Below are positions 1 to 64,000 of a stretch of 64,000 nucleotides of DNA, piece after piece. Made by a program: the position numbers and the translations under genes. Positions within the stretch are counted from its first letter, which is position 1. Every line of letters starts with the position of its first letter. Location of the stretch: positions 159,982-223,981 of the forward strand of contig CAVTRW010000005.1 in NCBI GenBank assembly GCA_963737195.1. Reading direction: 5' to 3'. The notes under the pieces were generated by a model. That model was not told where the DNA came from and did not search any database. It saw nothing but the letters and a program-made list of their open reading frames with translations. This DNA is from an uncultured Verrucomicrobiae bacterium. GTDB lineage: Bacteria > Verrucomicrobiota > Verrucomicrobiia > Chthoniobacterales > UBA10450.

Positions 1-1698
1 TCTCCCGTTGCGCCAGCCGAAGATTCCTACCCGACCTCGAATTTTCCTGCGTCCCCGGTACTGGAAGCCAAAGATGAAACAGCTTCTAAAGAAATTCCGG
101 CGGCGACATCCGCAACCGAGGAAACTCAAACGGTTGATACGGCAATGGTCGGGGAGCCGGAAGAAATCGAGACGCCACCGGAACTGCCGATCCAGCACCA
201 CGAAATCGCATCAGCGCCGGTTCGTGAGGAGGTTACGCACGACGGTGAATCTCCGCCCGCGTTTGAAAGCGAGCATCGCGTTCCTGTTGCGAGGGTTCGT
301 TTTTACAAAGCAGCCACAGTCCTCGCGATTACTGTTCTGCTCGTGGTCATCGGTGTGCTGGTGCGCGCGCGATTCACAGCGGAGAAGCTGGTGCGCGCTC
401 GCGACGTCGCGGAAAGTGAGCGGGCGCAAGCTGAAAAGCTGACGAATTTCCTGCAGCGCACATTCTCGTTGTCAGACGAAAATGTCACTTCGGTTTGGCC
501 AGTGCCGCAACGCAAAGCGATGACGGTGCCGGAGATGCTCGATCAAATCGCACCGCGAATCGACAAAGAGTTTCGCGATCGTCCCGCTTTGCACGCCGGA
601 ATGTTGCGCATGATCGGCAGCGCTTACGCGTCGCAGGGAAAATATGATGCGGCGGAGAAAAATCTGCGAGCGGCCTTTGGCGCGCAAGTTCGTCTTCATG
701 GCGAAGAAGACGCGGAGACCGCTGCCACGATGGTTGAACTCGGAATTCTGTCGGCGCGCGAGCTAAAACCTGATGATGCGCAACGCTATCTGGAAAGGGC
801 GATCCGTTTTTATCGCGAACAGCGAGCGTCCAATGCGTCGGGATTCAATCCTGCGAAATTCGCACTCGCTCTCGCGTATCTCGGAGAAACAAAGTTTACG
901 CAGGGTGATTCGACCGCGGGTATTTCCGCGATGAGGGAAGCTTTGGAAGTTTCCTCGGCTGCAAATCTGCAAGGCGCTGAGAAAAATGTGTTGGCCTTCA
1001 GCCAGGGTCGCCTCGGCTCGGCGTTCATTTTACTGGGTGAAACCGATCAGGGCGAACCATTGCTTCGCAAAGCGATCGTTGAATATGCCAGGGAATCGGC
1101 GGAGCCGCGGTGGGAGATGGGCGAGCTGGTCATGATGCTCGGCGTCGCCGCGCTCAATCGAGATCAGCCTAACGACGCGCAAAAATATCTGGCGCAGAGC
1201 GAACAAATTTTGCGCCAAACGCTGGGCAGCAAAAATATTTATCTGGTGACGAACCTTGATTATCAAGCGTCTGCTTTGGCGATGCAGGGCGATTTCAAGC
1301 CGGCCGAAGAAAAGGCGCGCGAATGCCTCGCCTTATGTCAGGAAGTCTCTCCGCAAAACAAGCTGCCGTGGGCGGGACCGCTCCGCACTCTGGGAAATAT
1401 TCTCACTCTCGCCGGGCAAGCTAAAGAAGGCGAAAATTACTACCGTGAAGCGCTCCGTATTTGCGAACGGCAGGCAACGCAAAACTTCAGCCTGATCGTG
1501 CCTTTGAAAATTCAGTTGTGCCATTTGTTGCTCGCACAGCAACGCCTCACCGAAGCGGAAAATCTCGCGTTTGAGGCCCAGACCGAAGCGCAGCGGCATT
1601 TTGACGAGCAAGATCCGGTGCGAAAAGCCGCCGCCAGTAATCTGATTCAAATTTACCGCAAACAAGGCAAGGACACGGCCGCGCAGACCGTGCGTTAA
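1..1698 (+). CDS. TPR-repeat membrane protein, 5' end outside the window (listed ORF 145..1698 starts only at the first in-window Met)
   Basis: The frame is open from nt 1. One TM helix (ATVLAITVLLVVIGVLV) is followed by about 400 aa of TPR-like helical repeats, an architecture typical of C-terminal halves of Ser/Thr kinases or sensor proteins. Confidence 0.6.
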   Translation, partial: SPVAPAEDSYPTSNFPASPVLEAKDETASKEIPAATSATEETQTVDTAMVGEPEEIETPPELPIQHHEIASAPVREEVTHDGESPPAFESEHRVPVARVRFYKAATVLAITVLLVVIGVLVRARFTAEKLVRARDVAESERAQAEKLTNFLQRTFSLSDENVTSVWPVPQRKAMTVPEMLDQIAPRIDKEFRDRPALHAGMLRMIGSAYASQGKYDAAEKNLRAAFGAQVRLHGEEDAETAATMVELGILSARELKPDDAQRYLERAIRFYREQRASNASGFNPAKFALALAYLGETKFTQGDSTAGISAMREALEVSSAANLQGAEKNVLAFSQGRLGSAFILLGETDQGEPLLRKAIVEYARESAEPRWEMGELVMMLGVAALNRDQPNDAQKYLAQSEQILRQTLGSKNIYLVTNLDYQASALAMQGDFKPAEEKARECLALCQEVSPQNKLPWAGPLRTLGNILTLAGQAKEGENYYREALRICERQATQNFSLIVPLKIQLCHLLLAQQRLTEAENLAFEAQTEAQRHFDEQDPVRKAAASNLIQIYRKQGKDTAAQTVR

Positions 1699-1778
1699 AA
1701 CGGCGACTGTCCGGGCGCACAGCGAGAAAATCGCAGCGACCAATTGAGAAAAAACTCGAATTGCGATATTAATAGCGC

Positions 1779-1997
1779 ATGCCAAAAGAGGCGCAGATCG
1801 TAACTGAGGGAACGGTCACGCAGGTTTTGCCGGGCACGATGTTTCGCGTGGATCTACCCGGATCGCACAACGTGCTCGCGCATATTTCGGGAAAGATGCG
1901 TAAGAATTTCATCCGGATCGTACCGGGCGATAAAGTCGAAGTGGAATTGTCGCCCTACGATCTGACCAAGGCGCGCATCATTTTCCGCGAGAAATAA
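1779..1997 (+). CDS. infA: translation initiation factor IF-1
   Basis: The 72-aa protein has the S1-like IF-1 signature ([16 protein letters not shown]...[36 protein letters not shown]). Confidence 0.95.
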
Positions 1998-2173
1998 AGC
2001 GGCATCGTCGTTGCCGCGCGAAATTAACGGCGTGCGGCAGGAGTTACGAAACTCTCGTAAGCGCGCTCGTCCCATCAATTCCGTAATAAACACGGGTGGT
2101 TGAATTTTCGCCGGAACGTTTGCCGAAGAACGGCACGCGGCGATATTGGGAGAAACCTACAGGAGAAAGATTT

Positions 2174-2488
2174 ATGGCTGAAGATAATAAGACATCGACT
2201 GGAACGGGCGACGCTCAAAGCAAACTGGAAAGCAGCAAAACCCACGCGCGGAAAGCCGCGGAAGATTTAAAGTCGGCCGCAAGCGCGGTCGCCGGCGAAT
2301 ATCGCGGCAAAGCGGAAGAGGCTTGGGAAGGTGCTCGCGGCAAGGCGGAACAAGCCTGGGATGATGCGCGCTCGCGCGCCCGCACTTTCCAGGACGACGC
2401 CGAAGAATACGTGCGCGAGAATCCGACCAAGGCTGTTTTTACCGCGCTCGGTATCGGCTTTGTTCTCGGATTAATTTTCCGTCGTTAG
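2174..2488 (+). CDS. DUF883 / YqjD-ElaB family membrane-anchored stress protein
   Basis: ATG at 2174 is preceded by AGGAGA. The protein has a charged coiled N-terminal part and the C-terminal anchor ENPTKAVFTALGIGFVLGLIFRR typical of ElaB/YqjD. Confidence 0.75.
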   Translation: MAEDNKTSTGTGDAQSKLESSKTHARKAAEDLKSAASAVAGEYRGKAEEAWEGARGKAEQAWDDARSRARTFQDDAEEYVRENPTKAVFTALGIGFVLGLIFRR

Positions 2489-2500
2489 CAGAATCGCGGC

Positions 2501-2923
2501 ATGGCTGGCGAACCCATGCGGTTCCGCAATCCTGCGGGACATCGCGGTCTGTTGGACAATTTGTTCGGCGCGCTCCACGCGTTCATCGCATTTTTCGAGA
2601 GCCGATTTGAGCTGGCTGCGCAGGAATCCAAGTCCGCGCTAGTCAACGTCGTTGTTCTTGTCATCTGCATTGTCGCGGCGGCGATGTTGTGCGGGATCGC
2701 CTTCATGTTTCTGCTCGTCGGCGCGATTGCCGGGATCGCCCACGCATTGCACGTGTGGTGGGTGTGGGTCGCGCTCGCGGTCGCACTCATTTTGTTTGTG
2801 CTCGCGATTTTGTGCGTCATCATCGCGCGCACTCGAATGAAGAAGCCGATGTTCCACGCTACGGCTACGGAACTGAAGAAGGACAGAGAATGGCTAAAGA
2901 CCCTGGGCAAAAACGATCTTTAG
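2501..2923 (+). CDS. YqjE-like / holin-X family small membrane protein
   Basis: The 140-aa protein has two long hydrophobic helices and lies directly downstream of the DUF883 gene, as in yqjD-yqjE. Confidence 0.55.
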   Translation: MAGEPMRFRNPAGHRGLLDNLFGALHAFIAFFESRFELAAQESKSALVNVVVLVICIVAAAMLCGIAFMFLLVGAIAGIAHALHVWWVWVALAVALILFVLAILCVIIARTRMKKPMFHATATELKKDREWLKTLGKNDL

Positions 2924-3282
2924 ACGAGATCAAACAGCGCATCGAGCGTTCGCGTTACGAGTTAGGGCGCGACCTCAGTGGTCTCCGCTATGAGTTGGAT
3001 ATTCCGCTCAAGATCAAGAAATCATTCCAGCGCAAGACGACGTTGTGGATAACGGCCGCTGTCGTTATCGGTTTGATGTTCACGGTCGGTCCTGTACGGA
3101 AGAAAAAAATTTACGTCGACGCCAAAGGGAAACGAAAGGGAACGAAAAAGCTCGTCGAGACGGGATTGCTCCTGACCGCGGCAAAGTTCGCGGCCAGCCT
3201 TCTGAAGCCTGTGCTCGTCAGCTACGTGACGCAGAAGTTCAAACCATCCTTCGGCGGCTCTCGCTCGCGGGAAAAATGGTGA
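2890..3282 (+). CDS. small membrane protein, possible YqjK-like third member of the operon
   Basis: An internal ATG at 2890 (MAKDPGQKRSLDEIKQRIERSRYELGRDL...) precedes one TM helix. The listed ORF 2689..3282 has an Arg-rich, implausible N-terminus. Confidence 0.4.
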   Translation: MAKDPGQKRSLDEIKQRIERSRYELGRDLSGLRYELDIPLKIKKSFQRKTTLWITAAVVIGLMFTVGPVRKKKIYVDAKGKRKGTKKLVETGLLLTAAKFAASLLKPVLVSYVTQKFKPSFGGSRSREKW

Positions 3283-3311
3283 AACGGTTTTAGATTTACG
3301 CAGGTTGCCCG

Positions 3312-4430
3312 GTGCATAAGAATCGGCGCCGGATTGTGACGACGAAAACAACCGAGCAGCCGGGCAATCTCGCGCACGTAAACGAATATTTGGCCATCGC
3401 GCAAGAAGCGGGCGCATCGGATGTTCATCTTGGCGTCAACGCGCCCCCGCTTTGGCGGTTACACGGAACTTTGCAACCGATCTGGCCTGACGCAGCGCGC
3501 CTGACAAAGAAGGAAACCATTGCTCTGGCGCAGGGTTTTCTTTCCGAGCTGCACCAGAAACAGCTTGCCGATCGTGGCGACGCCGATTTCGCCTACGCGA
3601 CGGAGTTTGGTCGCTTTCGCACAAGTGTCGTTCGTCAACGATTAGGAACCGACATCGTATTTCGCATCATCAATACGCGCGTGCGCACGATGGACGAGCT
3701 TGGTTTACCGGAACATCTCAAACTGCTCACGCGTTATCAGAACGGTCTCATCCTCGTCACCGGTTCGGTTGGCAGCGGAAAATCGACGACGCTCGCTGCA
3801 CTCGTCGAACAGATAAATGTCGAACGTCGCGAACATATCATCACGCTGGAAGATCCGATCGAATATGTTTTCGAGCCGAAAGGTTGCCACATCACGCAGC
3901 GCGAAGTGCATACGCACACGCGCTCGTTCGGCGCTGCGCTGCGCGGCGCACTGCGTGAAGATCCGGATGTCATCATGGTCGGCGAGATGCGCGACCTCGA
4001 GACGATCTCGCTCGCCATCACTGCGTCGGAAACGGGGCACCTTGTGCTCGGCACGCTTCATACCGGCAACGCCTCGCGGACGCTCGACCGGTTGCTCGAT
4101 GTTTTTCCAGTCGATCAACAGGAGCAGATTCGCATCATGGTCAGCGAATCGCTGCGCGGAATCATTAGCCAGCAGCTCGTGCCACGAGCCGACGGAACGG
4201 GCCGCGTGCTCGCGATTGAAACTCTGACCAACACACCGGCCGTCGCTAACGTCATTCGTGAAGCGAAAACATTCATGCTGCCGGGAATCATTCAGACGGG
4301 AAGGAAACAGGGAATGCAGTTGATGGATGATTCGTTAGGCGAATTGCAAGAGCAAGGTTTGATCAGCGCCGAGGAAGCCTACGAGCGCGCGGAACAGAAG
4401 CAGCAAATGCGAACACATCTAAAGATGTGA
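3312..4430 (+). CDS. pilT: type IV pilus twitching-motility (retraction) ATPase PilT
   Basis: Walker A GSVGSGKSTT, Asp box, Walker B DPDVIMVGEMRD, His box GHLVLGTLHT and the PilT-type AIRNLIRE-like motif VANVIREAK. Confidence 0.9.
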   Translation: MHKNRRRIVTTKTTEQPGNLAHVNEYLAIAQEAGASDVHLGVNAPPLWRLHGTLQPIWPDAARLTKKETIALAQGFLSELHQKQLADRGDADFAYATEFGRFRTSVVRQRLGTDIVFRIINTRVRTMDELGLPEHLKLLTRYQNGLILVTGSVGSGKSTTLAALVEQINVERREHIITLEDPIEYVFEPKGCHITQREVHTHTRSFGAALRGALREDPDVIMVGEMRDLETISLAITASETGHLVLGTLHTGNASRTLDRLLDVFPVDQQEQIRIMVSESLRGIISQQLVPRADGTGRVLAIETLTNTPAVANVIREAKTFMLPGIIQTGRKQGMQLMDDSLGELQEQGLISAEEAYERAEQKQQMRTHLKM

Positions 4431-4561
4431 AAACCCCAAGCCCCAATCACCAAACCCCAGGGAAGCTTCAAGCTCCAAAATTCAGATGGGCCTGCGATCG
4501 CATCTCTTTTTGGGGATTGGTTGATTGGGATTTCCCTGGAACTTGGGGTTTGGGGTTTGGG
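4431..4561. repeat. long imperfect hairpin built from CCCCAA / TTGGGG units between pilT and its paralog
   Basis: The outer arm aaaccccaagccccaa pairs with ttggggtttggggttt (15/16). The inner arm ccagggaa pairs with ttccctgg. Confidence 0.7.
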
Positions 4562-4569
4562 ATTTCCTA

Positions 4570-5730
4570 ATGGCGTATCTCGATCAATTTTTCCAATTGC
4601 TGGTAAAGGAAGGTGCCTCCGACCTCCATATCGGCGAAGGACAGCCGCCCAAAATCCGCCGGCACGGCGATGTCATGCCCATTCGCACCGAATCGGTGAC
4701 GCACGAGGAAGCCATCGTAATGATGAGCGAAATTTGCGGCGCGAAAAATTGGGAACTATTCAAGGAACGCGGCGATCTCGACTTTGCCTACGAGATGGAT
4801 AAGGCGTCGCGTTTCCGCTGCAATTTCTTGAAACAGGCGAACGGATACGGGGCTGTCTTTCGTCTGATCCCGACAAAAATCGCGAGCATCGAAGAACTCG
4901 GAATCCCGCCAGTGGTGAAACAGTTTGCGCATTTGCGCGGTGGACTTGTTCTCGTGACCGGTCCGACAGGTTCGGGAAAATCGACGACGCTGGCAGCATT
5001 GATCGATTACATAAACGAGAAATTTGCGCGCCACATCGTGACGATCGAAGAACCAATCGAGTTCGTGCACGATAACAAGCGCAGCGTCATCACGCAGCGC
5101 GAAGTGCCAACTGATTCCGAGTCGTTCCCGATCGGATTGAAAGCGGCGTTGCGCGAAGATGCGGACATCGTCCTCGTCGGCGAGATGCGCGATCTCGAAA
5201 CCATTTCGCTGGCGCTGACCGCGGCCGAAACCGGTCTGCTTGTTTTCGGAACCCTGCACACGAACAACGCGCGCAAGACCGTCGATCGCATGATCGATGC
5301 ATTCCCCGCGGACAAACAACCGCAGGTCCGCACGATGCTGGCTAATTCACTGCGCGGTGTGCTGGCGCAACTGTTGTTGAAAAAAGCGGACGGCTCGGGG
5401 CGCGTCGCAGTGAATGAAATCCTGATCGCGAATTCAGCCGTGGCCGCGATCATTCGCGAAGGGGCTACGCAAAAACTTCAGGACGTGATCGTTGCCGGCA
5501 AAGGCGAGGGCATGCAATTTATGGACGACGCGATCTGGGCGTTGCTGCAGCAAGGGATCGTCTCGCCCCATGAAGCGTTCATGAAATCGATCGACAAAAA
5601 TCTTTTCAAAAAATTTCTGCCAGCGGAAGAACGAGACCTTAGCAATTCCGCCGGCGCCGCACCGGATGATGAGAAGCGCGTCCCCGGGAATTTTGTGAAG
5701 ATCACGCGGCGTGGAGGCAAACGTTTGTGA
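4570..5730 (+). CDS. PilT-family ATPase, second paralog (PilU-like)
   Basis: ATG at 4570 (MAYLDQFFQLLVKEGASDLHI). Walker A GPTGSGKSTT, DADIVLVGEMRD and GLLVFGTLHT are present. Confidence 0.9.
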   Translation: MAYLDQFFQLLVKEGASDLHIGEGQPPKIRRHGDVMPIRTESVTHEEAIVMMSEICGAKNWELFKERGDLDFAYEMDKASRFRCNFLKQANGYGAVFRLIPTKIASIEELGIPPVVKQFAHLRGGLVLVTGPTGSGKSTTLAALIDYINEKFARHIVTIEEPIEFVHDNKRSVITQREVPTDSESFPIGLKAALREDADIVLVGEMRDLETISLALTAAETGLLVFGTLHTNNARKTVDRMIDAFPADKQPQVRTMLANSLRGVLAQLLLKKADGSGRVAVNEILIANSAVAAIIREGATQKLQDVIVAGKGEGMQFMDDAIWALLQQGIVSPHEAFMKSIDKNLFKKFLPAEERDLSNSAGAAPDDEKRVPGNFVKITRRGGKRL

Positions 5731-5764
5731 TTTGGTTGTATGTTCGGGCTCGATGCAGCGATCT

Positions 5765-5859
5765 CTCTCCCCATGGGAGAGGGTAGGGTGAGGGCCAAGT
5801 GAGGAACCTGGGCAACTAAAGAAAGACCCTCACCTCAATCCTCTCCCTCGAGGGAGAGG
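5765..5859. repeat. cruciform-type palindromic element (ctctccccatgggagagggtagggtgaggg ... ccctcacctcaatcctctccctcgagggagagg)
   Basis: The two arms pair with each other and each contains its own small palindrome. A partial copy lies at about 30534-30564. Confidence 0.6.
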
Positions 5860-6090
5860 AAGCAGACGCGCGATCTGTGATAAGCTGCATCTCCCGGTGT
5901 TTTTGTCCGTTGTGGAGTTCGCCGGTCGGACTCCCAGGGGTCGCTTCGTTGACAACAAAAATAGCGGCTGTTAGGCTTCGCGGAAATTTTAGGCGGGTGA
6001 CCGCAGGCGAAGGGTCGGCGGTTCCCGAAAGCACCTCTGCATTCGCTACTTAACAGTCAGGTTCTGGTATTAAATCGCCTGTGGCAGGCG

Positions 6091-6648
6091 GTGAATATCT
6101 GCTCGGCGCGTCGCGCCTTCGCGCTCGTCTATGCCGGTCACGCCCAGGTCGTTTCGTCTGATCCGGAAAACAATTTTCTCACGCACGATTTCGATAGCTG
6201 GCTCGATTTTTCCGGTTCAGCCCCGGAGCACGAAATGGTGCAGACCATTTCATGGAAGATACGCGTCCCGCGCGTCATCGTGCTGCTACTCTTCGATCGG
6301 CTGCCGAAGAAGGAAGTGAAGTTCACGCGTCACAACGTCTTCGAGCGCGACAAAAACACCTGCCAATATTGCGGCCACATTTTTGATCGCAGCGAATTGA
6401 ACCTCGATCATGTGCTGCCGCGCGACCGCGGCGGAACGACCGTTTGGGAAAACGTGGTGTGCTCGTGTATTCCGTGCAACACGCGAAAGGGAAATCGTCT
6501 CCCGCATGAAGCGCACATGACATTGATCCGCAAACCGAAGCGGCCGAAATGGCGGCCGTTTGTTCATGTCACGTTCACGACGCAACAGCACGAAAGCTGG
6601 CGACACTTTGTCGACCTTGCGTACTGGAACGTCGAGCTTAGCGACTAG
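6091..6648 (+). CDS. HNH endonuclease family protein
   Basis: The HNH/zinc motif is CQYCG...LNLDHVLPRDRGGTTVWENVVCSCIPCNTRKGN. The start codon is GTG. Confidence 0.8.
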   Translation: MNICSARRAFALVYAGHAQVVSSDPENNFLTHDFDSWLDFSGSAPEHEMVQTISWKIRVPRVIVLLLFDRLPKKEVKFTRHNVFERDKNTCQYCGHIFDRSELNLDHVLPRDRGGTTVWENVVCSCIPCNTRKGNRLPHEAHMTLIRKPKRPKWRPFVHVTFTTQQHESWRHFVDLAYWNVELSD

Positions 6649-6660
6649 TCGTCATAACTT

Positions 6661-6751
6661 GTCATCCCGAGCGCAAGCGAGGGACCTCACGATCTCAGTA
6701 GTGGTCGACCAAAGTTATGTCGTGAGGTCCCTCGCGTGCCCTGGGGATGAG
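6661..6751. repeat. palindromic element family A, copy 1 (GTCATCCCGAGCG-N5-GAGGGACCTCACG ... CGTGAGGTCCCTCGC ...)
   Basis: Inverted arms at about 6661-6691 and 6721-6751, lying between the convergent HNH and nuoN genes. Confidence 0.8.
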
Positions 6752-6777
6752 CCGCAATTAGTGCCGCTGACCGAATG

Positions 6778-8205
6778 TCAACGCGTTAGTGCGTGCAGAA
6801 TCGGCTGCGGATAAACTCCAAGCACGATATTCGCGACCAGTAACAGCGTGATCGCCGCGCGCGAGAGTCCGCTGATAGGAATTGCGTCGCGATTCTTCGG
6901 TTCTTCCCAGTACATCGCGCGCACGACTTTTAAATAATAATAAAAACCGCATCCAACCGTGACGACACCCACGGCTGCGAGCGCAAACTGGCGTTGCTGG
7001 ATCGCAGCGTCGAAAACGAAGAACTTCCCTAAAAATCCGGCGGTGAACGGAACGCCCGCGAGCGAGATCATTGCAACAAGCATGGCGAAGGCGAGAAAGG
7101 GCGAGCGTTTGCTCAAACCATTGAAATCCTGGATTTTTTCGCCGCTCTGATTTGCCACCACGATTAGCACCGCAAAACTCAGCAGCGTCATGACCAGGTA
7201 CGCGACGAGATAATAACTGGTCGCGACGCCGGACATCGAAACGATGCCGATCAGCAAATATCCAGTGTGACCAATGCTCGAGTAAGCGAGCAGTCGCTTG
7301 AGATTGCTTTGCGGAAGTGCGGCGAGGTTTCCGTAAATCAAAGTCAGGATCGCGACGATGACGAGAGCACGCTGCACCTGCGGCAAAATGAAGAATGGGT
7401 GCAGAATTCGAAGAAGAACGACGAACCCGGCAGCTTTTGAACCAACGGAAAGAAAAGCCGTGATTGGCGTCGGCGCGCCTTCGTAAACGTCCGGCACCCA
7501 GATCTGCAATGGGACGGCGGCGATCTTGAACCCGAGCGCGACCAGAACCAGCACCATTCCAAAAAGCGCCGGCATCGTTTCGATGTGACCACTCGTTAGG
7601 GCAGCCGCCACCCGATCGAGATTCGTTTCGCCGGTCACGCCGAAAATCCAGGTAATGCCGTAAACGAGAAAACCGGTCGCGACGGCGCTGAGAATCAGGT
7701 ATTTCACACCCGCTTCCAGGGTCGCGGGATTGCGTCGCGTAAAACTGACGAGGACGTAGAACGAAACCGAAACAAGCTCGATCGAAACGAAGATCATGAC
7801 GAAGTCGATCGCGGAGGCGATCCACATCAATCCCGCGCAGGTAAAAAGCGGCAGCGCGAAGAATTCGCCGAGACCCGCTTGCGAAGTGACGCCGTGAACT
7901 AACGAGCGCACGGTCGGCGCGTAATCGATCATCATGATCAGCACAAAAATCGTCGTTACGAGCGCGAAGCGTTTGAAGAAAATCGCGAGCGAATCAGCCG
8001 CATAGAAATTCCAAAATGCCGATGGATGATCGACCGGCGCAGGCGCGACGAAGAAGCTGGCGAGCAAAATCACGACGAGACCGGCGATCGCCGCATAGGC
8101 GATTCCTTCCTTTTCGATTTTCTCGGAGAACGCTTCGAGCAGCAGCAACCCGGCGCCGAGAAGAATGACGGCGATCTCGAGAGTGGGCGCGCCGATCATG
8201 ATCAC
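6778..8205 (-). CDS. nuoN: NADH-quinone oxidoreductase subunit N
   Basis: The 475-aa polytopic antiporter-like subunit is the last gene of the nuo cluster and overlaps the nuoM stop. Confidence 0.9.
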   Translation of the reverse strand: MIMIGAPTLEIAVILLGAGLLLLEAFSEKIEKEGIAYAAIAGLVVILLASFFVAPAPVDHPSAFWNFYAADSLAIFFKRFALVTTIFVLIMMIDYAPTVRSLVHGVTSQAGLGEFFALPLFTCAGLMWIASAIDFVMIFVSIELVSVSFYVLVSFTRRNPATLEAGVKYLILSAVATGFLVYGITWIFGVTGETNLDRVAAALTSGHIETMPALFGMVLVLVALGFKIAAVPLQIWVPDVYEGAPTPITAFLSVGSKAAGFVVLLRILHPFFILPQVQRALVIVAILTLIYGNLAALPQSNLKRLLAYSSIGHTGYLLIGIVSMSGVATSYYLVAYLVMTLLSFAVLIVVANQSGEKIQDFNGLSKRSPFLAFAMLVAMISLAGVPFTAGFLGKFFVFDAAIQQRQFALAAVGVVTVGCGFYYYLKVVRAMYWEEPKNRDAIPISGLSRAAITLLLVANIVLGVYPQPILHALTR

Positions 8206-9678
8206 TTCGCGGCGAAAAAGCTGCGGAATGGCGGAGTGACGATCTGGACGAACGATTGCGGGAAAAATCCGACCGCGAGCAGGGCGGCAACGAGCAGGGT
8301 GATCGGCAACCGCAGCGAGTTGCGCAGATCAACAAGACCACTCCACTTGCTCTCCATTCGTCCCATGAAAACAGCGCGATAAGCGCGCAACATGTAGACG
8401 GCGGAAATCACGACTCCCCAGAGCGCGAGCGTCGTTGCCACTTGGAATGCGTCGAACCGCAACATGTTCGCGCCGCGCCTGAACGCGCCAAAGAAAATCA
8501 ATACTTCCCCGGCAAAATTCGCGAAGCCGGGCAAGCCGATGGCGGCAAACGCCGCGAGTCCGAAAACGAATCCGGCAAAAGGCATCGTCTTCGCGAGTCC
8601 GCCCAGGTCTTCGAAAACGAGTGTGCCCGTGCGGCGGCGCAGTTCACCAGTGATGCCGAAAAGAAGGGCGATCGAAAGTCCGTGCGCGAGCATGAGAATC
8701 GCGGCGCCATAGATCCCGATAATGTTTGCGCTGGCAATACCGAGAAAAATGTAGCCCATGTGCATGACGCTGGAATAACCGAGCATCCAATCGAGCCGTT
8801 TCTGCGCGATCGTGACAAGTCCGACGTAGATGATGTTCCCGAGCAACAGGACGATGAGAAGTTTGTTCCAATATTGCGCGCCGGCCGGCAGCAGTGGAAT
8901 GGCGAGACGCAGCAATCCGTAAAGTCCGAATTTTTTCAACACGCCCGCATGCAGCATCGCGGCCGGCGATGGCGCCGAGGCATATGCTTCCGGCGCCCAC
9001 GTATGAAATGGAAAAAGCGAAATGAGAATTCCGAAACCGATGAGCAACACCAAATAAATGTTTTGTTGTGCGCCGGCGCTGATTTGACCGGCGTTGGCGG
9101 CGGCTTGCAAAACGGCAAAGTCAAAACTGCGCGAGGCTCGCGGGCAAACTGCGATAGAGCAGGATCAAGCCGAGCAACAAAATGAAACTGCCGATCGCGA
9201 GGTAGATCGTGATTTTCCAAGCCGCGGTTTGCCGGTTGCCGGTTCCCCAAATTCCGATGAGCAGGAATGTCGGGATGAGTGCGAGCTCGTGGAACGCATA
9301 AAAGAAGAACAAGTCGATCGAAGCGAAAGCGCCGACTGCGCCCGCGGAAATGAAAAGCAGACAGGAGTAAAACGCGCCTTCGTTGCGTGAGATTTCCGCG
9401 GTGAACCAGATCGCGGCGAATGTGACGATCGCGGTCAGGAGCAGCATGATGAGACTCAAGCCGTCGATGCCGAGGGCAAAGCGCCAGCCCCAATCGGGAT
9501 TGATGGTCCACGCGGTGACGAATTGAAAACCAACAGCGCCTTTATCGAACCGGGAGAGGAGCAGCCCTGCGCCGATCAGCTCGATCGTGGCGGCGACGAT
9601 GGCAGTTCGTCGCGCGGGCGCGCCAAACAAAATCGCGATCGCGGCAACGATGGGGGCAAAAAGGATGAGCAATAGCAT
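8202..9678 (-). pseudogene. nuoM: NADH-quinone oxidoreductase subunit M, frame broken once as sequenced
   Basis: ORFs 9121..9678 (N-terminal 185 aa) and 8202..9110 (C-terminal 302 aa) are colinear with NuoM. The join ...LPASLAQF|DFAVLQAAANAG... requires skipping 1 nt in a T4 run at about 9121-9127. Confidence 0.85.
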
Positions 9679-11475
9679 CAGCGGAAAACGGTGAGGTAAA
9701 TGAGCCAGACAATGCCAAGACCGAAGAGAAAGGCGTAGGCCTGCAGGTTGCCGACCTGAAGGAGACGCAAGAGTGCGCCGGTTCCCCAGGTCGCGCCGCT
9801 CGCACCACGCACAGCGCCTGCATCAATGATCCAGCGATCGCAAAATGCCGCCAGACGCGAAAGAAAACCCTGCGTCCATTCAATCAGCCACTCATAGAAT
9901 TCGTCGAAGTAAAAACGGCGTCGCAAAATCGCGGCGTTGATCGGATCGGTTTCACGCGTGCGGTAGAGATAAAAAGCGAGTCCGCCCCCGAGAAGTAACG
10001 CAGTAATGGCAAGCAATGGGACAACAAAACTGACCGCTTGGTGTTCTGGCAGCGGAAGAAAACGGCGCGCAAAAAAACCAAAGCCGGCGATGAAAGACAT
10101 GAAAGCGAGAACAACCAGCGGAACGGTCATGACGGGCGGCGCTTCATCACAATGCTGAACCGCCTCCATTCGCGGCTTTCCGAAGAAAACAACGAGAACG
10201 AGGCGCATCATGTAGAACGCGGTCAGGAATGCGGTGAAAAGACCGAGCGCGAAAATCGCCGGGTTGCGTTCGTAAGCGATGGCGAGAATTGCGTCTTTGC
10301 TAAAAAATCCGCTGAACCCCGGGAAGCCGGTCAGCGCAAGCGTGCCGACACCGAATGTGAGAAATGTTATCTGCATTCGCCGGGCAAGCGCGCCCATTTT
10401 CCAAATGTTTTGCTCGTGATGCAGCATGATGATGATTGCACCCGCGCCGAGGAAGAGCAGCGCCTTGAAAAACGCGTGCGTGAAAAGGTGAAACATCGCC
10501 GCTTCGCCCGAAGCGAGACCGACGGCGGTAATCATGTAGCCGAGCTGCGAGATGGTGGAGTAGGCGAGAATTTTTTTTATGTCGTCCTGCTGCGTTGCGG
10601 TTAACGCGGCGATGACGGAGCTGATCGTTCCGATCCACGCGATGACGAGGAGCGCCGTCGGCGACAGTTGAATGAGAAAACCGACGCGCACCAGCATGTA
10701 AACACCCGCCGCCACCATCGTCGCGGCGTGGATCAAGGCAGAGATTGGTGTCGGACCCTCCATCGCGTCCGGCAACCAGACGTGCAGCGGAAATTGTGCG
10801 GACTTGCCGACGGCACCGCAAAAAATCAAAAGCGCGGTAACGGTCAGATATCCAGGGTGCGAGGTTAGCTTCGAGATGTTCGACGCGATCTCGGTAAAGA
10901 CGACGGAGCCAGTCGCAGTCCACGCCATCAAAATGCCGAGCATGAAACCGAAATCGCCGATGCGATTGGTGATGAAGGCTTTTTTGGCGGCATCGGCGGC
11001 GGCGTCGCGTTCGAACCAGTGCCCGATCAAAAGATAGGAGGCGACGCCGACCAGCTCCCAGAAGATGAACATCATCACGAAATTGTTCGCCAAGACGATG
11101 CCGAGCATGGCGAACATGAAGAAGGAGAGCGCGGCGAAGTAGCGCGACTGGCCTTTGTCTTCGCGCATATAGCCTAACGAGTAAATATGAATGAGCGCGC
11201 CGACGCCAGTAACCAGAACGAGCATTGTCTTGCTCAGACGATCGAGAACGAAAGCGAACGGAATATCGAGCATCGGCCAAAGATTAATCCAATGCGCCGT
11301 CGCGAGGATTTGAATTTGGATTGGCGAAGAGGATGCAACTTCCGACAAAACAAATGCAGACGGTTGCAACTGAAATCCAACTGCTGATGCGACGCGACCA
11401 ACTCGTGACCAAAACGATCGTAAAAGCCGCCGCGAGCGGCAGAAACAAAACCAGCCACGGCAAGTAATCGATCAT
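9678..11475 (-). pseudogene. nuoL: NADH-quinone oxidoreductase subunit L, frame broken once as sequenced
   Basis: ORF 11284..11475 (MIDYLPWLVLFLPLAAAF..., the NuoL N-terminus) and ORF 9678..11369 overlap in frames offset by 1 nt. The junction lies at about 11309-11330. Confidence 0.85.
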
Positions 11476-11501
11476 GACTGGAATAGATGCCTTCCAACGG
11501 C

Positions 11502-11615
11502 CCGGGGAGCGCGCCCGCCTCGGGCGCTACGCTTGGCGCCCTCGCCGAGCGCCTTCTTCTTCCGGCTTTTCGGCGAGGCGCCGAAAAGTGCGCCCGAGGC
11601 GGGCGCGCTCCCCGG
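11502..11615. repeat. palindromic element family C, copy 1 (CCGGGGAGCGCGCCCGCCTCGGGCGC ... GCGCCCGAGGCGGGCGCGCTCCCCGG)
   Basis: The 26-nt terminal inverted repeat encloses an inner hairpin cttttcggcgaggcgccgaaaag. The element lies between nuoL and nuoK. Confidence 0.85.
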
Positions 11616-11638
11616 ACAATATTGCGTCATGCGTTTCA

Positions 11639-11959
11639 TCAGAATTTCAGACTGTTGATGTCCTCAACGTGAGTGGTTCGGCGCACCCGATATAGCGCGA
11701 CGATGATGGCAAGACCGACTGCCACCTCAGCCGCGGCCACAGTGATGATGAAGAAAACAAAAACCTGCGCGTTGTAGTTTGGCAGGCCGGCGGCATCGAC
11801 GCGAAAGCGCGAGAACGCGACGAGCGAAAGATTGGCCGCGTTCAGCATCAACTCGAGCGACATGAAAATGATGATGAGATTGCGCCGCAGAATGACGCCG
11901 GCAAAGCCGATGGTAAAAAGCAGCCCGCTAACGAGAAGATAATCGCCGAGCGTGACCAT
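11639..11959 (-). CDS. nuoK: NADH-quinone oxidoreductase subunit K
   Basis: The 106-aa three-TM protein has the conserved order and size for NuoK. Confidence 0.9.
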
Positions 11960-11960
11960 A

Positions 11961-12464
11961 TTATCGCAGCTCGCGTTTGCTCAGGACGATGACGCCGACC
12001 GTCGCCACCAGGACCAGAATTCCGATGATTTGAAATGGCAGATTGTAATGATTGAACAGGAGCAGTCCGACATTGCGAACATCGTCGATTTTGGAAATCG
12101 GCAATCGCGGAAACGGTTGTTCCGCCGCGCGCAACTTGTGCACGACGCAATAGATTTGGAAAAAAAGCGCCAATGAAACCAACGTCCCGCCGATAACGGC
12201 GACGACATTTATCTTGCGACGCTCCTCCGCGCGCAGATCGAGCAGCATGATGATGAAGAGGAACAAGACCATGACTGCGCCGGCGTAAACCAGCACCTGG
12301 ATCACGCCGATGAAAAACGCGTCGAGCATCATGAAAAGCGCCGCCAGGCCGAGAAAGGAAACGACGAGGCTGAGTGCGCTGGCGATTGGGCTGCGATTGA
12401 TGACGACGGCGGCCCCGAATCCGAGCATGGCTAACGAGAAGATCCAAAAAAGGATTGGCTGCAT
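11961..12464 (-). CDS. nuoJ: NADH-quinone oxidoreductase subunit J
   Basis: The 167-aa membrane subunit lies between nuoI and nuoK. Confidence 0.9.
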
Positions 12465-12500
12465 AGTTAGCCTAACGATAAATCCAACCGTTCAACGCAG

Positions 12501-12608
12501 GTCATCCTGAACGAAGTGAAGGACCTCACGATGACAGCTTCGATTGTCCGTGACCTTTGCGTGCCCATGCCAAGAGATCGTGAGGTCCCTCGCTGCGCTC
12601 GGGATGAC
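12501..12608. repeat. palindromic element family A, copy 2
   Basis: gtcatcctgaacgaagtgaaggacctcacg ... cgtgaggtccctcgctgcgctcgggatgac, lying between nuoI and nuoJ. Confidence 0.8.
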
Positions 12609-12613
12609 GGTGC

Positions 12614-13144
12614 TCATTTCTTCTCGTTCCATTTCAAGACAACGCCGTGCATGACACCGCCGATTTCGAGAAGTTTTTGTTTGTCGTGCACCATCTCCGC
12701 GCGCGTGAGACCGGTGATGGCGTAATCCTTGCGCAGAAAAATGGCCTGTTCCGGACAGACTTCCTCGCACATCCCGCAGTAGATGCAGCGAATCATGTCG
12801 ATGTCGAATTCGTCTGGATATTTTTCGACTTTGGCGAAACGGTCGGCCGGCGGAATTTCGCCGGGTACGATCTTGATCGCGCGCGGCGGACAAATGAATT
12901 CGCAAAGCTGACACGCGACGCAGCGCACGCGTCCGGATTCATCGCGCACCAGAGCGGGCGCGCCGCGATAATGGTCCGGCATGGCCGAATCCCATTTTTG
13001 CTCGGGATACTGCATCGTCACTTTCGTCCGCCCCAAGAGCATATTTGTGAAATGGCGCAGCGTGATGACCAGACCACTCACGATCGCGGGCAAATAAAGC
13101 CGCTCGAACCACGAAAGTTTTGGGCGCGGGACTGTGATCGCCAT
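12614..13144 (-). CDS. nuoI: NADH-quinone oxidoreductase subunit I (2x[4Fe-4S] ferredoxin-type)
   Basis: Start at MAITVPRPKLSW (13144). Two CxxCxxCxxxCP motifs are present (CVACQLCEFICP, CIYCGMCEEVCP). Confidence 0.9.
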   Translation of the reverse strand: MAITVPRPKLSWFERLYLPAIVSGLVITLRHFTNMLLGRTKVTMQYPEQKWDSAMPDHYRGAPALVRDESGRVRCVACQLCEFICPPRAIKIVPGEIPPADRFAKVEKYPDEFDIDMIRCIYCGMCEEVCPEQAIFLRKDYAITGLTRAEMVHDKQKLLEIGGVMHGVVLKWNEKK

Positions 13145-13146
13145 GT

Positions 13147-13560
13147 TTAATCTTCCGCTACCTCTACCTCTTCCTCTGCTTTGTCTCCGTAGACCGGCAT
13201 TTCCTCCGCAACTCGACATCCAAGCTGATCGAGCATGACGAATAGCATCTTCACGATCTCTTCGAGCTTGGCTTTGCCTTTTTCGATTGCTTTCTGTTCG
13301 CAGCATCCACGCGCGACGAAAAGATCAAGACATGCGGCTGATTCCAATGCTGAGCCGTGCGCGATTTGGAAAAATCGTGCGCGATCTCTTTGCGAAAACT
13401 TGCCATTACCCTCGGCAATATTCAGCGCGATGCTATCTCCAGCTCGTTCGAGCTGGTCGCGCGTTGAAGTCTTCTTTGAAATCGAATCGATGAGAAGTTG
13501 CGACCAAGCGGCAAACTCCAGAGCGCGTTGGTAAACTTTCAGTTTTTCGTGGTGGAACAT
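13147..13560 (-). CDS. four-helix-bundle protein (23S rRNA intervening-sequence protein family)
   Basis: The 137-aa protein reads MFHHEKLKVYQRALEF...DQLERAGDSIALNIAEGNGKFSQRDRARFFQIAHGSALE, the typical family signature. It is inserted between nuoH and nuoI. Confidence 0.8.
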   Translation of the reverse strand: MFHHEKLKVYQRALEFAAWSQLLIDSISKKTSTRDQLERAGDSIALNIAEGNGKFSQRDRARFFQIAHGSALESAACLDLFVARGCCEQKAIEKGKAKLEEIVKMLFVMLDQLGCRVAEEMPVYGDKAEEEVEVAED

Positions 13561-13594
13561 TGGAGATTAGAGGAAGAGGGAGAGGTAGAGGAAG
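13152..13594 (-). repeat. 26-nt inverted repeat pair bracketing the four-helix-bundle ORF (arms 13152-13177 and 13569-13594)
   Basis: cttccgctacctctacctcttcctct pairs with agaggaagagggagaggtagaggaag, with 24 of 26 positions complementary. Confidence 0.75.
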
Positions 13595-13595
13595 A

Positions 13596-14699
13596 TTATT
13601 GAGGAAAGTAAGCGATGATGAGCGCGGCGATGAAAATATTCACGAGCGCGATTTCGAAAAAGAAAACCCAACCGAGTCGCATGAGCTGGTCGTAACGAAA
13701 ACGCGGCAGCGTCCAGCGGACCCAGATAAAGAAGAAAAGCATCGCGATGAGTTTGGCGAAGAAGATTGCGATGTTGAATAGTCCGCCGGCGATGCCACGC
13801 CAGCCTGGAGCCGAGCCGTCGACGAGGACCCAGTGAAATTGACCGTGCCACGAAGGAATCGGCAGATGCCAGCCGCCAAGGAAAAGCGTGACCAGTACGG
13901 CCGAGCCGGTGATCATCGCGGCGTATTCGCCGAGGAAAAATAGACCGAACTTCATCGCGGCATATTCGGTGTGATAACCGCCGGCCAGTTCCTGTTCTGC
14001 TTCCGGCAAATCGAATGGGAGCCGGTTTGTTTCGGCAAAGATGGCGATCATGAAAACGAGAAACGAAATCCACATCGGGATGGTGAGGAGCCACTTCGCC
14101 GGGCTGGTCCAGTCGCCGAGAAACGGTGCGATCATCCAGCCGTGTTCGATCTGATAGCGCACCACACTCGTTAGGCGAAGCTGGCCGACGAGAAGAAAAA
14201 CCGGGATGACGGCCAGGCCTAACGACAGCTCGTAGGAAAGCATTTGCGACGACGAACGCACGCCGCCGAGGAACGGATACTTTGAATTTGATGACCAGCC
14301 GGCGAGCACGATGCCGTACACGCCTAACGAGGCGATGGCGAAAACATAAAGCACGCCGACGTTGATGTCGGCAATGACCATCGGAACGCCGAGTAGCGTG
14401 CTGCCGAACGGCACCACTGCGATCGTCATGATGGCCGGGATCATGGCGAGGCACGGCGCGAGGTAGTAGTAGAACTTGTTTACGTGCGCCGGCGTGAGTT
14501 GTTCTTTCAGCAAAAACTTCATGGCGTCGGCGATCGGTTGAAATAAACCCGCGGGTCCGACGCGATTCGGTCCGAGCCGATCCTGGATAAGCGCGCTTAC
14601 ACGTCGTTCCGCGTACACGCTGTAGGAAACGAGGGGGAGAATGACGACAAAGACGATGCCGATGATTTTGATCAGCGACGTGATGATGAGAAACGACAT
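13596..14699 (-). CDS. nuoH: NADH-quinone oxidoreductase subunit H
   Basis: Start at MSFLIITSLIKIIG (14699). This is the conserved polytopic NuoH/ND1-like protein. Confidence 0.9.
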   Translation of the reverse strand: MSFLIITSLIKIIGIVFVVILPLVSYSVYAERRVSALIQDRLGPNRVGPAGLFQPIADAMKFLLKEQLTPAHVNKFYYYLAPCLAMIPAIMTIAVVPFGSTLLGVPMVIADINVGVLYVFAIASLGVYGIVLAGWSSNSKYPFLGGVRSSSQMLSYELSLGLAVIPVFLLVGQLRLTSVVRYQIEHGWMIAPFLGDWTSPAKWLLTIPMWISFLVFMIAIFAETNRLPFDLPEAEQELAGGYHTEYAAMKFGLFFLGEYAAMITGSAVLVTLFLGGWHLPIPSWHGQFHWVLVDGSAPGWRGIAGGLFNIAIFFAKLIAMLFFFIWVRWTLPRFRYDQLMRLGWVFFFEIALVNIFIAALIIAYFPQ

Positions 14700-14712
14700 G
14701 GGACTCACTCTG

Positions 14713-14789
14713 AGGTAGGGATGCTTCTCCGAAGCGTCCATCGGCCGCGCCGAAGTGAAGTGGGACACCTCGGAGAGGCGTCCCTACCT
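14713..14789. repeat. palindromic element between nuoG and nuoH (aggtagggatgcttctccgaag ... cctcggagaggcgtccctacct)
   Basis: A roughly 22-nt imperfect inverted repeat is separated by about 33 nt. Confidence 0.6.
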
Positions 14790-14808
14790 GTAAATATGCC
14801 CGGGCACA

Positions 14809-16531
14809 TCACTTCGACGCTTTTTCTTTCTCGCGACGTTGCACCTTTTCCTTTGCTGGCTCACCCGATGGCGGGTCCGTTTCCAAATCCAAGATCTGCA
14901 CGCCGAGGTCGCCGATTTTGCTCAAATTGAGCCCGGCGAATTGCGGAATCGCCGCGCTCATTTCGCGAAACACATCTTCAATCGAATAAATGCCGTTCTG
15001 TTCGGTGCAGGCTTGAATCAAGTCGCGCAAAATTTCCCAATCGTCGCGCGCCGCACCGGGGCCAGCGACCGCGCGATTCAATCGCTGCAGCCGACCTTTG
15101 CGATTGATCATCGAACCGCGCTTCTCCGCGAAACCGAACGAAGGGAAAACCGCCGTCGCCAACGGCGTGGATTCGTTCTTCAGAATGTCCATGACAACAA
15201 AAGTGGGAAGCGCTGCGAGTTGTTCCGCAGTTATGCTCGAGCTTGAGTGGATCTTCGCCCAGCGCGATGAGCGCTCTGAGTTCGCCCGAAGCAATGTCAT
15301 GTGCAATTTGCGCAAGCTTCTCACCCGGCTCACTCGTTAGGCCGAGAATCAACTTCGCACCGTTTGTATTTGGATTGCGATCTTCGCTCAGCAGAATTTC
15401 ATCGCCCGGTCCGCTGCGCGGCAAAATGTCGAGCAGTTCGACGCCGAGAAGTTTTGCCAGTCGCGAAGTGAGCCAAAGTTCCTCGTTCGTCATGCGACCG
15501 GAGGCGAGGATCGCAATTTGTCGGCCCGCAAATTGTCGCAATTGCGTCGCGACATCGCGAATGACAGTTTCCCACGGACTCGGCGCGAGCTTGCCGTTAA
15601 TGAACATCTGCGGTTCGAGCAGACGTTCCGGCGCTTCAAGATAACCGAAATTGAGACGGCCGTAGTCGCACATCCAGCAGGAGTTAACGGCATCGTTTTC
15701 GCGCGGCGTCTGGCGGTAGATCACATCCTGGCGCGTGCCGATGAGTGTGTTGCAACCCGTCGCGCAACTGGTGCAGAAACTTTTCGTCTCTTTCAAAAAC
15801 CAGACGCGCATTTTGAAACGGAAATCCGAGGAGGTGAGCGCGCCGACGGGGCAAATGTCGACGGTGTTGAGCGAATAATTATTCTCCAGTCGCTTGCCCG
15901 GATGCGCGGTGAGAACGCTGTGGCTGCCGCGATCGACGAAGCCGAGGACATCATCGTGCACAATCTCCTGGCAGAAGCGAATGCAGCGCGAACACAAAAT
16001 GCAGCGCTCGTCGTCGAGCGTAACGCGCGGACCGAGTTCGACGTTCTTCGGTTTCTTGACCTTGTTTTCGAGAAAGCGCGAGGCCGCGTTCCCGTAGTCG
16101 ACGCTGAACTCCTGTAAACGACATTCACCCGCCTGATCGCATATCGGACAATCGAGCGGGTGATTGATGAGCAAAAACTCCATCACGCCGCGACGACATT
16201 CTTGCGCGAGCGGTGAATCGGTGCGCACGCCCATTCCTTCGGCGACATCCTGCGCGCAACAGATTTGCGGACGCGGCATCCAGTTGATGACCGGTTTACC
16301 GTCTGCGCCGAGCTCCGGTTTGCGATCGGGCCCCATGCGCGGCATGCCCATCTCGATCAAACACATGCGGCAGTTGCCGGGAGAGGTAAGCTTTTTGTGA
16401 TAGCAATAACGCGGCACAAAAAATCCTGCCTGCTCGCACGCCTCGATCACGCGTGTGCCTTTCGGAAATTGATGCCACGTCCCGTTAATCTGGACGTTGA
16501 ACAGTGGCGGAGAAGTTTGCTCGGCCATCAA
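14809..16531 (-). pseudogene. nuoG: NADH-quinone oxidoreductase subunit G, frame broken once as sequenced
   Basis: ORFs 14978..16531 and 14809..15333 carry the N-terminal 2Fe-2S/4Fe-4S Cys clusters. The join ...ALGEDPLKLE|ITAEQLAALPTFVVMD... lies near 15235-15240. Confidence 0.85.
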
Positions 16532-17990
16532 ATTGTTCCGGCTGTGCCGGCTTTTTCCCAGCCGGGATCGCGGGCGAGGGGACGGGTTGGAATTGATGAC
16601 TCCTCGATTAACTCGTTAGGCGTGTATTCGGGTGGGAGTGCTGGAGGTGTAGGCTTGTTAGCGCGCGCGGCAAATTCTTCCGGGAATTTTTCGACGAAAC
16701 TTTGTGTCGGCCACGCACACGCTTCGCCAAAAGCGCAGATGGTGCGGCCGGCGATGTTGTCGGCGACGGTCTTGAGCGTTTTTGGATCCTGCTGAACTCC
16801 GCCGCCGAGCAACATGCGGTCGGTGATTTTTTTCATCCAAAGCGAACCCTCACGACACGGCGTGCACTGGCCGCAACTCTCGTGCGCATAAAATTCGTTG
16901 ATGTTGTTGAGCACCCAAACCATGTCGCGCGAATCGTCGAGCACGATCACGCCACCGGAACCGGCCATCGATCCGGCCGCGGCCAGCGAATCGAAATCGA
17001 GCGGGATTTGGTCGATCGGCATCTCGCGTTCGATTGTTGTGCCGTCGATCTGTTTTTCCTTGAGCTTGAACATTTCATCCGCGCGCAAAACCTTCGCTGA
17101 ACTTCCGCCAGGAATGACCGCCTTGAGTCTCCGTCCCCACCGAATTCCGCCGGCCATGTCGTAGAGGAGTTGGCCCATCGTGACTGCGCCGACCTCAATT
17201 TCGTAATAACCGGGACGCGCGACGTCACCGCTTACGCACACGATACGCGTGCCAGTATTATTCGGTCGGCCGATTTTCGCATAGGCCGCGCCGCCCATCG
17301 CGATGATGTGTTTCACGTGGCAGAGCGTCTCGACGTTGTTCACGATCGTGGGCGACATGTAGAGACCGAGCACGGCCGGAAAATACGGCGGCTTGATCCG
17401 CGGATAGGCGCGCTTGCCCTCGAGCGATTCGATCAGGCCGGTTTCTTCGCCGCAGATGTAGGCCCCGGCGCCACGATGAATATGAATCTCAACATCGAAG
17501 CCGGTACCGAGAATATTTTTCCCGACAAAATTTTTCGCGCGCGCTTCTTCGATTGCGCGTTCGAGGATTTTCGCGCCCTCGGGAAATTCGCCTCTTATAT
17601 ATATGTACGCGATGTGCGCGTTCAGCGCGAAGCATGAAATCAGAATTCCCTCCAGCAGTTGGTGTGGATCTTCATGGATGATGTAACGATCCTTGAATGT
17701 GCCTGGCTCGGATTCGTCGGCGTTGCAGATCAGGTAGACGGGCTTTTTCTCGTCGGGTTTGATGAATCCCCATTTCACACCGCAGGGAAAACCGGCACCG
17801 CCGCGTCCGCGCAGCCCGGAGATTTTGACTTCGTTGACGATGTCGGACGCGCGCCATCGTCACTGCTTTCTTCAGTTGGTCGTATCCGCCAGCCTTCAGG
17901 TAGCAATCGATGTCGATCGTCCAGTTTTCGCGGCCGATATTTTCGAAGATTAGTCGACGTTCGAGTGGATGAGGGCGACGAGTTGGGTTT
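16528..17990 (-). pseudogene. nuoF: NADH-quinone oxidoreductase subunit F, 5' region frame-disrupted; 5' end approximate
   Basis: The main ORF 16528..17778 begins inside the conserved GLRGRGGAGFPxGxKW motif. The preceding residues (...PHPLERRLIFENIGRENWTIDIDCYLKAGGYDQLKKAVTMA) lie in another frame with no ATG/GTG/TTG start. Confidence 0.8.
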
Positions 17991-18566
17991 CCAAGGAGCG
18001 GCGGTTTCCAAACCGCCGTTTGTCTCAGTTCGGCGATCTGGAGATCGGCGCTCCTTGAGCAGCTCCGAAGCAGCTACCGACCGTGCATTTTCCACGAGCT
18101 CGTCTTCGATCATGCAAACCGGTGCGGTCCCGCAGCTCGCGAGGCATTCGACAAATTCAATGCTGTAATTTCCTTCGGCGCTCACTGTCACCGGCGTGTG
18201 CGTTCCATTCGCGTCGACGTGGCGCTCGATACCCGTCGCGGCGCAAAGATCATCCATCAGCTCGTAACTTCCGGCCATCGCGCAGCTCAACGTGCGGCAG
18301 ACCCGAATATGTTTCTTCCCCGCCGGCGCCTGGCGAAGCATGGGATAGAACGTGACCAGTTCTAGAATGTTGATCGGTTGCAACTCCAGCTTCGCCGCGA
18401 TCCACCTGACGCCTTCATCGCTAATGAAACCGAAATGTTCCTGCCATAAATGCAAAAGCGGCAGGGCCGCACTGCGTTTGTGTTCGGACGGATAATGCCC
18501 GATGGCGTCATCCATTTTTCGCTCCAACTCGGGCGGAAGACGCGTGCTCGTCGAGTCCACAGACAA
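17775..18566 (-). CDS. nuoE: NADH-quinone oxidoreductase subunit E; true 3' end unresolved
   Basis: The 2Fe-2S motifs are CRTLSC ... CLASCGTAP. The ORF has no stop near the expected end (about 18010-18050) and reads on out of frame through the nuoF 5' region. Confidence 0.8.
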   Translation of the reverse strand: MSVDSTSTRLPPELERKMDDAIGHYPSEHKRSAALPLLHLWQEHFGFISDEGVRWIAAKLELQPINILELVTFYPMLRQAPAGKKHIRVCRTLSCAMAGSYELMDDLCAATGIERHVDANGTHTPVTVSAEGNYSIEFVECLASCGTAPVCMIEDELVENARSVAASELLKERRSPDRRTETNGGLETAAPWKPNSSPSSTRTSTNLRKYRPRKLDDRHRLLPEGWRIRPTEESSDDGARPTSSTKSKSPGCADAAVPVFPAV

Positions 18567-18567
18567 G

Positions 18568-18840
18568 CTATTTTGTGAGCGTGCTCTCTTTCGATTGCAC
18601 TTTGTCGTCTTTGAAAACGACCGTCACCGTGTCGCTGCCCTGCCTGTAGGTGTAGGTCGTTTTCTTCAATAGAATAAGATCCGTCGTATCGATCGCCGTC
18701 GGTGGGCCAAGAATGGATTCGACCTGCTTCTTCGCCATTCCCTCTGTGACCTGGTCGACGTTTGCTTTCGTTAGGCGCGGACCGATGTGGCATCCGCCTA
18801 ACATCAGCGCGGCCGTAATAGCGATTGTGGTCAACTTCAT
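18568..18840 (-). CDS. small lipoprotein (SmpA/OmlA-BamE-like), paralog 1
   Basis: Signal peptide plus lipobox LMLGGC. The protein resembles the adjacent gene (L/KANVDQVTEGM.K.QVE.ILGPPT...KKTTY.Y). Confidence 0.55.
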   Translation of the reverse strand: MKLTTIAITAALMLGGCHIGPRLTKANVDQVTEGMAKKQVESILGPPTAIDTTDLILLKKTTYTYRQGSDTVTVVFKDDKVQSKESTLTK

Positions 18841-19169
18841 GGCTCGCGGCCCATGTTGGTATCTTTGCTGTCCAATTCGTCGTTCTTAAAAGTGATGATG
18901 GCGAACTTCTTCCCGTCTTCGTAACGGTAGGTCGTCTTCTTGAAGATTATCATGTCCTTCGTTTCCATCGTCGTCGGCGGTCCTAAAATCTTTTCCACCT
19001 GCGCCTTCGACATGCCGGTGGTGACCTGGTCGTAATTGGCCGGGGTCAACTTTGAGCCGGTCAGCATATTGCGGTCGCAACTGCTGAAAACGAAGGCGAG
19101 CGCGGCGAGAAAAAGGACCGGTAAATGGAGTCTGTTCATCTTCATATTTTGCGTTTTCATCTGTCGCAT
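18837..19169 (-). CDS. small lipoprotein, paralog 2 (start uncertain)
   Basis: Lipobox VFSSC. It is a tandem paralog of 18568..18840 and lies between nuoD and nuoE. Confidence 0.55.
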   Translation of the reverse strand: MRQMKTQNMKMNRLHLPVLFLAALAFVFSSCDRNMLTGSKLTPANYDQVTTGMSKAQVEKILGPPTTMETKDMIIFKKTTYRYEDGKKFAIITFKNDELDSKDTNMGREP

Positions 19170-20419
19170 TCTCCCATGACGAAGTCCAGACTGCCGAGGA
19201 TGGCGACGACGTCGCTAACCATGTGGCCGGGCAACAATTCCGGAAGGATGCTCAGATTGACAAAGGACGGCGCGCGAATTTTCAGGCGATGCGGAACGCC
19301 GCCGCCTTTGCTGTTGATGTAAAAGCCCAGCTCGCCCTTCGGATTTTCCGCGGCGAAGTAAATTTCTCCCGCCGGCGCGTCCAAGCCTTCGGTCACGACG
19401 ATGAAATGATGAATCAGTTCCTCCATCTTCGTCATGACATGCGATTTCGGCGGCAGTGTATTTTTCCAATCGGCGACGTTGATCGGACCGCTCGGAAGTT
19501 TGTCGATGACCTGTCGCAAGATGCGAACGCTCTGCCGCATTTCTTCGATGCGAACGAGATAGCGATCGTAGCAATCGCCTGCGCTTCCGATAACAACGTC
19601 GAAGTCGTACTTGTCGTAATCGAGATACGGATGTTTGCGACGCAGGTCGTGTTCGATGCCGCTGCCGCGCAGGTTCGGACCGGAAAGCGCGTAAGCGATG
19701 GCGCGATCTTGAGTGATTACGCCGATGTCTTTTGTGCGATCGACAAAGATCCGATTGCGCGTGAGCAATTGATCGATCTCATCGAGTTGCGGAATAAAAT
19801 CGTCGCAAAACTTCTCAAGTTGCGGGATGAACGTCTCGGGTAAATCGCGGATCTGTCCGCCGACGCGCGTGTAAGAAGTGGTGAAGCGCGCGCCGGTTAG
19901 TAGTTCGAACAAATTGTAGAGCTTTTCGCGTTCGGTAAACGTGTAGAGAAAAACGGTCATCGCACCGAGATCGAGCGCCATCGCACCCAGGCCTAACAAA
20001 TGCGCGGAGATGCGCGACGTTTCGCAGCAGATTGTGCGAATGGCCTGACCTCGCGGCGGCAGTTCCCAACCCATCAATTTTTCCACCGCCAGCGCGTAGG
20101 CGACGTTGTTGGAAAGCGGCGCCAGATAATCGAGTCGGTCCGTGTAAGGAACGAACTGATTGTATTGCATGTTCTCCGCGATCTTCTCATCGCCGCGATG
20201 CAGATAACCGACATCGGGCGTCGCTTTGGTGATGATCTCGCCGTCGAGCTCGAGAACGAGACGCAGGACTCCGTGCGTTGCCGGATGCGACGGGCCCATG
20301 TTGAGCACCATCTTTTCGCCGATGTCGTCGCCCGGATTTTCGTTGCGCAACTTTGCATCCGCCGCGACCACGCGCGTGACGGAATCGGGGGTTTCGATTT
20401 CGCGCGTGGTAAGAGCCAT
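19157..20419 (-). CDS. nuoD: NADH-quinone oxidoreductase subunit D
   Basis: Start at MALTTREIE (20419). The protein carries LNMGPSHPATHGVLRL and the C-terminal DFVMGECDR signature. Confidence 0.9.
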   Translation of the reverse strand: MALTTREIETPDSVTRVVAADAKLRNENPGDDIGEKMVLNMGPSHPATHGVLRLVLELDGEIITKATPDVGYLHRGDEKIAENMQYNQFVPYTDRLDYLAPLSNNVAYALAVEKLMGWELPPRGQAIRTICCETSRISAHLLGLGAMALDLGAMTVFLYTFTEREKLYNLFELLTGARFTTSYTRVGGQIRDLPETFIPQLEKFCDDFIPQLDEIDQLLTRNRIFVDRTKDIGVITQDRAIAYALSGPNLRGSGIEHDLRRKHPYLDYDKYDFDVVIGSAGDCYDRYLVRIEEMRQSVRILRQVIDKLPSGPINVADWKNTLPPKSHVMTKMEELIHHFIVVTEGLDAPAGEIYFAAENPKGELGFYINSKGGGVPHRLKIRAPSFVNLSILPELLPGHMVSDVVAILGSLDFVMGECDR

Positions 20420-20507
20420 AATTGGGCGTTCGTTTATGCTCGCGAGTCGAGCATTGGCCGTGCAAGCGCAAAGATTAAGTGGGACGCGACGTGGCGCGTT
20501 CATCGTT

Positions 20508-20602
20508 GTCACCCCGAACGTAGTGAGGGACCTCACGAAGATACGGTCTGGTGTGGTGGACCAGTAGTGAATCGTGAGGTCCCTCGCTTTGCTCGGGATG
20601 GC
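20508..20602. repeat. palindromic element family A, copy 3
   Basis: gtcaccccgaacgtagtgagggacctcacg ... cgtgaggtccctcgctttgctcgggatggc, in the divergent nuoD/fabD intergenic region. Confidence 0.8.
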
Positions 20603-20660
20603 AAGCATGGTTCCCGACTATGCTCGCTCTTGAATGGAAATACGGCTAACTAAGGAACCA

Positions 20661-21596
20661 ATGCCAAAGATCGCACTTCTCTTTGCGGGCCAAGGTGCGC
20701 AGAGCGTTGGGATGGGCCGCGATCTCGCGGATCAATTTCCAACCGCCGCCGAGATGTTTGAGCAAGCGGACGAAATTCTCGGGCGCAAGCTGAGCGAGAT
20801 CGCGTGGAATGGTCCCATTGAGGAACTGACGAAGACCTCGAACTGTCAGCCGGCGCTTTTTGTTCATGGTCTCGCGGCGCTGGCGGTCTTGCGCGCACTT
20901 GCGGGGGAATTTCCGATCGAAGGCGCTGCCGGCCTTTCGTTAGGCGAGTTAACCGCACATGCTGCCGCCGGCACTTTTGATTTTGCCGAGGGATTGAAAC
21001 TGGTGCAGAAGCGCGGGCAATTCATGGATGAAGCCTGCGCGGCAACGATCGGCGGAATGGCGGCAATGATCGGCGCGGCAGAAAACGATGTGCGTCGTCT
21101 CGCGGCCGATGAAGATGTGGATATTGCGAACATCAATTCACCGGGGCAAATCGTTGTCTCCGGAGAGCTGGCCAAAGTCGAAGCGGCCGTCGGTGTGGCC
21201 AGGGAATATGGTGTGCGCCGCGCGACGTTGCTCAATGTCGCGGGCGCGTATCACTCGCGGTTGATGCAAGACGCGTATGAAAAATTCGGACATGCTTTGT
21301 GGCACGTAATGATTCAGGCGCCCCGATTTGCCGTAGTAAGCAACGTTACCGGCGCGGAAGTTCATACTCCGGCTGAAATCAGACAAACACTTCAGGAGCA
21401 AGTGACGGCCACAGTTCGCTGGGTTGATTGCATGCAGCGGTTGCTCGATCGCGGATGCGATTTTTTCATCGAGCTTGGTCCGGGAAATGTGCTCGGCGGT
21501 TTACTGCAACGCATTCAAAAAGGAACGGAAGTCGTCAGCGTTGGAGATAGTGCGTCAGTGCAGAGCGCGGTGGAGAAATTGCGAGCGGCAGTGTGA
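20661..21596 (+). CDS. fabD: ACP S-malonyltransferase
   Basis: Start at MPKIALLFAGQGAQ, preceded by AAGGAA. The active-site motif is GLSLGE. Confidence 0.9.
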   Translation: MPKIALLFAGQGAQSVGMGRDLADQFPTAAEMFEQADEILGRKLSEIAWNGPIEELTKTSNCQPALFVHGLAALAVLRALAGEFPIEGAAGLSLGELTAHAAAGTFDFAEGLKLVQKRGQFMDEACAATIGGMAAMIGAAENDVRRLAADEDVDIANINSPGQIVVSGELAKVEAAVGVAREYGVRRATLLNVAGAYHSRLMQDAYEKFGHALWHVMIQAPRFAVVSNVTGAEVHTPAEIRQTLQEQVTATVRWVDCMQRLLDRGCDFFIELGPGNVLGGLLQRIQKGTEVVSVGDSASVQSAVEKLRAAV

Positions 21597-21647
21597 TTGC
21601 CGGGGGAGCGATTTGCGTTTGTCTTACGCGATGTCTAGCGTCGCAGA

Positions 21648-22100
21648 ATGACGCTTCAGCAACGGATCGATTCGGACTTGAAAGATGCCATGCGCGCAAA
21701 GGACGCGACGCGCCTGGGCGTTTTGCGCATGCTCAAGTCCGCACTCAAGTATGCCGCGATCGAGAAATCCGGACCGGAAGCCGAGCTGGCTGATGCCGAG
21801 GCGACACAGGTCATTCGTAAGCAGGCAAAACAGCGACAGGATTCAATCGACAGTTTTGAAAAGGGCGGGCGCGCGGAATTGGCGGCGAAGGAAAAACAGG
21901 AACTGGAAATTCTGAACAGTTATCTGCCGCAACAGTTGAGCGCTGAAGAATTATCCCAACTTGTACGTGAAACGATCGCCTCGTTAGGCGCGACTTCCAA
22001 GGCGCAAATGGGCATGGTGATGAAAGAGCTGCAGGCGAGGGCGGCCGGACGCGCCGACGGCAAGACACTGAGTCAGGAAGTGCAGCGCCAGTTGCCGTGA
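21648..22100 (+). CDS. GatB/YqeY domain-containing protein
   Basis: The 150-aa protein reads MTLQQRIDSDLKDAMRAKD...LRMLKSALKYAAIEK, typical of YqeY. Confidence 0.8.
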   Translation: MTLQQRIDSDLKDAMRAKDATRLGVLRMLKSALKYAAIEKSGPEAELADAEATQVIRKQAKQRQDSIDSFEKGGRAELAAKEKQELEILNSYLPQQLSAEELSQLVRETIASLGATSKAQMGMVMKELQARAAGRADGKTLSQEVQRQLP

Positions 22101-22104
22101 AGAA

Positions 22105-22200
22105 AACATCGAACATCCAACATCGAACGCCGAACGCCGAACGCGGAAGGATTTCACTTCGATGTTCGATGTTCGATGTTGGACGTTCGATGTTGGATGC
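22105..22200. repeat. long hairpin built from CGAAC / GTTCG units between the yqeY-like gene and ispD
   Basis: catccaacatcgaacg pairs perfectly with cgttcgatgttggatg. The inner arms are (cgaacgc)n versus (gttcgat)n. Confidence 0.7.
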
Positions 22201-22218
22201 TGGATCTTTCTCAATGGC

Positions 22219-22914
22219 ATGCTGACAGCGATCATCGTCGCGGCCGGCAGCGGCCAACGCATGGGGTTCGACAAGCTATTCGCGCTGCTAGGCGACAAAC
22301 CTGTGCTCGCTCATGCAATCGCTGCGTTCGAAAACACGGCGCAGGTAGATGAGATCGTTTTGGTTGTGCGCAAAGAGCAGGTCGAAGCGCACGAGAAACT
22401 CATCCGCGGACCCGCGTTTGCAAAGGTTCGAAAAATCATTCCCGGCGGGGAACGCCGTCAGGATTCGGTCCGCGCCGGATTGAAGGCGCTCAGTGGCGAT
22501 ACGCAGTTCGTTGCCGTGCACGATGCCGCGCGTCCGCTCGTTAGGCCAGCGCAGATCGCACAGGTGTTTGAAATGTGCCGACGGCATGGGGCGGCCGCTT
22601 TGGCTGAGCCCGTAAAAGATACGCTCAAGCGCGTGGGCGAAGATGGCTTCATCTGCGCTTCGGTGGATCGCGAACGAATGTATGCGTTGCAAACGCCACA
22701 GATATTTATGCGCGAGCTCCTGGAGCGAGCTTATGATGCGATCTTCTCCGGGAGCATTGTCGTGACCGACGAAACTTCGGCGCTGGACCACATCGGCGAG
22801 AAGGTCGCGATCGTTTCGAACAACGATTTCAATTTTAAGATCACCTTTCCGAACGATTTGCTGCTCGCGGAATCGATCCTGGCGCAGCGCGCAAAAGAGA
22901 AATCCAATCGTTAG
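22219..22914 (+). CDS. ispD: 2-C-methyl-D-erythritol 4-phosphate cytidylyltransferase
   Basis: Start at MLTAIIVAAGSGQRMG (22219). The conserved motif VAVHDAARPLV is present. Confidence 0.9.
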   Translation: MLTAIIVAAGSGQRMGFDKLFALLGDKPVLAHAIAAFENTAQVDEIVLVVRKEQVEAHEKLIRGPAFAKVRKIIPGGERRQDSVRAGLKALSGDTQFVAVHDAARPLVRPAQIAQVFEMCRRHGAAALAEPVKDTLKRVGEDGFICASVDRERMYALQTPQIFMRELLERAYDAIFSGSIVVTDETSALDHIGEKVAIVSNNDFNFKITFPNDLLLAESILAQRAKEKSNR

Positions 22915-23885
22915 GTTACGCCAAAATGCGTTCGTGCATGTTTTGCCACCTGCGCGACATGCTTAAGCTCGAAAGTCTGTCTGCTCTTTTTCTTCGAGCC
23001 GGCGGGCAGATCGCGCACGCGGGATAGCTGTCCGCTTTTCCAGACCCACGCGTTGTCGTTGTAAGGACCGACCCGACGGGGATCAGTCCATGTGTGAATT
23101 GAAATAAGACGATCGTTAACGGCGGCGCCGATGTGCATGGGTCCGCTGTCGACGCTGATGAAGAAGCGAGCCTTGCGGATGAGGTGGATTAGTTGCAGGA
23201 GCGTCGTTTGATTACTCAGATCGATGCAATTGTCGGGCGCGGAAAAACGGCGCCGCGTCACGCCGACAACAACAACGCGCGCTGGGGCGAAGTTGCGACA
23301 GAACTCTGCGATGACTTCGTTCGAGAGCGATTTTCGCCGTCCGCGCGCGTAGGGATGCAACAGGATGAATGGATCATCGTGCTCGAAGTGTTGCAGCGCA
23401 TCGCCGGTCGGAAGCGGGAAACGCAATGGTCGCTTGATCTGCGCGCCAAAAGTTTCCGCAAGCTTGAGATAACGTTCGACTGCATGAGCGCCACGATCCA
23501 CGCGTGTGATGCGGTCATAGACGAGTCGCGAACCTTCGCGGGCATCGCTCATTCCCAAAACTTCACGTGCGCGACTAACGCGCGCGATGAACGCACTGCG
23601 CAACAATCCTTGAAAATCGAGGGCGGCATCGGGTTTGAGTTGCCGCGTTTTTTTTATCCAGCTCAGTAAATTTGTTGAAACACGAAAGGCGCCCCGCAGT
23701 TCGTCGCGGGGAAAAATGTGAACGTGATTGACATCGCGATTGCCGCGCAAAAGCGGCGCCCACTCTGGATTAATGACCCAGCTGATTCGCGCAGTGGGAT
23801 TCGCTTCACGAATGGCGGCGACGGCAGGCAGCGTGTGGACGATGTCGCCTAACGAACTCGGCTTGATGATGAGAATCGATTTCAG
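22911..23885 (-). CDS. glycosyltransferase family 9 (heptosyltransferase-like), probable CTG start
   Basis: The conserved N-terminus (K)SILIIKPSSLGDIVHTLPAVAAIREANP is in frame upstream of the listed TTG at 23750. No ATG/GTG/TTG occurs between the upstream TGA (23889-23891) and 23750. Confidence 0.7.
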   Translation of the reverse strand: MKSILIIKPSSLGDIVHTLPAVAAIREANPTARISWVINPEWAPLLRGNRDVNHVHIFPRDELRGAFRVSTNLLSWIKKTRQLKPDAALDFQGLLRSAFIARVSRAREVLGMSDAREGSRLVYDRITRVDRGAHAVERYLKLAETFGAQIKRPLRFPLPTGDALQHFEHDDPFILLHPYARGRRKSLSNEVIAEFCRNFAPARVVVVGVTRRRFSAPDNCIDLSNQTTLLQLIHLIRKARFFISVDSGPMHIGAAVNDRLISIHTWTDPRRVGPYNDNAWVWKSGQLSRVRDLPAGSKKKSRQTFELKHVAQVAKHARTHFGVT

Positions 23886-23888
23886 AAA

Positions 23889-24611
23889 TCAGCGACCGAT
23901 GCTTAATCGGTCGGCAAGCAATCGCGGGAGGCCGGCCTGCACAATCTTCTTCTTCGCGGTTTCGACATCATATTTTACGCGCCGCTGCTCGACCACGTTT
24001 CGCTCCGTATCGAAAATGCAATAGGCCGCACGCCAATCGCCGTCGCGCGGCTGGCCGACGCTTCCCGCGTTGATGAAATATTTTTTTGCCGGATCAATTG
24101 TGATCTGCTGGACCTGCAGCCGTTGCACGCCGGCATCTCGCACGTAGACGACGGGAACGTGAGTATGCCCAAAAAAACAAACCGTCGTGTGCTGATACGT
24201 GAGACTGTTGGCGGCGTCGATATTGTTGAGGACATAGTCCCAAAGACCGGGGCTATCCAGTGTGGCGTGCACGATGGTGAAATCGCGCACCTGCCGCAGC
24301 AATCGCAATTCGCGCAACCATTCCTTGTCGGCGTCGGTCAGATTTTCGCGCGTCCAGTTGATCGCATGCTCGGCCAGCTCATTAAAACCGCGTGAAGGCT
24401 CGAGCAACGACGCCTGTTCGTCGTGATTTCCCTTGATCGCGGGGCAATCCAGTTCGCGAACAATCTCGACGCATTCATGCGGGTTGGCGTTGTAGCCGAC
24501 GATGTCGCCGAGACAAACGTGGTGCGAGCAGTTTTGTTTTTGCGCATCCTCGAGTACGGCTTTCATCGCTTCGAGATTGGCGTGGATATCACTAAAAATC
24601 GCGAAGCGCAT
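23889..24611 (-). CDS. metallophosphoesterase family protein
   Basis: Motifs are MRFAIFSDIHAN, GDIVGY, GNHD and GHTH. Confidence 0.8.
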   Translation of the reverse strand: MRFAIFSDIHANLEAMKAVLEDAQKQNCSHHVCLGDIVGYNANPHECVEIVRELDCPAIKGNHDEQASLLEPSRGFNELAEHAINWTRENLTDADKEWLRELRLLRQVRDFTIVHATLDSPGLWDYVLNNIDAANSLTYQHTTVCFFGHTHVPVVYVRDAGVQRLQVQQITIDPAKKYFINAGSVGQPRDGDWRAAYCIFDTERNVVEQRRVKYDVETAKKKIVQAGLPRLLADRLSIGR

Positions 24612-24614
24612 TCC

Positions 24615-25382
24615 TTAATGAGTGTTGGGTGCTGGGTCGGGAATGCGTTGCTGGAGTGGAATGTTAAGTTTGGTTTCGAGATATTTCAGGCGCGTGATCA
24701 AAGTGGGCAGCCGTTCATTTTCACCGGCAAGATAAAGTTCGTGTAGACGCTGATAAGCTTCGTTCTCGCGTCCTTCGCAATAGGAAAGCTCGTAGGCGGC
24801 GAATCTTTTTTCATAACTGGGCGCACCCGGACGTTGCGCGGCGAGAGCGTAGTAGCGCGATGCATTTTCGTGATCATGATATTTGTCGCGGTAAAGTCGC
24901 GCGAGCGCATCGTAAAGTTGCGGTTGATCGGGATTATTTTTGATACCGCGTTCGAGAAAATCCTTGCCGAGCGCGAAATATTCCCGCTGCGCTTTCACAC
25001 GCAAGGCCTGGCGCGGCTGGCCCGGATCATTTAACGCCGCCACGCTCGCATTCCACGCCATGTGCCACGCCGCCATGTCCCAAAATAAAATGGAATGCGG
25101 TTGGAGCGTAGTCGCTTCGCGGAAAAGGAGCAGCACGCGGCCCCACTCGGTTCGTTCCCACGCGACATGCGCCTGGATGAAAGCGACGTCGGCCACAAGC
25201 GAGCGAAAACCGCTCAGCGCTGCAATAAACGCGCCCTGGCCGATTTGTTCGCGCAGATTGAGATCAAGGTTCGTGCTGCGAAAACGCAGTTGCTGATGCG
25301 TGGTCGCGAGACGCGCCTCGACCGGCAACCTGACGGCGCCGACTACGATCACGATTACAAGCACGATAAGTATGCGCATCAC
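24615..25382 (-). CDS. membrane-anchored TPR-like hypothetical protein
   Basis: An N-terminal TM helix is followed by a helical-repeat-rich remainder. No specific family was recognised. Confidence 0.4.
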   Translation of the reverse strand: MMRILIVLVIVIVVGAVRLPVEARLATTHQQLRFRSTNLDLNLREQIGQGAFIAALSGFRSLVADVAFIQAHVAWERTEWGRVLLLFREATTLQPHSILFWDMAAWHMAWNASVAALNDPGQPRQALRVKAQREYFALGKDFLERGIKNNPDQPQLYDALARLYRDKYHDHENASRYYALAAQRPGAPSYEKRFAAYELSYCEGRENEAYQRLHELYLAGENERLPTLITRLKYLETKLNIPLQQRIPDPAPNTH

Positions 25383-26287
25383 AATTCCTTACCGTAAAAT
25401 ACGACCGCGGCGAGGAGCAGGTAAAGTGTCGTGTAGAACACGCCAAGCAACGTCGTGTTCAAAAAAAGCGCGGCCGGAATGGCAACGCCTGCGACGGCGT
25501 CATCGACCAGGTTAAAAGCCTGCAGATCCGGAAACACCAGCGCAACGAAACCGAGGAAGGCATGCTTGATCCAACCGACGCTGTGTTGTTGCAGCCAGTA
25601 GGTTCGCGCGGTGGCCTGCAAATGTCCGATGAAATAAATGAAAGCCATGACGACGATCGTAAAAATATTCGACGTGGCGAACGTTGAGACGAAAAGAGTG
25701 AGCGAGGCGAGCAGGCAACCCTTGAAGTAAATAATCACAATCGCCGGCAACAGGCTGGCGTTAAATGCCGAGGCGCGGACCGTTCGCAGCGCGTCATTGA
25801 TTTGCTCAGCTGGCAAGCCGGAAATTTGGCGTGCGGTTTCGCGCAGGACGGTTTGTTCGCGCAGATACAGCACGGCAAAAAAGAGCGCGCTCATAAAAAC
25901 GATACTGAAGGCGAGAAGCAGAACGACACCGGCCAATTTCCCGAGAAGATACTCAAAGCGCGAGACCGGTTTGGCGAGAATGGTATAGATGGTGCGATCT
26001 TCCAGTTCCTGCGAGAGCAGCCGCGCCGTGCTCGCGATCGCGAGGAGCGAAATGAAAATACTCATCGCGCCCAGCGCCACGTCCTTCAGTAATTGAAATT
26101 CCTGCTGAAAACTCAGCGGCGCCAGAAAGCCGGAAGTGCCAATGAGAAGCAGCGCGAAAAGGAGGATGAAGTAGAAAATTTTCTGCCGCGTCAGTTCCGT
26201 CAGCGTGTTGACGGTAATGGCGGTAACACGGCGGAACGAGAAGACAGCATGTCCCTCATCGCGGGACTTTCCGGATTTGTTGGACAT
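25379..26287 (-). CDS. ABC-2 type transporter permease
   Basis: The six-TM protein lies directly downstream of the ABC ATPase. The start at MSNKSGK (26287) avoids overlap with the ATPase gene. Confidence 0.6.
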   Translation of the reverse strand: MSNKSGKSRDEGHAVFSFRRVTAITVNTLTELTRQKIFYFILLFALLLIGTSGFLAPLSFQQEFQLLKDVALGAMSIFISLLAIASTARLLSQELEDRTIYTILAKPVSRFEYLLGKLAGVVLLLAFSIVFMSALFFAVLYLREQTVLRETARQISGLPAEQINDALRTVRASAFNASLLPAIVIIYFKGCLLASLTLFVSTFATSNIFTIVVMAFIYFIGHLQATARTYWLQQHSVGWIKHAFLGFVALVFPDLQAFNLVDDAVAGVAIPAALFLNTTLLGVFYTTLYLLLAAVVFYGKEL

Positions 26288-26300
26288 GAGGAAGATCCGC

Positions 26301-27158
26301 CTAACGATCTTTGGTCGTCTCGATAAAGAGCCGCTCGAGTGTCGTCTGCGGCCGGCGTTGTTCGACAAGGCGCGCGGACGAATTTTCGATCACAGCTTCG
26401 ATTTGCCGGAGGAGTTCGGGCGACGCGTTTTCGAGAATGAGCTCGGTTTGATTTTCGATCGCGATCATTTCACGCAGCGGCCCTTCGCGAACGAGCCGGC
26501 CTTGCGCGAGAATGCCCACGCGGTCGCAAATTTCCTGCACCTGTCCAAGCAGATGCGATGAGAGCAAAACGGTTACGCCGCGCTGCTTCAAATCGAGAAT
26601 GAGATCGCAGATTTCGCGAGAGCCAATGGGGTCGACCCCGGCCGTAGGTTCGTCGAGAACGACAAGCCGCGGTTCGTGAATGAGCGCCTGGGCCAGTCCA
26701 ATTCGCTGCAACATTCCTTTGGAGTATCCGCTGAGACGGCGATCGCGTGCATTCGTTAGGCCAACCAACTCGAGCAGCTCGGCGACGCGTTGTTGCAAGC
26801 GCTTCCCGTGCAGGCCGGAAAGTTTGCCGTAAAAGCGCAGCGTCTCCTCGCCAGTGAGAAATTTGTAGAAGTACGGGTTTTCGGGCAGAAAGCCGACCAT
26901 GGTCCGGCTGTCGACACGCCGGCTGTCGCGTCCAAAAATTTCCACGCGGCCACGCGTCGGCCAAAGCAAACCGAGAATAATTTTCAGCGTCGTGCTTTTG
27001 CCGGAGCCGTTTGGTCCGAGCAATCCGTAAACCTGGCCGGCTTCCACTTCGAGGTTGAGATCACGCAATGCGACGATCGGTTCTCGCCGGAACGAGACCG
27101 GGAAAATTTTTGTTAGTCCACGCGCCGCAATCGCGAGTTCAGTCATAACGGATTTCAA
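26301..27158 (-). CDS. ABC transporter ATP-binding protein
   Basis: Walker A GPNGSGKST, signature LSGYSKGMLQR, Walker B LVVLDEP. Confidence 0.9.
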   Translation of the reverse strand: MKSVMTELAIAARGLTKIFPVSFRREPIVALRDLNLEVEAGQVYGLLGPNGSGKSTTLKIILGLLWPTRGRVEIFGRDSRRVDSRTMVGFLPENPYFYKFLTGEETLRFYGKLSGLHGKRLQQRVAELLELVGLTNARDRRLSGYSKGMLQRIGLAQALIHEPRLVVLDEPTAGVDPIGSREICDLILDLKQRGVTVLLSSHLLGQVQEICDRVGILAQGRLVREGPLREMIAIENQTELILENASPELLRQIEAVIENSSARLVEQRRPQTTLERLFIETTKDR

Positions 27159-27420
27159 AGCCGCGCATCGCCGCTGTATCGGGCAACGATTTCGTTTCGT
27201 ATTTTCTAATGTGGGAGCGCAACTCGCTTTGCTGGATTGCGTCGAGAAACGCGTTCACCTCATCCTCTGCTCCCTTGACCTGCATTTCGACGCGGCCATC
27301 ACGCAAATTTTTGACCCAGCCTGTGACATCGAAACCTTTGGCGATGTGACGAACGGTATAACGGAAACCGACTCCCTGGACATTTCCTTCGAACAAGACC
27401 TGCATCGCACTCACCGGCAA
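27139..27420 (-). CDS. acyP: acylphosphatase
   Basis: The 93-aa protein has GNVQGVGFRY and GWVKNLRDGRVE motifs. Confidence 0.8.
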   Translation of the reverse strand: MPVSAMQVLFEGNVQGVGFRYTVRHIAKGFDVTGWVKNLRDGRVEMQVKGAEDEVNAFLDAIQQSELRSHIRKYETKSLPDTAAMRGFEIRYD

Positions 27421-27463
27421 ACAATGGCCGGAAAAAATGCGACGGCCAAGCGCGGATGCGGTG

Positions 27464-27925
27464 TTAGTCGGGCGAAGTTCCCGGCAACGGTGTGGGCTCG
27501 GGATTATTCTCGGGCAAATCTTCGGGCGGCACAGTGAGGCGCGGATCGGTCGAATTTAGATTAAAACGCTCGCCGTGGGTGGTGGCGGGTGCAGCGTCCG
27601 GCGGCGGTGCGGTCGCTGCGGCAACAAGGGATGCCGGCGCGACTTTGATGTCTTCGCTCGCGACGTAACCTTCCTGGCCATTTGTCAGATGCACTTTGCA
27701 ATATCCAAATGACGGCCGGATGAGCGTCATCAACGTATCGCGAGGCAACTGCGTGTCCGGACCATTTCCCTGCTGGGGTCCGAATTTATAGAACGGCGCT
27801 TTTTCGGAGCTCACCGAATAAAGCTGCGCGCTGCCGGCGCCGCCGATTATGTTCTTCTGCGTTAACGAACACGCCGCGACGCCAAGCGCCGCTGCCGCGG
27901 ACAACGCGTAAAACTTCGCCGGCAT
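27464..27925 (-). CDS. lipoprotein with SH3-like domain
   Basis: Signal peptide plus Cys (GVAAC). The segment GYCKVHLTNGQEGYVASEDI is SH3b-like. Confidence 0.5.
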   Translation of the reverse strand: MPAKFYALSAAAALGVAACSLTQKNIIGGAGSAQLYSVSSEKAPFYKFGPQQGNGPDTQLPRDTLMTLIRPSFGYCKVHLTNGQEGYVASEDIKVAPASLVAAATAPPPDAAPATTHGERFNLNSTDPRLTVPPEDLPENNPEPTPLPGTSPD

Positions 27926-27949
27926 AAACCTCTCCCTAGCAGGTTCCGT

Positions 27950-28378
27950 TCACTTATAGGAACAAACCAAACAAACGCTCCCCGGTTCGCCTTCCAGCAG
28001 GCTGACACTAACGAAATATTGACCGCTATTTTCTGGAGAAAAGCCAGCGGCCGCCCTCTCCCCTGCAACGTAGTTTTCCGCCGTTACCTGATTGCCGCTC
28101 TCGTCGTAAATTTTCACGCCCACCTTCTTGCCTTCGTTGTCGGCAGCAGCTGCAAACCAATACTGGTTGCCGGCATAGAGATTGACCGCGATCAACGCCG
28201 GCTCGTTAGGCTTGAGCGAGCCCGACCAGTGCCCGTCGCGAATCTTGAAGCCGTCGTTGGTGAAGGCGCCGGCAAGGTCGAGCGCCGTCTTGCGCGCGTT
28301 GACTTCGCTATCCGATTCGGCAAAAGCAACGGCGAGGCTGAGGGCCAGGAAGGCAATGTAGAAGCCGATGCGTTTCAT
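27950..28378 (-). CDS. secreted hypothetical protein
   Basis: A signal peptide is present. No family was recognised. Confidence 0.4.
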   Translation of the reverse strand: MKRIGFYIAFLALSLAVAFAESDSEVNARKTALDLAGAFTNDGFKIRDGHWSGSLKPNEPALIAVNLYAGNQYWFAAAADNEGKKVGVKIYDESGNQVTAENYVAGERAAAGFSPENSGQYFVSVSLLEGEPGSVCLVCSYK

Positions 28379-29196
28379 GACGTTTTGCTTTGAATTTCTT
28401 CGATCAGTTTCGTCACCGTCGTGTTGAGCTTGTGCACGTCTTCGAGACTGGGCGCGGTGTTTATCGGAAACGAAACCATTTTCTCGATTTCGGAAAGCTG
28501 GTCGCTGATGTCCTTGACCAGCACCTCGTTGCGAAGCTCCGGCGAAATATCGTTGATCTTGGAGCGGATATAATTGACCAGCGCCGGCTGCCGCAAAACT
28601 TTCGCATTGCGCTCACTGTAATTTTTCTCCACCGCGGCGGTAACGACCTGGGTGCCGCGAATCCATCCGCCCAGACTAACGAGAATAATCAAGTCCTGGT
28701 CCTGATGCGAACGCATCGACGCCTTCACTTCATTTTGCGTTGCCTCCAGTTCTTCCTGCAACGCATCCCAATCGTTGTTCTCGGCAAATTCGTTAATGCT
28801 GTTGCCGCGGCCGAGAATGTCCTGACTCACGCCAAGCGCCTTCGCCAGCTTCAGGATGTCGGCTCCGGTGTTTTTCACCTGTTGCGTGTCACGCGCTTCG
28901 ACCGCGACGAATCCATCGGCAATCAATCCGCCCAGGTTGAGCGCAATCTGGGCGCGGTTGCTATACGTCATCGGCACGGGCGGCCGGTATTGGCTGGGCC
29001 AGTCGATTTTACCCGGCTTCGTCATGGCCGCGAACAATTCGCCCGGCGTCGGGATGGTCATGGTGTCACTTCGGATCGCTTTGTTGAGGGCGTCGGAAGA
29101 CAAGTGCGCCGGTTCCGCGGCAAAGAGGGAACCCGCCGTGATCGCTCCGACAAGACAAATCCCGCGAAAAACCATAAGGCAGATTATCGCACGCAA
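28375..29196 (-). CDS. secreted hypothetical protein
   Basis: A signal peptide is followed by a helical protein. No family was recognised. Confidence 0.4.
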   Translation of the reverse strand: MRAIICLMVFRGICLVGAITAGSLFAAEPAHLSSDALNKAIRSDTMTIPTPGELFAAMTKPGKIDWPSQYRPPVPMTYSNRAQIALNLGGLIADGFVAVEARDTQQVKNTGADILKLAKALGVSQDILGRGNSINEFAENNDWDALQEELEATQNEVKASMRSHQDQDLIILVSLGGWIRGTQVVTAAVEKNYSERNAKVLRQPALVNYIRSKINDISPELRNEVLVKDISDQLSEIEKMVSFPINTAPSLEDVHKLNTTVTKLIEEIQSKTS

Positions 29197-29360
29197 CTGA
29201 TTTTACCAGTCAGAATGCGGACCACTACTTGAGGCGTGCCGCCGCGGCGGAAATTCCCGTGCGTGTCGATTCGCCAGCTTTGTGCTAATAGAAGCGCCAT
29301 TGTGTTCAGTATTCTGGAAAGAATGAACTTGCTCCACCGTTTTTGTCTTCCTAACGAGTA

Positions 29361-29939
29361 ATGGCTGAGCCCGACGATTTCATCACCATCGTTTCGGGTC
29401 TGCCCCGTTCTGGCACCTCGCTCATGATGCAAATGTTAAGCGCGGGCGGATTGTCCGCGCTGACGGATGAGAAACGGACCGCTGACGAAAGCAATCCGCG
29501 CGGCTATTTCGAATTTGAGCCGGTGAAGCGTTTGCGGGCCGATCAGGCATGGCTGGGCGAGGCGCGCGGCCGCGTCGTCAAAATCATTCATCTGCTGTTG
29601 CGTGAGCTGCCGGCGGATGGGCGCTTCGCCTATCGGGTCATTTTCATGAAACGGCCGCTGGACGAGATCCTCGCCAGCCAGCGTGCCATGCTGGAGCGCG
29701 AAGGAAAGAAAAGCGCCGACGCGGCGATGCTGAGAAAGATTTTTCAGCAGCAGATGGCCGACACAGAATCTTTTCTTTCAAGCAATGCCGGTTTTTCCTA
29801 CCTGCCGATCGAATATCACGATGTCGTTAGGTCGCCGCTGGATTCGGCGAAGAAAATCCAAACCTTTCTTGGTCGTGATCTCGACCTCGAGGCGATGACG
29901 CGCGCAGTTGATCCCGCACTTTACAGGCAACGCCTGTAG
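29361..29939 (+). CDS. sulfotransferase family protein
   Basis: The N-terminal PAPS-binding-like loop is IVSGLPRSGTSLMMQML. Confidence 0.6.
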   Translation: MAEPDDFITIVSGLPRSGTSLMMQMLSAGGLSALTDEKRTADESNPRGYFEFEPVKRLRADQAWLGEARGRVVKIIHLLLRELPADGRFAYRVIFMKRPLDEILASQRAMLEREGKKSADAAMLRKIFQQQMADTESFLSSNAGFSYLPIEYHDVVRSPLDSAKKIQTFLGRDLDLEAMTRAVDPALYRQRL

Positions 29940-29956
29940 CATTACGCCTCTCGCTT

Positions 29957-30163
29957 ATGTCGCTGAGGCCGTCGTTAAATTATCGCGCGCGAAATTTTGA
30001 TTCGGAACCCAACACGATTGCCGGAATCGCAGTTGCAGTCCATCCCAGCCTGATGAAGAGCGATATTCTTTGCCAAAGCAATCGCGTCGCCAAATACAAC
30101 GAGCTTCTGCAAATCGCGGAGGAACTTGGTGACAACGCCTTCGACGGCGCTAAGGTGCGGTGA
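29957..30163 (+). pseudogene. eno: enolase C-terminal remnant (last ~65 codons only, decayed)
   Basis: ...NTIAGIAVAV......SNRVAKYNELLQIAEELG matches the enolase C-terminus (..STIADIAVA..GQIKTG...DRVAKYNQLLRIEEEL.). No upstream enolase sequence is present, and the ORF overlaps the ftsB-like start (ATGA). Confidence 0.55.
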
Positions 30164-30507
30164 TGGAATACTCCGGCTACGGCGACTTTCGAGAACGTCG
30201 CGAAGCCACCATCTGGCAGCGATTGAATCGCGTTCTGCGCGTCCTGCTCTTCATCGCGATCTGGCTGATTGTCGTTAGTCTTTTCGTTCCGCCTTACAAC
30301 AAGCTCAACCAACTCCGCGGTGACATCGACCGCTTGCAGTCGCTCGTGAACGAGCAGAAAACTTTGCTCGCGCGCCAGACGCGCGAAATTACGTGGTTGA
30401 AAACGGATCCAACGTATCTCGAAACAATCGCGCGCGATCGTCTCGACCTGATGAAGGAAGGCGAAACGATTTTCCGGCTGGAAGCGCGCGGAGGTAAGCG
30501 CAGGTAG
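30160..30507 (+). CDS. ftsB: septum formation initiator (FtsB/DivIC family)
   Basis: One TM helix is followed by a coiled coil (LRGDIDRLQSLVNEQKTLLARQTREITWLKTDPTYLETIARDRL). Confidence 0.7.
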   Translation: MMEYSGYGDFRERREATIWQRLNRVLRVLLFIAIWLIVVSLFVPPYNKLNQLRGDIDRLQSLVNEQKTLLARQTREITWLKTDPTYLETIARDRLDLMKEGETIFRLEARGGKRR

Positions 30508-30625
30508 GGCGTCTCGGGCTGTCACGACGCGAACCCTCCCCGTGGAGAGGGTAGTGTCGAGAGGATTCCGAGGGATGAATCGCCCCTGCCTTTTGCACTG
30601 ACGCCGTGTTCCGATATCTTCATTC

Positions 30626-31760
30626 ATGGCGAACGAGCTTCAGACCTTCGATGCAGAGGAACTAACAGCGCGTGTGCGCGAGTTGCGGAGGTTTCTTTGA
30701 CGTCCCGAAGCTCGAGAAAGATTTAGTCGCGCTCGAAGCGCGCATGTCCGCGCCCGATTTCTGGTCGAACCGCGAGCGGGCCCAATCGGAAGTTGAAGAG
30801 GTTTCGCGACTGCGCTCGCTTCTGAATCCATTTCGCGAACTCGAGCGCGCGGCGGAAGATTTCGAAGCGTTGCAGCAACTCGCCGTTGAGGAAAGCGATC
30901 CCACTCAACGCGCGCATGCAGAAAAAGAAGTGGCCGACGAACACGCGCGGCTTCTGCACAAACTCGAGGCGTTCGAATTGCGCCAGTTTCTTTCCGGCGA
31001 AAACGACGCATCGAATGCGTTCGTCACGATTCATTCCGGCGCGGGCGGAACGGAGTCGTGCGATTGGGCGGATATGCTTTTGCGCATGTATCAACGCTGG
31101 ATCGAACGCAGCGGTTTTACCTCGCAGGTTGTCGATATCCAGACGGGGGAAGAAGTTGGAATCAAGTCGGCCACGCTGTTGGTGCGCGGCGATTACGCCT
31201 ACGGATATCTCAACACCGAGCGCGGGGTGCATCGGCTCGTGCGTATCTCGCCCTTCGACGCGAACAAGCGTCGCCATACTTCGTTTGCCAGCGTCGATGT
31301 TGTGCCCGAGATCGGAGACTCGGCCCCGATCGAAATTAATCCGGCCGATCTCGAGATCGATACCTATCGCTCCGGCGGCAAAGGCGGACAGAACGTCAAC
31401 AAAGTTGAGACGGCGGTGCGCATCGTGCACAAACCGACGGGAATCGTCGTCGCCTGTCAGGCCGAGCGCAGCCAGGGTCGCAATCGCGAGCTCGCGATCA
31501 AAATGTTAAAAGCAAAACTTTACGAGATCGAGCAGGACAAAAAACGGGCCGAGATCGACCGGCAGTACGGCGAGAAAGGTGATGTGGCATGGGGCAGCCA
31601 AATTCGGTCGTACGTCTTTCAACCCTATCAGATGGTGAAAGATCACAGGACCGGCGCGGAAACGAGCAATGTGCAGGCGGTGATGGACGGCGAGATCGAT
31701 CTTTTTATCCAGGCAAAACTGCGCGGACAAAAGGGCGGCGAGGATAACTCCGACGTTTAA
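30626..31760 (+). CDS. prfB: peptide chain release factor 2, programmed +1 frameshift: join(30626..30697,30699..31760)
   Basis: A 24-codon leader ends in CTT TGA C at 30695-30701, and the protein continues in the +1 frame. The SPF and GGQ motifs ([19 protein letters not shown]) are present. Confidence 0.95.
30687..30701 (+). promoter_or_regulatory. prfB autoregulatory frameshift site (GGAGG-TTT-CTT-TGA-C)
   Basis: An internal Shine-Dalgarno-like GGAGG lies 3 nt upstream of the slippery CTT and the in-frame TGA followed by C. Confidence 0.9.
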
Positions 31761-31845
31761 CGTATCACTCGTTAGGCAAAAATATAGGGGCGGGCGTGTC
31801 GCCCGCGAGTTCCAGATGTTGCGGCCGACACGGCCGCCTCTACAT

Positions 31846-33288
31846 CTAGGGCGGCGGCGGACTGAGATCGTAAACTTCAACGACGGCTGTGCCGGTATCG
31901 TTCGCCACGCCGCGAACAATCGCAGTGTAATTCCCGGTGTTGAGCGTCGCGAGCAATGCTGATTCGCGCGGTTGTGTTGGTGCCAGACCCCGACTCATGA
32001 TGGTCTGTGCATTCGGATTGTTCTGCTGCCAATTGTCGTTCGTTTGCAGAAGCGCGCCATTGCCGTTGTGCAACTCGAGCGTTGGATCAGCCAGCGGATT
32101 GGAAATTCCCGACGTCGTAAGCGACGGCCCGATTGCGCGCACGATTACCTGTTTGTTTTGCGTTGCGCCGACAATGAAGCCGGCAATCAAGACATTCTGA
32201 CCGGTGAGAACCTGGCCGCGCGAAGAGATATTGCCGGCGCGGCTCGCGGTCCGATGCAGATCGTACAGCTCCACCAAACCGATGCCCGTCACACTAGGCG
32301 AAAATCCTTCCACGACGGCCGTGTAGGCTCCCTGATGCAACGTGACGTAGAGCGCCGACTCAACGCTGTTGGGCGGATCGAGATGATAGCTCGCGATCGT
32401 TGGCCCGTTCGTGCTCGTAAACCAATCATCATTCGTCGCGACCACGTGATGATTGGCGTCATAAATTGTCAGCGTCGGATCGGTAATGGGAGCGGTGATC
32501 CCGAGAGCGCGCAGCGAGTAACCGATCGCGCGCACGATGAAAGTTGCCGGAGCCGACCCTTGAATGACGAAACCGCCGATGAGAACGTTTTGCCCTGTGC
32601 CGACTAATGCGCGGGTGGAGAGATTGCGCAGGATCGCGCCATTGCCGAGCGCCTGATAAGCGGGCCCGCTATTGTAAAGACTGCGCACGCCCGCGATATC
32701 ATCGGCTTGCACCGTGTCGAGATTGCTGACGTTAGAATTCATGATCGCGGAGACGTGCTGGTTGTGTTCGTCCGGATGATCGAGGCCGAGCGTGTGGCCG
32801 AACTCGTGAATCGCGACGCGGCGAAAATCCATCACGCTGGGACGCAGATTGCCCCGGTAGGAATCCCACTGGTAGAACGTGTTGAAGATCGTGTCGGTTT
32901 CCTCCAGCACGCCGTTGCGCGAATTCAACAACGTGATGGCGAGAGTTCCGTGATCGAACGTGTCGCCGAAAATGTTATTGGAAAAGAAAACCGACATCTC
33001 GTCGTCAGAGCCATCATGGGGCACTGGTGAATGCGGAATTGAGGAAAATTTCAGATGAACGAGATACGGGTTCCAAATTGCCAGAGCGCCTTGTGCGACC
33101 TGATCGAATGAAGTCGAGCCGTCGATCAACGTGCCGCGAGGGCCGAGCGACAGTTGCATGACAACCGTGCGATCGCGCGTCCATGAAAGATTTTCGAGGA
33201 TGTATGCGTGTGCTGAACCTGCGCAAACAATGCCGATGACCAGAGCGCGGCACACAAAACCCCTGCGGCGAGTTGTTCCCGAGATCAC
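31846..33288 (-). CDS. secreted matrixin-type (M10) zinc metalloprotease with two C-terminal repeat domains; start uncertain
   Basis: The zinc motif is HEFGHTLGLDHP. Two domains of about 110 aa are paralogous (NVLI.GF......VIVRAIG.SL...GI..P..DPTL...). The GTG at 33288 precedes the signal peptide. Confidence 0.7.
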   Translation of the reverse strand: MISGTTRRRGFVCRALVIGIVCAGSAHAYILENLSWTRDRTVVMQLSLGPRGTLIDGSTSFDQVAQGALAIWNPYLVHLKFSSIPHSPVPHDGSDDEMSVFFSNNIFGDTFDHGTLAITLLNSRNGVLEETDTIFNTFYQWDSYRGNLRPSVMDFRRVAIHEFGHTLGLDHPDEHNQHVSAIMNSNVSNLDTVQADDIAGVRSLYNSGPAYQALGNGAILRNLSTRALVGTGQNVLIGGFVIQGSAPATFIVRAIGYSLRALGITAPITDPTLTIYDANHHVVATNDDWFTSTNGPTIASYHLDPPNSVESALYVTLHQGAYTAVVEGFSPSVTGIGLVELYDLHRTASRAGNISSRGQVLTGQNVLIAGFIVGATQNKQVIVRAIGPSLTTSGISNPLADPTLELHNGNGALLQTNDNWQQNNPNAQTIMSRGLAPTQPRESALLATLNTGNYTAIVRGVANDTGTAVVEVYDLSPPPP

Positions 33289-33304
33289 GGAACAAAGTAA
33301 ACGA

Positions 33305-33874
33305 TCATTTTGTTTCGACAAGACGCAGCCGAAAACGCGCGTCGAATTTGCCGCGATTGTGCGCGCGGCAACAGGCAAGACATGCGACGGCGCGCCGAAT
33401 CCGACGCACGCGCGCGAAGGACTCGCGGCATCGCGGACATTTGTAAACGAAACGGCGGGCGCGCCGGCTGACCGGAAACGGCAACTCATGACAACGCGGT
33501 TCGCCGGGGATTCCAAGATCGCGACACGCGAGCCGCCATTCGACGCCATGCGGAGCAATGCGCCGGTTTCCTGATCGCGCCTGGGCGAGCAAATGCGCCA
33601 GCTCGTGCCGCAAAGTTTGCTCGATCTCCGCTGCGCCGTGTTCGTGCAAACGCGGGTTCAACGAGATGAGCTTTCGCCGCCAATCAGCGCGTCCGGCGCA
33701 AGTTTTCAGACGTGGATTCCATTCCACGTGCACCTGCCGTGCGGTTCTTATTGCGCCGTGATGGCGCAACAGTTTGCGCGCTGTCGACTCAAGCGCAGCG
33801 TCCTTCCCTCGTTGCGGAAAACGGGAAAAACTGCGGACTTCGAAATCGAGGTGAAGCTGTTCAAGCAACAGCAT
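33305..33874 (-). CDS. SprT-like zinc metalloprotease domain protein
   Basis: The motif HELAHLLA is followed by a C-terminal Cys4 ribbon (CPRC...CLAC). Confidence 0.7.
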   Translation of the reverse strand: MLLLEQLHLDFEVRSFSRFPQRGKDAALESTARKLLRHHGAIRTARQVHVEWNPRLKTCAGRADWRRKLISLNPRLHEHGAAEIEQTLRHELAHLLAQARSGNRRIAPHGVEWRLACRDLGIPGEPRCHELPFPVSRRARRFVYKCPRCRESFARVRRIRRAVACLACCRAHNRGKFDARFRLRLVETK

Positions 33875-35007
33875 ACTGACTTGCTTTATGCTTCGTCAGG
33901 CGATCGAGGACGCGGCCAACGACGGCGCCGGCCGAGTCGATATCTTCGGTGGTAGTTTGTTTGCCTAACGAAAATCGAACGGCCGAGCTGGCGCGTTCCG
34001 TCGAGAGACCCATCGCGAGCAGCACGTGCGACGCGGTGACCGAACCCACCATGCAGGCCGAACCGCTCGACGCGCACACACCTTCCAAATCCAGCGCCAT
34101 GAGCAGCGTTTCCGAGCTGAGTCCGCGAAAACTGATATTCAACGTGTTCGCGAGGCGGTGATCGGTGTCTCCGTTCTGCACTGCGTCTGGAAAACTTTGC
34201 GCAATTTGTCTCCACAAATCGTCACGCAGCTTCTGCTCCCTGATCTGCTCTTGCTCGTTAGGCAAAAATTCCGCTGCCGCCGCCATTCCAGCGATCGCGG
34301 CAACGTTTTCCGTCCCGGGTCGGCGCTCGTTTTCATGGGAACCGCCGAACTGGATCGCTTCAATCGGAATGCCGGCGCGCAAATAGAGAAATCCCGCGCC
34401 TTTTGGTCCGTAAAATTTGTGAGCGGCAAAACTGGCGGCGTCGACGAGCGCGCTGTCGGTTTCGATCTTGCCAAACGATTGCACCATGTCGCTGTGCAAA
34501 AGCACTCCGCGTTCGCGGCAGATTTTTGAGATCTCGCGCATCGGCTGGATGACACCGGTCTCGTTATTCGCCGTCATGATCGAAACAAGCGCGGTATCGT
34601 CGCGGATGGAATCGGCAAGATGATCGAGATCAACAATGCCATTCTCGGAAACATCTAGCCATCGTCACCTCGAATTCTTCACGTTTTTCCAAATGCTCAA
34701 CCGCGTTGAGCACGGCGTGATGTTCCGTTTTGCAACTGATGACGTGTCGCGACGGTCCGCTACGCGCGAGGCCGAGCACGGCGAGATTGCATGATTCCGT
34801 GCCGCCGCTCGTAAAAATAATTTCGTGCGGCTTCGCGTGAATCAGCCCGGCGATTTTATCGCGCGCATCATCGATCGCCGCGCGCGCGACTCGTCCGGCT
34901 GCATGCACACTCGATGGATTTCCAAAATCGCGTTGCAAATACGGCAACATCGCCTCGCGCGCTTCATCGCAAAGCGGCGTCGTCGCGTTGTAATCGAGAT
35001 AAATCAT
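33861..35007 (-). pseudogene. cysteine desulfurase (NifS/IscS family), frame broken once as sequenced
   Basis: ORFs 34630..35007 and 33861..34577 are colinear. The join ...EEFEVT|WLDVSENGIVDLDHLADSIRDDTALVSIMTANNETG... lies near 34662. The motifs SAHKFYGPKG and SSGSAC are present. Confidence 0.85.
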
Positions 35008-35018
35008 CGGCCGCTTTT

Positions 35019-35099
35019 CTTACTCTTTCTCATGCTCATGCTCTCGATTCCGGAAGGAGCAAGAGCAAGAGCATGAGCATGAGCATGACAATGAGTAAG
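35019..35099. repeat. hairpin built from CATGCT / AGCATG units between cysE and the desulfurase gene
   Basis: cttactctttctcatgctcatgctct pairs with agagcatgagcatgagcatgacaatgagtaag. Confidence 0.7.
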
Positions 35100-35104
35100 A
35101 GAAT

Positions 35105-36020
35105 TTATTCCGCGAATGTATCGGTGCGCACTTCGACCTTGTGCGGCCGTTTCTGCACAATCTCGATTCGCTTTTCCTCGTAATAAACGAGCGAGTTCTT
35201 CGGCACACTTTGCGTGAGGAAAACATTTGCCCCGATGGTCGAGCCCGCGCCGATCACGGTATCGCCGCCCATCACACTCGTGCCGGCGTAAATGGTCACG
35301 TTGTCCTCGACCGTGGGATGCCGCTTTTTCCCGCGCAGGGCACGGCCAGCTCCAAGTGTCTTGGCGATGAAGGAAACGCCTTGGTACAGTCTTACGTTCG
35401 ACCCGATCTCGGTCGTTTCGCCGATGACCACACCCGTGCCGTGGTCGATAAAAAAATGCGAACCGATTCGCGCGCCGGGATGGATATCGATGCCGGTGCG
35501 GCTGTGCGCCCATTCCGCCATGATGCGTGGGATGATTGGCACCTTCTCGTAGAGCACATGCGCCATGCGATAAATCGCGATCGCTTCCAGCGATGGATAG
35601 GCGAGAATGATCTCCTCGAAACTTTGCGCCGCCGGATCGCCTTCATATGCCGCGTCGATATCGGTCCAAAGTAGTCGGCGGACTTCGGGCAACTGCGCGG
35701 TGAAGAATTCCAAAATTTTATCCACCTTCTCCTGTGTTTCCTGACTGGCCGGATAATCGCCGAGGCTTTTGCAAAATTCCGGCTTGAGCAATCCGTGCAA
35801 TTTGCGCACGCGACTGCGCGTCACATCAGGCAGATCGGTCGAGTCGACCAATGATTCGCCGCGAAAGCCCGGAAACATCAGACTCATCAATTCCGCGCAG
35901 GCTGACTTCGATCGCGCCGCGCGAGGGAAGGTTGGCGGCGGCGGCAAGATAATTGATGCCGCCGGTCTCGCTGTAAGTCTGAAGCAACTCATCGATTGCG
36001 TCGCGTGGCTTTGTGTCCAT
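35105..36020 (-). pseudogene. cysE: serine O-acetyltransferase (long form), frame broken once as sequenced
   Basis: The N-terminus MDTKPRDAIDELLQTYSETGG...AIEVSLR (frame of ORF 35826..36056) joins ELMSLMFPGFRGE... (ORF 35105..36052) near 35894. The hexapeptide-repeat C-terminus is present. Confidence 0.8.
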
Positions 36021-36073
36021 CGCGACAAAGGTACGCGACGCACCCCGCGCAATCAAAAACGAAAGTGACGAAA

Positions 36074-36831
36074 GTGCGCGCGGCGGTCATTTTGCACGCC
36101 GTGCGATTGTTGAGCCTGTTCTATCTTCTGGCGGCCGTGAACAGTCAGTCCTTCAACTTGCCCGCGCCGACGCGGCAATTGCTTGTCGTCACGGCGCGAT
36201 CATGGTCGAGCACGACCGGAAGTCTGCAGCGTTATGAGCGAGCCGGAAAAAAATGGCAAGCCGTTGGCGACGCAATCCCGGTAAGCGTCGGAAGACATGG
36301 ACTCGCGTGGGGAAGAGGCTTGCATCGCATTCCAAAGAGCGCGCGCGAAAAGTGCGAAGGCGATGGTTGTGCGCCCGCCGGAGTCTTCGCGATTGGCCCC
36401 GCTTTCGGTTATTCCGCGAAACCTCCCAGCGATTGCAAACTTTCTTACCGCGCCGCAACCGATCACGATTACTTCGTCGATGATCCAACATCCGCCGATT
36501 ACAACCGGTGGGTCACGATTCCCGCACGGTCAGCCGAACGATCCTGGAAAATTCTGGAAATCATTTGAGAGAATGCGCCGACACGATCATCGCTACGAAT
36601 GGGGAATTGTGATTCAACAGAACGACCATCCCGATCGCAAAAGGAAAAGGGAGCGCGATTTTCTTTCACGTCTGGCAAAGCGCGGGCGTCTCGACTGCCG
36701 GCTGCACCGCAATGGCGCGCGAAAATTTGCTCGAACTGCTGCGATGGCTCGATCCGAAGCAACAGCCGTTGCTCGTGCAAGGGCCGGCCGCTGAGATCAA
36801 AAATCTCTTGGCGATTGAATCGACGCGGTAA
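36074..36831 (+). pseudogene. L,D-transpeptidase-like protein, frame broken twice as sequenced; start uncertain
   Basis: Three colinear frames join as ...DYNRWVTIPA|GQPNDPGKFW...NDHPDRK|GKGSAIFFHVWQSAGVSTAGCTAMARENLLELLRWL. The junctions lie at about 36525 and about 36642. Confidence 0.6.
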
Positions 36832-36918
36832 TCTTCCCAGGGTCAGATGCGAAAGGGATCGTCTTCCGATAATCTCATCGGTTCATCGCAACCACACCGA
36901 ATCCGCGTCCCAACCTTC

Positions 36919-37031
36919 CGGGGAGCGCGCCCGCCCTCGGGCGCTCATTTCGGCGCCCCCGCCGAAATGCCCCAAAAAGTTCGCGATGGCGAGGGCGCCA
37001 TCGCCAGCGCCCGAGGGCGGGCGCGCTCCCC
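36919..37031. repeat. palindromic element family C, copy 2
   Basis: The termini match copies 1 and 3 (ccggggagcgcgcccgccctcgggcgc ... gcgcccgagggcgggcgcgctcccc). The interior differs. Confidence 0.8.
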
Positions 37032-37148
37032 AAAATTAATCGGAGCCTTGAGAAGTTGGATTATTTTGAAATTCGTTAGGCGAATGCGGAAGCAGGAATC
37101 AAAATCCACGCAAGACATCGTGGTAAGACGATCTTAGGTTGCGCGCGC

Positions 37149-39431
37149 ATGAGCTCTTTTGCCGTTCTCGGATTAGCGACGGATGAGTTGCAATCGTTCA
37201 TCAACGGAACGCATTCCGATCCGTTCCGCATTCTCGGGCCGCATCGCGTCGGTGACGATCTATCCGTTCGCGTGTTTCGTCCGGATGCGCGCGAGATCGC
37301 GATCGTGCTTCCGTCCGGCAAAGAAATTGTCGCCGAGAAATTGCACGACGATGGATTTTACCAGGCGATTCTGCCCGGAGAGAAACGTCATTGCGATTAT
37401 CGCGTGCGTGCGGTGCGCTGGGACGGCTCTGAGCGTACGCTGCGCGATCCCTATTGTTACGGAGCGATTATGGGCGAGGTGGATCTTCACCTTTTCGCGG
37501 AAGGCCAGCATTGGGAACTCTACAAAAAATTTGGCGCGCATATTCGGACAATCGGCGATGAGAAGGGCGTCTACTTCGCCGTCTGGGCGCCGAACGCGCA
37601 GCGCGTCAGCGTCGTCGGGGATTTCAACAACTGGGATGGCCGCGTCAATCCGATGCGCAAACTCATCGGCAGCGGCGTTTGGGAATTGTATCTGCCCGGC
37701 GTTACCGAAGGCGCGCATTACAAATTTGAGATTCGCACGCAGCTCGGGACGCTGCTGTTGAAGAGCGATCCGTTTGCTTTCTTCAATCAACACGGCGTTG
37801 AGACCTCGTCGCTCGTTTACGATTTGCATCGTTATCAATGGAGCGATCGCGAGTGGATGGAAACGCGTCGCGGCAAAACTCACACGCGTTCGCCGCTTAG
37901 CATTTACGAAGTGCATCTCGGTTCGTGGCGGCGGCATTCTACGGAAGATCGCTGTCTCAGTTACCTCGAACTCAGCGACACGTTGTTGCCTTACGTTTTG
38001 GAAATGGGTTACACGCACATCGAATTGCTGCCGGTGGCGGAGCATCCATTCGAAGGTTCGTGGGGATATCAGGTCACAAATTATTATGCGCCCACCAGCC
38101 GCTTCGGTAATCCCGATGAGTTCCGGCATTTCGTCGACCGCTGCCATCAATGCGGCATCGGCGTGATTATGGATTGGGTGCCGGCGCATTTCCCGAAAGA
38201 CGCGCATGGTCTCGCCGAATTTGACGGGACGGATCTCTACGAACACATGGACCCGCGCCAGGGTGAGCATCAGGATTGGGGCACGCTCATTTTCAATTTC
38301 GGCCGCAACGAAGTGCGCAATTTTCTCATCGCCAACGCGCTTTTCTGGCTCGACCAATATCACATCGACGGGCTGCGCGTGGATGCGGTCGCCTCGATGT
38401 TATATCTCGATTACTCGCGCAACGCGGGCGAATGGATCCCGAACGTTTTCGGCGGCCGCGAAAATCTCGATGCCGTTTATTTTTTAAAGCGGACGAACGA
38501 AATCTGTTACGAACGTTTTCCGGGCGTGATGACGATCGCGGAAGAATCAACCGCGTGGCCTGGCGTTTCGCGCCCAACTTATCTGGGCGGCCTCGGTTTC
38601 GGTTTCAAATGGAACATGGGTTGGATGCACGACTTCCTCCATTACATGAGTCTCGATCCGATCTATCGCCGGTTTCATCACAACAGCATCACGTTTTCGC
38701 TGATGTATGCGTTCCAGGAACATTTCATCCTCGTCTTGAGTCACGATGAAGTGGTGCACGGCAAAGGTTCGCTCATCAGGAAAATGCCAGGAGACGAATG
38801 GCAGAAGTTCGCCAACCTGCGGATGTTCTTCGCCTGGATGTACGGGCACCCCGGAAAAAAATTGCTCTTCATGGGCGGCGAATTTGGCCAGTGGCACGAG
38901 TGGAACCACGACACGCAACTGGACTGGCACCTAACGAGTCTGCCGCGGCACGACGGCCTGCGCCGACTCGTGCAACATCTCAACTACGTTTACAAAAGCG
39001 AGCCTGCGCTCTGGAATCTCGACGACACCTACGACGGTTTCGAGTGGATTGATTTTCACGATTCGGAAAACAGCGTCGTTTCGTTTCTGCGCAAATCACA
39101 GGAAGGCGACGTTGTCGTTTTCATCGTCAACGCCACGCCGTTGGTGCGCTACAATTACCGGCTTGGGGTTCCGCATGCTGGATTTTATCGCGAGATCATC
39201 AATACGGACGGCGAAACGTACGGCGGCAGCAACGTTGGCAATCTCGGCGGAGTGCAGAGCAAAGCGGGCGCATGGCAGGCGCGAGATCATTCCATTCTCA
39301 TTCAATTGCCGCCGCTCGCGACCGTGGCGTTCAAGCTTGAGCCTAACGAGTCGAGGCAGCGGGTAACGCCTGCGGTCATCCTGAGCGTAAGCGAAGGACC
39401 TCACGAAATCAGATATGGCGTCGCTTGCTAA
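37149..39431 (+). CDS. glgB: 1,4-alpha-glucan branching enzyme
   Basis: The 760-aa protein has the GH13 motifs DWVPAHF, GLRVDAVASM, MTIAEEST and LSHDEV. The last ~19 codons come from repeat A4. Confidence 0.95.
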   Translation: MSSFAVLGLATDELQSFINGTHSDPFRILGPHRVGDDLSVRVFRPDAREIAIVLPSGKEIVAEKLHDDGFYQAILPGEKRHCDYRVRAVRWDGSERTLRDPYCYGAIMGEVDLHLFAEGQHWELYKKFGAHIRTIGDEKGVYFAVWAPNAQRVSVVGDFNNWDGRVNPMRKLIGSGVWELYLPGVTEGAHYKFEIRTQLGTLLLKSDPFAFFNQHGVETSSLVYDLHRYQWSDREWMETRRGKTHTRSPLSIYEVHLGSWRRHSTEDRCLSYLELSDTLLPYVLEMGYTHIELLPVAEHPFEGSWGYQVTNYYAPTSRFGNPDEFRHFVDRCHQCGIGVIMDWVPAHFPKDAHGLAEFDGTDLYEHMDPRQGEHQDWGTLIFNFGRNEVRNFLIANALFWLDQYHIDGLRVDAVASMLYLDYSRNAGEWIPNVFGGRENLDAVYFLKRTNEICYERFPGVMTIAEESTAWPGVSRPTYLGGLGFGFKWNMGWMHDFLHYMSLDPIYRRFHHNSITFSLMYAFQEHFILVLSHDEVVHGKGSLIRKMPGDEWQKFANLRMFFAWMYGHPGKKLLFMGGEFGQWHEWNHDTQLDWHLTSLPRHDGLRRLVQHLNYVYKSEPALWNLDDTYDGFEWIDFHDSENSVVSFLRKSQEGDVVVFIVNATPLVRYNYRLGVPHAGFYREIINTDGETYGGSNVGNLGGVQSKAGAWQARDHSILIQLPPLATVAFKLEPNESRQRVTPAVILSVSEGPHEIRYGVAC

Positions 39432-39464
39432 TTCGCGAGGTCCCTCGCTGACGCTCGGGATGAC
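39375..39464. repeat. palindromic element family A, copy 4
   Basis: gtcatcctgagcgtaagcgaaggacctcacg ... cgcgaggtccctcgctgacgctcgggatgac. The element overlaps the glgB 3' end. Confidence 0.8.
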
Positions 39465-39532
39465 AGTGCTAGTCCATTCCTGCTTGACGATCTCGTCTCG
39501 TCGTCCGCAAGATTTCGCTGGGCTTCATCTCT

Positions 39533-40243
39533 ATGGAAAAAAGAACGTCTGCTGCATTCACACTCATCGAATTGCTGATCGTCATCACGATCATCGCGGT
39601 TCTGGCCAGCATCGCGTTGCCCGCGTTCACCGGCGTCAAAGAACGTGGCGACCAAACCAAGGATCTTTCAAACGCGAAACAGATCTCGCTCGCCCTGCGC
39701 CAATTTGCCATCGACAACAACGGCTCGTATCCAGCGAAAGCGCCCGCTGCTGATTACGCTTCCGCACCGCCAACCCAGCCTCCTACCTCGAATGATGCTT
39801 TTTGGTGGCTATTTTCGAATTACCTCCAGAGCGAACAGATCTTTGCCGTTGCCGGTTCCGCTTATACCCCGAGCAATCCGGACAACAAACTTGATGCCGC
39901 CGATGCCTCGACCCGAACCGATACACTGAAAGCAGGCGAGAACAGTTTCGCTTATGTTTCTGGCCTGACTGATACGTCGAACCCGACCTTCCCTTTGCTG
40001 GCGGACGGTTTTGTCGTCGGCAGTCCCGGCGTCTACGCCACGAACAAATCGACTAAAGGCGGCGTTTGGGCTGCGAAAAAAGCAGTGGTCGTTTTTTGCG
40101 ACGCCAGCGGCCAGTTAATGGCGGTCAACCGCTCTAACCAAACGGTTGAACGCACGAACTCGAGCGGCGCAAAGGTGAACATGTTTCTGCCAGCGACTGA
40201 CTGGCTGGACGCGACTGCGAATCCGGTGGTGAATCCGCAGTAA
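39533..40243 (+). CDS. prepilin-type N-terminal cleavage/methylation domain protein (pseudopilin/pilin-like)
   Basis: The N-terminus is AFTLIELLIVITIIAVLASIALP. Confidence 0.8.
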   Translation: MEKRTSAAFTLIELLIVITIIAVLASIALPAFTGVKERGDQTKDLSNAKQISLALRQFAIDNNGSYPAKAPAADYASAPPTQPPTSNDAFWWLFSNYLQSEQIFAVAGSAYTPSNPDNKLDAADASTRTDTLKAGENSFAYVSGLTDTSNPTFPLLADGFVVGSPGVYATNKSTKGGVWAAKKAVVVFCDASGQLMAVNRSNQTVERTNSSGAKVNMFLPATDWLDATANPVVNPQ

Positions 40244-40297
40244 TTAGATCGCTTCTTACTAAAAGTTGCCGTTGCTGACGCGCGTACTGATTTTCTT

Positions 40298-40460
40298 GTC
40301 ATGTCGAGCGAAGTCGCCGGCCGCGCCGTAACAAAATGAAGGCGGGAGGCATCTCTTACCAAAGTGGGAGGGACCTCAGCGTCCCGGTTGACGCGGCGCT
40401 GAGGCCGCTCCCACATTTCTCGCAGCAATAAGAGATTCCTCGACTTTGCTCAGAATGACA
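40298..40460. repeat. palindromic element family B, copy 1 (with a nested extra hairpin)
   Basis: gtcatgtcgagcgaagtcg...catctcttac ... aagagattcctcgactttgctcagaatgac. The nested hairpin is gtgggagggacctcagcg...cgctgaggccgctcccac. Confidence 0.7.
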
Positions 40461-40479
40461 GAGGGCGAAATGATCGCGA

Positions 40480-41838
40480 TCAGGTTACTTCCGATTCAAA
40501 TTCGCCGTCGCTTACCTGCGTGCGGATTTTCATCTTCGGCCTAACGAGTTTGACGGTGTGCACAATTTTGCCGCGCGCATCCGTCGTGATGCTATAGCCG
40601 CGGCGCAGTGTCGCTTCTGGGCCGACCGCGCGCAGAACCGCTTCCGCATGAAGGAAACGCTGGCGCGCCTTCTCCAGCGCCAACGGAGCGAGCGCCGCAA
40701 AACGCTTTCGCAGATCGACGAAGTTTCTCCGCACCGCGACCAGCTCGCGTTGCGGATTGCGCGAGCGTATCGCGTTCGCCAAATTCGTTAGGCGGGCGCG
40801 TCCATCACTGATGCATTGGCGCGCACCGCGGCGCAGGTTTTCTCGCGCCAGATCGGTTTGCTGTTGCGCATCGCGAATGCGTTTGATCAATTCGCGCGCT
40901 AGCGTGCGCTCGGACAAAAAACGCAGACGCGTTTTTTGGTGCGCGAGGAAATTGCGCAGACAGCGATCGAGACAGCCGGCCAGTTCGTCGACGCGACGAC
41001 TAACCTCGACAAAATCAGGGACGATCAATTCGGCGGCGGCGCTCGGCGTCGGCGCGCGCAAATCGGCCACGAAATCAGCGATGGTAAAATCGATCTCGTG
41101 TCCGATCGCGCTCACGACGGGAATGGCGCAGTGAAAAATCGCGCGCGCGACGATCTCTTCATTGAATTCCCAGAGATCTTCGATGCTGCCGCCACCGCGC
41201 GCGATGACGATGAGATCTAGCGCCGGCCATGACTTGTTAGGCTGCGAAAGCTCGCGAACCGCGGTGGCGATTTCGGCTGCGGCGCCCATTCCCTGCACAC
41301 GCACCGGGCTAATCAGAATGTGGAGTCCGGGCGCGCGACGTCGCAGCACATTCAAGATATCACGGATCGCCGCGCCGCTCGGCGAAGTGATAATGCCGAT
41401 GCGCGCGGGAAATTTTGGAAGCGCACGTTTGCGCGCGGCATCGAATAATCCTTCCGCTTCCAGTTTGCGCTTGAGCGCCTCGAATTTCGCCTGAAGCAAA
41501 CCAGCGCCCCGCGTCTGCACGATTTGCACGCTGAGCTGGTATTGGCCGCGCGCTTCGAAAACGGAAACGTTCCCGTAAACTTGAACCTGCGCGCCATCGA
41601 CGAGTGGCACGCGTAGCGGAATCATCGCGTTCCGGAAAATCACGCAGGCAATTTGGGCGCGCTGATCTTTGAGCGTGAAATATTGATGGCCGCTCGGATG
41701 CAATTTGTAATTCGAAACTTCGCCCTGCACCCAGACTGCACCGAATCGCGTTTCCAGCGTCCCGCGAATCGCGCGCGTGAGCTCCGCGACGCTCAGGATT
41801 TTCGCTAGTTTTGGAAATAAGTCGCCGGTTTCTGTCAT
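40480..41838 (-). CDS. xseA: exodeoxyribonuclease VII large subunit
   Basis: The 452-aa protein has an OB-fold N-terminus (VWVQGEVSNYKLHPSGHQYFTLKD) and the catalytic region IISPVRVQG. Confidence 0.9.
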   Translation of the reverse strand: MTETGDLFPKLAKILSVAELTRAIRGTLETRFGAVWVQGEVSNYKLHPSGHQYFTLKDQRAQIACVIFRNAMIPLRVPLVDGAQVQVYGNVSVFEARGQYQLSVQIVQTRGAGLLQAKFEALKRKLEAEGLFDAARKRALPKFPARIGIITSPSGAAIRDILNVLRRRAPGLHILISPVRVQGMGAAAEIATAVRELSQPNKSWPALDLIVIARGGGSIEDLWEFNEEIVARAIFHCAIPVVSAIGHEIDFTIADFVADLRAPTPSAAAELIVPDFVEVSRRVDELAGCLDRCLRNFLAHQKTRLRFLSERTLARELIKRIRDAQQQTDLARENLRRGARQCISDGRARLTNLANAIRSRNPQRELVAVRRNFVDLRKRFAALAPLALEKARQRFLHAEAVLRAVGPEATLRRGYSITTDARGKIVHTVKLVRPKMKIRTQVSDGEFESEVT

Positions 41839-41918
41839 GTCGAGCGCAGTCGAGACATCTCTTACTATTGCGAGCGTCTCTTAGAATGAGAGATTCCTCG
41901 ACTTCGCTCGGAATGACA
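41834..41918. repeat. palindromic element family B, copy 2
   Basis: gtcatgtcgagcgcagtcgagacatctcttac ... gagagattcctcgacttcgctcggaatgac. Its terminal GTCAT contains the xseA ATG. Confidence 0.8.
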
Positions 41919-41933
41919 AACGAAGAGACGGCG

Positions 41934-42946
41934 CTATAACAATTCCGGTTGCGCTCCCGCCGGTGGTTTCAATCCGAGTTTGCGATAAGCATTCGGTGTT
42001 GCCACGCGGCCTTGCGGCGTGCGCTTGATGTAACCTTCCATGATCAGATACGGTTCGTTCACTTCTTCGAGCGTGCCAGGCTTCTTCGCCGACGGCAACG
42101 GCGAGCGAACTCAAGCCGACCGGACCGCCATTAAATTTGTGAATCAACGTTTCGATGATGCGCTTGTCCCATTGATCGAATCCGTCGCGATCGATTTCCA
42201 GCATCGTTAGGGCGCGATCCGCCAGTTCGGCCGTGATTTTTCCATCCGCTTTCACCTGCACGTAATCGCGCACCCAGCGCAGTAAGATTATTTGCGGTGC
42301 GCGGTGTTCCGCGCGTGCGCGTTGCAATTTCAGCTGCGCCTTTCGCATCAATTTCCACGCCTAACAAACCGGCGCTGCGCAAGATAATTTTCTGCATTTC
42401 TTCCGCGCTGTAATAATCGAGCCGCGCCGTCATGCCGAAACGTGAACGGAGCGGCGCGCTCACCATGCCCGCGCGCGTCGTCGCGCCGATCAAGGTGAAC
42501 TTCGGCAATTGCAATCGCAGGCTGCGCGCCTGTGGACCCTGATCGATGATGATATCGAGCCGGTAATCTTCCATCGCCGGATAAAGATATTCTTCGATCG
42601 TCGGTTGGAGCCGATGAATCTCATCGATGAAAAGCACATCGCCTTTTTCCAAACTGGTCAGCAACCCCGCGAGCTCGCCCGCTTTCTCGATCACCGGTCC
42701 ACTCGTGTTCTTGATGTTTACGCCCATCGCGTTCGCGATGATGTAGGCCAGCGTGGTTTTGCCGAGTCCCGGCGGGCCGCTGAGCAAAATATGCTCGAGA
42801 ACGTCGCCGCGTTTTTTCGCCGCTTCGACCAGGACCTCGAGACGTTCGCAAACCTTCACCTGACCGGTGAACTCGCTGAACATCGGCGGTCGCAGCGAAA
42901 CTTCGAAAACGGGATCCGGTTCAGGTGGCTTCATCACTGGAATCAT
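41934..42946 (-). pseudogene. ruvB: Holliday junction DNA helicase RuvB, frame broken twice as sequenced
   Basis: Three colinear frames join as ...[12 protein letters not shown]|[16 protein letters not shown]...LAVAVGEE|[37 protein letters not shown]. The junctions lie at about 42283 and about 42080. Walker A is GPPGLGKTT. Confidence 0.9.
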
Positions 42947-42984
42947 CTCATAACATCGGAGCGCAAATCGCGCACGCCCCGTTT

Positions 42985-43107
42985 GGGTAGCGCACGCGTC
43001 TCGCGATCGCGAACTTCTCTAACGCATCGCGATTCGTCATTGAACCCTACAGAAAAGTCTGTTGCGGCGAGACGCCGCAACCAACACGCGAGACGCGTGC
43101 GCTACCC
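42985..43107. repeat. palindromic element with a perfect 21-bp terminal inverted repeat
   Basis: gggtagcgcacgcgtctcgcg (42985-43005) pairs with cgcgagacgcgtgcgctaccc (43087-43107). The inner hairpin is gttgcggcgagacgccgcaac. Confidence 0.7.
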
Positions 43108-43125
43108 GGAGTAGGCGCGGCGACC

Positions 43126-43524
43126 TTAGTATTTTTTCGTCAGCACCAACTCGGTCCCGCGTTTTCGCAAGACGTAATCGACTTTGTCGAACGCATTGCA
43201 GATTAGATGAAGGCCGAGCCCGCCGGGTTTGACGAGATGATGCGGTCGGCCGCTCATGGCATGCCGTGGCGTTTGCTTGCCAAAATCGCGGACGCGCATG
43301 CGCACACTCCGTTTCAAGCCTTCGAGTGATACCGCAATCAGTTGGTCGTCGCGCAGTTCATACGCGTGCCGGATGATATTGGTGCACGCTTCATCGACGC
43401 CCAGGATCATCAGCGTGCGCTGTTTCTCGGTGAACGGAAACGTTTCCAGAAATTTGCGCACAAATTTGCGCACCAAAGCGAGGTTCGCGGTATGGCTGGA
43501 GAACTCGATCTTCTGTTTCATCAA
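43126..43524 (-). CDS. anti-sigma regulatory factor, Ser/Thr kinase (RsbW/SpoIIAB-like HATPase)
   Basis: The 132-aa protein has DEACTNIIRHAY and GGLGLHLI motifs. Confidence 0.7.
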   Translation of the reverse strand: MMKQKIEFSSHTANLALVRKFVRKFLETFPFTEKQRTLMILGVDEACTNIIRHAYELRDDQLIAVSLEGLKRSVRMRVRDFGKQTPRHAMSGRPHHLVKPGGLGLHLICNAFDKVDYVLRKRGTELVLTKKY

Positions 43525-43611
43525 GCCCGTTCAAGGCTGCGTGAAGCGCGGCATTGGTGCAAGCATGGAAGATGGTTGGACAGCCGTAAAAAAGCACTGT
43601 TCAGTTCGTTC

Positions 43612-44359
43612 ATGCGGAAAATTTTTTTCGCGCTGCTGTTTGTGGCTTCGAATGTTTTGGCGCAGGAACATCCCACCGCCTATAACGCGTTGCGCGTCGT
43701 CGGCACGAAATTCAATCGCGAGGCGGTCAATCACGTCATCTCTGTCAGCGGAACCAACGGCACACCCCAACCGGAAACATGGAAGGTTCTGCTCGCGGAT
43801 AAGCGCGCGAGCGGCGGGGTGCGTGAAATCGAAGTCGCGAATGGCCAGATCGTTTCCGAACGCACACCGGTCCGTTCCGTCGTCGGTTCTACAGAAGGCG
43901 CTACGATCAACACTTCGCATCTAAACCTCGACTCAAACGGCGCCTTTTCTGTTGCCAGGCGCACCGCGGAAAAATCGAATACACAATTCGAGACGGTGAC
44001 TTACACCCTGCGCACGGACGAACGTGGCGAACCGATCTGGATCGTTACTTTGGAAAACCAGTCGCGCCACCCTGTCGGGAACGATCCATATCGGCGCCAA
44101 TCGCGGAACGGTTGTGCGAACGGAAGGAATGTTTCACGGCGCCCCAATGAATCAGGTCGTGAATGCGGACGAGGCCAATCGTGATGTTACCGATGAAGGG
44201 AATGGCGACGAGGACGAGAACGTGGTGAAGCGCAACATCAAACAATGGTTCCGGCAGGTGAGCGCCGATGCGGGCAACATGTTTCAAAATGTTCGCCGGT
44301 CGTTCGCGGACTTCATGCATGGCGGACCAGAAGACGACAGCGAACAGGACGACGAGTGA
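43612..44359 (+). pseudogene. secreted hypothetical protein with acidic C-terminal tail, frame broken once as sequenced
   Basis: The signal peptide is MRKIFFALLFVASNVLAQ. ORFs 43342..44184 and 44024..44359 are colinear, with the join ...LENQSRHPVG|TIHIGANRGTVVRTEG... near 44080. Confidence 0.45.
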
Positions 44360-45309
44360 TGGCGTCGCAACCTGCTGACAGCTGGCCGGCGTTGCCTTTT
44401 GCGGAATGGGCCGACACCGCTGCCACGCTCCACATGTGGACGCAGATCGTCGGCAAAATTCGCATGGAATTTACGCCATGGACGAACCACTCGTGGCACG
44501 TCACGCTCTACCTCACGTCGCGCGGCCTAACGACTTCACCGATTCCGCACGGCACGCGCACTTTTGAAATCAGGTTCGATTTTATCGATCACAATTTGCG
44601 CATCCTAACGAGCGACAATGTGGAGCGGCGGCTCAAGCTGCAACCGCGCAGCGTAGCCGATTTTTACCGTGAACTGACCAACACTCTGCGCGACATCGGC
44701 ATCCCGGTGAAAATTAATCTCGTGCCTAACGAGATCACCGATCCGATTCCATTCGATCAGGATGAAACGCATCGTGCGTATGACGAAAAATACGCCAACC
44801 GTTTCTGGCGCGTTTTGGTCCAGGCCGATCGCGTCTTCAAAGAATTTCGTTCGCGCTTCTGCGGCAAATGCAGCCCCGTGCATTTTTTCTGGGGCAGTTT
44901 CGATTTGGCCGTAACGCGTTTTTCGGGACGACAGGCGCCGCCGCATCCCGGTGGAATTCCGCATTTGCCGGATGCGGTCACGCGCGAAGCGTATTCGCAG
45001 GAAGTGAGCAGCGCTGGGTTCTGGCCCGGCAACGCCGCCATGCCGACACCGATCTTTTATTCCTACGCGTATCCGGAGCCGGCCGGTTTCGCGGAGGCAA
45101 AAATTCTTCCCGACTCTGCGTCCTACAATAAACAACTGCGCGAATGGACGCTGCCCTACGACGCGGTGCGCACTTCGTCATCGCCCGATGAAGTGTTGCT
45201 GCAATTTGCGCAGAGCACGTACGACGCGGCTTCGTCGCTCGGAAAATGGGATCGTGCTGCGCTGGTGGAACAGAAACCGGCCTTGCATTCGACAGGTCAA
45301 CGCTCGTAA
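44359..45309 (+). CDS. conserved hypothetical protein (resembles DUF5996 family)
   Basis: The start ATG overlaps the upstream TGA. The assignment rests on my recollection of the family from the N-terminal WPALPFAEWADTAATLHMWTQIVGKIR region. Confidence 0.5.
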   Translation: MASQPADSWPALPFAEWADTAATLHMWTQIVGKIRMEFTPWTNHSWHVTLYLTSRGLTTSPIPHGTRTFEIRFDFIDHNLRILTSDNVERRLKLQPRSVADFYRELTNTLRDIGIPVKINLVPNEITDPIPFDQDETHRAYDEKYANRFWRVLVQADRVFKEFRSRFCGKCSPVHFFWGSFDLAVTRFSGRQAPPHPGGIPHLPDAVTREAYSQEVSSAGFWPGNAAMPTPIFYSYAYPEPAGFAEAKILPDSASYNKQLREWTLPYDAVRTSSSPDEVLLQFAQSTYDAASSLGKWDRAALVEQKPALHSTGQRS

Positions 45310-45318
45310 TTAGGCGAG

Positions 45319-46257
45319 ATGAATCCCGGTTGCGCAGCCGAGCAACATGCATGGCGTGAGATTAAGGACGGATGGCGTCCGCTCTATGGCGACGTCGATC
45401 GGATCGGCGTTGCGGTCGAGTGGCATGACTTCCGGACCGAGCGTTCTTTTGATTGGGGACAAACATTTCATCCGCGCAGTCTGGAATTTTGCTTGAATCT
45501 GCAAGGCCACGGCGAGATTGGCGCGCCCGGCAAATCGCGCGGTGATTACGCGCCGGGAAATTGCGGCTATTATGCAATTGGCGACGAACCGCTCGCAGGT
45601 TCGCGGCGCGCGCATGATCGTCATCAATTTGTGACGCTGGAATTTTCGCGACAGCATTTGCAAGAGCAGCTTGCCGATTGCGAAGCCGATCTTGATCCAC
45701 AGATGCGCGCCGCCGTTTTTCCGCAAAAGGGAAGAGCTGTTGTTTCGCAGCCGCGGCCGATGACAGCACAACAGCGCGATGTTGTGGCGACTCTGGCGGA
45801 GCCGCCGGTGCCGAAAGCGGCGCAGATACTCTGGTATCAAAGCAAAGCGCTCGAGCTCATGGCGCATTTTCTTTTTCTGCCGAAGGACCCGGAGTTTTTC
45901 TGCATGCGCCAGAAACGGGTCGCGCGCGAACGGGTCGAACGCGCGAAAGAATTGCTCGCGCGCGATCTGGCCAATCCGCCGACGCTGGAAATGTTGGGAC
46001 AGGAAGTGGGATGCAGCCCCTTTTATTTGAGCCGCATTTTCTCGCGCGAAGTTGGCCTGACGATTCCGCAATATCTGCGCAACGTGCGCATGGAACGCGC
46101 CGCTGAACTTTTGCGCAGCGGCCGTTACAATGTCACCGAGGCCGCGACGGAAGTGGGTTACTCGAGTCTCAGCCACTTCAGCAAGGCGTTCTGTGAAACC
46201 ATCGGTTGTTGTCCCGTTTTGTATCCGATGGCGAAGCACGTCGTTCTCGATCGCTGA
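45319..46257 (+). CDS. AraC family transcriptional regulator
   Basis: The C-terminal double HTH is LGQEVGCSPFYLSRIFSREVG ... VTEAATEVGYSSLSHFSKAFCE. Confidence 0.8.
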   Translation: MNPGCAAEQHAWREIKDGWRPLYGDVDRIGVAVEWHDFRTERSFDWGQTFHPRSLEFCLNLQGHGEIGAPGKSRGDYAPGNCGYYAIGDEPLAGSRRAHDRHQFVTLEFSRQHLQEQLADCEADLDPQMRAAVFPQKGRAVVSQPRPMTAQQRDVVATLAEPPVPKAAQILWYQSKALELMAHFLFLPKDPEFFCMRQKRVARERVERAKELLARDLANPPTLEMLGQEVGCSPFYLSRIFSREVGLTIPQYLRNVRMERAAELLRSGRYNVTEAATEVGYSSLSHFSKAFCETIGCCPVLYPMAKHVVLDR

Positions 46258-46264
46258 GGCGATC

Positions 46265-46332
46265 GCGTGAATCGAGACGCGAGATTCGTGAATCGTAGCC
46301 CGATGTAACGATGTGACGAATCACGATTCACG
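46265..46332. repeat. hairpin built from CGTGAATCG / CGATTCACG units upstream of purH
   Basis: cgtgaatcg occurs twice on the left and cgattcacg once on the right. Confidence 0.6.
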
Positions 46333-46336
46333 TCCC

Positions 46337-47869
<1,533 letters not shown>

Positions 47870-47938
47870 CCGCGCGCCTTCTCTTCTTCGGCAACAAAAG
47901 CCGCTCATTTCTAGCGGAACGTCGCAAAAAAGAACGTT

Positions 47939-48018
47939 GGTCATCCCGAGCGAACGCGAGGGACCTCACGACATCAGGCAAGACGTTCGTGAGGTCCCTC
48001 GCTCCGCTCGGGATGACC
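47939..48018. repeat. palindromic element family A, copy 5 (short loop)
   Basis: ggtcatcccgagcgaacgcgagggacctcacg ... cgtgaggtccctcgctccgctcgggatgacc. Confidence 0.85.
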
Positions 48019-48047
48019 AACGCATGATTGCCACTTCGAACAACTCG

Positions 48048-48614
48048 TTAGGCCGACCTCGTTCTGCGGCTCATCCCCGTTTGAACAAAAATGCCGATAA
48101 TCGTCAGCACGATGAACACAATCGTTGCGCCGGTTTGCGGCAGCGTGATCGCACCCGTGATCAGGTACGCGCCCACCAGCGATGAAAGAACGATGAGTGC
48201 CCAATCGAATAGAAGCAGAAAAACGAGCCCGCCGACGATGCCGCCAATGAGGAACGTTAGAGCGAAGGTCGTTTGATGTTGCACAACGAACGCGGTGATG
48301 ATGCCAACGGCGAGCCGGCCGCCCGCGACAAAACCAACAATGGCGATGGCGATCTTTTGCAGAAACAGCGCAAGCAGCGCGCCGATAAATCCGAGAACAA
48401 GCGCCGCCGTGATGACGAGAATGGATGATGGTTCGTGCACAAGCCACGGCGCCAGCTCAACGCCGGCGGCAAAGCCGACCGCCGCGACCAGCAGCCAAAA
48501 TAAACGGCGTCCAAAAAGCAGAAGAGCGATGCCGATGCAGACACTGATGATTGGAATGGGCAACCTCATGGTTGTTTTCTGAATTATCGCGCCTGATGCT
48601 TGCGCCGCGGGCAA
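48048..48614 (-). CDS. polytopic membrane protein, unknown function
   Basis: The 188-aa protein has 5-6 Gly/Ala-rich TM helices. Confidence 0.5.
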   Translation of the reverse strand: MPAAQASGAIIQKTTMRLPIPIISVCIGIALLLFGRRLFWLLVAAVGFAAGVELAPWLVHEPSSILVITAALVLGFIGALLALFLQKIAIAIVGFVAGGRLAVGIITAFVVQHQTTFALTFLIGGIVGGLVFLLLFDWALIVLSSLVGAYLITGAITLPQTGATIVFIVLTIIGIFVQTGMSRRTRSA

Positions 48615-48672
48615 TTCAATCTCGCATTTGCAGGCTGATCAACCTATGAATCCATTGAGGCATTAGAAACAC

Positions 48673-49793
48673 ATGAATACGATTTCCATTTCCCGGCGCA
48701 GATTTGCGCAGTTGTTAGGCGCAGGCGCGGCCTGTGCCGTCGTCCGGCCCGCTTTTTCCCTCGCGGCGGAGACCGTCGACTGAAACGTTTGCTGACGGCG
48801 TCGTGCGTCTCAGTTCAAACGAAAATCCCTATGGACCATCAGCGACTGCGCTCAAGGCCATGACCGATTCGTTTAATATTGCCTGCCGTTATCCGGATAA
48901 GCATGCCGACGAATTAATCGATGCGCTCGCGAAACTGAACGAAGTCAATCGCGATCAGATTCTGCTGGGCGACGGCTCAGGGGAGATTCTGAAGCTTTGC
49001 GCGGAGGCATTTACTGGCGCAAAACGCGGTGCGCTTGTCGCAGCCGATCCGACTTTTGAAGCGATATTGAATCATGCGCGGATCCGCGGCGCGAAAGTAG
49101 TCAAAATTCCCCTAACGAATAATTTCGCACACGATCTTCCGAAAATGGCGGCAGCGGCCCAGGCCGGCCTCATTTACGTTTGCAATCCGAACAATCCGAC
49201 TGCGAGCATCACGCCGAAGGATGCAGTGCGTCAGTTCATCGAAAAGACGCCGCGCAAAACGATGATTCTCGTGGATGAAGCGTACTTTCACTTCGCCGAT
49301 AGCTCCGACTACGAGAGCGTGATTCCCGCTCGTCAAAGACCATCCGAATCTGCTCGTGGCGCGGACGTTTTCGAAAATCTACGGCATGGCGGGACTGCGC
49401 TGCGGCTATTGCGTCGGCCAGCGCGAAGCCATCGCGCAAATGCGTCCCTACCAACCATGGGACAGCGTGAACATCATGGCGATCGTCGCTGCGGTGGCGA
49501 GTTTGAATGATCCACAGCAGGTCGAGAACGGACGCCGACTCAACAGCGAAGCCAAAATTTTCGTGACCGGCGAGTTGAACACGATGGGTTATCAATCGAT
49601 TCCGTCGCAGGCGAACTTCTTCATGGTTGATGCAAAACGCTCGGTCGTCCCGCTCATCCAGGCGATGAAAAATCAGAATGTGGAGGTCGGCCGATTATTT
49701 CCCGCGATGCCGAATCACATGCGCGTCACCATCGGCAAGAAAAGCGAAATGGAGAGTTTCCTAACCGCGTTTCGTCAAGTAACGGCGGCCTGA
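48673..49793 (+). pseudogene. HisC-family PLP aminotransferase with twin-arginine signal peptide, frame broken twice as sequenced
   Basis: The leader MNTISISRRRFAQLLGAGAACAVVRPAFSLAAETVD (ATG about 48673) joins |ETFADGVVRLSSNENPYGP... at about 48781. A second join ...YESVIP|[27 protein letters not shown] lies at about 49328. Confidence 0.75.
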
Positions 49794-49800
49794 TGAATTC

Positions 49801-49912
49801 TGGGGAGCGCGCCCGCCCTCGGGCGCCGCGCTCGGCGCCCTCGCCGAGCGCTCTCTCTTCTGCTTTTCGGCGAGGCGCCGAAAAGAGCGCCCGAGGGCGG
49901 GCGCGCTCCCCA
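49801..49912. repeat. palindromic element family C, copy 3
   Basis: The element is nearly identical in layout and interior to copy 1, with the same inner hairpin cttttcggcgaggcgccgaaaag. Confidence 0.85.
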
Positions 49913-49925
49913 GACAAAATGACAC

Positions 49926-50204
49926 TTACGCGTGAGCGTGCGCGAAGCGCTGTGCGGAACGCGCTCGGGCCTTTGCCGCTTCCAATTCCCGATCGCGCGG
50001 CGGTGCATTCGTCACCAGCGAATCGAGGAGCTCGCGCGCCACGTGCGTGACCTGATCGACTGCGCGATTGAAAGCGTTCTCGTTCGCTTTTGACGGTTTT
50101 GCGAATCCGCTCAGTTTGCGCACGAATTGAAGAGACGAAGCACGAATCTCGTCATCTGTCGCCGGCGGCTGGAAATTATGCAGGGTCTTTATGTTTCGGC
50201 ACAT
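49926..50204 (-). CDS. DUF2277-like small protein
   Basis: The N-terminus MCRNIKTLHNFQPPATDDEIRASSLQFVRKLSG is typical of that family, by my recollection. Confidence 0.55.
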   Translation of the reverse strand: MCRNIKTLHNFQPPATDDEIRASSLQFVRKLSGFAKPSKANENAFNRAVDQVTHVARELLDSLVTNAPPRDRELEAAKARARSAQRFAHAHA

Positions 50205-50260
50205 GCCGTTTTCTTAGCACCGGCCGCGAGAAAATCACGTGCGTCTTGATACTCCGCCTG

Positions 50261-50506
50261 TCAGTTAAGACGGTGCTTCCGACGCGCAGCGAGGGTGAAA
50301 GCCAAATAGAAAATCGCCCAGAAGAAAAAAAGTCCGGCGACAAAGCCGGCCACGATGGCTTTGAAATTGATCATGTCGCCGGGCGCGCGCGGGAGCAAAC
50401 GATCGAACAGATCCAATTCCCAGCGAATAATCGTTTGCAGCAAAAACCCGACATTGACCGGTGGCAGAACAGTTGCGAGTGCAATAAACGCAGCGAGCGC
50501 AGCCAC
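50261..50506 (-). CDS. small membrane protein (hypothetical)
   Basis: The 81-aa product has two hydrophobic helices. Coding status is uncertain. Confidence 0.3.
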   Translation of the reverse strand: MAALAAFIALATVLPPVNVGFLLQTIIRWELDLFDRLLPRAPGDMINFKAIVAGFVAGLFFFWAIFYLAFTLAARRKHRLN

Positions 50507-50561
50507 AGCCGCAAGCGAACGAACCAGCGAGTCGTCGCATGAAATCTCGCGCGCCGAGCCG

Positions 50562-52260
50562 CTATTTCTTTTGCATCATCTCGTCGCGCTTCGGCTTGAA
50601 TTCATTTTCAGGTTTCCATTCCGGAAACTTGTCGCCATTCGCGACTTCGTAGCCGACATCCAAGAGCAAATCCACGTCCTGCACGGCGCCGGATAAATCC
50701 CAATCGGGATGAATTTCGTCCGTGACTTGATGATAATCTTTCAGGTCGTACTCATCGGCGCGCAGCGGCCCATCTTCCGCGCGCGAAAGCAGGTGCTGGT
50801 TCTTGCCGATATAGAGCGAAGGCAACCCAACTTTTGAAAATTCAAAGTTATCGGCGCGATAAATGTTTCCTTTTTCGGGGCGTCCGTTCGGAACCGCAAC
50901 ACGGCCCTGTCGCGTGGCGGCATCGGCGAGCATGTCGTCGAGTGTCGAGAAACCAAAACTGATATCTTCGATATCGCGCGCTTTGCCCCAGACGTTGAGC
51001 GTGTCGATGTTAATATCGGCGAGCGTTTGCCGCAGCGGATAAAGCGGATGTTCCGCATAGAATTTTGCGCCTAACAAACCGGCTTCCTCCGCCGTCGTGG
51101 CCATGAAAAGAAGCGATCGTTTCGTTTTTGTTTTGGCGAATGCTTCCGCCAGCTCGAGCAAGGCGGCGACGCCGGAGGCGTTATCAACCGCACCATTGAA
51201 AATCTGATCGCCCTGCAACTCGGCGTGCTTCCCGAGATGATCCCAGTGCGCGCTAAAGAGGACGTATTCATTTTTCAAGTTCGGATCGGTGCCGTCGATT
51301 CGACCAATGACATTCCGCGATTTAAACGAGCGAACTTTTTGTTTGATGTGAAAACTGGCGCGCACTGGCAGCCGGTCCTCATGTTCGCGCGGCATCAATT
51401 GGATGGGACGGAAATCCTTCGAAGTCGCCGCTTTTTTCAGTTGGTCGTAATCGAGTCCGGATTCAGCGAGTAGTTTCTTTGCCACATCGAGCGTGATCCA
51501 GGAGCGAACCTGCACCGCATCAGCATTCTTGTTTGTGTTATCGAGCTCGAAATTTTCCTTCGACCAGCTCGTCCGGACGACTGAATACGGATACGCCGCC
51601 GGCTGCGGTTTCATGGATGATGACGGCTGCGGCCGCGCCTTTTTCCGCCGCGATTTCGTACTTATAGCTCCAGCGCCCGTAATAAGTCATGGCGCGACCT
51701 TTGAACATTTTCTCATCGAGCTTCGAAGGGTCGTTCGGATCGGGAATCTGCGGATCGTTGATCAACATCAGCAGCGTTTTGCCGCGAACATCGAGACCTT
51801 TGTAATCATCCCAGCCGTATTCGGGGGCAACGATGCCGTAGCCGACAAACACGACCGGCGAATTGTCGACCTTGATGTCTTCCTGCAAACGCGCGGAAGA
51901 CGCGACGAAATCGTCGGGAAATTTCAAATTTGTCGGCTGCTCTGCGCCAACGCTGAATGAGGCCTGCGGCTCGCTCAGAATGCCGGCGAGCGGAACTTCC
52001 TGCGTGTAGCTGCCGTTCGGGTTGCCGGGTTTCAGGCCTAACGACTTAAATTGTTCGCTGATGTATTTAACCGAAAGGTCCTCGCCTTTCGAGCCTGGCG
52101 CGCGCCCTTCAAATTCGTCGGACGAAAGAACTTTGATGTGACGGAGAAGACCATCGGCCGTGATGGCCTTGGCGGCGGCCGCTGGCGGTAGATTCGCGTT
52201 ATCTCCGGCAAAGCAAGTAAGCGCGAAAGCCGCGAGGAAAAAGGAAGCGAGACGTTTCAT
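50562..52260 (-). pseudogene. M28-family aminopeptidase with PA domain, frame broken once as sequenced
   Basis: The signal peptide is MKRLASFFLAAFALTCFA (start 52260). ORFs 51538..52389 and 50562..51614 overlap with a 1-nt frame offset, and the junction lies at about 51595-51612. Confidence 0.8.
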
Positions 52261-52272
52261 AGCGTGAGTTGA

Positions 52273-52316
52273 GCAGTAAGAGATTCCTCGACTTCGCTCG
52301 GAATGACAAAAAGTTT
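52273..52316. repeat. palindromic element family B, half copy (right arm only)
   Basis: aagagattcctcgacttcgctcggaatgac is identical to the right arm of copy 2 and abuts family A copy 6. Confidence 0.6.
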
Positions 52317-52333
52317 TGCGCGAAAGCAACGCT

Positions 52334-52404
52334 GTCATCCTGAGCGTAGCGAAGGACCTCACGATTGCAGAAAATGTGAGGTCCCTCACTGCGTTCGGGA
52401 TGAC
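52334..52404. repeat. palindromic element family A, copy 6
   Basis: gtcatcctgagcgtagcgaaggacctcacg ... tgtgaggtccctcactgcgttcgggatgac. Confidence 0.85.
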
Positions 52405-52412
52405 AGTGTGAT

Positions 52413-54553
52413 TTAGTGCGCTTCTTCCGATGGTCCGGCGGGCGCTTTCTTCTTATCCTGCGCGCCGATGCCAATCTTTTTCAGGAACGGCTGGATCGAT
52501 TGTTTGCGGCCGAGAAATTTCTCGATCGAAACGGTGACGTCGCGCGAATCGCCGACTTCGTAAATTTCGTGACGCAATTTCAATCCCGCTTGTTTGTCGA
52601 GATAACCGTTTTTCGCTTTTTCAAAAACGGTCGCCATGTCTGCGGCAATGGCATCGGCCCAGGCGTAACCGTAGTAACCGGCATCGTAACCGTTCATGTG
52701 ACCGAAGTAAGTCACCATCGACGTGCTCGGATCGATCGGGAGAAAAACCTTCTCCAAAATTGGATTGGTGATCGCGACACAATCATAGGGCGCATTCTCC
52801 GGATGCTGGTCGTGCATCGCCAGATCAATCGAAGCGAGCGCGAACTGACGTCGATACCATGTCGCGGCAGTCGCGAGCTTCGCGTCATTCATCTTCTGAA
52901 TAATTTCCGCCGGAATTTTCTTCGACGGATCACGATAATCGGCCGCGAAAGTATCGAGGACGGTTTTGTTCCAAACCCAGTTCTGCAACATTTGCGAAGG
53001 CGCTTCCACGAAATCGCCCGGCACATTCGAGCCGGCAAATCGGCTGGTACTTTGCTCGCGTGACAATGGTGTGCAGCGCGTGTCCGAACTCATGGAACAG
53101 GGTTTCGACATCCGTATGCGTCATCAGCGAGGGCTTATCGGCGCTCGGTGGCGGGAAGTTGCAAAGGAGCGCGCACAGTTGGCCGCTGATATTTCCCGTC
53201 AGGGAGAAGTTTGCCATCAATGATGTTGAACTGCGCGAAGTGATTGAACTTTCCGTCGCGCGGAAACATATCGAGATAGAACATGCCGAGCGGCTCGCCG
53301 GTGGCCGAATCCGTTACCACGTAGAGCTGCAGATCATCGACCCATTTGTAGGGCGCGCTGATTTTCTCGAACTTTAATCCGAAGATGTTCTGGTAGATGG
53401 CGAACATGCCATCGAGCACTTTCTGAAACGGGAAGTAGGCGCGGAGCGCTTCCTTATCGACGTTGTATTTTTGTTTGTTGATCTGATTTTGGTAATAGCG
53501 CCAGTCCCACGTCGCGATCTTTGCCTTCGGATCGTTTGTGTCGGCGGCTTTCATCTTCTGCATCTGCGAAATTTCCGCCTCGAACTTTGGCTGGGTGCCG
53601 CGAATTAGATTGTCGATGTATGATTTCGCGCCGGCGCCGGTCTTGGCGAGTTTGATTTCGGTCTGGTAATCGTCCCACGATTTGTAACCAAGCTTCAGCG
53701 CGATCTTATTTCGCAACGCAAGCATCTGGTTCAGCACCGGCGCGTTCGCGTCTTTCGCGAGCGAATCATGAACGAGGTAGAGCTTCTTGCGTGTTGCTTC
53801 ACTCTTTGCGTTTTCTTCCACCGTCGTGAAATGCCATGTGATGTTGGCCATCACCGTGTAAGCATCGTCGCCCGTCTTCACACCGGGCTCGGCAAGGAAA
53901 CTTTCCGGCACGCCGTCGAGTTCGGCTTTGGTGAAAACGACGGGCGCTTTGGTGTTGACGATGTTGACGGCGAAATCGGTGCCAAGCTTCGAGAGTTGCT
54001 TGCGCAGGTCTTCAACTTCTTTGCGTTTGTCGTTAGGCAAATCGAGGCCGGCGCGGCGAAAATCGCGCATCGTTTCCTTGAAAAGCTTTTCGTCTTCGCC
54101 GCTCAACTTCGGACGCGTATCCGCGAACGCCTTCATCGCTTTGTAAACGTCTTCGCGGTAATCAATCGCCACCTGGAAATCCTGGAACTGTTTCACCGCA
54201 TTTTCCGCGGCCGTGCGCATGGCGGGAGAAGTATTCGATTGCTGAATGACGACCGCCTTGTTCGCGGAAAGCGTCGCCTCATAAACCAGATCGTCGCGCG
54301 CAACAATCGTGCTCTTAAAGGTCACCTTGCTCAGGTCTTGTTTGCCGATCGCATCAAGCGCCGCATTCGCCTTCGCGATCGCGTCTTTCGTCATCGTGTC
54401 GACCGCTTCCGGCGTTTGCGGCCAATCGGGAATGGTGAGGACGGAATTTTTCTTTGCGGCAGCGGCCTGGAAGTCGTCGATCGATTTTGTTTCCTGAGCG
54501 AAAAGCGGCGCGCCCACACAGAGCAACAAGAGAGACGTGAAGAGACGTTTCAT
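52413..54553 (-). pseudogene. M3-family oligopeptidase (Dcp/thimet-like), frame broken twice as sequenced
   Basis: The signal peptide is MKRLFTSLLLLCVGAPLFA. Three colinear frames join as ...KYQRPTV|ALLCNFPPPSADKPSLMTHTDVETLFHEFGHALHTIVTRAKYQ|RFAGSNVPGDFVEAPSQ. The junctions lie at about 53174 and about 53044. Confidence 0.85.
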
Positions 54554-54647
54554 AAGCGACAGAGTTGAGGGACGAAGATTGTGTAAGCCGATAGCGCGGT
54601 AAAGTAGAATCGCGCCTTTACGAAAGTGCGCGCGCCGTGCAAAAAGC

Positions 54648-55235
54648 ATGACGGTGCAGGCTTATCTCGAGAAATTTTTGCTCGCGTTTATTCCGCTCTT
54701 CGTCGCGATCGATCCAATCGGTCTGGTCGCGATCTTTGCCGGGCTCGGCACGAGTGCGTCGCCCGAAAATCGCAAACATCAGGCGATGCTCGGGATTTTG
54801 ACCGGTCTGTGCGTTGCCATCGGTTTCATGTTTCTTGGTAAAATTATTTTCGGCGCGCTTGGAATCACGGTAAAAGATTTCCAGGTCGCCGGTGGTTTGA
54901 TTCTGCTTTTGCACGCGGTCCGTGAACTGGTCGGATTCGGCCCGAGCGATCGTGGCGGCGCCGATGAATTTGGCGTCGTGCCGCTCGGCATGCCGTTGAT
55001 TGCAGGGCCCGCGCTACTAACCGCCCTGCTCATCCTGATTGATTCGGTCGGAATTATTTTCACTCTCATCGCGCTGCTCCTTAATCTCGGATTAGTCGCC
55101 ATCGCGCTTTGCAACGCGGAACGATTTACACGTCTGATGGGCAAACAAGGATTGCGTGGCGTGTCGAAGTTAATCGCGCTGCTGCTCGCGGCGATCGCGA
55201 TCAGTCTGATTCGACGCGGCTGGCAGGCGGCGTGA
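54648..55235 (+). CDS. MarC family (UPF0056) membrane protein
   Basis: The 195-aa six-TM protein has FLLAFIPLFVAIDPIG at the N-terminus. Confidence 0.75.
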   Translation: MTVQAYLEKFLLAFIPLFVAIDPIGLVAIFAGLGTSASPENRKHQAMLGILTGLCVAIGFMFLGKIIFGALGITVKDFQVAGGLILLLHAVRELVGFGPSDRGGADEFGVVPLGMPLIAGPALLTALLILIDSVGIIFTLIALLLNLGLVAIALCNAERFTRLMGKQGLRGVSKLIALLLAAIAISLIRRGWQAA

Positions 55236-55298
55236 CCGTCGTGCGGAAATGACACTGCCGCGCCCGGAACATCAGCGGGTCGCCTAACCACTGCGCTA

Positions 55299-56573
55299 TT
55301 GGTCGCCACGATTCTGGTGATCTACGCGTTGCAAACACACATGGCGCCGCGGGAAATGCTGCTCCCGCCGATGCGCGGCGATCAGGCGGCGTATTTGGAA
55401 TACGCGAAACAAATGCGGCTCAGCGGTTATGCATTCGAGGGTGATCGCAACAGAATGCCGCTCTATCCGTTCCTTCTGTCGCTCATTTATCGAGATGGAA
55501 TGGACGACGCGCAGTTCCTCGAAAAAGCTCGGACGTTCAACATCAACCTCACGATTGTTCTGCTGCTTGGTTTGTTTTGGATTTTCCGAAAATTTTTCCC
55601 GCCGTTTTACAGCGTGGCGTTGCTCGCGATAGCGGCGTTCGGCCTCTACATCTATCGCGCCCGAGTCGTGCACGTCGAACCACTCTTTTATTTCGTCGGT
55701 TTCGCGATGTTTGTTCTGCTCGCGCGAATTCTTGTCGCTCCCGGTTTCGTTTTGGCGATTGCAGCCGGCGTTGTCTCGGGTCTTGCCTACCTGACAAAGG
55801 CTTCGGCGCTCGCGGCGCTTCCGATCTTGATTGTCATCTTTCTCGCGCAAAGTTTTTTCATCGCGCGCGCGAATGCGCAATTTTCCATGCGCGACTTCGC
55901 ACGTCGGCTCGCCATCGGCGGCGTTCTGGTCGCCAGTTTCTTACTTTCGGTTTTTCCCTACATCTGGACGAACAAGCAGCGATACGGCGAATTTTTCTAC
56001 AACGTCAATTCCGCGCATTACATGTGGTGTGATTCGTGGCCGGAGGCGCTGAGTTATTCCGAAGAATTGCGAAATCCGGAGACACGAAAGGCCGCGCTCG
56101 CAAAGCTCCCATCAGCGCAAAAATACTGGCGCACGCATTCGCTCGAACAAGCGACCGGTCGTTTGCTGCGCGGGCTGAGCAGTTTGACGAAGCGCAGCGT
56201 TAAGGTTGTCGGTTACTACAAGTTCGTTGTCCTTCTTGGGCTGACCGCGCTCGTTTTAGCCGTTCAAAATCGAAAACGATTTTCCGAACTGCTGACACGC
56301 CGCCGCGCGGTCGCGGTTTTCTGTTTGATGTATTTCGGTGGCTACCTGCTTCTGTATGCCTGGTATGGAGCCGTCGTCACCGACAGCAGGTTCGTGCTCA
56401 CGCTCTTCCTGCCATTTGTGTTCAGCGCATCGATTCTAATCCACACGCTCGCGCGAGATCGAACCGTTTCAGTCGCCGGCCGACTGATCCCTGTCACGAC
56501 AGCGATCGCAGCGATCCTGATCGCGTTTGCGCTGGTTGATTCGCTCTATAACGCCGGGCGCGCGCTCTTTTAG
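55299..56573 (+). CDS. polytopic membrane protein, ArnT/PMT-like GT-C glycosyltransferase (tentative)
   Basis: The protein has more than 9 TM helices and an N-terminal loop GDQAAYLEYAK...RNRMPLYPFLLS. The start codon is TTG. Confidence 0.45.
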   Translation: MVATILVIYALQTHMAPREMLLPPMRGDQAAYLEYAKQMRLSGYAFEGDRNRMPLYPFLLSLIYRDGMDDAQFLEKARTFNINLTIVLLLGLFWIFRKFFPPFYSVALLAIAAFGLYIYRARVVHVEPLFYFVGFAMFVLLARILVAPGFVLAIAAGVVSGLAYLTKASALAALPILIVIFLAQSFFIARANAQFSMRDFARRLAIGGVLVASFLLSVFPYIWTNKQRYGEFFYNVNSAHYMWCDSWPEALSYSEELRNPETRKAALAKLPSAQKYWRTHSLEQATGRLLRGLSSLTKRSVKVVGYYKFVVLLGLTALVLAVQNRKRFSELLTRRRAVAVFCLMYFGGYLLLYAWYGAVVTDSRFVLTLFLPFVFSASILIHTLARDRTVSVAGRLIPVTTAIAAILIAFALVDSLYNAGRALF

Positions 56574-56944
56574 AACTGTCCTGTTCGCAGCATCACCAGC
56601 GTGCAGCCTTCAACCACTTCGATTCCGTGCGCGCGTGCTTGTTCGGCCAGTTTTTCGTTTTCGGCGCCCGGATTCATAATGATGCGGCGCGGTTTCGCGG
56701 CAAGTATCTCGGCGATTAATGGATTCGACCGGGCTGCCCGCAGATAAAGCGTAACGGTGTCGACCGCCACAGGGACATCGGAGATTTTCCGATAACATCG
56801 TTCGCCAGATACCTCATCGAAGGCAGGATTGATCGGGATCGGTTTGTGCCCATATTCTTTTAACAATTGCATCGCCTTATAGGCATAACGCTCCGGCTTA
56901 GGCGACGCGCCGACAACGGCGACCGTTTCTGATGACTTATTCAC
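56570..56944 (-). CDS. CoA-binding domain protein
   Basis: The 124-aa protein has VAVVGASPKPERYAYKA and PINP motifs. Confidence 0.8.
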   Translation of the reverse strand: MNKSSETVAVVGASPKPERYAYKAMQLLKEYGHKPIPINPAFDEVSGERCYRKISDVPVAVDTVTLYLRAARSNPLIAEILAAKPRRIIMNPGAENEKLAEQARAHGIEVVEGCTLVMLRTGQF

Positions 56945-57029
56945 TCGTGTTTTCTACAATATCGCATTCGGAAGGCCTGCGGCCCGATCCATTGACAGCC
57001 CTCGTACCCGCAATACTATCCTGCCACTT

Positions 57030-58334
57030 ATGAGGTTTCCTCTCGCGTTAACGACTAAAATCGCTGCGTACATCATCGGCCACAAGCTTCGCCGGACCGA
57101 GAAGTTCGCCACGGTCTTGCAATTGGAGCCATTACACACCTGCAACCTGACCTGCACCGGGTGCGGTCGTATCCGCGAATACTCGACCTCGCTCAAGGAC
57201 ATGATGAGCCTGGAGGATTGCCTCGATGCGGCGAAGGAATGCAAGGCGCCCATGGTCTCCATCTGCGGTGGGGAACCTCTCATTCACCCGCAGATCGAAG
57301 CGATGGTGAAAGGAATTCTGGAACAGAAACGCATCGTTTACATCTGCACGAACGCGATGTTCATGCGCAAGAAAATGCGGGAATGGCTCGCGAGCGAGAA
57401 CACGAAGCGATCTGCTTTCGTCGAAGGGAAGATTAAAGAACTGATCGCGGCCGGCTTGTTGACCGAAAAAGATGCGACGGAGATTCGTAAGGGTCCGAAG
57501 GATCCAGCGAAGCCGACGATCGGCCCGAGCCGATGGATGTATTGGAACGTGCACCTCGATGGTCTCGAGCGGACGCACGATCTCATCGTTGAGCGTGAAG
57601 GCGTCTTCAAGGAATGCGTGCTCGCGATCAAGATGGCAAAATGTCTCGGATATCAGGTCGCAACCAACACGACAGTTTATAAGGAGACCGATGTCGATGA
57701 AGTCGAGCAGATGTTCGATTTTCTCGCCGATCTCGGAGTCGACGGTCATACCATCACGCCGGGATATGATTACGACGCAGCGAAGCGAGACATGATTACG
57801 CGCTTAAATCTGCAGCCCGAAAATTTCTTCCTTACGCGCAAGGCGACTGTTGAAAAGTTTAGCCGGATTGAAAAATGGATGAAGGATTACACCCTCTTCG
57901 GAACTCCGGTTTATTTCGAATTTCTTGCCGGCAAGCGCGATCTGACGTGTTCAGCGTGGGCGATTCCGACGCGCAACATGCTCGGCTGGAAAGCGCCGTG
58001 CTATTTCATGACGGACAAGGTGGGAACCGAAGGGCATTACAAAACTTACGCGGAGATGCTCGAGAAAGTGCAGTGGGAGAAATATGGCGTGGTTGATGGC
58101 GTGGCCCGCGATCCGCGCTGCGAAAACTGCATGACGCACTGCGGCTACGAGCCGACCGCGAGCCTTGGTTTGCAGGCCAAACGCGGCGACACATGGAAGA
58201 CAGTGAAGTTTAATTTCGGTCGCAAGCCGCATCGCCGCGGACATGGCAGCGAAATCGCAGCCTACAACGGCGTGAGCTCGGGTAACGGACACATCACTGG
58301 TAAAAAAGCCGAGCTGGCCGCTCAAGCATCTTAA
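57030..58334 (+). CDS. hpnH: hopanoid biosynthesis radical SAM protein HpnH (adenosyl-hopene transferase)
   Basis: The radical SAM motif CNLTCTGC is near the N-terminus. The gene lies immediately upstream of shc. Confidence 0.85.
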   Translation: MRFPLALTTKIAAYIIGHKLRRTEKFATVLQLEPLHTCNLTCTGCGRIREYSTSLKDMMSLEDCLDAAKECKAPMVSICGGEPLIHPQIEAMVKGILEQKRIVYICTNAMFMRKKMREWLASENTKRSAFVEGKIKELIAAGLLTEKDATEIRKGPKDPAKPTIGPSRWMYWNVHLDGLERTHDLIVEREGVFKECVLAIKMAKCLGYQVATNTTVYKETDVDEVEQMFDFLADLGVDGHTITPGYDYDAAKRDMITRLNLQPENFFLTRKATVEKFSRIEKWMKDYTLFGTPVYFEFLAGKRDLTCSAWAIPTRNMLGWKAPCYFMTDKVGTEGHYKTYAEMLEKVQWEKYGVVDGVARDPRCENCMTHCGYEPTASLGLQAKRGDTWKTVKFNFGRKPHRRGHGSEIAAYNGVSSGNGHITGKKAELAAQAS

Positions 58335-58340
58335 TTTTCC

Positions 58341-60338
58341 ATGGCCAAATCCGCCGCGAACGTCATCGCGCTGCCAAGCGCTATTCCGAACCGCGAGGCC
58401 TCCTATGCCGCGAGTGATGCGGAAATCGCCGCGGCGATAGAAAAGGCGCAGCAAAACTTGTTGCGACAACAAAAGCCCGATGGGCATTGGGTGGGCGAGT
58501 TGCTGGTCGATAGCACGTTGTGCTCCGACTACGTGCTCTTCATGCACTGGTTAGGGGAGGTCGATCACACGTTGCAGGAGCGATGCGTGCGCCACATTCT
58601 GAAGCGTCAACTTCGCGATGGCGGCTGGAACATTTATTACGCTGGACCGAGCGAGATCAACGCGTCGGTAAAAGCTTACTTCGCTTTGAAACTGGCGGGA
58701 CACTCGCCTGATGTGCCGTTCATGCGTGAAGCGCGCGCCAACATTTTGCGCCTCGGTGGTATCCCCCGCATGAACACATTTAGCAAACTTTACCTCGCAT
58801 TGCTCGGTCAATTCCCGTGGCAATATCTGCCGACGATTCCGGTGGAAATGATTCTGCTGCCGCAATGGTCGCCGTTCCACATTTACAAAATGTCGTCCTG
58901 GAGCCGGGCGATGCTCATCCCGCTCGCGATCATCAATCATTTCAAACCGACGCGCGAGCTGCCGGGCATGAAACAACTGCACGAGCTTTATCCGCTCGGC
59001 ACTGAGCACAAGGATTTCCGTTTGCCGCGCAGCCAGCGTTTCTGGACCTGGCGCAATTTGTTTTTGCGCGTCGATGATTTCCTAAAATGGATTCATCCGC
59101 TTGGGTTCCGTCCCATGCGCAAACGCGCGCTGGAGGAAGCGGAGCGCTGGATGCTGGAGCGCATCGGCGAAGGCAGTGACGGTCTCGCGACTGTTTTTCC
59201 GGCGATGCTGAATTGTTTGATCGCGCTGCGCGCGTTGGGCTATTCCGCGAGCGATCCGCTTTATCAGAAAGCGGCGAAAGATTTCGAAGGCCTCTTTGTC
59301 GACGACCCGGAAGATTTTCGAATTCAGCCATGTCTCTCGCCGGTATGGGACACAGCGATTAATATCATCTCGCTCGCGGAGTCGGGATTGCCGGCCGATC
59401 ATCCGGCTTTGCAGAAAGCCGCCGAATGGCTGGTAAAGAAAGAAGTTCGCATTCGCGGCGATTGGACGATGAACAATCCGCATCCCGAAGCGAGCGGATG
59501 GGCCTTCGAATACAATAATATTTATTATCCCGACACGGACGACACCGGGATGGTGCTGATGGCGTTGCGTTTGGTGCGGCCTAACGATCGTGCCGCGCTC
59601 ACGCAATTATTCGACCGCGCGCTTAAATGGCAATTGAGTTTCCAATGCCACGATGGCGGCTGGGCCGCGTTCGACAAGGATGTGACGATGCCGTGGCTGG
59701 AAGACATGCCGTTCGCCGATCACAATGCGATTCTCGATCCGACCTGCAGCGATCTGACCGCGCGCACGCTCGAGCTCTTCGGTTACATCGGATTTAATCG
59801 ACGCGCCAAATGTGTGCGTCGCGCCATTCAATACCTGGTCAGGACGCAGGACGATGATGGTTCGTGGTACGGACGCTGGGGCGTGAATTACATTTACGGC
59901 ACGTGGCAGGTCTTGCGCGGTTTGCGCGCCATCGGTGAAAACATGACGCAGGACTGGATCCTGCGTGGACGCGATTGGCTCGAGAGCTGTCAGAACGAAG
60001 ATGGCGGCTGGGGCGAAACATGCGTGACGTATGAAAATCCTGCGCGCAAAGGGCAGGGGGAAAGTACCGCATCGCAAACAGCATGGGCCGTGATGGGGTT
60101 GTGTGCGTGCGGCGATCTCGACCGGCCAAGTGTGCAGCGCGGTGTGCGCTATTTGCTCGCGACACAACAGCGCGATGGCTCATGGCAAGAGCCGCATATT
60201 ACCGGCACCGGTTTCCCGGGCGTGTTTTATCTGAAGTACGACTTTTACCGGCAAAATTTCCCGCTGTTGGCGCTGGCCACCTACGTCAATTATCGCAGCG
60301 GTCTCGATCACCACCCGAGTCATTATCGCTGCGGATAA
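58341..60338 (+). CDS. shc: squalene-hopene cyclase
   Basis: The 665-aa protein has repeated QW motifs (DGGW/DGSW) and the DxDDTG catalytic motif ([14 protein letters not shown]). Confidence 0.95.
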
Positions 60339-60383
60339 TGGAGGGCGCCGGCGCTGTCGGCGCGCGCTCATTTTCCAGATGCC

Positions 60384-60487
60384 GGAACATGGGTCTCTGG
60401 CCTGTGCGCCCAGCGGACATTCTGTCCGCTGCTGATCGGTGGCGGAGTAAAACTCCGCTGGGCGCACAGACCAGAGGTCTATGTTCC
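60384..60487. repeat. palindromic element between shc and the SOD gene (34-nt imperfect inverted repeat)
   Basis: ggaacatgggtctctggcctgtgcgcccagcgga pairs with tccgctgggcgcacagaccagaggtctatgttcc. The inner 17 bp are perfect. Confidence 0.7.
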
Positions 60488-60625
60488 ACCGCCGTTCTGA
60501 GCAAACCGATATTGCTGCGTGCCTGCAAAAACGAAGCTACGTTTGGCCCGATAAGACAGACGCGACGGCGCGCGTCGCACCAGTTCTTCGAATTGACCGC
60601 ATATCTTTGCGCGATACCGTCTTTT

Positions 60626-61228
60626 ATGCCCTACGAATTACCGAAATTACCCTACGCGTACGACGCACTCGAACCGCATATCGATGCGCGCACGATGGAA
60701 ATCCATTACACCAAACATCATCAGGCCTACATCACGAACGTGAACAACGCGATCAAAGGCAAACCCGATCTGGAAAACAAATCAGTCGAAGATTTGATCA
60801 GCAATTTGAACGCAGTGCCGGAAGATATCCGCACCGCCGTCCGCAATAACGGCGGCGGGCACGCGAATCATTCCTTTTTCTGGAAGATCATGGGACCGAA
60901 GGCCGGCGGCGAACCAAGCGGAAAATTGGCCGACGACATCAAGTCCACGTTTGGAAGCTTCGATGCGTTTAAAGAAAAGTTTGCCGAGGCCGGAGTGAAA
61001 CGCTTCGGCAGCGGTTGGGCGTGGCTCATTAAAAACAAAAGCGGCAAGCTCGAAATCATTTCGACGGCGAACCAGGATAGCCCGCTGATGGACGGAAACA
61101 AACCGATTCTTGGCGTCGATGTTTGGGAACACGCGTATTATCTCAACTACCAAAATCGCCGACCCGATTATCTGAAAGCCTGGTGGAATGTGGTGAATTG
61201 GGCGGAAGTGGCCAAGAATTACGCCTAA
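60626..61228 (+). CDS. Fe/Mn superoxide dismutase
   Basis: Start at [20 protein letters not shown] (60626). The motif DVWEHAYYL is present. Confidence 0.95.
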
Positions 61229-61372
61229 CCAGTGAGCGCAGCTTGACTTGCGCGAGGTTCCCCAGCGTCGCGGAAGGTGTGTTGCTTGGCGCCTCCCGGC
61301 ACAAAAACCTGTGCCGCAACACGGCGGAATAGAGTTTGCTGTTACCTAACGGCAATACTGCAACCCCGTGTC

Positions 61373-62116
61373 ATGAAAGTACCGATTTCAAAAAGCGAGA
61401 TCAGACGCCTTGAGGCGTTGCGGAATTACCAAATTCTCGATAGCGCACCTGAACGTGAATTCGATGATGTGGTGAAGATCGCTTCGCACATCTGCGGGGT
61501 ACCTCTCGCCACTCTGACGTTCGTCGATGGAGAGCGGCAGTGGTTCAAAGCGAAAGTGGGTATCGAGGCTTCCGAAACCCCACGGGAAGATTCGTTCTGT
61601 GCGCACACGATCCTGTCCAAGGGGATTTTGCTCGTTGAAGATGCGACGGCGGATTCGCGCTTTGCCGAGAGCCCCTTGGTTACCGGTGAACCACACATTC
61701 GATTCTACGCCGGCGCGCCTCTGGTAAACGCGGAAGGACATGCATTAGGTTCTCTCTGTGTGCTCGATCGCGAGCCACGTTCGCTGTCTGCCGAACAAAA
61801 AGCGGCCCTCGAAGCACTGGCGCGGCTGGTCGTCTCCCAAATGGAATTGCGGCGCGTGTCGCATGCGCTGGCCGAAGCTCTCTATGATGTGCGAACTTTG
61901 CAGGGGTTGCTGCCGATCTGCGCCAATTGTCACGGGATCCGCAACGACGAAGGCTATTGGGAAAGAGTGGAGGAATATTTGGGCCACCACACTGAAGCGG
62001 AACTAAGTCACGGGATTTGCCCGAAATGTTTTCAAGAACGTTATCCCGAGGCATTCACAAGTTTGCAGGCGCGAGTGGCAGAGAAAGCCGAAGAAGAGGC
62101 AGCGCTCGCTTCGTAA
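61373..62116 (+). CDS. GAF domain protein with C-terminal Cys/His-rich module
   Basis: Start at MKVPISK (61373). The GAF core is followed by LLPICANCHGIRNDEGYWERVEEYLGHHTEAELSHGICPKCF. Confidence 0.7.
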   Translation: MKVPISKSEIRRLEALRNYQILDSAPEREFDDVVKIASHICGVPLATLTFVDGERQWFKAKVGIEASETPREDSFCAHTILSKGILLVEDATADSRFAESPLVTGEPHIRFYAGAPLVNAEGHALGSLCVLDREPRSLSAEQKAALEALARLVVSQMELRRVSHALAEALYDVRTLQGLLPICANCHGIRNDEGYWERVEEYLGHHTEAELSHGICPKCFQERYPEAFTSLQARVAEKAEEEAALAS

Positions 62117-62172
62117 AAGCTTGCGAGCATCGCAACCTCCGCTAGAGAAGGTCTTCGGCGAGTCCGACCGCC

Positions 62173-63408
62173 ATGGCTTATCTCAACGAAAATTACCTCA
62201 AACTTCAGGCCGGATATTTGTTTCCGGAAATTTCACGACGCGTTCAGGAATTTAGCAAAGCGAATCCGGAAGCGGCGAAGCGGTTGATCTTTTGCGGGAT
62301 TGGCGATGTGACCGAGCCGCTGCCACGTGCCGCGATCGACGCCATGAAACGTGCCGCCGACGAACTCGGTGTGCGCGAAACTTTTCGAGGATATGGGCCG
62401 TATCAAGGCTACGAATTTTTGCAGAGCAAGATCGCGCAACATGATTATCGCGCGCGCGGAATCGAAATTGCCGACGATGAAATTTTTTTGTCGGATGGCT
62501 CGAAGAACGATTGCTCGTCGATTCTCGATATTTTAGGCGATCAAAACCGGATCGCGATCACCGATCCCGTTTACCCCGTTTACGTCGACACGAATGTGAT
62601 GGCGGGTCACACCGGACCGGCGCAGAAGGACGGGCGGTTTGAGGGAATTATTTATCTACCCTGCACGGCTGAAAATAAATTCGTCGCGGAACCGCCTAAC
62701 GAGTCCGCCGACCTTGTCTATCTTTGTTTTCCGAACAATCCAACAGGCGCGGTGGCTTCGCGTGAACAACTGACTCGCTGGGTGGAATACGCGCGCGAGC
62801 ATGAAGCTTTGCTCCTTTTCGACGCCGCATACGAAGGCTACATCAGCGATCCGCAGATTCCACACTCCATCTTCGAAATACCCGGCGCGCTCGAATGTGC
62901 AGTCGAGTTTCACAGTTTTTCCAAGACCGGCGGATTCACCGGCGTGCGTTGCGGATTTACTGTGATGTCGAAGTCGCTCACCGGTCGTACCCAGAGCGGG
63001 AAGAAAATGCCGTTGCATCCTTTGTGGCAGCGGCGCTGGAGCACAAAGGCCAATGGCGTGAGCTACCCGGTGCAGCGCGCCGCCGAGGCGCTCTACAGCG
63101 ACGAAGGTCGCGCGCAGGTTCGCGCGCTGATCGATCACTACATGGGCAACGCGCGCATTCTGGCGGAGGCGGCGCGAAAAATGGGCCTGGAGGTATTTGG
63201 CGGAACGAATGCACCCTATATCTGGGTGAAAACACCGAATGGCCTAACGAGTTGGCAGATGTTCGACCGCATGTTGAACGAGCTCAACGTTGTCATCACG
63301 CCGGGCAGCGGCTTCGGTTCCAACGGCGAGGGTTATATTCGAATTTCCGCCTTCAACAGCCGCGAGAACGCCGAAGAAGTTGCGCGCCGTTTGCAAAAAC
63401 TGAAGTGA
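62173..63408 (+). CDS. dapL: LL-diaminopimelate aminotransferase
   Basis: The 411-aa protein has the N-terminus [20 protein letters not shown] and [14 protein letters not shown] around the PLP lysine. Confidence 0.9.
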
Positions 63409-63477
63409 TCGCGGCCTGAAGCTCCTCTTGTCCCCAGAGCAGAGGCAAGTAAAGTTGCGGCTTTTCCGGAAATCAGC

Positions 63478-63948
63478 GTGGGCGCTCCCAGTCAAAATCT
63501 GCCGCAATTGTATCGGTTTTGTTTTTTGATGACCGGCGACGAGCAAAAAGCTCAGGCCGCTTTTCAGGAAACGATTCGCGCGGCGGCCTCGCATTCGGCG
63601 GAAGGGGAACCGCCGAACGACCGGATCTGGTTTTACCGCGAAGCGCGCTGGCGTTGTCTCGCCGCGGGCGCGCACGGCGTTCAAGCCGAAGACGTGGAAA
63701 TCGATGAGACGCCCCTCTCGGTCGAAGCCCCCGAGCAACTGCGTCAGCTCGAACCGCAACAGCTCGCCATCTGGATCGCGGGCGCGCCCGATCCGCAACG
63801 AAGTGCGCTCGCGCTTTTTTATCTCGACGAGTTCAACCATCGGGAAATGTGTTCGTTACTCGAGCTGAGTCCGGTTGAGCTGGGTGGCCTGATTGCGCAG
63901 GGCCGCGCGCAACTGCAAACGTGGTTGGATGCCCACACCATATTGTGA
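63478..63948 (+). CDS. ECF-type RNA polymerase sigma factor
   Basis: The region 4 HTH is RSALALFYLDEFNHREMCSLLELSPVELGGLIAQGRAQL. The start codon is GTG. Confidence 0.7.
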   Translation: MGAPSQNLPQLYRFCFLMTGDEQKAQAAFQETIRAAASHSAEGEPPNDRIWFYREARWRCLAAGAHGVQAEDVEIDETPLSVEAPEQLRQLEPQQLAIWIAGAPDPQRSALALFYLDEFNHREMCSLLELSPVELGGLIAQGRAQLQTWLDAHTIL

Positions 63949-63951
63949 CCG

Positions 63952-64000
63952 ATGAGTTGGCTTAAATTCTGGCAACGTCAACGCGCGCTTGCTCAGTGCG
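63952..64000 (+). CDS. start of an ORF truncated by the window end, possibly the cognate anti-sigma factor
   Basis: The ATG lies 4 nt after the sigma factor stop. Only 16 codons are visible. Confidence 0.25.
   Translation, partial: MSWLKFWQRQRALAQC

Follow-up and report, generated by a model that had tools for sequence, protein, structure and literature searches.

A hyperabundant DNA word in soil Verrucomicrobia, tentatively read as an uptake-like tag of self DNA

Why should one short, non-palindromic word recur about once every 1.6 kb along a stretch of bacterial DNA? The question is raised by a 64 kb stretch, hereafter the window, from a Chthoniobacterales bacterium (Verrucomicrobiota), which belongs to a group of soil Verrucomicrobia that are uncultured. 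A recount confirms exactly every one of the 40 positions and strands listed in the first-pass annotation for the 8-mer CCTAACGA, 20 on each strand, at a density of 0.62 per kb. The hyperabundance is real: dinucleotide shuffles of the window yield 0.94 ± 0.90 copies, with a maximum of 3, and the 10-mer GCCTAACGAG, with core GCCTAACG, is present in 16 copies where 0.05 would be expected. As annotated, G precedes the core in 32 of 40 copies and follows it in 20 of 40; T is preferred at +2 (21/40), for a consensus [C/T]G-CCTAACGA-G-T. The remaining flanks are flat and unrelated between copies, which bears out the view that the word does not belong to any longer repeat. One-mismatch variants number 41 rather than the 17 or so first reported, and 13 of these are CCTCACGA, from a separate long REP-like hairpin repeat. 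The genome, described as GC-rich, is CpG-rich but only moderately GC-rich (56% G+C), and GC skew keeps a single sign throughout the window. We compared the window with motif-bearing relatives L001-L007, motif-free L008 and L009, outgroups L010-L012, an enrichment pool of 218 kb of motif-bearing loci and a background set of 1.22 Mb from other or more distant bacterial loci.

Our own gene calls put 33 copies inside genes and 7 between them, in place of the approximately 35 earlier assigned to coding sequences. The genic copies run both sense (21) and antisense (12) to their genes, as had been claimed, but the further claim that every reading frame is used does not stand: two of the six frames are closed by a stop codon within the word (TAA and TAG, respectively), and the four open ones are all occupied (P-N-D/E 10, L-T-x 11, S-L-G 8, V-R 4). 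Copies read in sense as P-N-D lie in a TPR gene (1168..1175, +), ruvB (42204..42211, -), an M3 peptidase gene (54030..54037, -) and a squalene-hopene cyclase gene (59580..59587, +). Those read in sense as P-N-E, each a full 10-mer, lie in nuoF (16613..16620, -), ORF 27950-28378 (28203..28210, -), a class-V aminotransferase (desulfurase-like) gene (34255..34262, -), glgB (39342..39349, +), a DUF5996 gene (44725..44732, +) and a dapL-like aminotransferase gene (62695..62702, +). The L-T-x copies, also sense, comprise L-T-S in a nuoN-like gene (7593..7600, -), nuoH (14168..14175, -, 10-mer), a nuoG-like gene (15334..15341, -, 10-mer), glgB (38930..38937, +), the DUF5996 gene (44604..44611, +) and the dapL-like gene (63243..63250, +, 10-mer); L-T-N in an ABC ATPase gene (26753..26760, -), xseA (40785..40792, -) and a split class I/II aminotransferase gene (49111..49118, +); L-T-K in the small ORF 18568-18840 (18768..18775, -); and L-T-T in the DUF5996 gene (44526..44533, +).

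Antisense copies read as S-L-G occur in a pilT/pilU-family gene (4332..4339, -), nuoL (11173..11180, +, 10-mer; also present in L002, with TCGCTCGGC in other relatives), nuoH (14218..14225, +, common to L002, L004, L005 and L007; and 14323..14330, +, 10-mer, common to L002, L003, L006 and L007), the acyl transferase gene fabD (20937..20944, -, common to L001, L005, L006 and L007), a YqeY-like gene (21981..21988, -, 10-mer), the class-V aminotransferase gene (33964..33971, +) and ORF 51538-52389, which is without a family match (52037..52044, +). Antisense V-R copies occupy ispD (22538..22545, -, 10-mer, common to L001 and L003), an ABC-2 permease gene (26300..26307, +), a sulfotransferase gene (29824..29831, -) and xseA (40540..40547, +, 10-mer). 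Between genes, copies lie approximately 25 nt from the REP-like hairpins 12501-12611 (12471..12478, +) and 47940-48020 (48045..48052, -, 10-mer), where the ends of the ispD and GT9 genes meet (22908..22915, -), immediately upstream of the sulfotransferase gene (29350..29357, +), upstream of glgB (37073..37080, -), at 23848..23855 (+) and at 31769..31776 (-, 10-mer). The last directly follows the T-tail of the terminator-like hairpin 31806-31790, outside its stem. No terminator stem in the window contains a copy and no copy lies in an inverted-repeat pair; the sole inverted motif pair less than 50 nt apart sits within nuoH.

The constraint acts on the DNA and not on the protein, as the first-pass annotation had argued; the codon shuffles, the four frames, the spelling in orthologues and the tripeptide excess all agree. 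Shuffling synonymous codons within genes leaves 1.67 ± 1.19 genic copies (maximum 6) against 30 observed. The force beats codon preference: TTA (4.0%), CTA (3.1%), AGG (3.2%) and CCT (8.5%) are rare in the window, and the motif-spelled tripeptides need codons of 3-8% usage, but 8 of the window's 13 S-L-G tripeptides are spelled TCGTTAGGC and 10 of its 14 P-N-D/E tripeptides CCTAACGA. Orthologous S-L-G sites read TCGTTAGGC in motif-bearing genomes and TCGCTCGGC or TCGCTGGGC in motif-free relatives. The force also alters amino acids. The motif-encoded tripeptides are over-represented 4.0-fold (P-N-D/E), 1.7-fold (S-L-G) and 1.5-fold (L-T-x), and window-specific copies arose by replacement: P-N-E in nuoF (16613) stands where all relatives have P-G/E-E, S-L-G in the YqeY-like gene (21981) where window-specific change is from E-V-G and relatives have E-V/T-G, and L-T-S in the nuoN-like gene (7593) where relatives have L-A-N/D. 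Compatible sites are close to saturated, with an occupancy of ~60%; site sharing between genomes (~58%) equals this general occupancy, so site-specific selection is not required.

The motif extends beyond this window. It occurs at 0.24-0.9 per kb in all seven relatives L001-L007, and non-homologous metagenome loci (L181/L217, L141/L144/L160, L229 and L192) carry ~0.5 per kb when the seeded pair is left out of the count; restriction to the window, put forward at first pass as grounds for refutation, is thus not what is seen. The 218 kb pool holds 136 copies against 2-5 expected, a 28-65-fold enrichment, and the 1.22 Mb background only 8. The motif is absent from outgroups L010-L012, and L008 and L009 have no copy in 29 kb, nor any one-mismatch dialect; both are nested inside the motif-bearing clade, which indicates secondary loss. 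The motif is a heritable, losable trait of the clade. Unexpectedly, the same motif also reaches hyperabundance in some contigs of unrelated soil Gemmatimonadota (65-72% GC), and a shorter dialect appears in another Gemmatimonadota contig, the dialect (G)CCTAACG-N being recorded in L242. An identical word in two phyla fits poorly with simple species-specific self-recognition and requires a determinant able to move horizontally. In a viral-contig collection, a pair scan returned 35 matches, close to the few tens that we roughly estimate for chance, with no locus enriched; these have 2-6 copies per locus, the higher counts being one-strand clusters in short loci.

We favour, at a probability of roughly 0.45, the reading that GCCTAACGAG is a genome-wide watermark comparable in action to the DNA uptake enhancing sequences found in Neisseriaceae and Pasteurellaceae: a self-DNA tag that biased uptake or processing, together with recombination, would have amplified, and whose determinant would have moved between phyla. 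A sequence-specific part of a DNA-acquisition route, most plausibly a DNA receptor associated with the type IV pilus or a step in subsequent processing, would prefer word-bearing fragments, and homologous recombination would then replace resident alleles with them. Word-creating mutations would thereby be over-transmitted in the population, a molecular drive, and the word would build up wherever protein function allows. We infer that biased uptake or recombination is the driving force; a transfer of the determinant between Verrucomicrobiota and Gemmatimonadota would account for the identical word in both. Points weighed against this uptake reading were the empty terminator stems, the rare codons, the word's presence in two phyla and the uneven strand use.

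Pilus-type genes do occur in the window, as annotated, and family matches identify genes for two type IVa pilus retraction ATPases of the PilT/PilU family (3312-4430 and 4525-5730, both +; T2SSE, and TIGR01420 at 420 and 435 bits with a cut-off of 319) and a gene for a 236-aa protein that bears an N-terminal methylation motif of the prepilin type (39533..40243, +; N_methyl, TIGR02532), possibly a pilin or pseudopilin. We treat them as context only; genes for PilT and prepilins are widespread among bacteria without known competence.

Three other readings, all unlikely, deserve weighing. In one, a nuclease, helicase or defence system gained by horizontal transfer recognises the word inside the cell as a Chi-like mark of self: word-rich DNA would be spared or repaired, as Chi protects from RecBCD/AddAB, word-free DNA would be degraded, and selection would fill the chromosome. 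The patchy spread of an identical word over two phyla is a pattern typically shown by mobile modules for defence or repair, the motif has been lost in nested lineages, copies lie in the genome-maintenance genes ruvB and xseA, and strand use differs between loci (chi-square p = 0.0055; skewed in L002, L003, L239 and L240), which leaves room for weak polarity at the whole-chromosome level. Known Chi sites, however, are over-represented only few-fold and strongly co-oriented with replication, whereas the present motif is enriched 30-60-fold, through rare codons and amino-acid changes, and in the window is divided 20+/20-. No candidate enzyme was identified, and the HNH gene at 6091-6648 is just as conserved in motif-free L008 and L009.

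A HIP1-like watermark is similarly improbable. On this view an orphan DNA methyltransferase or a nucleoid protein would target the word, and selection in cis would maintain it for the sake of repair, chromosome structure or processing that depends on methylation. The same sites do recur across several genomes despite saturated synonymous sites, and copies are spaced slightly more evenly than random (CV 0.77 versus 0.97, p = 0.06), but the match between sharing and occupancy removes the need for selection at individual sites. A contiguous, asymmetric methylase site of 8-10 bp would be unusual, and no methyltransferase gene is seen within the window. The 28-65-fold enrichment falls inside the 15-300-fold range of HIP1 (PMC5861425), but HIP1 and its methylase sites are palindromic (PMC4390886) and GCCTAACGAG is not.

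Equally doubtful is a biased repair or gene-conversion drive independent of uptake, akin to a very-short-patch repair whose recognition site is long, in which near-cognate mismatches are resolved towards the word. Near-saturation of compatible sites suits such a strong drive. Near-cognates with a change at core position 5 or 6 are under-represented (3 versus 9.2 and 0 versus 3.8 expected) and position-7 CpG to CpA decay products enriched (14 versus 1.2), although these single-variant expectations are small and model-dependent. Very-short-patch repair, however, shifts word frequencies by a few-fold only, we know of no repair enzyme with 8-10 bp specificity, and no gene emerged as a candidate.

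Next to no probability attaches to the word being, instead of a DNA signal, a side effect of codon or peptide preference, of a dispersed repeat family or of sequencing and assembly error: the window does have frameshift-split genes, which suggests an error-prone assembly, and the related CCTCACGA belongs to a true repeat family, but this reading is refuted by the codon-preserving shuffles, the use of four frames and both strands, the unrelated flanks and the low background. The chance-level viral-contig matches and the motif's presence in MEGAHIT- and SPAdes-style contigs and chromosome-level MAGs from several laboratories and sources also speak against it.

By sequence, GCCTAACGAG belongs to none of DUS, USS or HIP1, and we found no prior description of this watermark in the literature. 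To our knowledge, tags for taking up own DNA are so far known from two bacterial families only. The likeness to DUS and USS drawn at first pass holds for density, both-strand use and spread inside genes (PMC2817400; 10.1101/2025.10.24.684340). Known uptake sequences reach 1,471 and 1,892 copies per genome, a density close to that of the window motif, and are reported to double their tripeptides approximately; they favour frames with preferred codons (PMC2817400), whereas GCCTAACGAG imposes rare ones. Approximately half of them are located in terminators (10.1101/2025.10.24.684340), in contrast to none of the window copies. Transformation has been tied experimentally to all three known hyperabundant words, DUS, USS and, recently, HIP1 (10.1101/2025.10.24.684340; 10.64898/2026.06.24.733823; 10.1101/2024.09.10.611283), and as HIP1 is now being linked to transformation (10.64898/2026.06.24.733823), the HIP1-like alternative merges with the uptake explanation that we favour.

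The core CCTAACGA occurs 40 times in the window, 20 times on each strand, compared with 0.94 ± 0.90 copies (maximum 3) in dinucleotide-preserving shuffles, and the full 10-mer GCCTAACGAG is present 16 times where 0.05 copies are expected. The core reaches a density of 0.62 per kb, and when a third-order Markov model serves as background, no other 8-mer in the window comes close to its over-representation. Alignment of the 40 copies, all of whose coordinates were exact in the first-pass annotation, gives the consensus [c/g]-G-CCTAACGA-[G/a]-[T], with a G before the core in 32 copies and after it in 20. The flanks are flat beyond positions −2 and +2; with no conserved bases further out, the copies are not pieces of a longer repeat, as that annotation had also held from their unrelated flanks. 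Its figure of approximately 17 one-mismatch variants was too low: the window contains 41, of which 13 are CCTCACGA, a word that belongs to another element and not to the motif. The longest gap without the motif, a 5.5-kb stretch at 54038–59579, is within Poisson expectation. The motif is real and strong, and it seems not to have been described before.

Gene calls from a self-trained codon model, corrected with Pfam, place 33 copies (82%) within genes, rather than the approximately 35 first counted, and 7 between genes, in a window that is 91% coding. Stop codons within the word, a TAA in one frame and a reverse-strand TAG in another, close two of the six reading frames, and the four that stay open are all occupied: CCT-AAC-GAn (P-N-D/E) by 10 copies, nnC-CTA-ACG-Ann (L-T-x) by 11, TCG-TTA-GGn (S-L-G) by 8 and nTC-GTT-AGG (V-R) by 4. 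An initial impression that every frame was used therefore holds for the four stop-free frames and fails for the two that TAA and TAG close. Relative to the host gene, 21 copies are sense and 12 antisense (p = 0.16). Shuffling synonymous codons within each gene, a null model suggested at the outset, yields 1.67 ± 1.19 copies (maximum 6) compared with 30 observed in the first gene list, so the enrichment survives it. The codons that the word imposes are rare (TTA 4.0%, CTA 3.1%, AGG 3.2% and CCT 8.5%). Compatible sites are near saturation, with 60–70% of compatible tripeptides converted: 8 of the 13 S-L-G tripeptides in the window are written TCGTTAGGC, and 10 of the 14 P-N-D/E tripeptides are written CCTAACGA. 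The tripeptides themselves exceed their frequency in shuffled proteins, by 4.0-fold for P-N-D/E, 1.7-fold for S-L-G and 1.5-fold for L-T-x; known uptake sequences approximately double the frequencies of the tripeptides that they encode (Findlay and Redfield, PMC2817400). The force acts at the DNA level, and the early proposal that the drive is on the DNA rather than on the proteins is borne out by the codon shuffle, the use of four frames and the rare codons. Peptide preference, a repeat family and artefact are excluded as causes. As the case illustrates, a drive on the DNA can distort both the choice of codons and the sequence of proteins to a marked degree.

The closest NuoH relatives are soil MAGs of the Chthoniobacterales (Verrucomicrobiota, Spartobacteria), at 75–83% identity. 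In the seven closest loci, L001–L007, the motif is hyperabundant, which answers the question of its presence in related genomes: 19 copies in 21 kb of L002, 12 in L003, 8 in L007, 7 in L006, 5 in 12.6 kb of L001, 5 in L005 and 1 in 2.6 kb of L004. These relatives have a density of 0.49 per kb, whereas the background is 0.0065 per kb; a total of 8 copies was counted across the 1.22 Mb of the remaining 73 nuoH loci, which come from many phyla, and the outgroup loci L010–L012 and 68 further loci are not motif-bearing. A tree of 11 Nuo proteins recovers the window and L001–L009 as monophyletic with respect to L010–L012 and places L008 and L009 inside the clade, as sisters of L006. Across their 29 kb, L008 and L009 lack the motif and any one-mismatch dialect, and the hexamer CTAACG occurs just twice. 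Most simply, the ancestor of the clade gained the motif once and one sub-lineage later lost it.

Codon-level comparison of conserved S-L-G sites, among them the FabD G-H-S-L-G-E site, a site in NuoL and a pair in NuoH, shows TCGTTAGGC in motif-bearing genomes and TCGCTCGGC or TCGCTGGGC in L008, L009 and the outgroups. Sharing is patchy: approximately 58% of relatives with identical amino acids at a site also carry the motif, which matches the general occupancy of compatible sites, so that no site-specific selection is needed. Several window copies arose via amino-acid replacement at variable positions, as in NuoF (T-P-G/E-E-L to T-P-N-E-L), YqeY (A-E-V-G-A to A-S-L-G-A), NuoN (L-A-N to L-T-S) and NuoG. 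The pooled motif-bearing sequence, 218 kb, contains 136 copies where 2–5 are expected, a 28–65-fold enrichment; in it, fewer variants than expected differ from the core at positions 5 and 6, and there is an excess of decay products at position 7 (CpG to CpA) and position 1.

A scan of metagenome contigs for two 10-mers at most 31 nt apart returned mostly unrelated tandem repeats, with approximately 20 of 120 loci informative. Several loci without homology to the window or the nuo region equal the window in motif richness, namely the zwf-glyA-lpxL-ispH region (L181/L217, 10 copies in 12.3 kb), L141/L144/L160, L123/L229 and L192/L142. Once the seeded pair is removed, these non-homologous loci carry approximately 0.5 copies per kb; the motif is not restricted to the window, a restriction that would have counted against the first reading. 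The same pair scan of viral contigs gave 35 matches, close to the chance number estimated by hand, all chance or tandem occurrences and none in a motif-rich contig. Metagenome contigs of 53–62% G+C (L181, L123, L220, L233/L176, L197, L163, L132, L135 and L150) repeatedly show two 10-mers in direct orientation only 1–6 nt apart, as in GCCTAACGAGTCTAGCCTAACGAG; these doublets are not tandem repeats, and L220 has two of them in opposite orientation.

When the 80 nuoH loci are surveyed for any dispersed hyperabundant 8-mer, the clade of the window alone stands out. Candidate words elsewhere were rejected: that of L045 acts at the peptide level and on one strand only, that of L028 lies on one strand with 6 of 7 copies within approximately 1.3 kb, that of L021 is a repeat, and ATCACACC in L067, with 9 copies, is not significant after multiple testing. 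Other top 8-mers in L005, L007, L009 and L012, considered as sister dialects, are tandem or low-complexity repeats. L005 has a perfect tandem array of the 8-mer CCTCTCAA, of approximately 13 units, and all four loci have hexamer-type low-complexity repeats (GAGCACGA..., ATGACGAA..., AACATCGA...); such repeats mimic hyperabundant words in simple k-mer counts.

The same word is hyperabundant on contigs that resemble a second phylum, Gemmatimonadota. One rich locus, L227 (66% G+C), sits on the 117-kb contig JADMIO011434930.1, and the 22.5 kb around it (L236, positions 1–22565) contain 19 core copies, 8 on the plus and 11 on the minus strand, 15 of which are the full 10-mer. The best named homologues of its S9 peptidase are all Gemmatimonadota MAGs, at 55–63% identity, with the next tier, from other phyla, at 39%. 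All four open frames are used in this locus as well, and 7 of its 9 TTA codons and 5 of its 6 CTA codons lie in the motif. A group of contigs at 70–74% G+C also has extra copies. An extension of one of them, L239, has 10 copies in 11.4 kb, and its syntenic relative L240, which was retrieved by homology and not via the motif, has 5 core copies and 8 copies of GCCTAACG in 14.4 kb; the named homologues of the S41 peptidase of both loci are all Gemmatimonadota. Another locus, L242 (68.5% G+C), uses a shorter dialect, (G)CCTAACG-N, where N is any base, in 14 copies. The motif-carrying Gemmatimonadota-like contigs span 65–72% G+C, and the consensus in both phyla is [C/T]-G-CCTAACG-A-G. No copies are present in 103 kb comprising L238, L241, L243 and the Gemmatimonadota nuoH loci L031, L045 and L058. 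As the independent arrival of two lineages at the same 10-mer is negligibly likely, we infer that a determinant very probably moved horizontally between the phyla.

At positions 12589–16285 of L242, 6 of the 14 dialect copies gather around the ends of two transposase genes, one of the IS110 family (12695–13666) and one DDE_Tnp_1 (14635–16161), at distances of up to approximately 120 nt. This clustering may be due to chance or to an insertion-site preference.

The GC skew of the window is positive over the first 32 kb and near zero afterwards. The two halves carry 8 plus and 14 minus copies, and 12 plus and 6 minus copies, respectively (Fisher p = 0.11), a difference that parallels the change in gene strand. 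The 15 loci compared differ in their strand ratio (chi-square p = 0.0055), L002, L003, L239 and L240 being skewed, and orientation does not follow GC skew in any consistent way (Spearman p = 0.2). Where the nuo region is syntenic, the skew of L002 and L003 runs opposite to that of the window. Given the equal strand use in the window, the lack of a consistent relation to GC skew and this opposite skew, the data lend no support to a strong polarity of the Chi or KOPS kind; on the scale of the window and loci covered, a weak one may still exist.

Terminator-like stems at 11000–50999, the stretch with all 7 intergenic copies, do not contain the motif. The copy at 31769 is directly 3′ of a terminator tail, and the sole inverted motif pair within 50 nt is inside nuoH. 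In Neisseriaceae and Pasteurellaceae, approximately half of the copies lie in terminators, as inverted repeats (10.1101/2025.10.24.684340). Four terminator-like hairpins in the window, at 11530–11551, 36983–37004, 49828–49851 and 49887–49904, are the same GGCGCCCTCGCC-type stem-loop with the loop CCCT, which suggests either that one terminator design is favoured or that they form a further small repeat family.

Long imperfect intergenic palindromes, GTCATCCCGAGCG-n-AGCGAGGGACCTCACGA ... TCGTGAGGTCCCTCGC..CGCTCGGGATGAC, form a REP-like family in the window, at 6662–6750, 12501–12611, 20508–20603 and 47940–48020, with half copies near 39376–39406 and 52337–52400; predicted free energies of the hairpins are −58 to −73 kcal/mol. 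The inner end of the hairpin, CCTCACGA, is one base off the motif core, and the intergenic motif copies at 12471 and 48045 are approximately 25 nt from such hairpins. A second frequent word, GGGACCTCACGA, was rejected as a form of the motif, being part of a long intergenic hairpin repeat. The motif itself is not a REP- or MITE-type dispersed repeat, as its flanks are flat and 82% of its copies are genic, and the REP-like family of the window has a different sequence.

For its 56% G+C, the window is markedly CpG-rich; its commonest 7- and 8-mers are CGCGCGC, GCGCGCGA and CGATCGCG, and it has 1–3 sigma-70-like promoter matches compared with approximately 8 in shuffles. Adjacent or overlapping open reading frames at 33861–35007, 48734–49793, 52413–54649 and 41881–42946 represent split genes (a class-V aminotransferase, a class I/II aminotransferase, an M3 peptidase and probably ruvB, of 271 amino acids only), which are either pseudogenes or indel errors of long-read assembly. 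At 57030–60338, a radical-SAM/DUF3463 (HpnH-like) gene, which falls within the motif-free gap 54038–59579, lies directly upstream of a squalene-hopene cyclase gene, forming a hopanoid pair.

Our preferred reading, to which we give a probability of roughly 0.45, is that the word is an uptake-sequence-like tag. Biased DNA uptake followed by recombination would spread the word through the genome, and this is the only documented process that scatters an asymmetric 9–10-mer through genes at approximately one per kb. It would also account for the presence of both orientations, the override of codon choice, the amino-acid changes, the distribution that follows a clade and the decay on loss. Profile matches confirm the two PilT/PilU-family pilus retraction ATPases (TIGR01420, 420 and 435 bits; cut-off 319) and the protein with a prepilin-type N-terminus that had been noticed in the window, and these are compatible with type IV pilus-based DNA uptake rather than a demonstration of it. 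RuvB and XseA are also encoded in the window.

Three rivals seem about equally unlikely. The word could be a self tag for a nuclease or defence system. A stand-alone HNH endonuclease gene (HNH_5, 6091–6648) adjoins nuoN, with a domain resembling that of IscB and Cas9d. Seven clade loci span this gene (L002, L003 and L005–L009), with identities of 86–89%, and the gene was rejected as the driver because the motif-free L008 and L009 keep it, at 87–89% identity. An HIP1-like methylation or structural mark is comparably improbable. In its favour, the 28–65-fold enrichment in 218 kb, within genes (33 copies in the window) and between them (7), lies in the 15–300-fold range of HIP1; against it, the word is asymmetric where HIP1 is a palindromic octamer with methylase sites, and no methyltransferase gene was seen in the window. 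To a drive from biased repair we attach the same low likelihood.

For the word to be identical in two phyla, either the receptor must have been transferred or some other mobile reader must be at work. A more specific proposal, which we regard as tentative and less likely than not, is that a mobile DNA-recognition determinant, most simply an uptake receptor, moved between Verrucomicrobiota (Chthoniobacterales) and Gemmatimonadota, driving the same 10-bp word near saturation of all compatible sites in each recipient. To our knowledge, the receptor is unproven even in Pasteurellaceae. The two-phylum identity and the nested loss make a natural comparative experiment, in which co-occurring genes could reveal the receptor or reader protein.

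Verrucomicrobiota and Gemmatimonadota are among the most abundant uncultured soil phyla. If a receptor did move between them, sequence-specific DNA uptake would occur far outside Proteobacteria, with a shared password uniting unrelated soil bacteria in one DNA-exchange community. As a self-DNA tag, the word would suggest that Udaeobacter-like Verrucomicrobia and Gemmatimonadota undergo natural transformation, and it would show that sex-like exchange among bacteria generally gives rise to such tags. The word would also provide a sequence marker for binning, for detection of foreign DNA and for the design of possibly uptake-prone DNA. Sequence-specific self-DNA tags have been documented for just two families of Proteobacteria, Neisseriaceae and Pasteurellaceae, the two in which uptake sequences were known in October 2025 (10.1101/2025.10.24.684340), with HIP1 as a recent candidate third case; the motif would be a further example, and its interest is high in that it would carry a rare phenomenon into dominant uncultured soil phyla. 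The searchable literature contains neither GCCTAACGAG as a stand-alone word nor an uptake sequence for Verrucomicrobia, Udaeobacter or Gemmatimonadota, nor a relevant survey of new ones. As background only, a population-genomics study of soil, whose data set includes Verrucomicrobia, reports that abundant soil bacteria often undergo homologous recombination and have ComEC loci (PMC7305173).

Among known systems, Chi and KOPS are likewise short, over-represented, scattered through genes and read as DNA. They are strongly strand-polar, switch at ori and ter and are enriched only few-fold, whereas the motif is distributed 20 to 20 in the window, where strong co-orientation with replication is not supported, and is enriched 30–60-fold. 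HIP1 (GCGATCGC, cyanobacteria) is also of octamer scale, enriched tens to hundreds of fold, located within and between genes and recurrent at the same sites across genomes, and a link to transformation efficiency has recently been reported for it (10.64898/2026.06.24.733823). Unlike the motif, which is asymmetric, patchy within two phyla and without a known methylase, HIP1 is palindromic, is a methylation target of DmtA and DmtC, and is conserved phylum-wide.

The uptake signals are closer, and the resemblance to those of Pasteurellaceae and Neisseriaceae noted in the first-pass annotation extends to density, intragenic spread and the presence of copies on both strands. DUS and USS number hundreds to thousands of copies per genome. 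As in these, the word occurs at approximately one per kb, far above chance, in stop-free frames with inflated tripeptides, and is shared by a clade with a dialect; terminator inverted repeats and a match to a known dialect are lacking, GCCTAACGAG being unrelated to GCCGTCTGAA and AAGTGCGGT. The DUS (GCCGTCTGAA and dialects, Neisseriaceae), which is read by the minor pilin ComP, is likewise non-palindromic, of approximately 10 bp, present at roughly one per kb on both strands and intragenic in several frames; it alters the proteome, is clade-shared with dialects and, as here, occurs with type IV pilus genes. It differs in its unrelated sequence, in belonging to other phyla and in having many copies in terminator inverted repeats, where the motif has none, and its genic share in N. 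meningitidis is 34.5% (PMC2817400) compared with 82%. The USS (AAGTGCGGT / ACAAGCGGT, Pasteurellaceae) is mostly intragenic too (65% in H. influenzae; PMC2817400), inflates encoded tripeptides, occupies change-tolerant amino-acid positions and has a similar density, in both orientations with a mild sense-strand preference (PMC2346458). Its sequence is unrelated, its frames correlate with preferred codons whereas the motif forces TTA, CTA, AGG and CCT, and it has AT-rich flanking segments, none of which are seen around the motif. On the preferred reading the word would work like DUS and USS, yet it stands apart from terminators and belongs to neither by sequence or lineage; unlike the DUS, it is shared in identical form by two phyla.

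Follow-up and report, generated by a model that had tools for sequence, protein, structure and literature searches.

Single extra bases split conserved genes throughout a soil Verrucomicrobiota assembly, most likely as consensus errors

Twelve conserved genes in the window, a 64,000-nucleotide stretch of a metagenome-assembled genome (MAG), are interrupted by 17 frame breaks, each of which is very probably a single extra base in the MAG consensus. The breaks are almost certainly errors of a noisy long-read consensus and represent no new biology; in the organism itself the extra bases would be absent and the genes most likely whole.

Frame breaks in the window

The breaks were located by tblastn with the open reading frames (ORFs) of two same-genus genomes, G001 and G004, the former serving as the clean reference for break mapping, and their positions were refined by a one-base deletion scan. 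At each break the gene pieces are colinear with intact orthologues, and in 17 of 17 cases the frame steps from f to f + 1, as expected from one extra base. This search recovered every break that a sequence-only reading had listed in these 12 genes. The approximate positions given there were right to within a few bases for most sites and about 10 to 25 nt off at nuoL, cysE, the second L,D-transpeptidase site, and the first aminotransferase site. The refined positions are as follows.

9137..9144, minus strand: nuoM extra base; window CCCGCGA[G]CC, with ACC in JGI contig L055 and GCx in other relatives
11303..11308, minus strand: nuoL extra base; 1-nt gap in L054 at 11305
15237..15237, minus strand: nuoG extra base
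17845..17847, minus strand: nuoF extra base; window GTCC, with GTC in G004 and GCC in G001 and L054
17972..17976, minus strand: extra base in the nuoE-nuoF linker; in G001 the two genes are fused in a single ORF
34662..34663, minus strand: extra base in a cysteine desulfurase-like gene
35905..35908, minus strand: cysE extra base
36526..36527, plus strand: L,D-transpeptidase, extra base 1
36629..36633, plus strand: L,D-transpeptidase, extra base 2
42078..42080, minus strand: ruvB, downstream extra base; GC[C][T]GGC
42283..42287, minus strand: ruvB, upstream extra base; CTT[A]CTG
44076..44081, plus strand: extra base in a secreted protein gene
48771..48772, plus strand: aminotransferase break 1, falling after a Tat-type signal peptide and before the mature domain; common to ENA contig L053
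49323..49328, plus strand: aminotransferase, extra base 2; window CC[C][G], with CCC in G001 and CCG in L053
51603..51605, minus strand: M28 peptidase extra base
53043..53047, minus strand: M3 peptidase, downstream extra base
53173..53174, minus strand: M3 peptidase, upstream extra base; window GT[G][C], with GTC in relatives

A run of 17 breaks in one direction had been judged unexpected for random indels, and the two-sided binomial test agrees (P = 1.5e-5 for the 17 window breaks, and 1.5e-11 for 37 of 37 when the strict genome-wide set described below is included). The codon phases of the window breaks are even (5/6/6), and a 0-frame stop follows 10 to 257 nt downstream. The intervals 0 to 9, 20 to 33, and 55 to 64 kb had been described as free of breaks, and none was found there in genes with orthologues. 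This patchiness is weak (largest gap, P = 0.11; three largest gaps together, P = 0.04), and its use as a sign of patchwork assembly was rejected because the gaps are not significant. No Rfam families were found in the window.

Distribution in the assembly and in relatives

Elsewhere in the genome, 20 sampled regions spread over 11 contigs gave 39 raw +1 calls versus 9 weak −1 calls, several of the latter being in reality two +1 steps. Under strict calling, the sample retains 20 +1 and 0 −1 breaks, which together with the window makes 37:0. Breaks occur on all 11 sampled contigs and in genes of every kind, whatever their function, at a density of about 1 per 4 to 14 kb of coding DNA. The structural RNA genes, over whose tested length only about one error is expected, do not clearly repeat the pattern: the 23S rRNA shows no error-like insertion (its private insertions lie in variable helices, and the two of 1 nt are compensatory), the 16S rRNA shows one private 1-nt insertion, and the tmRNA, cut by the contig end, shows one private 1-nt deletion. 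A tRNA-Asp was looked for in the assembly and not found.

The source organism belongs to a soil lineage of the Verrucomicrobiota (Chthoniobacterales) related to Udaeobacter. Its closest relative found is ENA contig_68247 (L053/L054), with 90 to 94% nucleotide identity; names of the form contig_NNNNN are Flye-style. Comparison with orthologous loci in close relatives, which had been proposed as a check, shows that G001 is unbroken at all window break sites. ENA contig_68247 covers 12 of the window sites, and in 11 of them it is without the extra base. Each of these 11 sites shows a clean 1-nt gap, so that the single inserted base is directly visible there and the equivalence to single-nucleotide insertions claimed from the sequence is borne out at these sites. 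The nuoM of JGI contig L055 is likewise without the extra base. The relatives have breaks of their own at other positions: about 19 +1 and 1 to 2 −1 in 43 kb of ENA contig_68247, and at least 12, in both directions, in 80 kb of G004. In the collections searched, no second assembly of this species turned up, the best non-self proteins (M3 peptidase at 88% and NuoL at 91 to 98%) all coming from other species, and exact-pattern scans of JGI metagenome contigs gave no match.

Both pieces of each broken gene have ordinary identity to G001 (97/96/86% for RuvB, for example), and the downstream pieces, at 57 to 97%, are comparable to intact neighbors. This normal identity indicates that purifying selection is still acting across the breaks. 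The repaired stretches scanned around the breaks contain no stop codon.

These observations bear on the reading in which the extra bases are real mutations, carried by a population or hypermutator clone with hundreds of recent single-base insertions and true pseudogenes. The bases are present in the deposited sequence, broken genes also occur in the related assemblies, and the break at 48771 is common to one of them. Genuine pseudogenization would bring mixed indels and downstream decay; what was found is 37 insertions versus 0 deletions, unlike the usual indel mix in decaying bacterial genes, and downstream pieces that have kept normal orthologue identity, with no stop in the repaired stretches. 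Essential single-copy genes (complex I and ruvB) are affected, the set of breaks changes entirely from one assembly to another at 90 to 94% identity, and the inserted base tends to form a transition pair with the adjacent base instead of copying it, a pattern that replication slippage does not produce. Real mutation is thus very unlikely to explain the breaks.

The aminotransferase break at 48771 may be an exception. Compared with G001 it amounts to a net −2 nt, and ENA contig L053 has it too; for these reasons it may be real rather than an error confined to this assembly. If so, it may reflect a true change in the lineage, one that uncouples the Tat signal peptide.

Sequence context and the recoding readings

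The context of the 37 sites (window plus strict genome-wide set) was compared with simulated random insertions. Association with homopolymers is the same in both, at 49% of the sites versus 49% in the simulated null; the longest run at a break is 4, and there are no long A or T runs, such as would allow rescue by transcriptional slippage. No motif is common to all 37 sites, and the breaks have no stop or rare-codon context, in line with the earlier remark that the breaks share no slippery motif and that only some lie in homopolymers. TCCCG/CGGGA is weakly enriched (7 of 37 sites versus 1.1 expected), which is borderline after correction, and a methylation-like or other common motif was rejected, this enrichment being all that was seen.

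The window does contain one programmed +1 site, which serves as a point of comparison.

30627..30701, plus strand: prfB programmed +1 site; canonical GGAGG-N3-CTT TGA C, intact

The prfB (RF2) frameshift has the same +1 direction as the window breaks, but its CTT TGA C with upstream GGAGG is conserved and kept among relatives, whereas the 17 breaks have neither. The site had been said to look quite different from the breaks, and it does differ in kind from all of them; this ordinary prfB site is the sole true recoding site in the window. Programmed +1 frameshifting would use a common shift site that puts a stop or slow codon in the A site; the breaks have none, and their positions are not conserved in relatives. 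A shifty stop in nuoM (TTT TGA C) was considered and rejected: agreement with the orthologues in the +1 frame is already present 5 residues ahead of the stop, and comparison with relatives puts the gap at 9137 to 9144.

Frameshift-suppressor tRNAs with four-base decoding would mend +1 breaks, and the genome does encode a tRNA-Sec-like tRNA whose anticodon loop has 8 nt (GCAA-loop), CUGCAAAG, at C11:53165-53257. Four-base decoding, however, needs one recurring four-base codon, and the window sites have no common one: TTGC, the quadruplet that this tRNA could read, lies within 9 nt of 2 of the 17 sites and fits only that in nuoM, so that TTGC decoding was also rejected. Decoding in general, whether by programmed +1 frameshifting, an expanded-anticodon tRNA, or RNA-level correction, is favored by the direction of every break, which is the one that +1 decoding would mend, and by the in-frame TTGC at nuoM, which would suit the 8-nt-loop tRNA. 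It is opposed by the lack of a common codon or motif, of a stop or rare-codon context, and of homopolymer tracts permitting slippage. It is opposed also by positions that are not conserved even at 90 to 94% identity, whereas the true prfB site is canonical; nothing would tell the ribosome where to shift. Decoding is so improbable as to be nearly negligible. The related possibility that the extra bases are in the DNA of the lineage, placed elsewhere in G004 and ENA contig_68247, and that a motif-independent +1 correction at hundreds of sites yields full-length proteins, is extremely improbable.

Proposed origin of the extra bases and its consequences

Insertion-biased consensus error, the explanation favored in the sequence-only reading, is supported by all the indirect tests that could be applied. 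It fits breaks that are assembly-wide, absent from G001, flanked by pieces of normal identity, and devoid of a shared recoding signal, and it fits G004 and ENA contig_68247 having their own breaks at different places. The error process only adds bases and is blind to gene function, codon phase, and homopolymers. The lack of homopolymer concentration and of deletions in the strict set counts against an artifact, being unlike typical nanopore or PacBio consensus indels.

The breaks have a further property in common with each other more often than chance predicts. At 25 of the 37 sites there are two adjacent differing bases, and deleting either one restores an identical protein (null 44%, P = 0.003); at 18 of the 37 (49%; null 21%, P = 2e-4) the adjacent pair is a transition, often synonymous. 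At nuoF, aminotransferase site 2, nuoM, and the upstream M3 site, one or both of the paired bases are seen in different relatives. Two alternative bases standing side by side at many sites suggest that, where a position was polymorphic or ambiguous, both of its variants entered the consensus. The assembly would then derive from a mixed population sequenced with noisy long reads, and at such positions, mostly A/G or C/T to judge from these sequence statistics, both alternatives would have been written in succession. Writing both bases can only lengthen the sequence, which would account for every break being +1.

The same two-allele signature points to a mixed population and thereby lends something to the reading that the contig faithfully records a minority variant or a strain chimera, with some cells broken and the dominant genotype intact. 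Such dense one-base insertions in essential genes would be strongly selected against, and the insertion-only direction would be left unexplained, making this reading highly improbable.

Nanopore-only, low-coverage bins retain gene-fragmenting indel errors (PMC9262707, PMC8103633), and large soil MAG sets have been built with Flye and one Medaka round (PMC12313526). The indel errors of long-read-only genomes and metagenomes (PMC9262707; PMC8103633; proovframe, 10.1101/2021.08.23.457338) likewise split genes into adjacent ORFs genome-wide, are likewise absent from relatives, and hit other MAGs of a lineage at other positions. They are usually insertions and deletions concentrated in homopolymers, whereas those described here are insertions only, with no homopolymer preference. 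Another likeness is the collapsed long-read assembly of Trypanosoma brucei, in which apparent frameshifts arose at heterozygous sites where two alleles were merged (PMC8445201), as two alternative bases adjoin at many sites here. In that case the organism is a eukaryote with a diploid genome and the reads themselves served as a check, whereas the mixed population proposed here is deduced from sequence statistics.

The 17 breaks add nothing to the biology of recoding, and the main value of the finding is as a quality warning. At least two related assemblies have the same problem. The insertion-only direction and the tandem alternative bases could interest builders of polishers for mixed-strain long-read metagenomes. 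This species-representative genome probably carries about 270 to 540 false frameshifts, which make the gene calls, counts of pseudogenes, and lengths of proteins drawn from it unreliable.

Frame breaks in the window and across the assembly

The genome under study (G000), whose contig C5 holds the window at 159982-223981, comprises 3.81 Mb in 17 contigs with 56% G+C. Homologues come from sources named 'Candidatus Udaeobacter sp.', 'Chthoniobacterales bacterium' and 'Verrucomicrobiota', which puts the organism with the uncultured Verrucomicrobiota of soil. Two genomes of the same genus, G001 and G004 (about 78% nucleotide identity), supplied their syntenic 80 kb as the reference; the ORFs of these regions were compared with the window by tblastn, and breaks were localized by deleting single bases in turn and scoring the repaired translation against the orthologue, which gave narrow intervals. 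This revealed 17 breaks in 12 genes, all 17 of them equal to one extra base (+1; two-sided P = 1.5e-5). In all real genes, the segment downstream of the break is in frame f+1, and antisense shadow ORFs give the same calls. The sequence-only reading had reported at least this number of insertion-type breaks, in a direction too one-sided for chance, and both points hold. Every gene that it named is divided into colinear segments that occupy different frames. Most of its positions fall within a few bases of the deletion-scan intervals; the remainder differ by more. The stretches that it listed as break-free (0-9, 20-33 and 55-64 kb) showed no more breaks in the tblastn comparison. Because break spacing barely differs from random (largest gap, P = 0.11; three largest gaps, P = 0.04), these stretches are not read as meaningful. 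The break pattern itself is correctly observed and highly non-random. In G001, nuoE and nuoF form one fused ORF (663 aa) with a variable linker between them; the window (16531-18566) has the same arrangement, interrupted twice.

For the genome-wide sample, 20 further G001 contigs were each represented by their first 20 kb, and these sequences matched about 273 kb of G000. These regions, on 11 contigs, gave 39 raw +1 and 9 raw −1 junctions, the latter being weak or consisting of two consecutive +1 steps. With a strict filter (identity of 70% or more and a score of 60 bits or more for each piece), 20 +1 and no −1 junctions were retained, so that together with the window the ratio is 37:0 (P = 1.5e-11). 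By extrapolation, the whole assembly holds roughly 270 to 540 such breaks.

Comparison with relatives

Over the 80 kb compared, G001 is free of breaks; G004 carries at least 12 in its 80 kb (L011-L014, on G004:C12), in both directions. When the M3 peptidase fragment was used as a protein query, no hit other than the window's own product exceeded 88%, and therefore no independent same-species assembly was available for comparison. The best match lies on ENA ERZ25039520:contig_68247, which carries a Flye-style name. Two 22-kb pieces of this contig, L053 and L054, correspond to 42-64 kb and 0-22 kb of the window, respectively, each at 90-94% identity. In pairwise alignment with these orthologous loci, a comparison that the sequence-only reading had proposed, the extra base is absent, as a clean one-base gap, at 11 of the 12 window breaks covered (ruvB 42283, the secreted protein, aminotransferase 49325, M28 and both M3 sites in L053; nuoM, nuoL, nuoG, nuoF and the nuoE/F linker in L054). 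The JGI contig L055 (89.5% identical) likewise has nuoM without the extra base. The ENA contig has breaks of its own, about 19 +1 and one or two −1 in 43 kb, in the same genes but at other positions. The two assemblies, about 6-10% apart, have the insertion-only signature in common at sites that are almost all different. The best explanation is very probably technical, namely, an insertion-only consensus error throughout the assembly, as first proposed; the breaks occur on 11 contigs, run 37:0 toward +1 and, where the ENA contig covers them, are nearly all private.

The aminotransferase break at 48771 follows another pattern. Here, the window and L053 are equal in length, both 2 nt shorter than G001. 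In the window (48673-48800) and in L053, the mature domain is in a different frame from the Tat-type signal peptide (MNTISISRRRFAQLLGAGAA...); in G001 and G004 the two share one frame. Since independent random errors would coincide here with a chance of only about 0.04 (our estimate), this break is probably genuine sequence, a lineage-specific change, and GTG at 48734 could be a candidate start of a signal-less enzyme.

Recoding and the origin of the extra bases

The prfB gene of the window is canonical, with an ATG leader, GGAGG, CTT TGA C and subsequent reading in the +1 frame. It had been singled out as a genuine programmed site unlike the breaks, and indeed the 17 breaks differ from its CTT TGA C with upstream GGAGG. 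In frame 0, the next stop is reached 10-257 nt downstream of the breaks, and the extra base is distributed over the codon phases as 5/6/6. No k-mer is present at all 37 sites (17 in the window and 20 strict calls elsewhere), in line with the earlier remark that no slippery motif is shared, nor do long A/T runs permitting transcriptional slippage occur at the break sites. The most enriched k-mer, TCCCG/CGGGA, is found at 7 of 37 sites versus 1.1 expected, an excess of borderline significance once corrected; this subset may represent a context-specific systematic error. Examples in the window are 36519-36527, 36629-36633, 44076-44081 and 49323-49328, and the context in the subset is often TTCCCG.

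Two specific recoding candidates were rejected. The first, a shifty stop (TTT TGA C) in nuoM, is contradicted by the orthologues, which are already matched by the +1 frame five residues before the stop, and by the relatives, whose alignments put the gap at 9137-9144. The second is a tRNA that ARAGORN reports at C11:53165-53257, whose 8-nt anticodon loop would read UUGC, but TTGC occurs within 9 nt at only two of the 17 sites and yields a colinear protein at nuoM only. The downstream pieces of the broken genes are not decaying, since the pieces on either side are as identical to G001 as intact neighbors are.

The null consisted of 1,500 simulated random one-base insertions in 30 intact window genes, localized by the same procedure. 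Homopolymers had been noted at only some breaks, and their frequency is the same in both sets (49% of the 37 real sites and 49% of the null; not significant). A pair of unlike neighboring bases, either of which can be removed to leave an identical protein, is found at 68% of real sites and 44% of the null (P = 0.003), and the pair is a transition at 49% versus 21% (P = 2e-4). At several sites, the two bases are those of different relatives.

Side-by-side bases at breaks and the bases of relatives
nuoF: GT[C]C; G004 GTC; G001 and L054 GCC
aminotransferase: CC[C][G]; G001 CCC; L053 CCG
nuoM: [A][G]CC; L055 ACC; others GCx
M3 peptidase: GT[G][C]; relatives GTC

These sequence statistics suggest that the consensus may have written both variants in succession at positions either polymorphic in the sampled population or ambiguous in the signal between purines or between pyrimidines. 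Writing both variants would only ever lengthen the sequence, which would explain the insertion-only direction. Nanopore-only, low-coverage bins retain indels that fragment genes (PMC9262707, PMC8103633). Large soil MAG sets have been produced with Flye followed by one Medaka round (PMC12313526), which does not imply that G000 belongs to them.

Structural RNAs and tRNAs

The 23S rRNA (G000:C5:355-3385) contains no error-like insertion, structural RNAs being short for gauging the non-coding error rate. One of its variable helices carries a private expansion of 41 nt, and a compensatory one-base insertion pair lengthens a stem; both are real structural variation and not errors. The 16S rRNA (G000:C14:250172-251737) has one private unpaired extra base in the hairpin GCGCGG TGAAAG CCGG, where G004 and a further comparison genome, G003, keep length; this may be the same error type in a non-coding gene. 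The tmRNA is interrupted by a contig end, and no tRNA-Asp was found in the whole assembly. Beside the intact tRNA-Val(CAC) gene stands a degenerate tandem copy whose anticodon loop has 6 nt (G000:C4:154084-154260).

The tRNA on C11, outside the window, is supernumerary and of type II; its variable arm is long, and its 8-nt anticodon loop is CUGCAAAG. Its best score is with the tRNA-Sec model RF01852, at a sub-threshold 37 bits, and a normal tRNA-Sec(UCA) lies at C7:404512-404605. Its anticodon is GCA (Cys) plus one extra base, and five genomes of the same genus yielded no counterpart. These features could reflect an allo-tRNA-like gene or a tRNA struck by the same insertion error. For the biology of the organism, the analysis adds no new feature save, possibly, the signal-peptide frameshift at 48771 and this odd tRNA, which is unrelated to the breaks.

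Follow-up and report, generated by a model that had tools for sequence, protein, structure and literature searches.

The question raised by this locus is why a small gene of a family known from the intervening sequences (IVSs) of 23S rRNA should sit inside a complex I operon, enclosed by a long inverted repeat. The role and mobility of rRNA IVSs and of the S23p/PF05635 open reading frames (ORFs) that they carry have been an open question since 1990-93. The window analyzed here, a 64,000-nt stretch of DNA from an uncultured Verrucomicrobiae bacterium, holds such a gene between nuoH and nuoI, and an earlier note on this DNA had proposed that it forms a self-contained cassette able to lodge in mRNAs as well as rRNAs. 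That proposal was borne out by bracketed relatives, by the states of the gene junctions in related genomes, and by an empty and filled pair of nuoF-nuoG sites.

A four-helix-bundle gene between nuoH and nuoI

The cassette ORF (13147-13560, minus strand) runs from an ATG to a TAA and encodes 137 amino acids; its host genes, on the same strand, are nuoH on the 5' side (13596-14768) and nuoI on the 3' side (12614-13144). The nuoH stop codon, TAA at 13598-13596, is followed 35 nt further on by the ATG of the ORF, and the ORF stops 2 nt before the nuoI ATG at 13144-13142, spacings that agree with those first given for the locus. The protein was matched by the profiles PF05635 (23S_rRNA_IVP; E 1e-23, 84 bits, cutoff 33.8) and TIGR02436 ("four helix bundle protein"; E 4.3e-22, 78.4 bits, cutoff 24). 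An AlphaFold2 model built on 26 orthologs (pLDDT 81.6, pTM 0.73) placed four helices at residues 2-26, 32-51, 57-84, and 89-112 (13225-13557, minus strand) and left the C-terminal tail disordered from residue 118; this tail part (residues 118-137; 13150-13209, minus strand) consists of a conserved Y/F-G motif and then AEEEVEVAED. The best PDB matches of the model in Foldseek were 2rld and 2gsc (E 3e-5, TM 0.82-0.92 on the target), which are pentamers of the S23p family, and the DGR Avd proteins 4dwl and 8ub7 came next, at a TM of about 0.8; phmmer likewise matched the four-helix-bundle (FHB) protein to 2gsc (E 2.9e-4). The conserved family motif GxxRxxxSxxxNxxE (Lin 2006 / Zhang 2013, quoted in PMC3936711) appears here as R39-x3-S43-x3-N47-x2-E50, and R39, S43, N47, and E50 are invariant in the 26 orthologs. 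The FHB ORF is a clear member of PF05635/TIGR02436, and the family assignment made in the earlier note is upheld by the profile matches, the four-helix fold, and the Foldseek matches alike.

Within the 64-kb window the cassette ORF is the only FHB copy, no second FHB gene being found there. An Rfam scan of 12000-15000 returned nothing relevant (a single chance snoRNA match, E 0.95), and with nuoH and nuoI as its flanks the cassette was ruled out as an rRNA IVS proper. No promoter-like site was seen in or around the cassette, and the arms of the repeat are accompanied by no convincing terminator. The 8-nt spacer that separates the 5' arm from the start codon of the ORF (AAUCUCCA; 13561-13568, minus strand), as read directly from the sequence, lacks a purine-rich Shine-Dalgarno-like motif.

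The bracketing stem and its reading frame

The RNA 5' arm, UAAUCUUCCUCUACCUCUCCCUCUUCCUCU (13569-13598, minus strand), is pyrimidine rich with a 6-nt period (TCTTCC/TCTACC/TCTCCC), and it opens with the three bases of the nuoH stop codon, which thus forms the base of the stem. The RNA 3' arm, AGAGGAAGAGGUAGAGGUAGCGGAAGAUUA (13148-13177, minus strand), is purine rich, is made of in-frame GAN-NNN codon pairs, and closes within the stop codon of the cassette ORF, 3 nt short of the nuoI AUG. The two form an inverted repeat of 30 nt with 28 of 30 positions complementary; the 26-nt arms described at first, complementary at 24 of 26, were right as far as they went but stopped short of the full length. 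The acidic tail that had been read from the 3' arm, ...AEEEVEVAED followed by the stop, is encoded there. The gapless complementarity score of the arms was 24, compared with 7.3 +/- 1.1 and a maximum of 11 in 100 shuffles of the upstream region. Folding, which the earlier note had proposed as a check, gave for 13130-13610 (minus strand) an MFE and a centroid structure that both close the predicted bracketing stem, with an energy of -168.4 kcal/mol (z = -4.1) that none of 100 shuffled sequences equaled. The bracketing inverted repeat at nuoH-nuoI is real.

Relatives were sampled by scanning one genome per species, which yielded 80 loci with protein relatives, 78 of them usable, and in each locus the 90 nt before the start codon were compared with the final 100 nt of the ORF and the 50 nt that follow it. 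A score of at least 13 was reached in 62 of the 78 loci, with shuffle maxima mostly of 9-12 and up to 14. Clustering of the FHB proteins at 65% identity merged them into one large cluster, and loci were grouped into contexts by their flanking genes; the bracketing repeat was present in 17 of 28 distinct gene contexts, from several phyla, and the other 11 had none within the stretches searched (90 nt on the 5' side; final 100 nt of the ORF and the next 50 nt). Gene copies with different flanking stems, which the earlier note had suggested looking for, were found: the arms are built of (TCTTCC)n at nuoH-nuoI and of (TCTTGC)n, (TCGTAA)n, (TCATGA)n, or (TCGTGC)n elsewhere. The cassette reading had been said to fall if relatives carried the ORF without flanking complementarity; 62 of 78 loci proved to be bracketed, by complementary arms of differing sequence, and that objection therefore does not hold.

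Complementarity between the two arms of a locus averaged 21.6, compared with 10.2 for arms taken from different loci. The same holds among the orthologous cassettes between gap and pgk, with 22.2 for own arms and 14.8 for cross pairs, and 0 of 10,000 permutations reached the self mean. In the nuoH-nuoI ortholog group, own arms scored 16.8 and the arms of other genomes 15.7, and no locus-specific covariation was detectable within these orthologs, although the gap-pgk orthologs and the comparison across contexts do show it, because all nuoH-nuoI arms are (TCTTCC)n-like and of low complexity. In three loci (L048, L029, and L018) the arms pair perfectly over 35-45 bp, and their units follow one another irregularly. 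The stem-closed architecture is thereby shown to be a conserved trait of this PF05635 branch.

The arms are periodic in steps of 6 nt across these loci. The 5' arm is built of T-C-N-T-N-N units, whose complement in the 3' arm is read as a GAN-NAN codon pair. Of the 44 loci with a 3' arm within the ORF, 41 have the GA dinucleotide at codon positions 1-2, and 11 of 14 arms lying mostly past the stop keep the same frame, the stop itself being an in-phase unit (GAG-TAA or GAT-TAA). Counted by context, 12 of 14 pyrimidine-first contexts have GA at codon positions 1-2. The tails so encoded read EQEQEQ, EHEHDY, or DQDQDQ, with EEEVEVAED in the nuoH-nuoI cassette, and the acidic run is preceded in FHB proteins by the conserved Y/F-G motif. 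Frame lock and periodicity together indicate that the 3' arm codes for an acidic tail of repeated dipeptides and that the 5' arm is an antisense copy of this arm within the leader. Even so, the arms are more than a by-product of coding, because one locus (L005) has a frameshifted tail and retains the repeat, some 3' arms lie wholly past the ORF stop, and ORF-less hairpins are made of the same units. Neither the 6-nt periodicity nor the frame lock of the arms figured in the earlier note.

Filled, empty, and ORF-less junctions

Both the cassettes and the ORF-less hairpins that share their arms are lodged where one codirectional housekeeping gene stops and the next one starts, as is shown by their placement. 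A long ORF stops upstream of the 5' arm at a median distance of 8 nt (IQR 2-18), another starts downstream of the 3' arm at a median distance of 7 nt (IQR 3-15), and the FHB stop often overlaps the start of the next gene as ATGA; by a crude gene call, 54 of 74 cassettes are co-oriented with both neighbors. The host pairs include the genes for GAPDH and PGK (gap-pgk, 18 loci), nuoEF-nuoG, gyrB/parE-gyrA/parC, a dipeptidase gene with a beta-CASP RNase gene, and nuoH-nuoI. The nuoF and nuoG genes of the window share the overlap TGATG (around 16528-16531), an empty site, and the same junction in two relatives (L061 and L028) reads TGA, arm, ORF, arm, ATG, a filled site; this pair shows that both arms belong to the insert and that the insertion lies exactly between stop and start. 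At the arm borders of 62 loci no target-site duplication was found beyond chance, direct repeats of 0, 1, and 2 nt occurring in 35, 23, and 4 loci against control fractions of 0.67, 0.24, and 0.07, and no transposase or integrase lay beside the cassettes examined.

Among close orthologs of the window cassette (75-86% identity), all 10 lie directly upstream of nuoI and 9 of the 10 have nuoH upstream; in the remaining one (L002), cassette and nuoI are placed after gap-pgk and a further ORF, and nuoH is not upstream. Metagenomes hold about 120 further FHB protein clusters at 78-90% identity. Measured against the window copy, dN was 0.09-0.16 for FHB, 0.12-0.20 for NuoH, and 0.08-0.11 for NuoI, with synonymous sites (dS) saturated for FHB and dN/dS at about 0.1 or less. 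These rates show strong purifying selection on the FHB ORF, similar to that on NuoH and NuoI, and the fixed location in orthologs together with low dN and saturated dS shows the insertion to be old and vertically inherited. With this ancestry and selection, the nuoH-nuoI insert is neither a recent nor a decaying selfish element. The age of the insertion, its vertical inheritance, and its purifying selection had been missed in the earlier note.

More distant Chthoniobacterales, sampled via NuoH homologs, present a different picture of the same junction, and the comparison of related genomes that had been proposed for nuoH-nuoI returned filled, empty, and ORF-less states. Four genomes (L082-L085) have an empty junction of 5, 6, 1, and 1 nt, respectively. 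In L081 the junction holds a 118-nt ORF-less hairpin whose arms match those of the FHB cassette at nuoEF-nuoG in the same genome, 2.9 kb upstream: the two share the same 34-nt 5' arm, their 3' arms are set apart by 1 substitution and 1 inserted base, and the interiors are unrelated. In L087 the junction holds a 94-nt purine-first hairpin that differs from that of L081, and at nuoEF-nuoG this genome carries a GxxExxY/PDDEXK_3 gene with arms of the same kind as its solo hairpin. NuoH is 92-95% identical among L081, L087, and L084, so that junction states differing at this distance indicate a quick turnover of occupancy in that clade.

Two further observations extend the range of the bracket. In six gap-pgk loci a conserved solo hairpin lies just past pgk, and its purine arm still reads ...DHEQEHEHDYE; an arm that is still tail-like suggests a cassette from which the body of the ORF was lost. 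Small ORFs of the GxxExxY family, with a PD-(D/E)XK nuclease fold, occupy the same type of junction with a bracket of their own. GxxExxY proteins may also occur in 23S IVSs.

Possible mechanism and comparison with known elements

We consider it somewhat probable, on balance, that the nuoH-nuoI insert is an IVS-type palindromic "lodger" cassette, that is, a promoterless FHB gene whose leader pairs with its own tail codons to form a stem that is tolerated in the nuo mRNA. The 5' leader is the reverse complement of the acidic-tail codons, so that the whole insert is closed by a stem of ~30 bp. Having no promoter, the cassette would be transcribed by read-through from the nuo promoter as part of the nuo mRNA, in which the arms would pair as they do in rRNA IVSs; such a stem could make a 450-nt insertion tolerable in an essential operon. 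Since the outer ends of the stem coincide with the nuoH stop and the nuoI start, both host signals would be held adjacent despite the insert. The stem would mask the nuoI initiation region, which ribosomes terminating on nuoH or translating the FHB tail could then open, as in translational coupling; alternatively, an RNase III cut of the duplex could release it. The FHB protein, an Avd-like and presumably pentameric nucleic acid-binding protein with an acidic tail, might serve the maintenance or spread of the element rather than complex I.

Pairing of the arms in RNA would thus serve either coupled translation of nuoH and nuoI or, as the earlier note had it, a cut of the nuo transcript by RNase III at the stem; in rRNA IVSs such stems are RNase III substrates. 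Were RNase III to cut in mid-stem, the FHB ORF would lose its stop codon and its tail, so that cleavage and FHB expression would be in tension. Stem ends that fall on the neighbors' stop and start codons fit preserved translational coupling at least as well as transcript cleavage, and a coupling-preserving design would explain how inserts closed by a stem persist in essential operons at junctions where stop and start overlap.

It is possible, although we regard it as clearly the less probable course, that the arms act instead as DNA-level signals, as terminal inverted repeats or a hairpin/cruciform recognized by a trans-acting recombinase, nuclease, or reverse transcriptase, with the RNA stem as a by-product and with gene conversion between the arms, in place of selection on RNA, keeping them complementary. 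The mismatches bear on this directly. Long-selected RNA helices usually favor G·U, and no such bias over A·C was seen among 136 arm mismatches (24 G·U, 23 A·C, and 89 others, predominantly of the transversion type), which cluster at the variable hexamer positions; the pattern fits recent mutation and/or homogenization of the arms at the DNA level and is unlike the wobble tolerance of such helices. Equal G·U and A·C counts and the near-identical arms at two sites 2.9 kb apart in L081, around unrelated interiors, keep a DNA-level role of the arms in mobility alive, and the perfect 35-45-bp arms of young copies, the rapid turnover among L081, L087, and L084 with their NuoH proteins 92-95% identical, and the nuclease-fold GxxExxY PD-(D/E)XK family bracketed in the same junction add to it. 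Yet target-site duplications are no commoner than chance predicts, arm sequences vary between contexts where ends bound by a transposase would be conserved, no transposase or integrase lies beside the examined cassettes, the sense orientation is strong and the fit to stop and start codons tight, and the nuoH-nuoI copy has stayed in place since genomes with saturated dS diverged.

The insert might also be read as a gene domesticated by its host, with FHB as a beneficial part of the Udaeobacter nuo operon, such as an assembly or regulatory factor, and the stem as an ordinary intercistronic regulatory structure. Its presence in every close relative found, at fixed position and spacing, at 75-86% identity, and with a dN/dS of about 0.1 or less that makes it as slow as NuoH and NuoI, would suit such a part. 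We consider this unlikely all the same: the gene family and bracket recur in the unrelated gap-pgk, gyrB-gyrA, and dipeptidase/beta-CASP RNase operons, related Chthoniobacterales with complex I operons have nothing at nuoH-nuoI or (L081 and L087) only a hairpin, the cassette and nuoI of L002 follow gap-pgk and a further ORF instead of nuoH, and the frameshifted tail of L005 is still accompanied by its repeat. Least probable by far is that the complementarity is a coincidence in which a GA-rich stretch coding for an acidic tail happens to match a low-complexity CU-rich leader. Both window arms are indeed of low complexity, and the arms of nuoH-nuoI orthologs pair across genomes almost as well as within them, but composition-preserving shuffles peaked at 11 compared with the observed 24, the two arms switch together to TCGTAA, TCATGA, or TCTTGC units in other contexts, and ORF-less hairpins keep their arms where there is no coding need; the shuffle scores, the excess of self over cross pairing, and the gap-pgk permutations effectively refute it.

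Under the favored reading of a stem-closed cassette tolerated in mRNA, the closest known counterparts are the rRNA IVSs with an S23p ORF of Leptospira, Coxiella, Brucella, and others. In Coxiella, RNase III cuts the 28-bp terminal stem of the IVS in the middle, and the IVS has tandem heptamers in its 5' region and a sense S23p ORF that is decaying and probably untranslated (PMC4990558). The nuo cassette shares with these IVSs a PF05635 protein encoded in the sense of the host transcript, a terminal inverted-repeat stem of about 28-30 bp that closes the whole insert, short tandem repeats in the arm region (heptamers in Coxiella, hexamers here), and the coexistence of versions with and without an ORF. 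It differs in that its host is a junction between mRNA cistrons and not helix 25/45 of 23S rRNA, that its 3' arm is translated as an in-frame acidic tail, and that its ORF is under strong purifying selection whereas that of Coxiella is decaying; RNase III has been demonstrated to excise rRNA IVSs, and for the nuo cassette such excision is presumed.

Several kinds of mobile or repeated element invite comparison as well. RNase III cuts the Correia hairpins that lie in mRNAs, and these hairpins alter mRNA levels (PMC10969869); like Correia/NEMIS elements, other MITEs, and REP palindromes, the cassettes are intergenic inverted repeats forming long hairpins, cotranscribed as we also infer for nuo, and the ORF-less hairpins of the family look like MITE-style derivatives. 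Unlike MITEs and REPs, however, the cassettes showed no target-site duplication, no conserved termini, and no parent IS or transposase, their arms consist of frame-locked hexamers, the full element carries a conserved gene that is not a transposase, and they sit precisely at stop/start junctions instead of in AT-rich spacers. With integron cassettes they have in common promoterless, tightly packed, co-oriented single-gene units and an imperfect inverted repeat, whereas attC lies downstream of its ORF in arrays beside an integrase and the nuo cassette is bracketed, single, and in a housekeeping operon; an integron cassette was rejected on these grounds, the repeat bracketing the ORF of a single unit inside the nuo operon.

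PF05635 is also the Pfam match of Avd-like proteins (PMC10053308). DGR Avd has a homologous four-helix-bundle fold (4dwl, 8ub7; TM about 0.8), but identity to Avd is about 10%, and the cassette adjoins neither a reverse transcriptase nor template/variable repeats; we know of no Avd gene reported as bracketed by a stem. A DGR component was accordingly rejected, the neighbors being genes of the nuo operon, with no reverse transcriptase or repeats. PF05635 genes have been described in cas operons too, in the order cmr3, 86 nt, the gene, 6 nt, cmr2, and were taken there as functionally associated with Cas, a flanking repeat or cassette nature being undescribed in that report (Zhang et al. 2013, PMC3936711). 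Like the nuo cassette, these 23S_rRNA_IVP genes are wedged between two codirectional genes with very short spacers, which suggests that they are lodgers of the same kind.

The literature on PF05635, TIGR02436, S23p, GxxExxY, and IVSs in operons, searched mostly outside subscription journals, yielded the rRNA IVS, DGR Avd, and cas operon reports and no stem-bracketed cassettes at operon junctions; in the same scope there was no account of a hexamer-periodic, frame-locked bracket, of junction-specific lodging, or of ORF-less derivatives. The cassettes thus apparently form a widespread, so far undescribed stem-enclosed class that lodges at gene junctions of housekeeping operons. We speculate, as a tentative extension that may well prove too broad, that PF05635 FHB genes and GxxExxY PD-(D/E)XK genes are cargo or mobility factors of one widespread class of stem-closed cassettes, found in rRNA helices and at stop/start junctions of essential operons in several phyla and leaving ORF-less hairpin derivatives; they would spread without target duplication (for example, by an RNA- or hairpin DNA-mediated route involving the Avd-like protein) and persist through the translational coupling that is kept and through the damage to essential genes that imprecise loss would cause.

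The IVS type of architecture, closed by a stem, is hence present at mRNA cistron junctions of core operons for complex I, glycolysis, and gyrase. Natural filled, solo-hairpin, and empty alleles, together with the frame-locked arms, make the IVS question comparative and experimentally tractable, and they advise caution in reading such genes as partners of their host operons (cas, nuo) or annotating them as ordinary hypotheticals. If the stem preserves coupling or directs RNase III cuts, these cassettes would be regulators of operon stoichiometry that have gone unrecognized in such abundant soil bacteria as "Ca. Udaeobacter."

The window itself holds, besides its one full cassette, one ORF-less solo hairpin that belongs to the same element type and has different arm units. 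This hexamer-repeat hairpin (35015-35103, minus strand; units TCTTAC/TCATGC/TCTTGC), for whose site no relatives were present among the fetched loci, has arms of 29 nt each (35015-35043 and 35075-35103) that are 90% complementary in gapless alignment, with 31 nt between them. On one side it is flanked by the stop of a hexapeptide-transferase gene (35105-36052) and on the other by the ATG (35007) of a class-V aminotransferase gene, and it folds at -43.8 kcal/mol (z -5.4).

A second gene family in inverted-repeat brackets

Bracketing by inverted repeats was also found for a second kind of small gene, encoding GxxExxY/PDDEXK_3 proteins (TIGR04256, PF13366), as a repeat encloses the gene in 69 of 78 loci; the genes concerned come from L087, a Chthoniobacterales nuo operon, and from the metagenome loci L088-L167. 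The purine-rich 5' arm, ATGAATCAGGAAAGCAGGAAAGCAGGAAA, consists of the ATG and the initial ~28 nt of the ORF, has a period of 8 nt, and encodes MNQESRKAGK; the 3' arm begins 0 to 4 nt past the stop codon. Like the cassettes built on four-helix-bundle (FHB) genes, these genes lie only a few nucleotides from the stop and start codons of their neighbors, and the nuoEF-nuoG junction holds a GxxExxY gene in L087 (742-1304), whereas in L081, another Chthoniobacterales nuo operon, it holds an FHB cassette.

Hairpins without an ORF and variant arrangements

Arm-type repeats also occur without a gene. An ORF-less hexamer-repeat hairpin (units TCTTAC/TCATGC/TCTTGC in the minus-strand transcript) was found at 35015-35103 of the window, with two 29-nt arms (35015-35043 and 35075-35103) that are 90% complementary and separated by 31 nt; its fold has a z of -5.4. 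It sits precisely at a gene junction, after the stop codon of one gene, for a hexapeptide transferase (35105-36052), and before the ATG (35007) of the next, for a class-V aminotransferase. The arms of the hairpin are of the same type as those of the nuoEF-nuoG FHB cassettes in the genomes L028 and L061. A conserved ORF-less hairpin lies directly 3' of pgk in six other loci (~4635-4735; L031, L032, L055, L058, L065, and L080); its purine arm, when read, resembles an FHB tail (IDHEQEHEHDYE), and the hairpin is probably a former cassette that has since lost its ORF.

Some FHB genes have, instead of a single bracket, nested hairpins or a separate hexamer hairpin both upstream and downstream of the gene (L077, 2693-2895 and 3368-3591; L054 and L056, ~2893-2992; L070, L072, and L076), and the purine-rich arm is on the 5' side at a few loci (L015, L060, L072, and L076), most of them Bacteroidota/Ignavibacteria-like. 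In one genome (L002, 1-3411; CAVYXA010000005.1), the cassette of the nuoH-nuoI type and nuoI are preceded not by nuoH but by gap-FHB cassette-pgk and another ORF of 279 aa; this reflects either a chimeric assembly or a rearrangement broken at a cassette.

Other inserts, palindromes, and split genes

A different sort of lodger within the nuo operon is a 176-aa ORF at the nuoI-nuoJ junction of one Chthoniobacterales contig (L082, 5765-6295), which has a signal peptide-like N terminus and no match in Pfam.

In the window, nuoG (14809-16531) and the class-V aminotransferase gene (33861-35007) are each present as two overlapping or adjacent ORFs, as probably is nuoL (9678-11475); these splits are frameshifts and thus indicate pseudogenes or assembly errors. 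NuoG is also split in L085, a further Chthoniobacterales nuo operon.

Apart from the FHB-type hairpins, the window contains two families of intergenic palindromes of ~100 nt each, with the signatures TCATCCCGAGCG..GAGGGACCTCACGA and GGGGAGCGCGCCCGCCCTCGGGCGC, respectively (6662-6750, 11502-11615, 12501-12608, 20501-20609, 36920-37031, 47935-48022, and 49799-49914). One copy of each family lies in the nuo operon (12501-12608 and 11502-11615), at the nuoI-nuoJ and nuoK-nuoL junctions, and stem-loop inserts are therefore present at three more or less consecutive nuo junctions. At 22104-22209 lies a hairpin, (AACATCG)n/(CGATGTT)n, whose heptamer period recalls the heptamer repeats of the Coxiella 23S rRNA intervening sequence (PMC4990558), and two additional long hairpins lie at 42985-43107 and 60384-60487.
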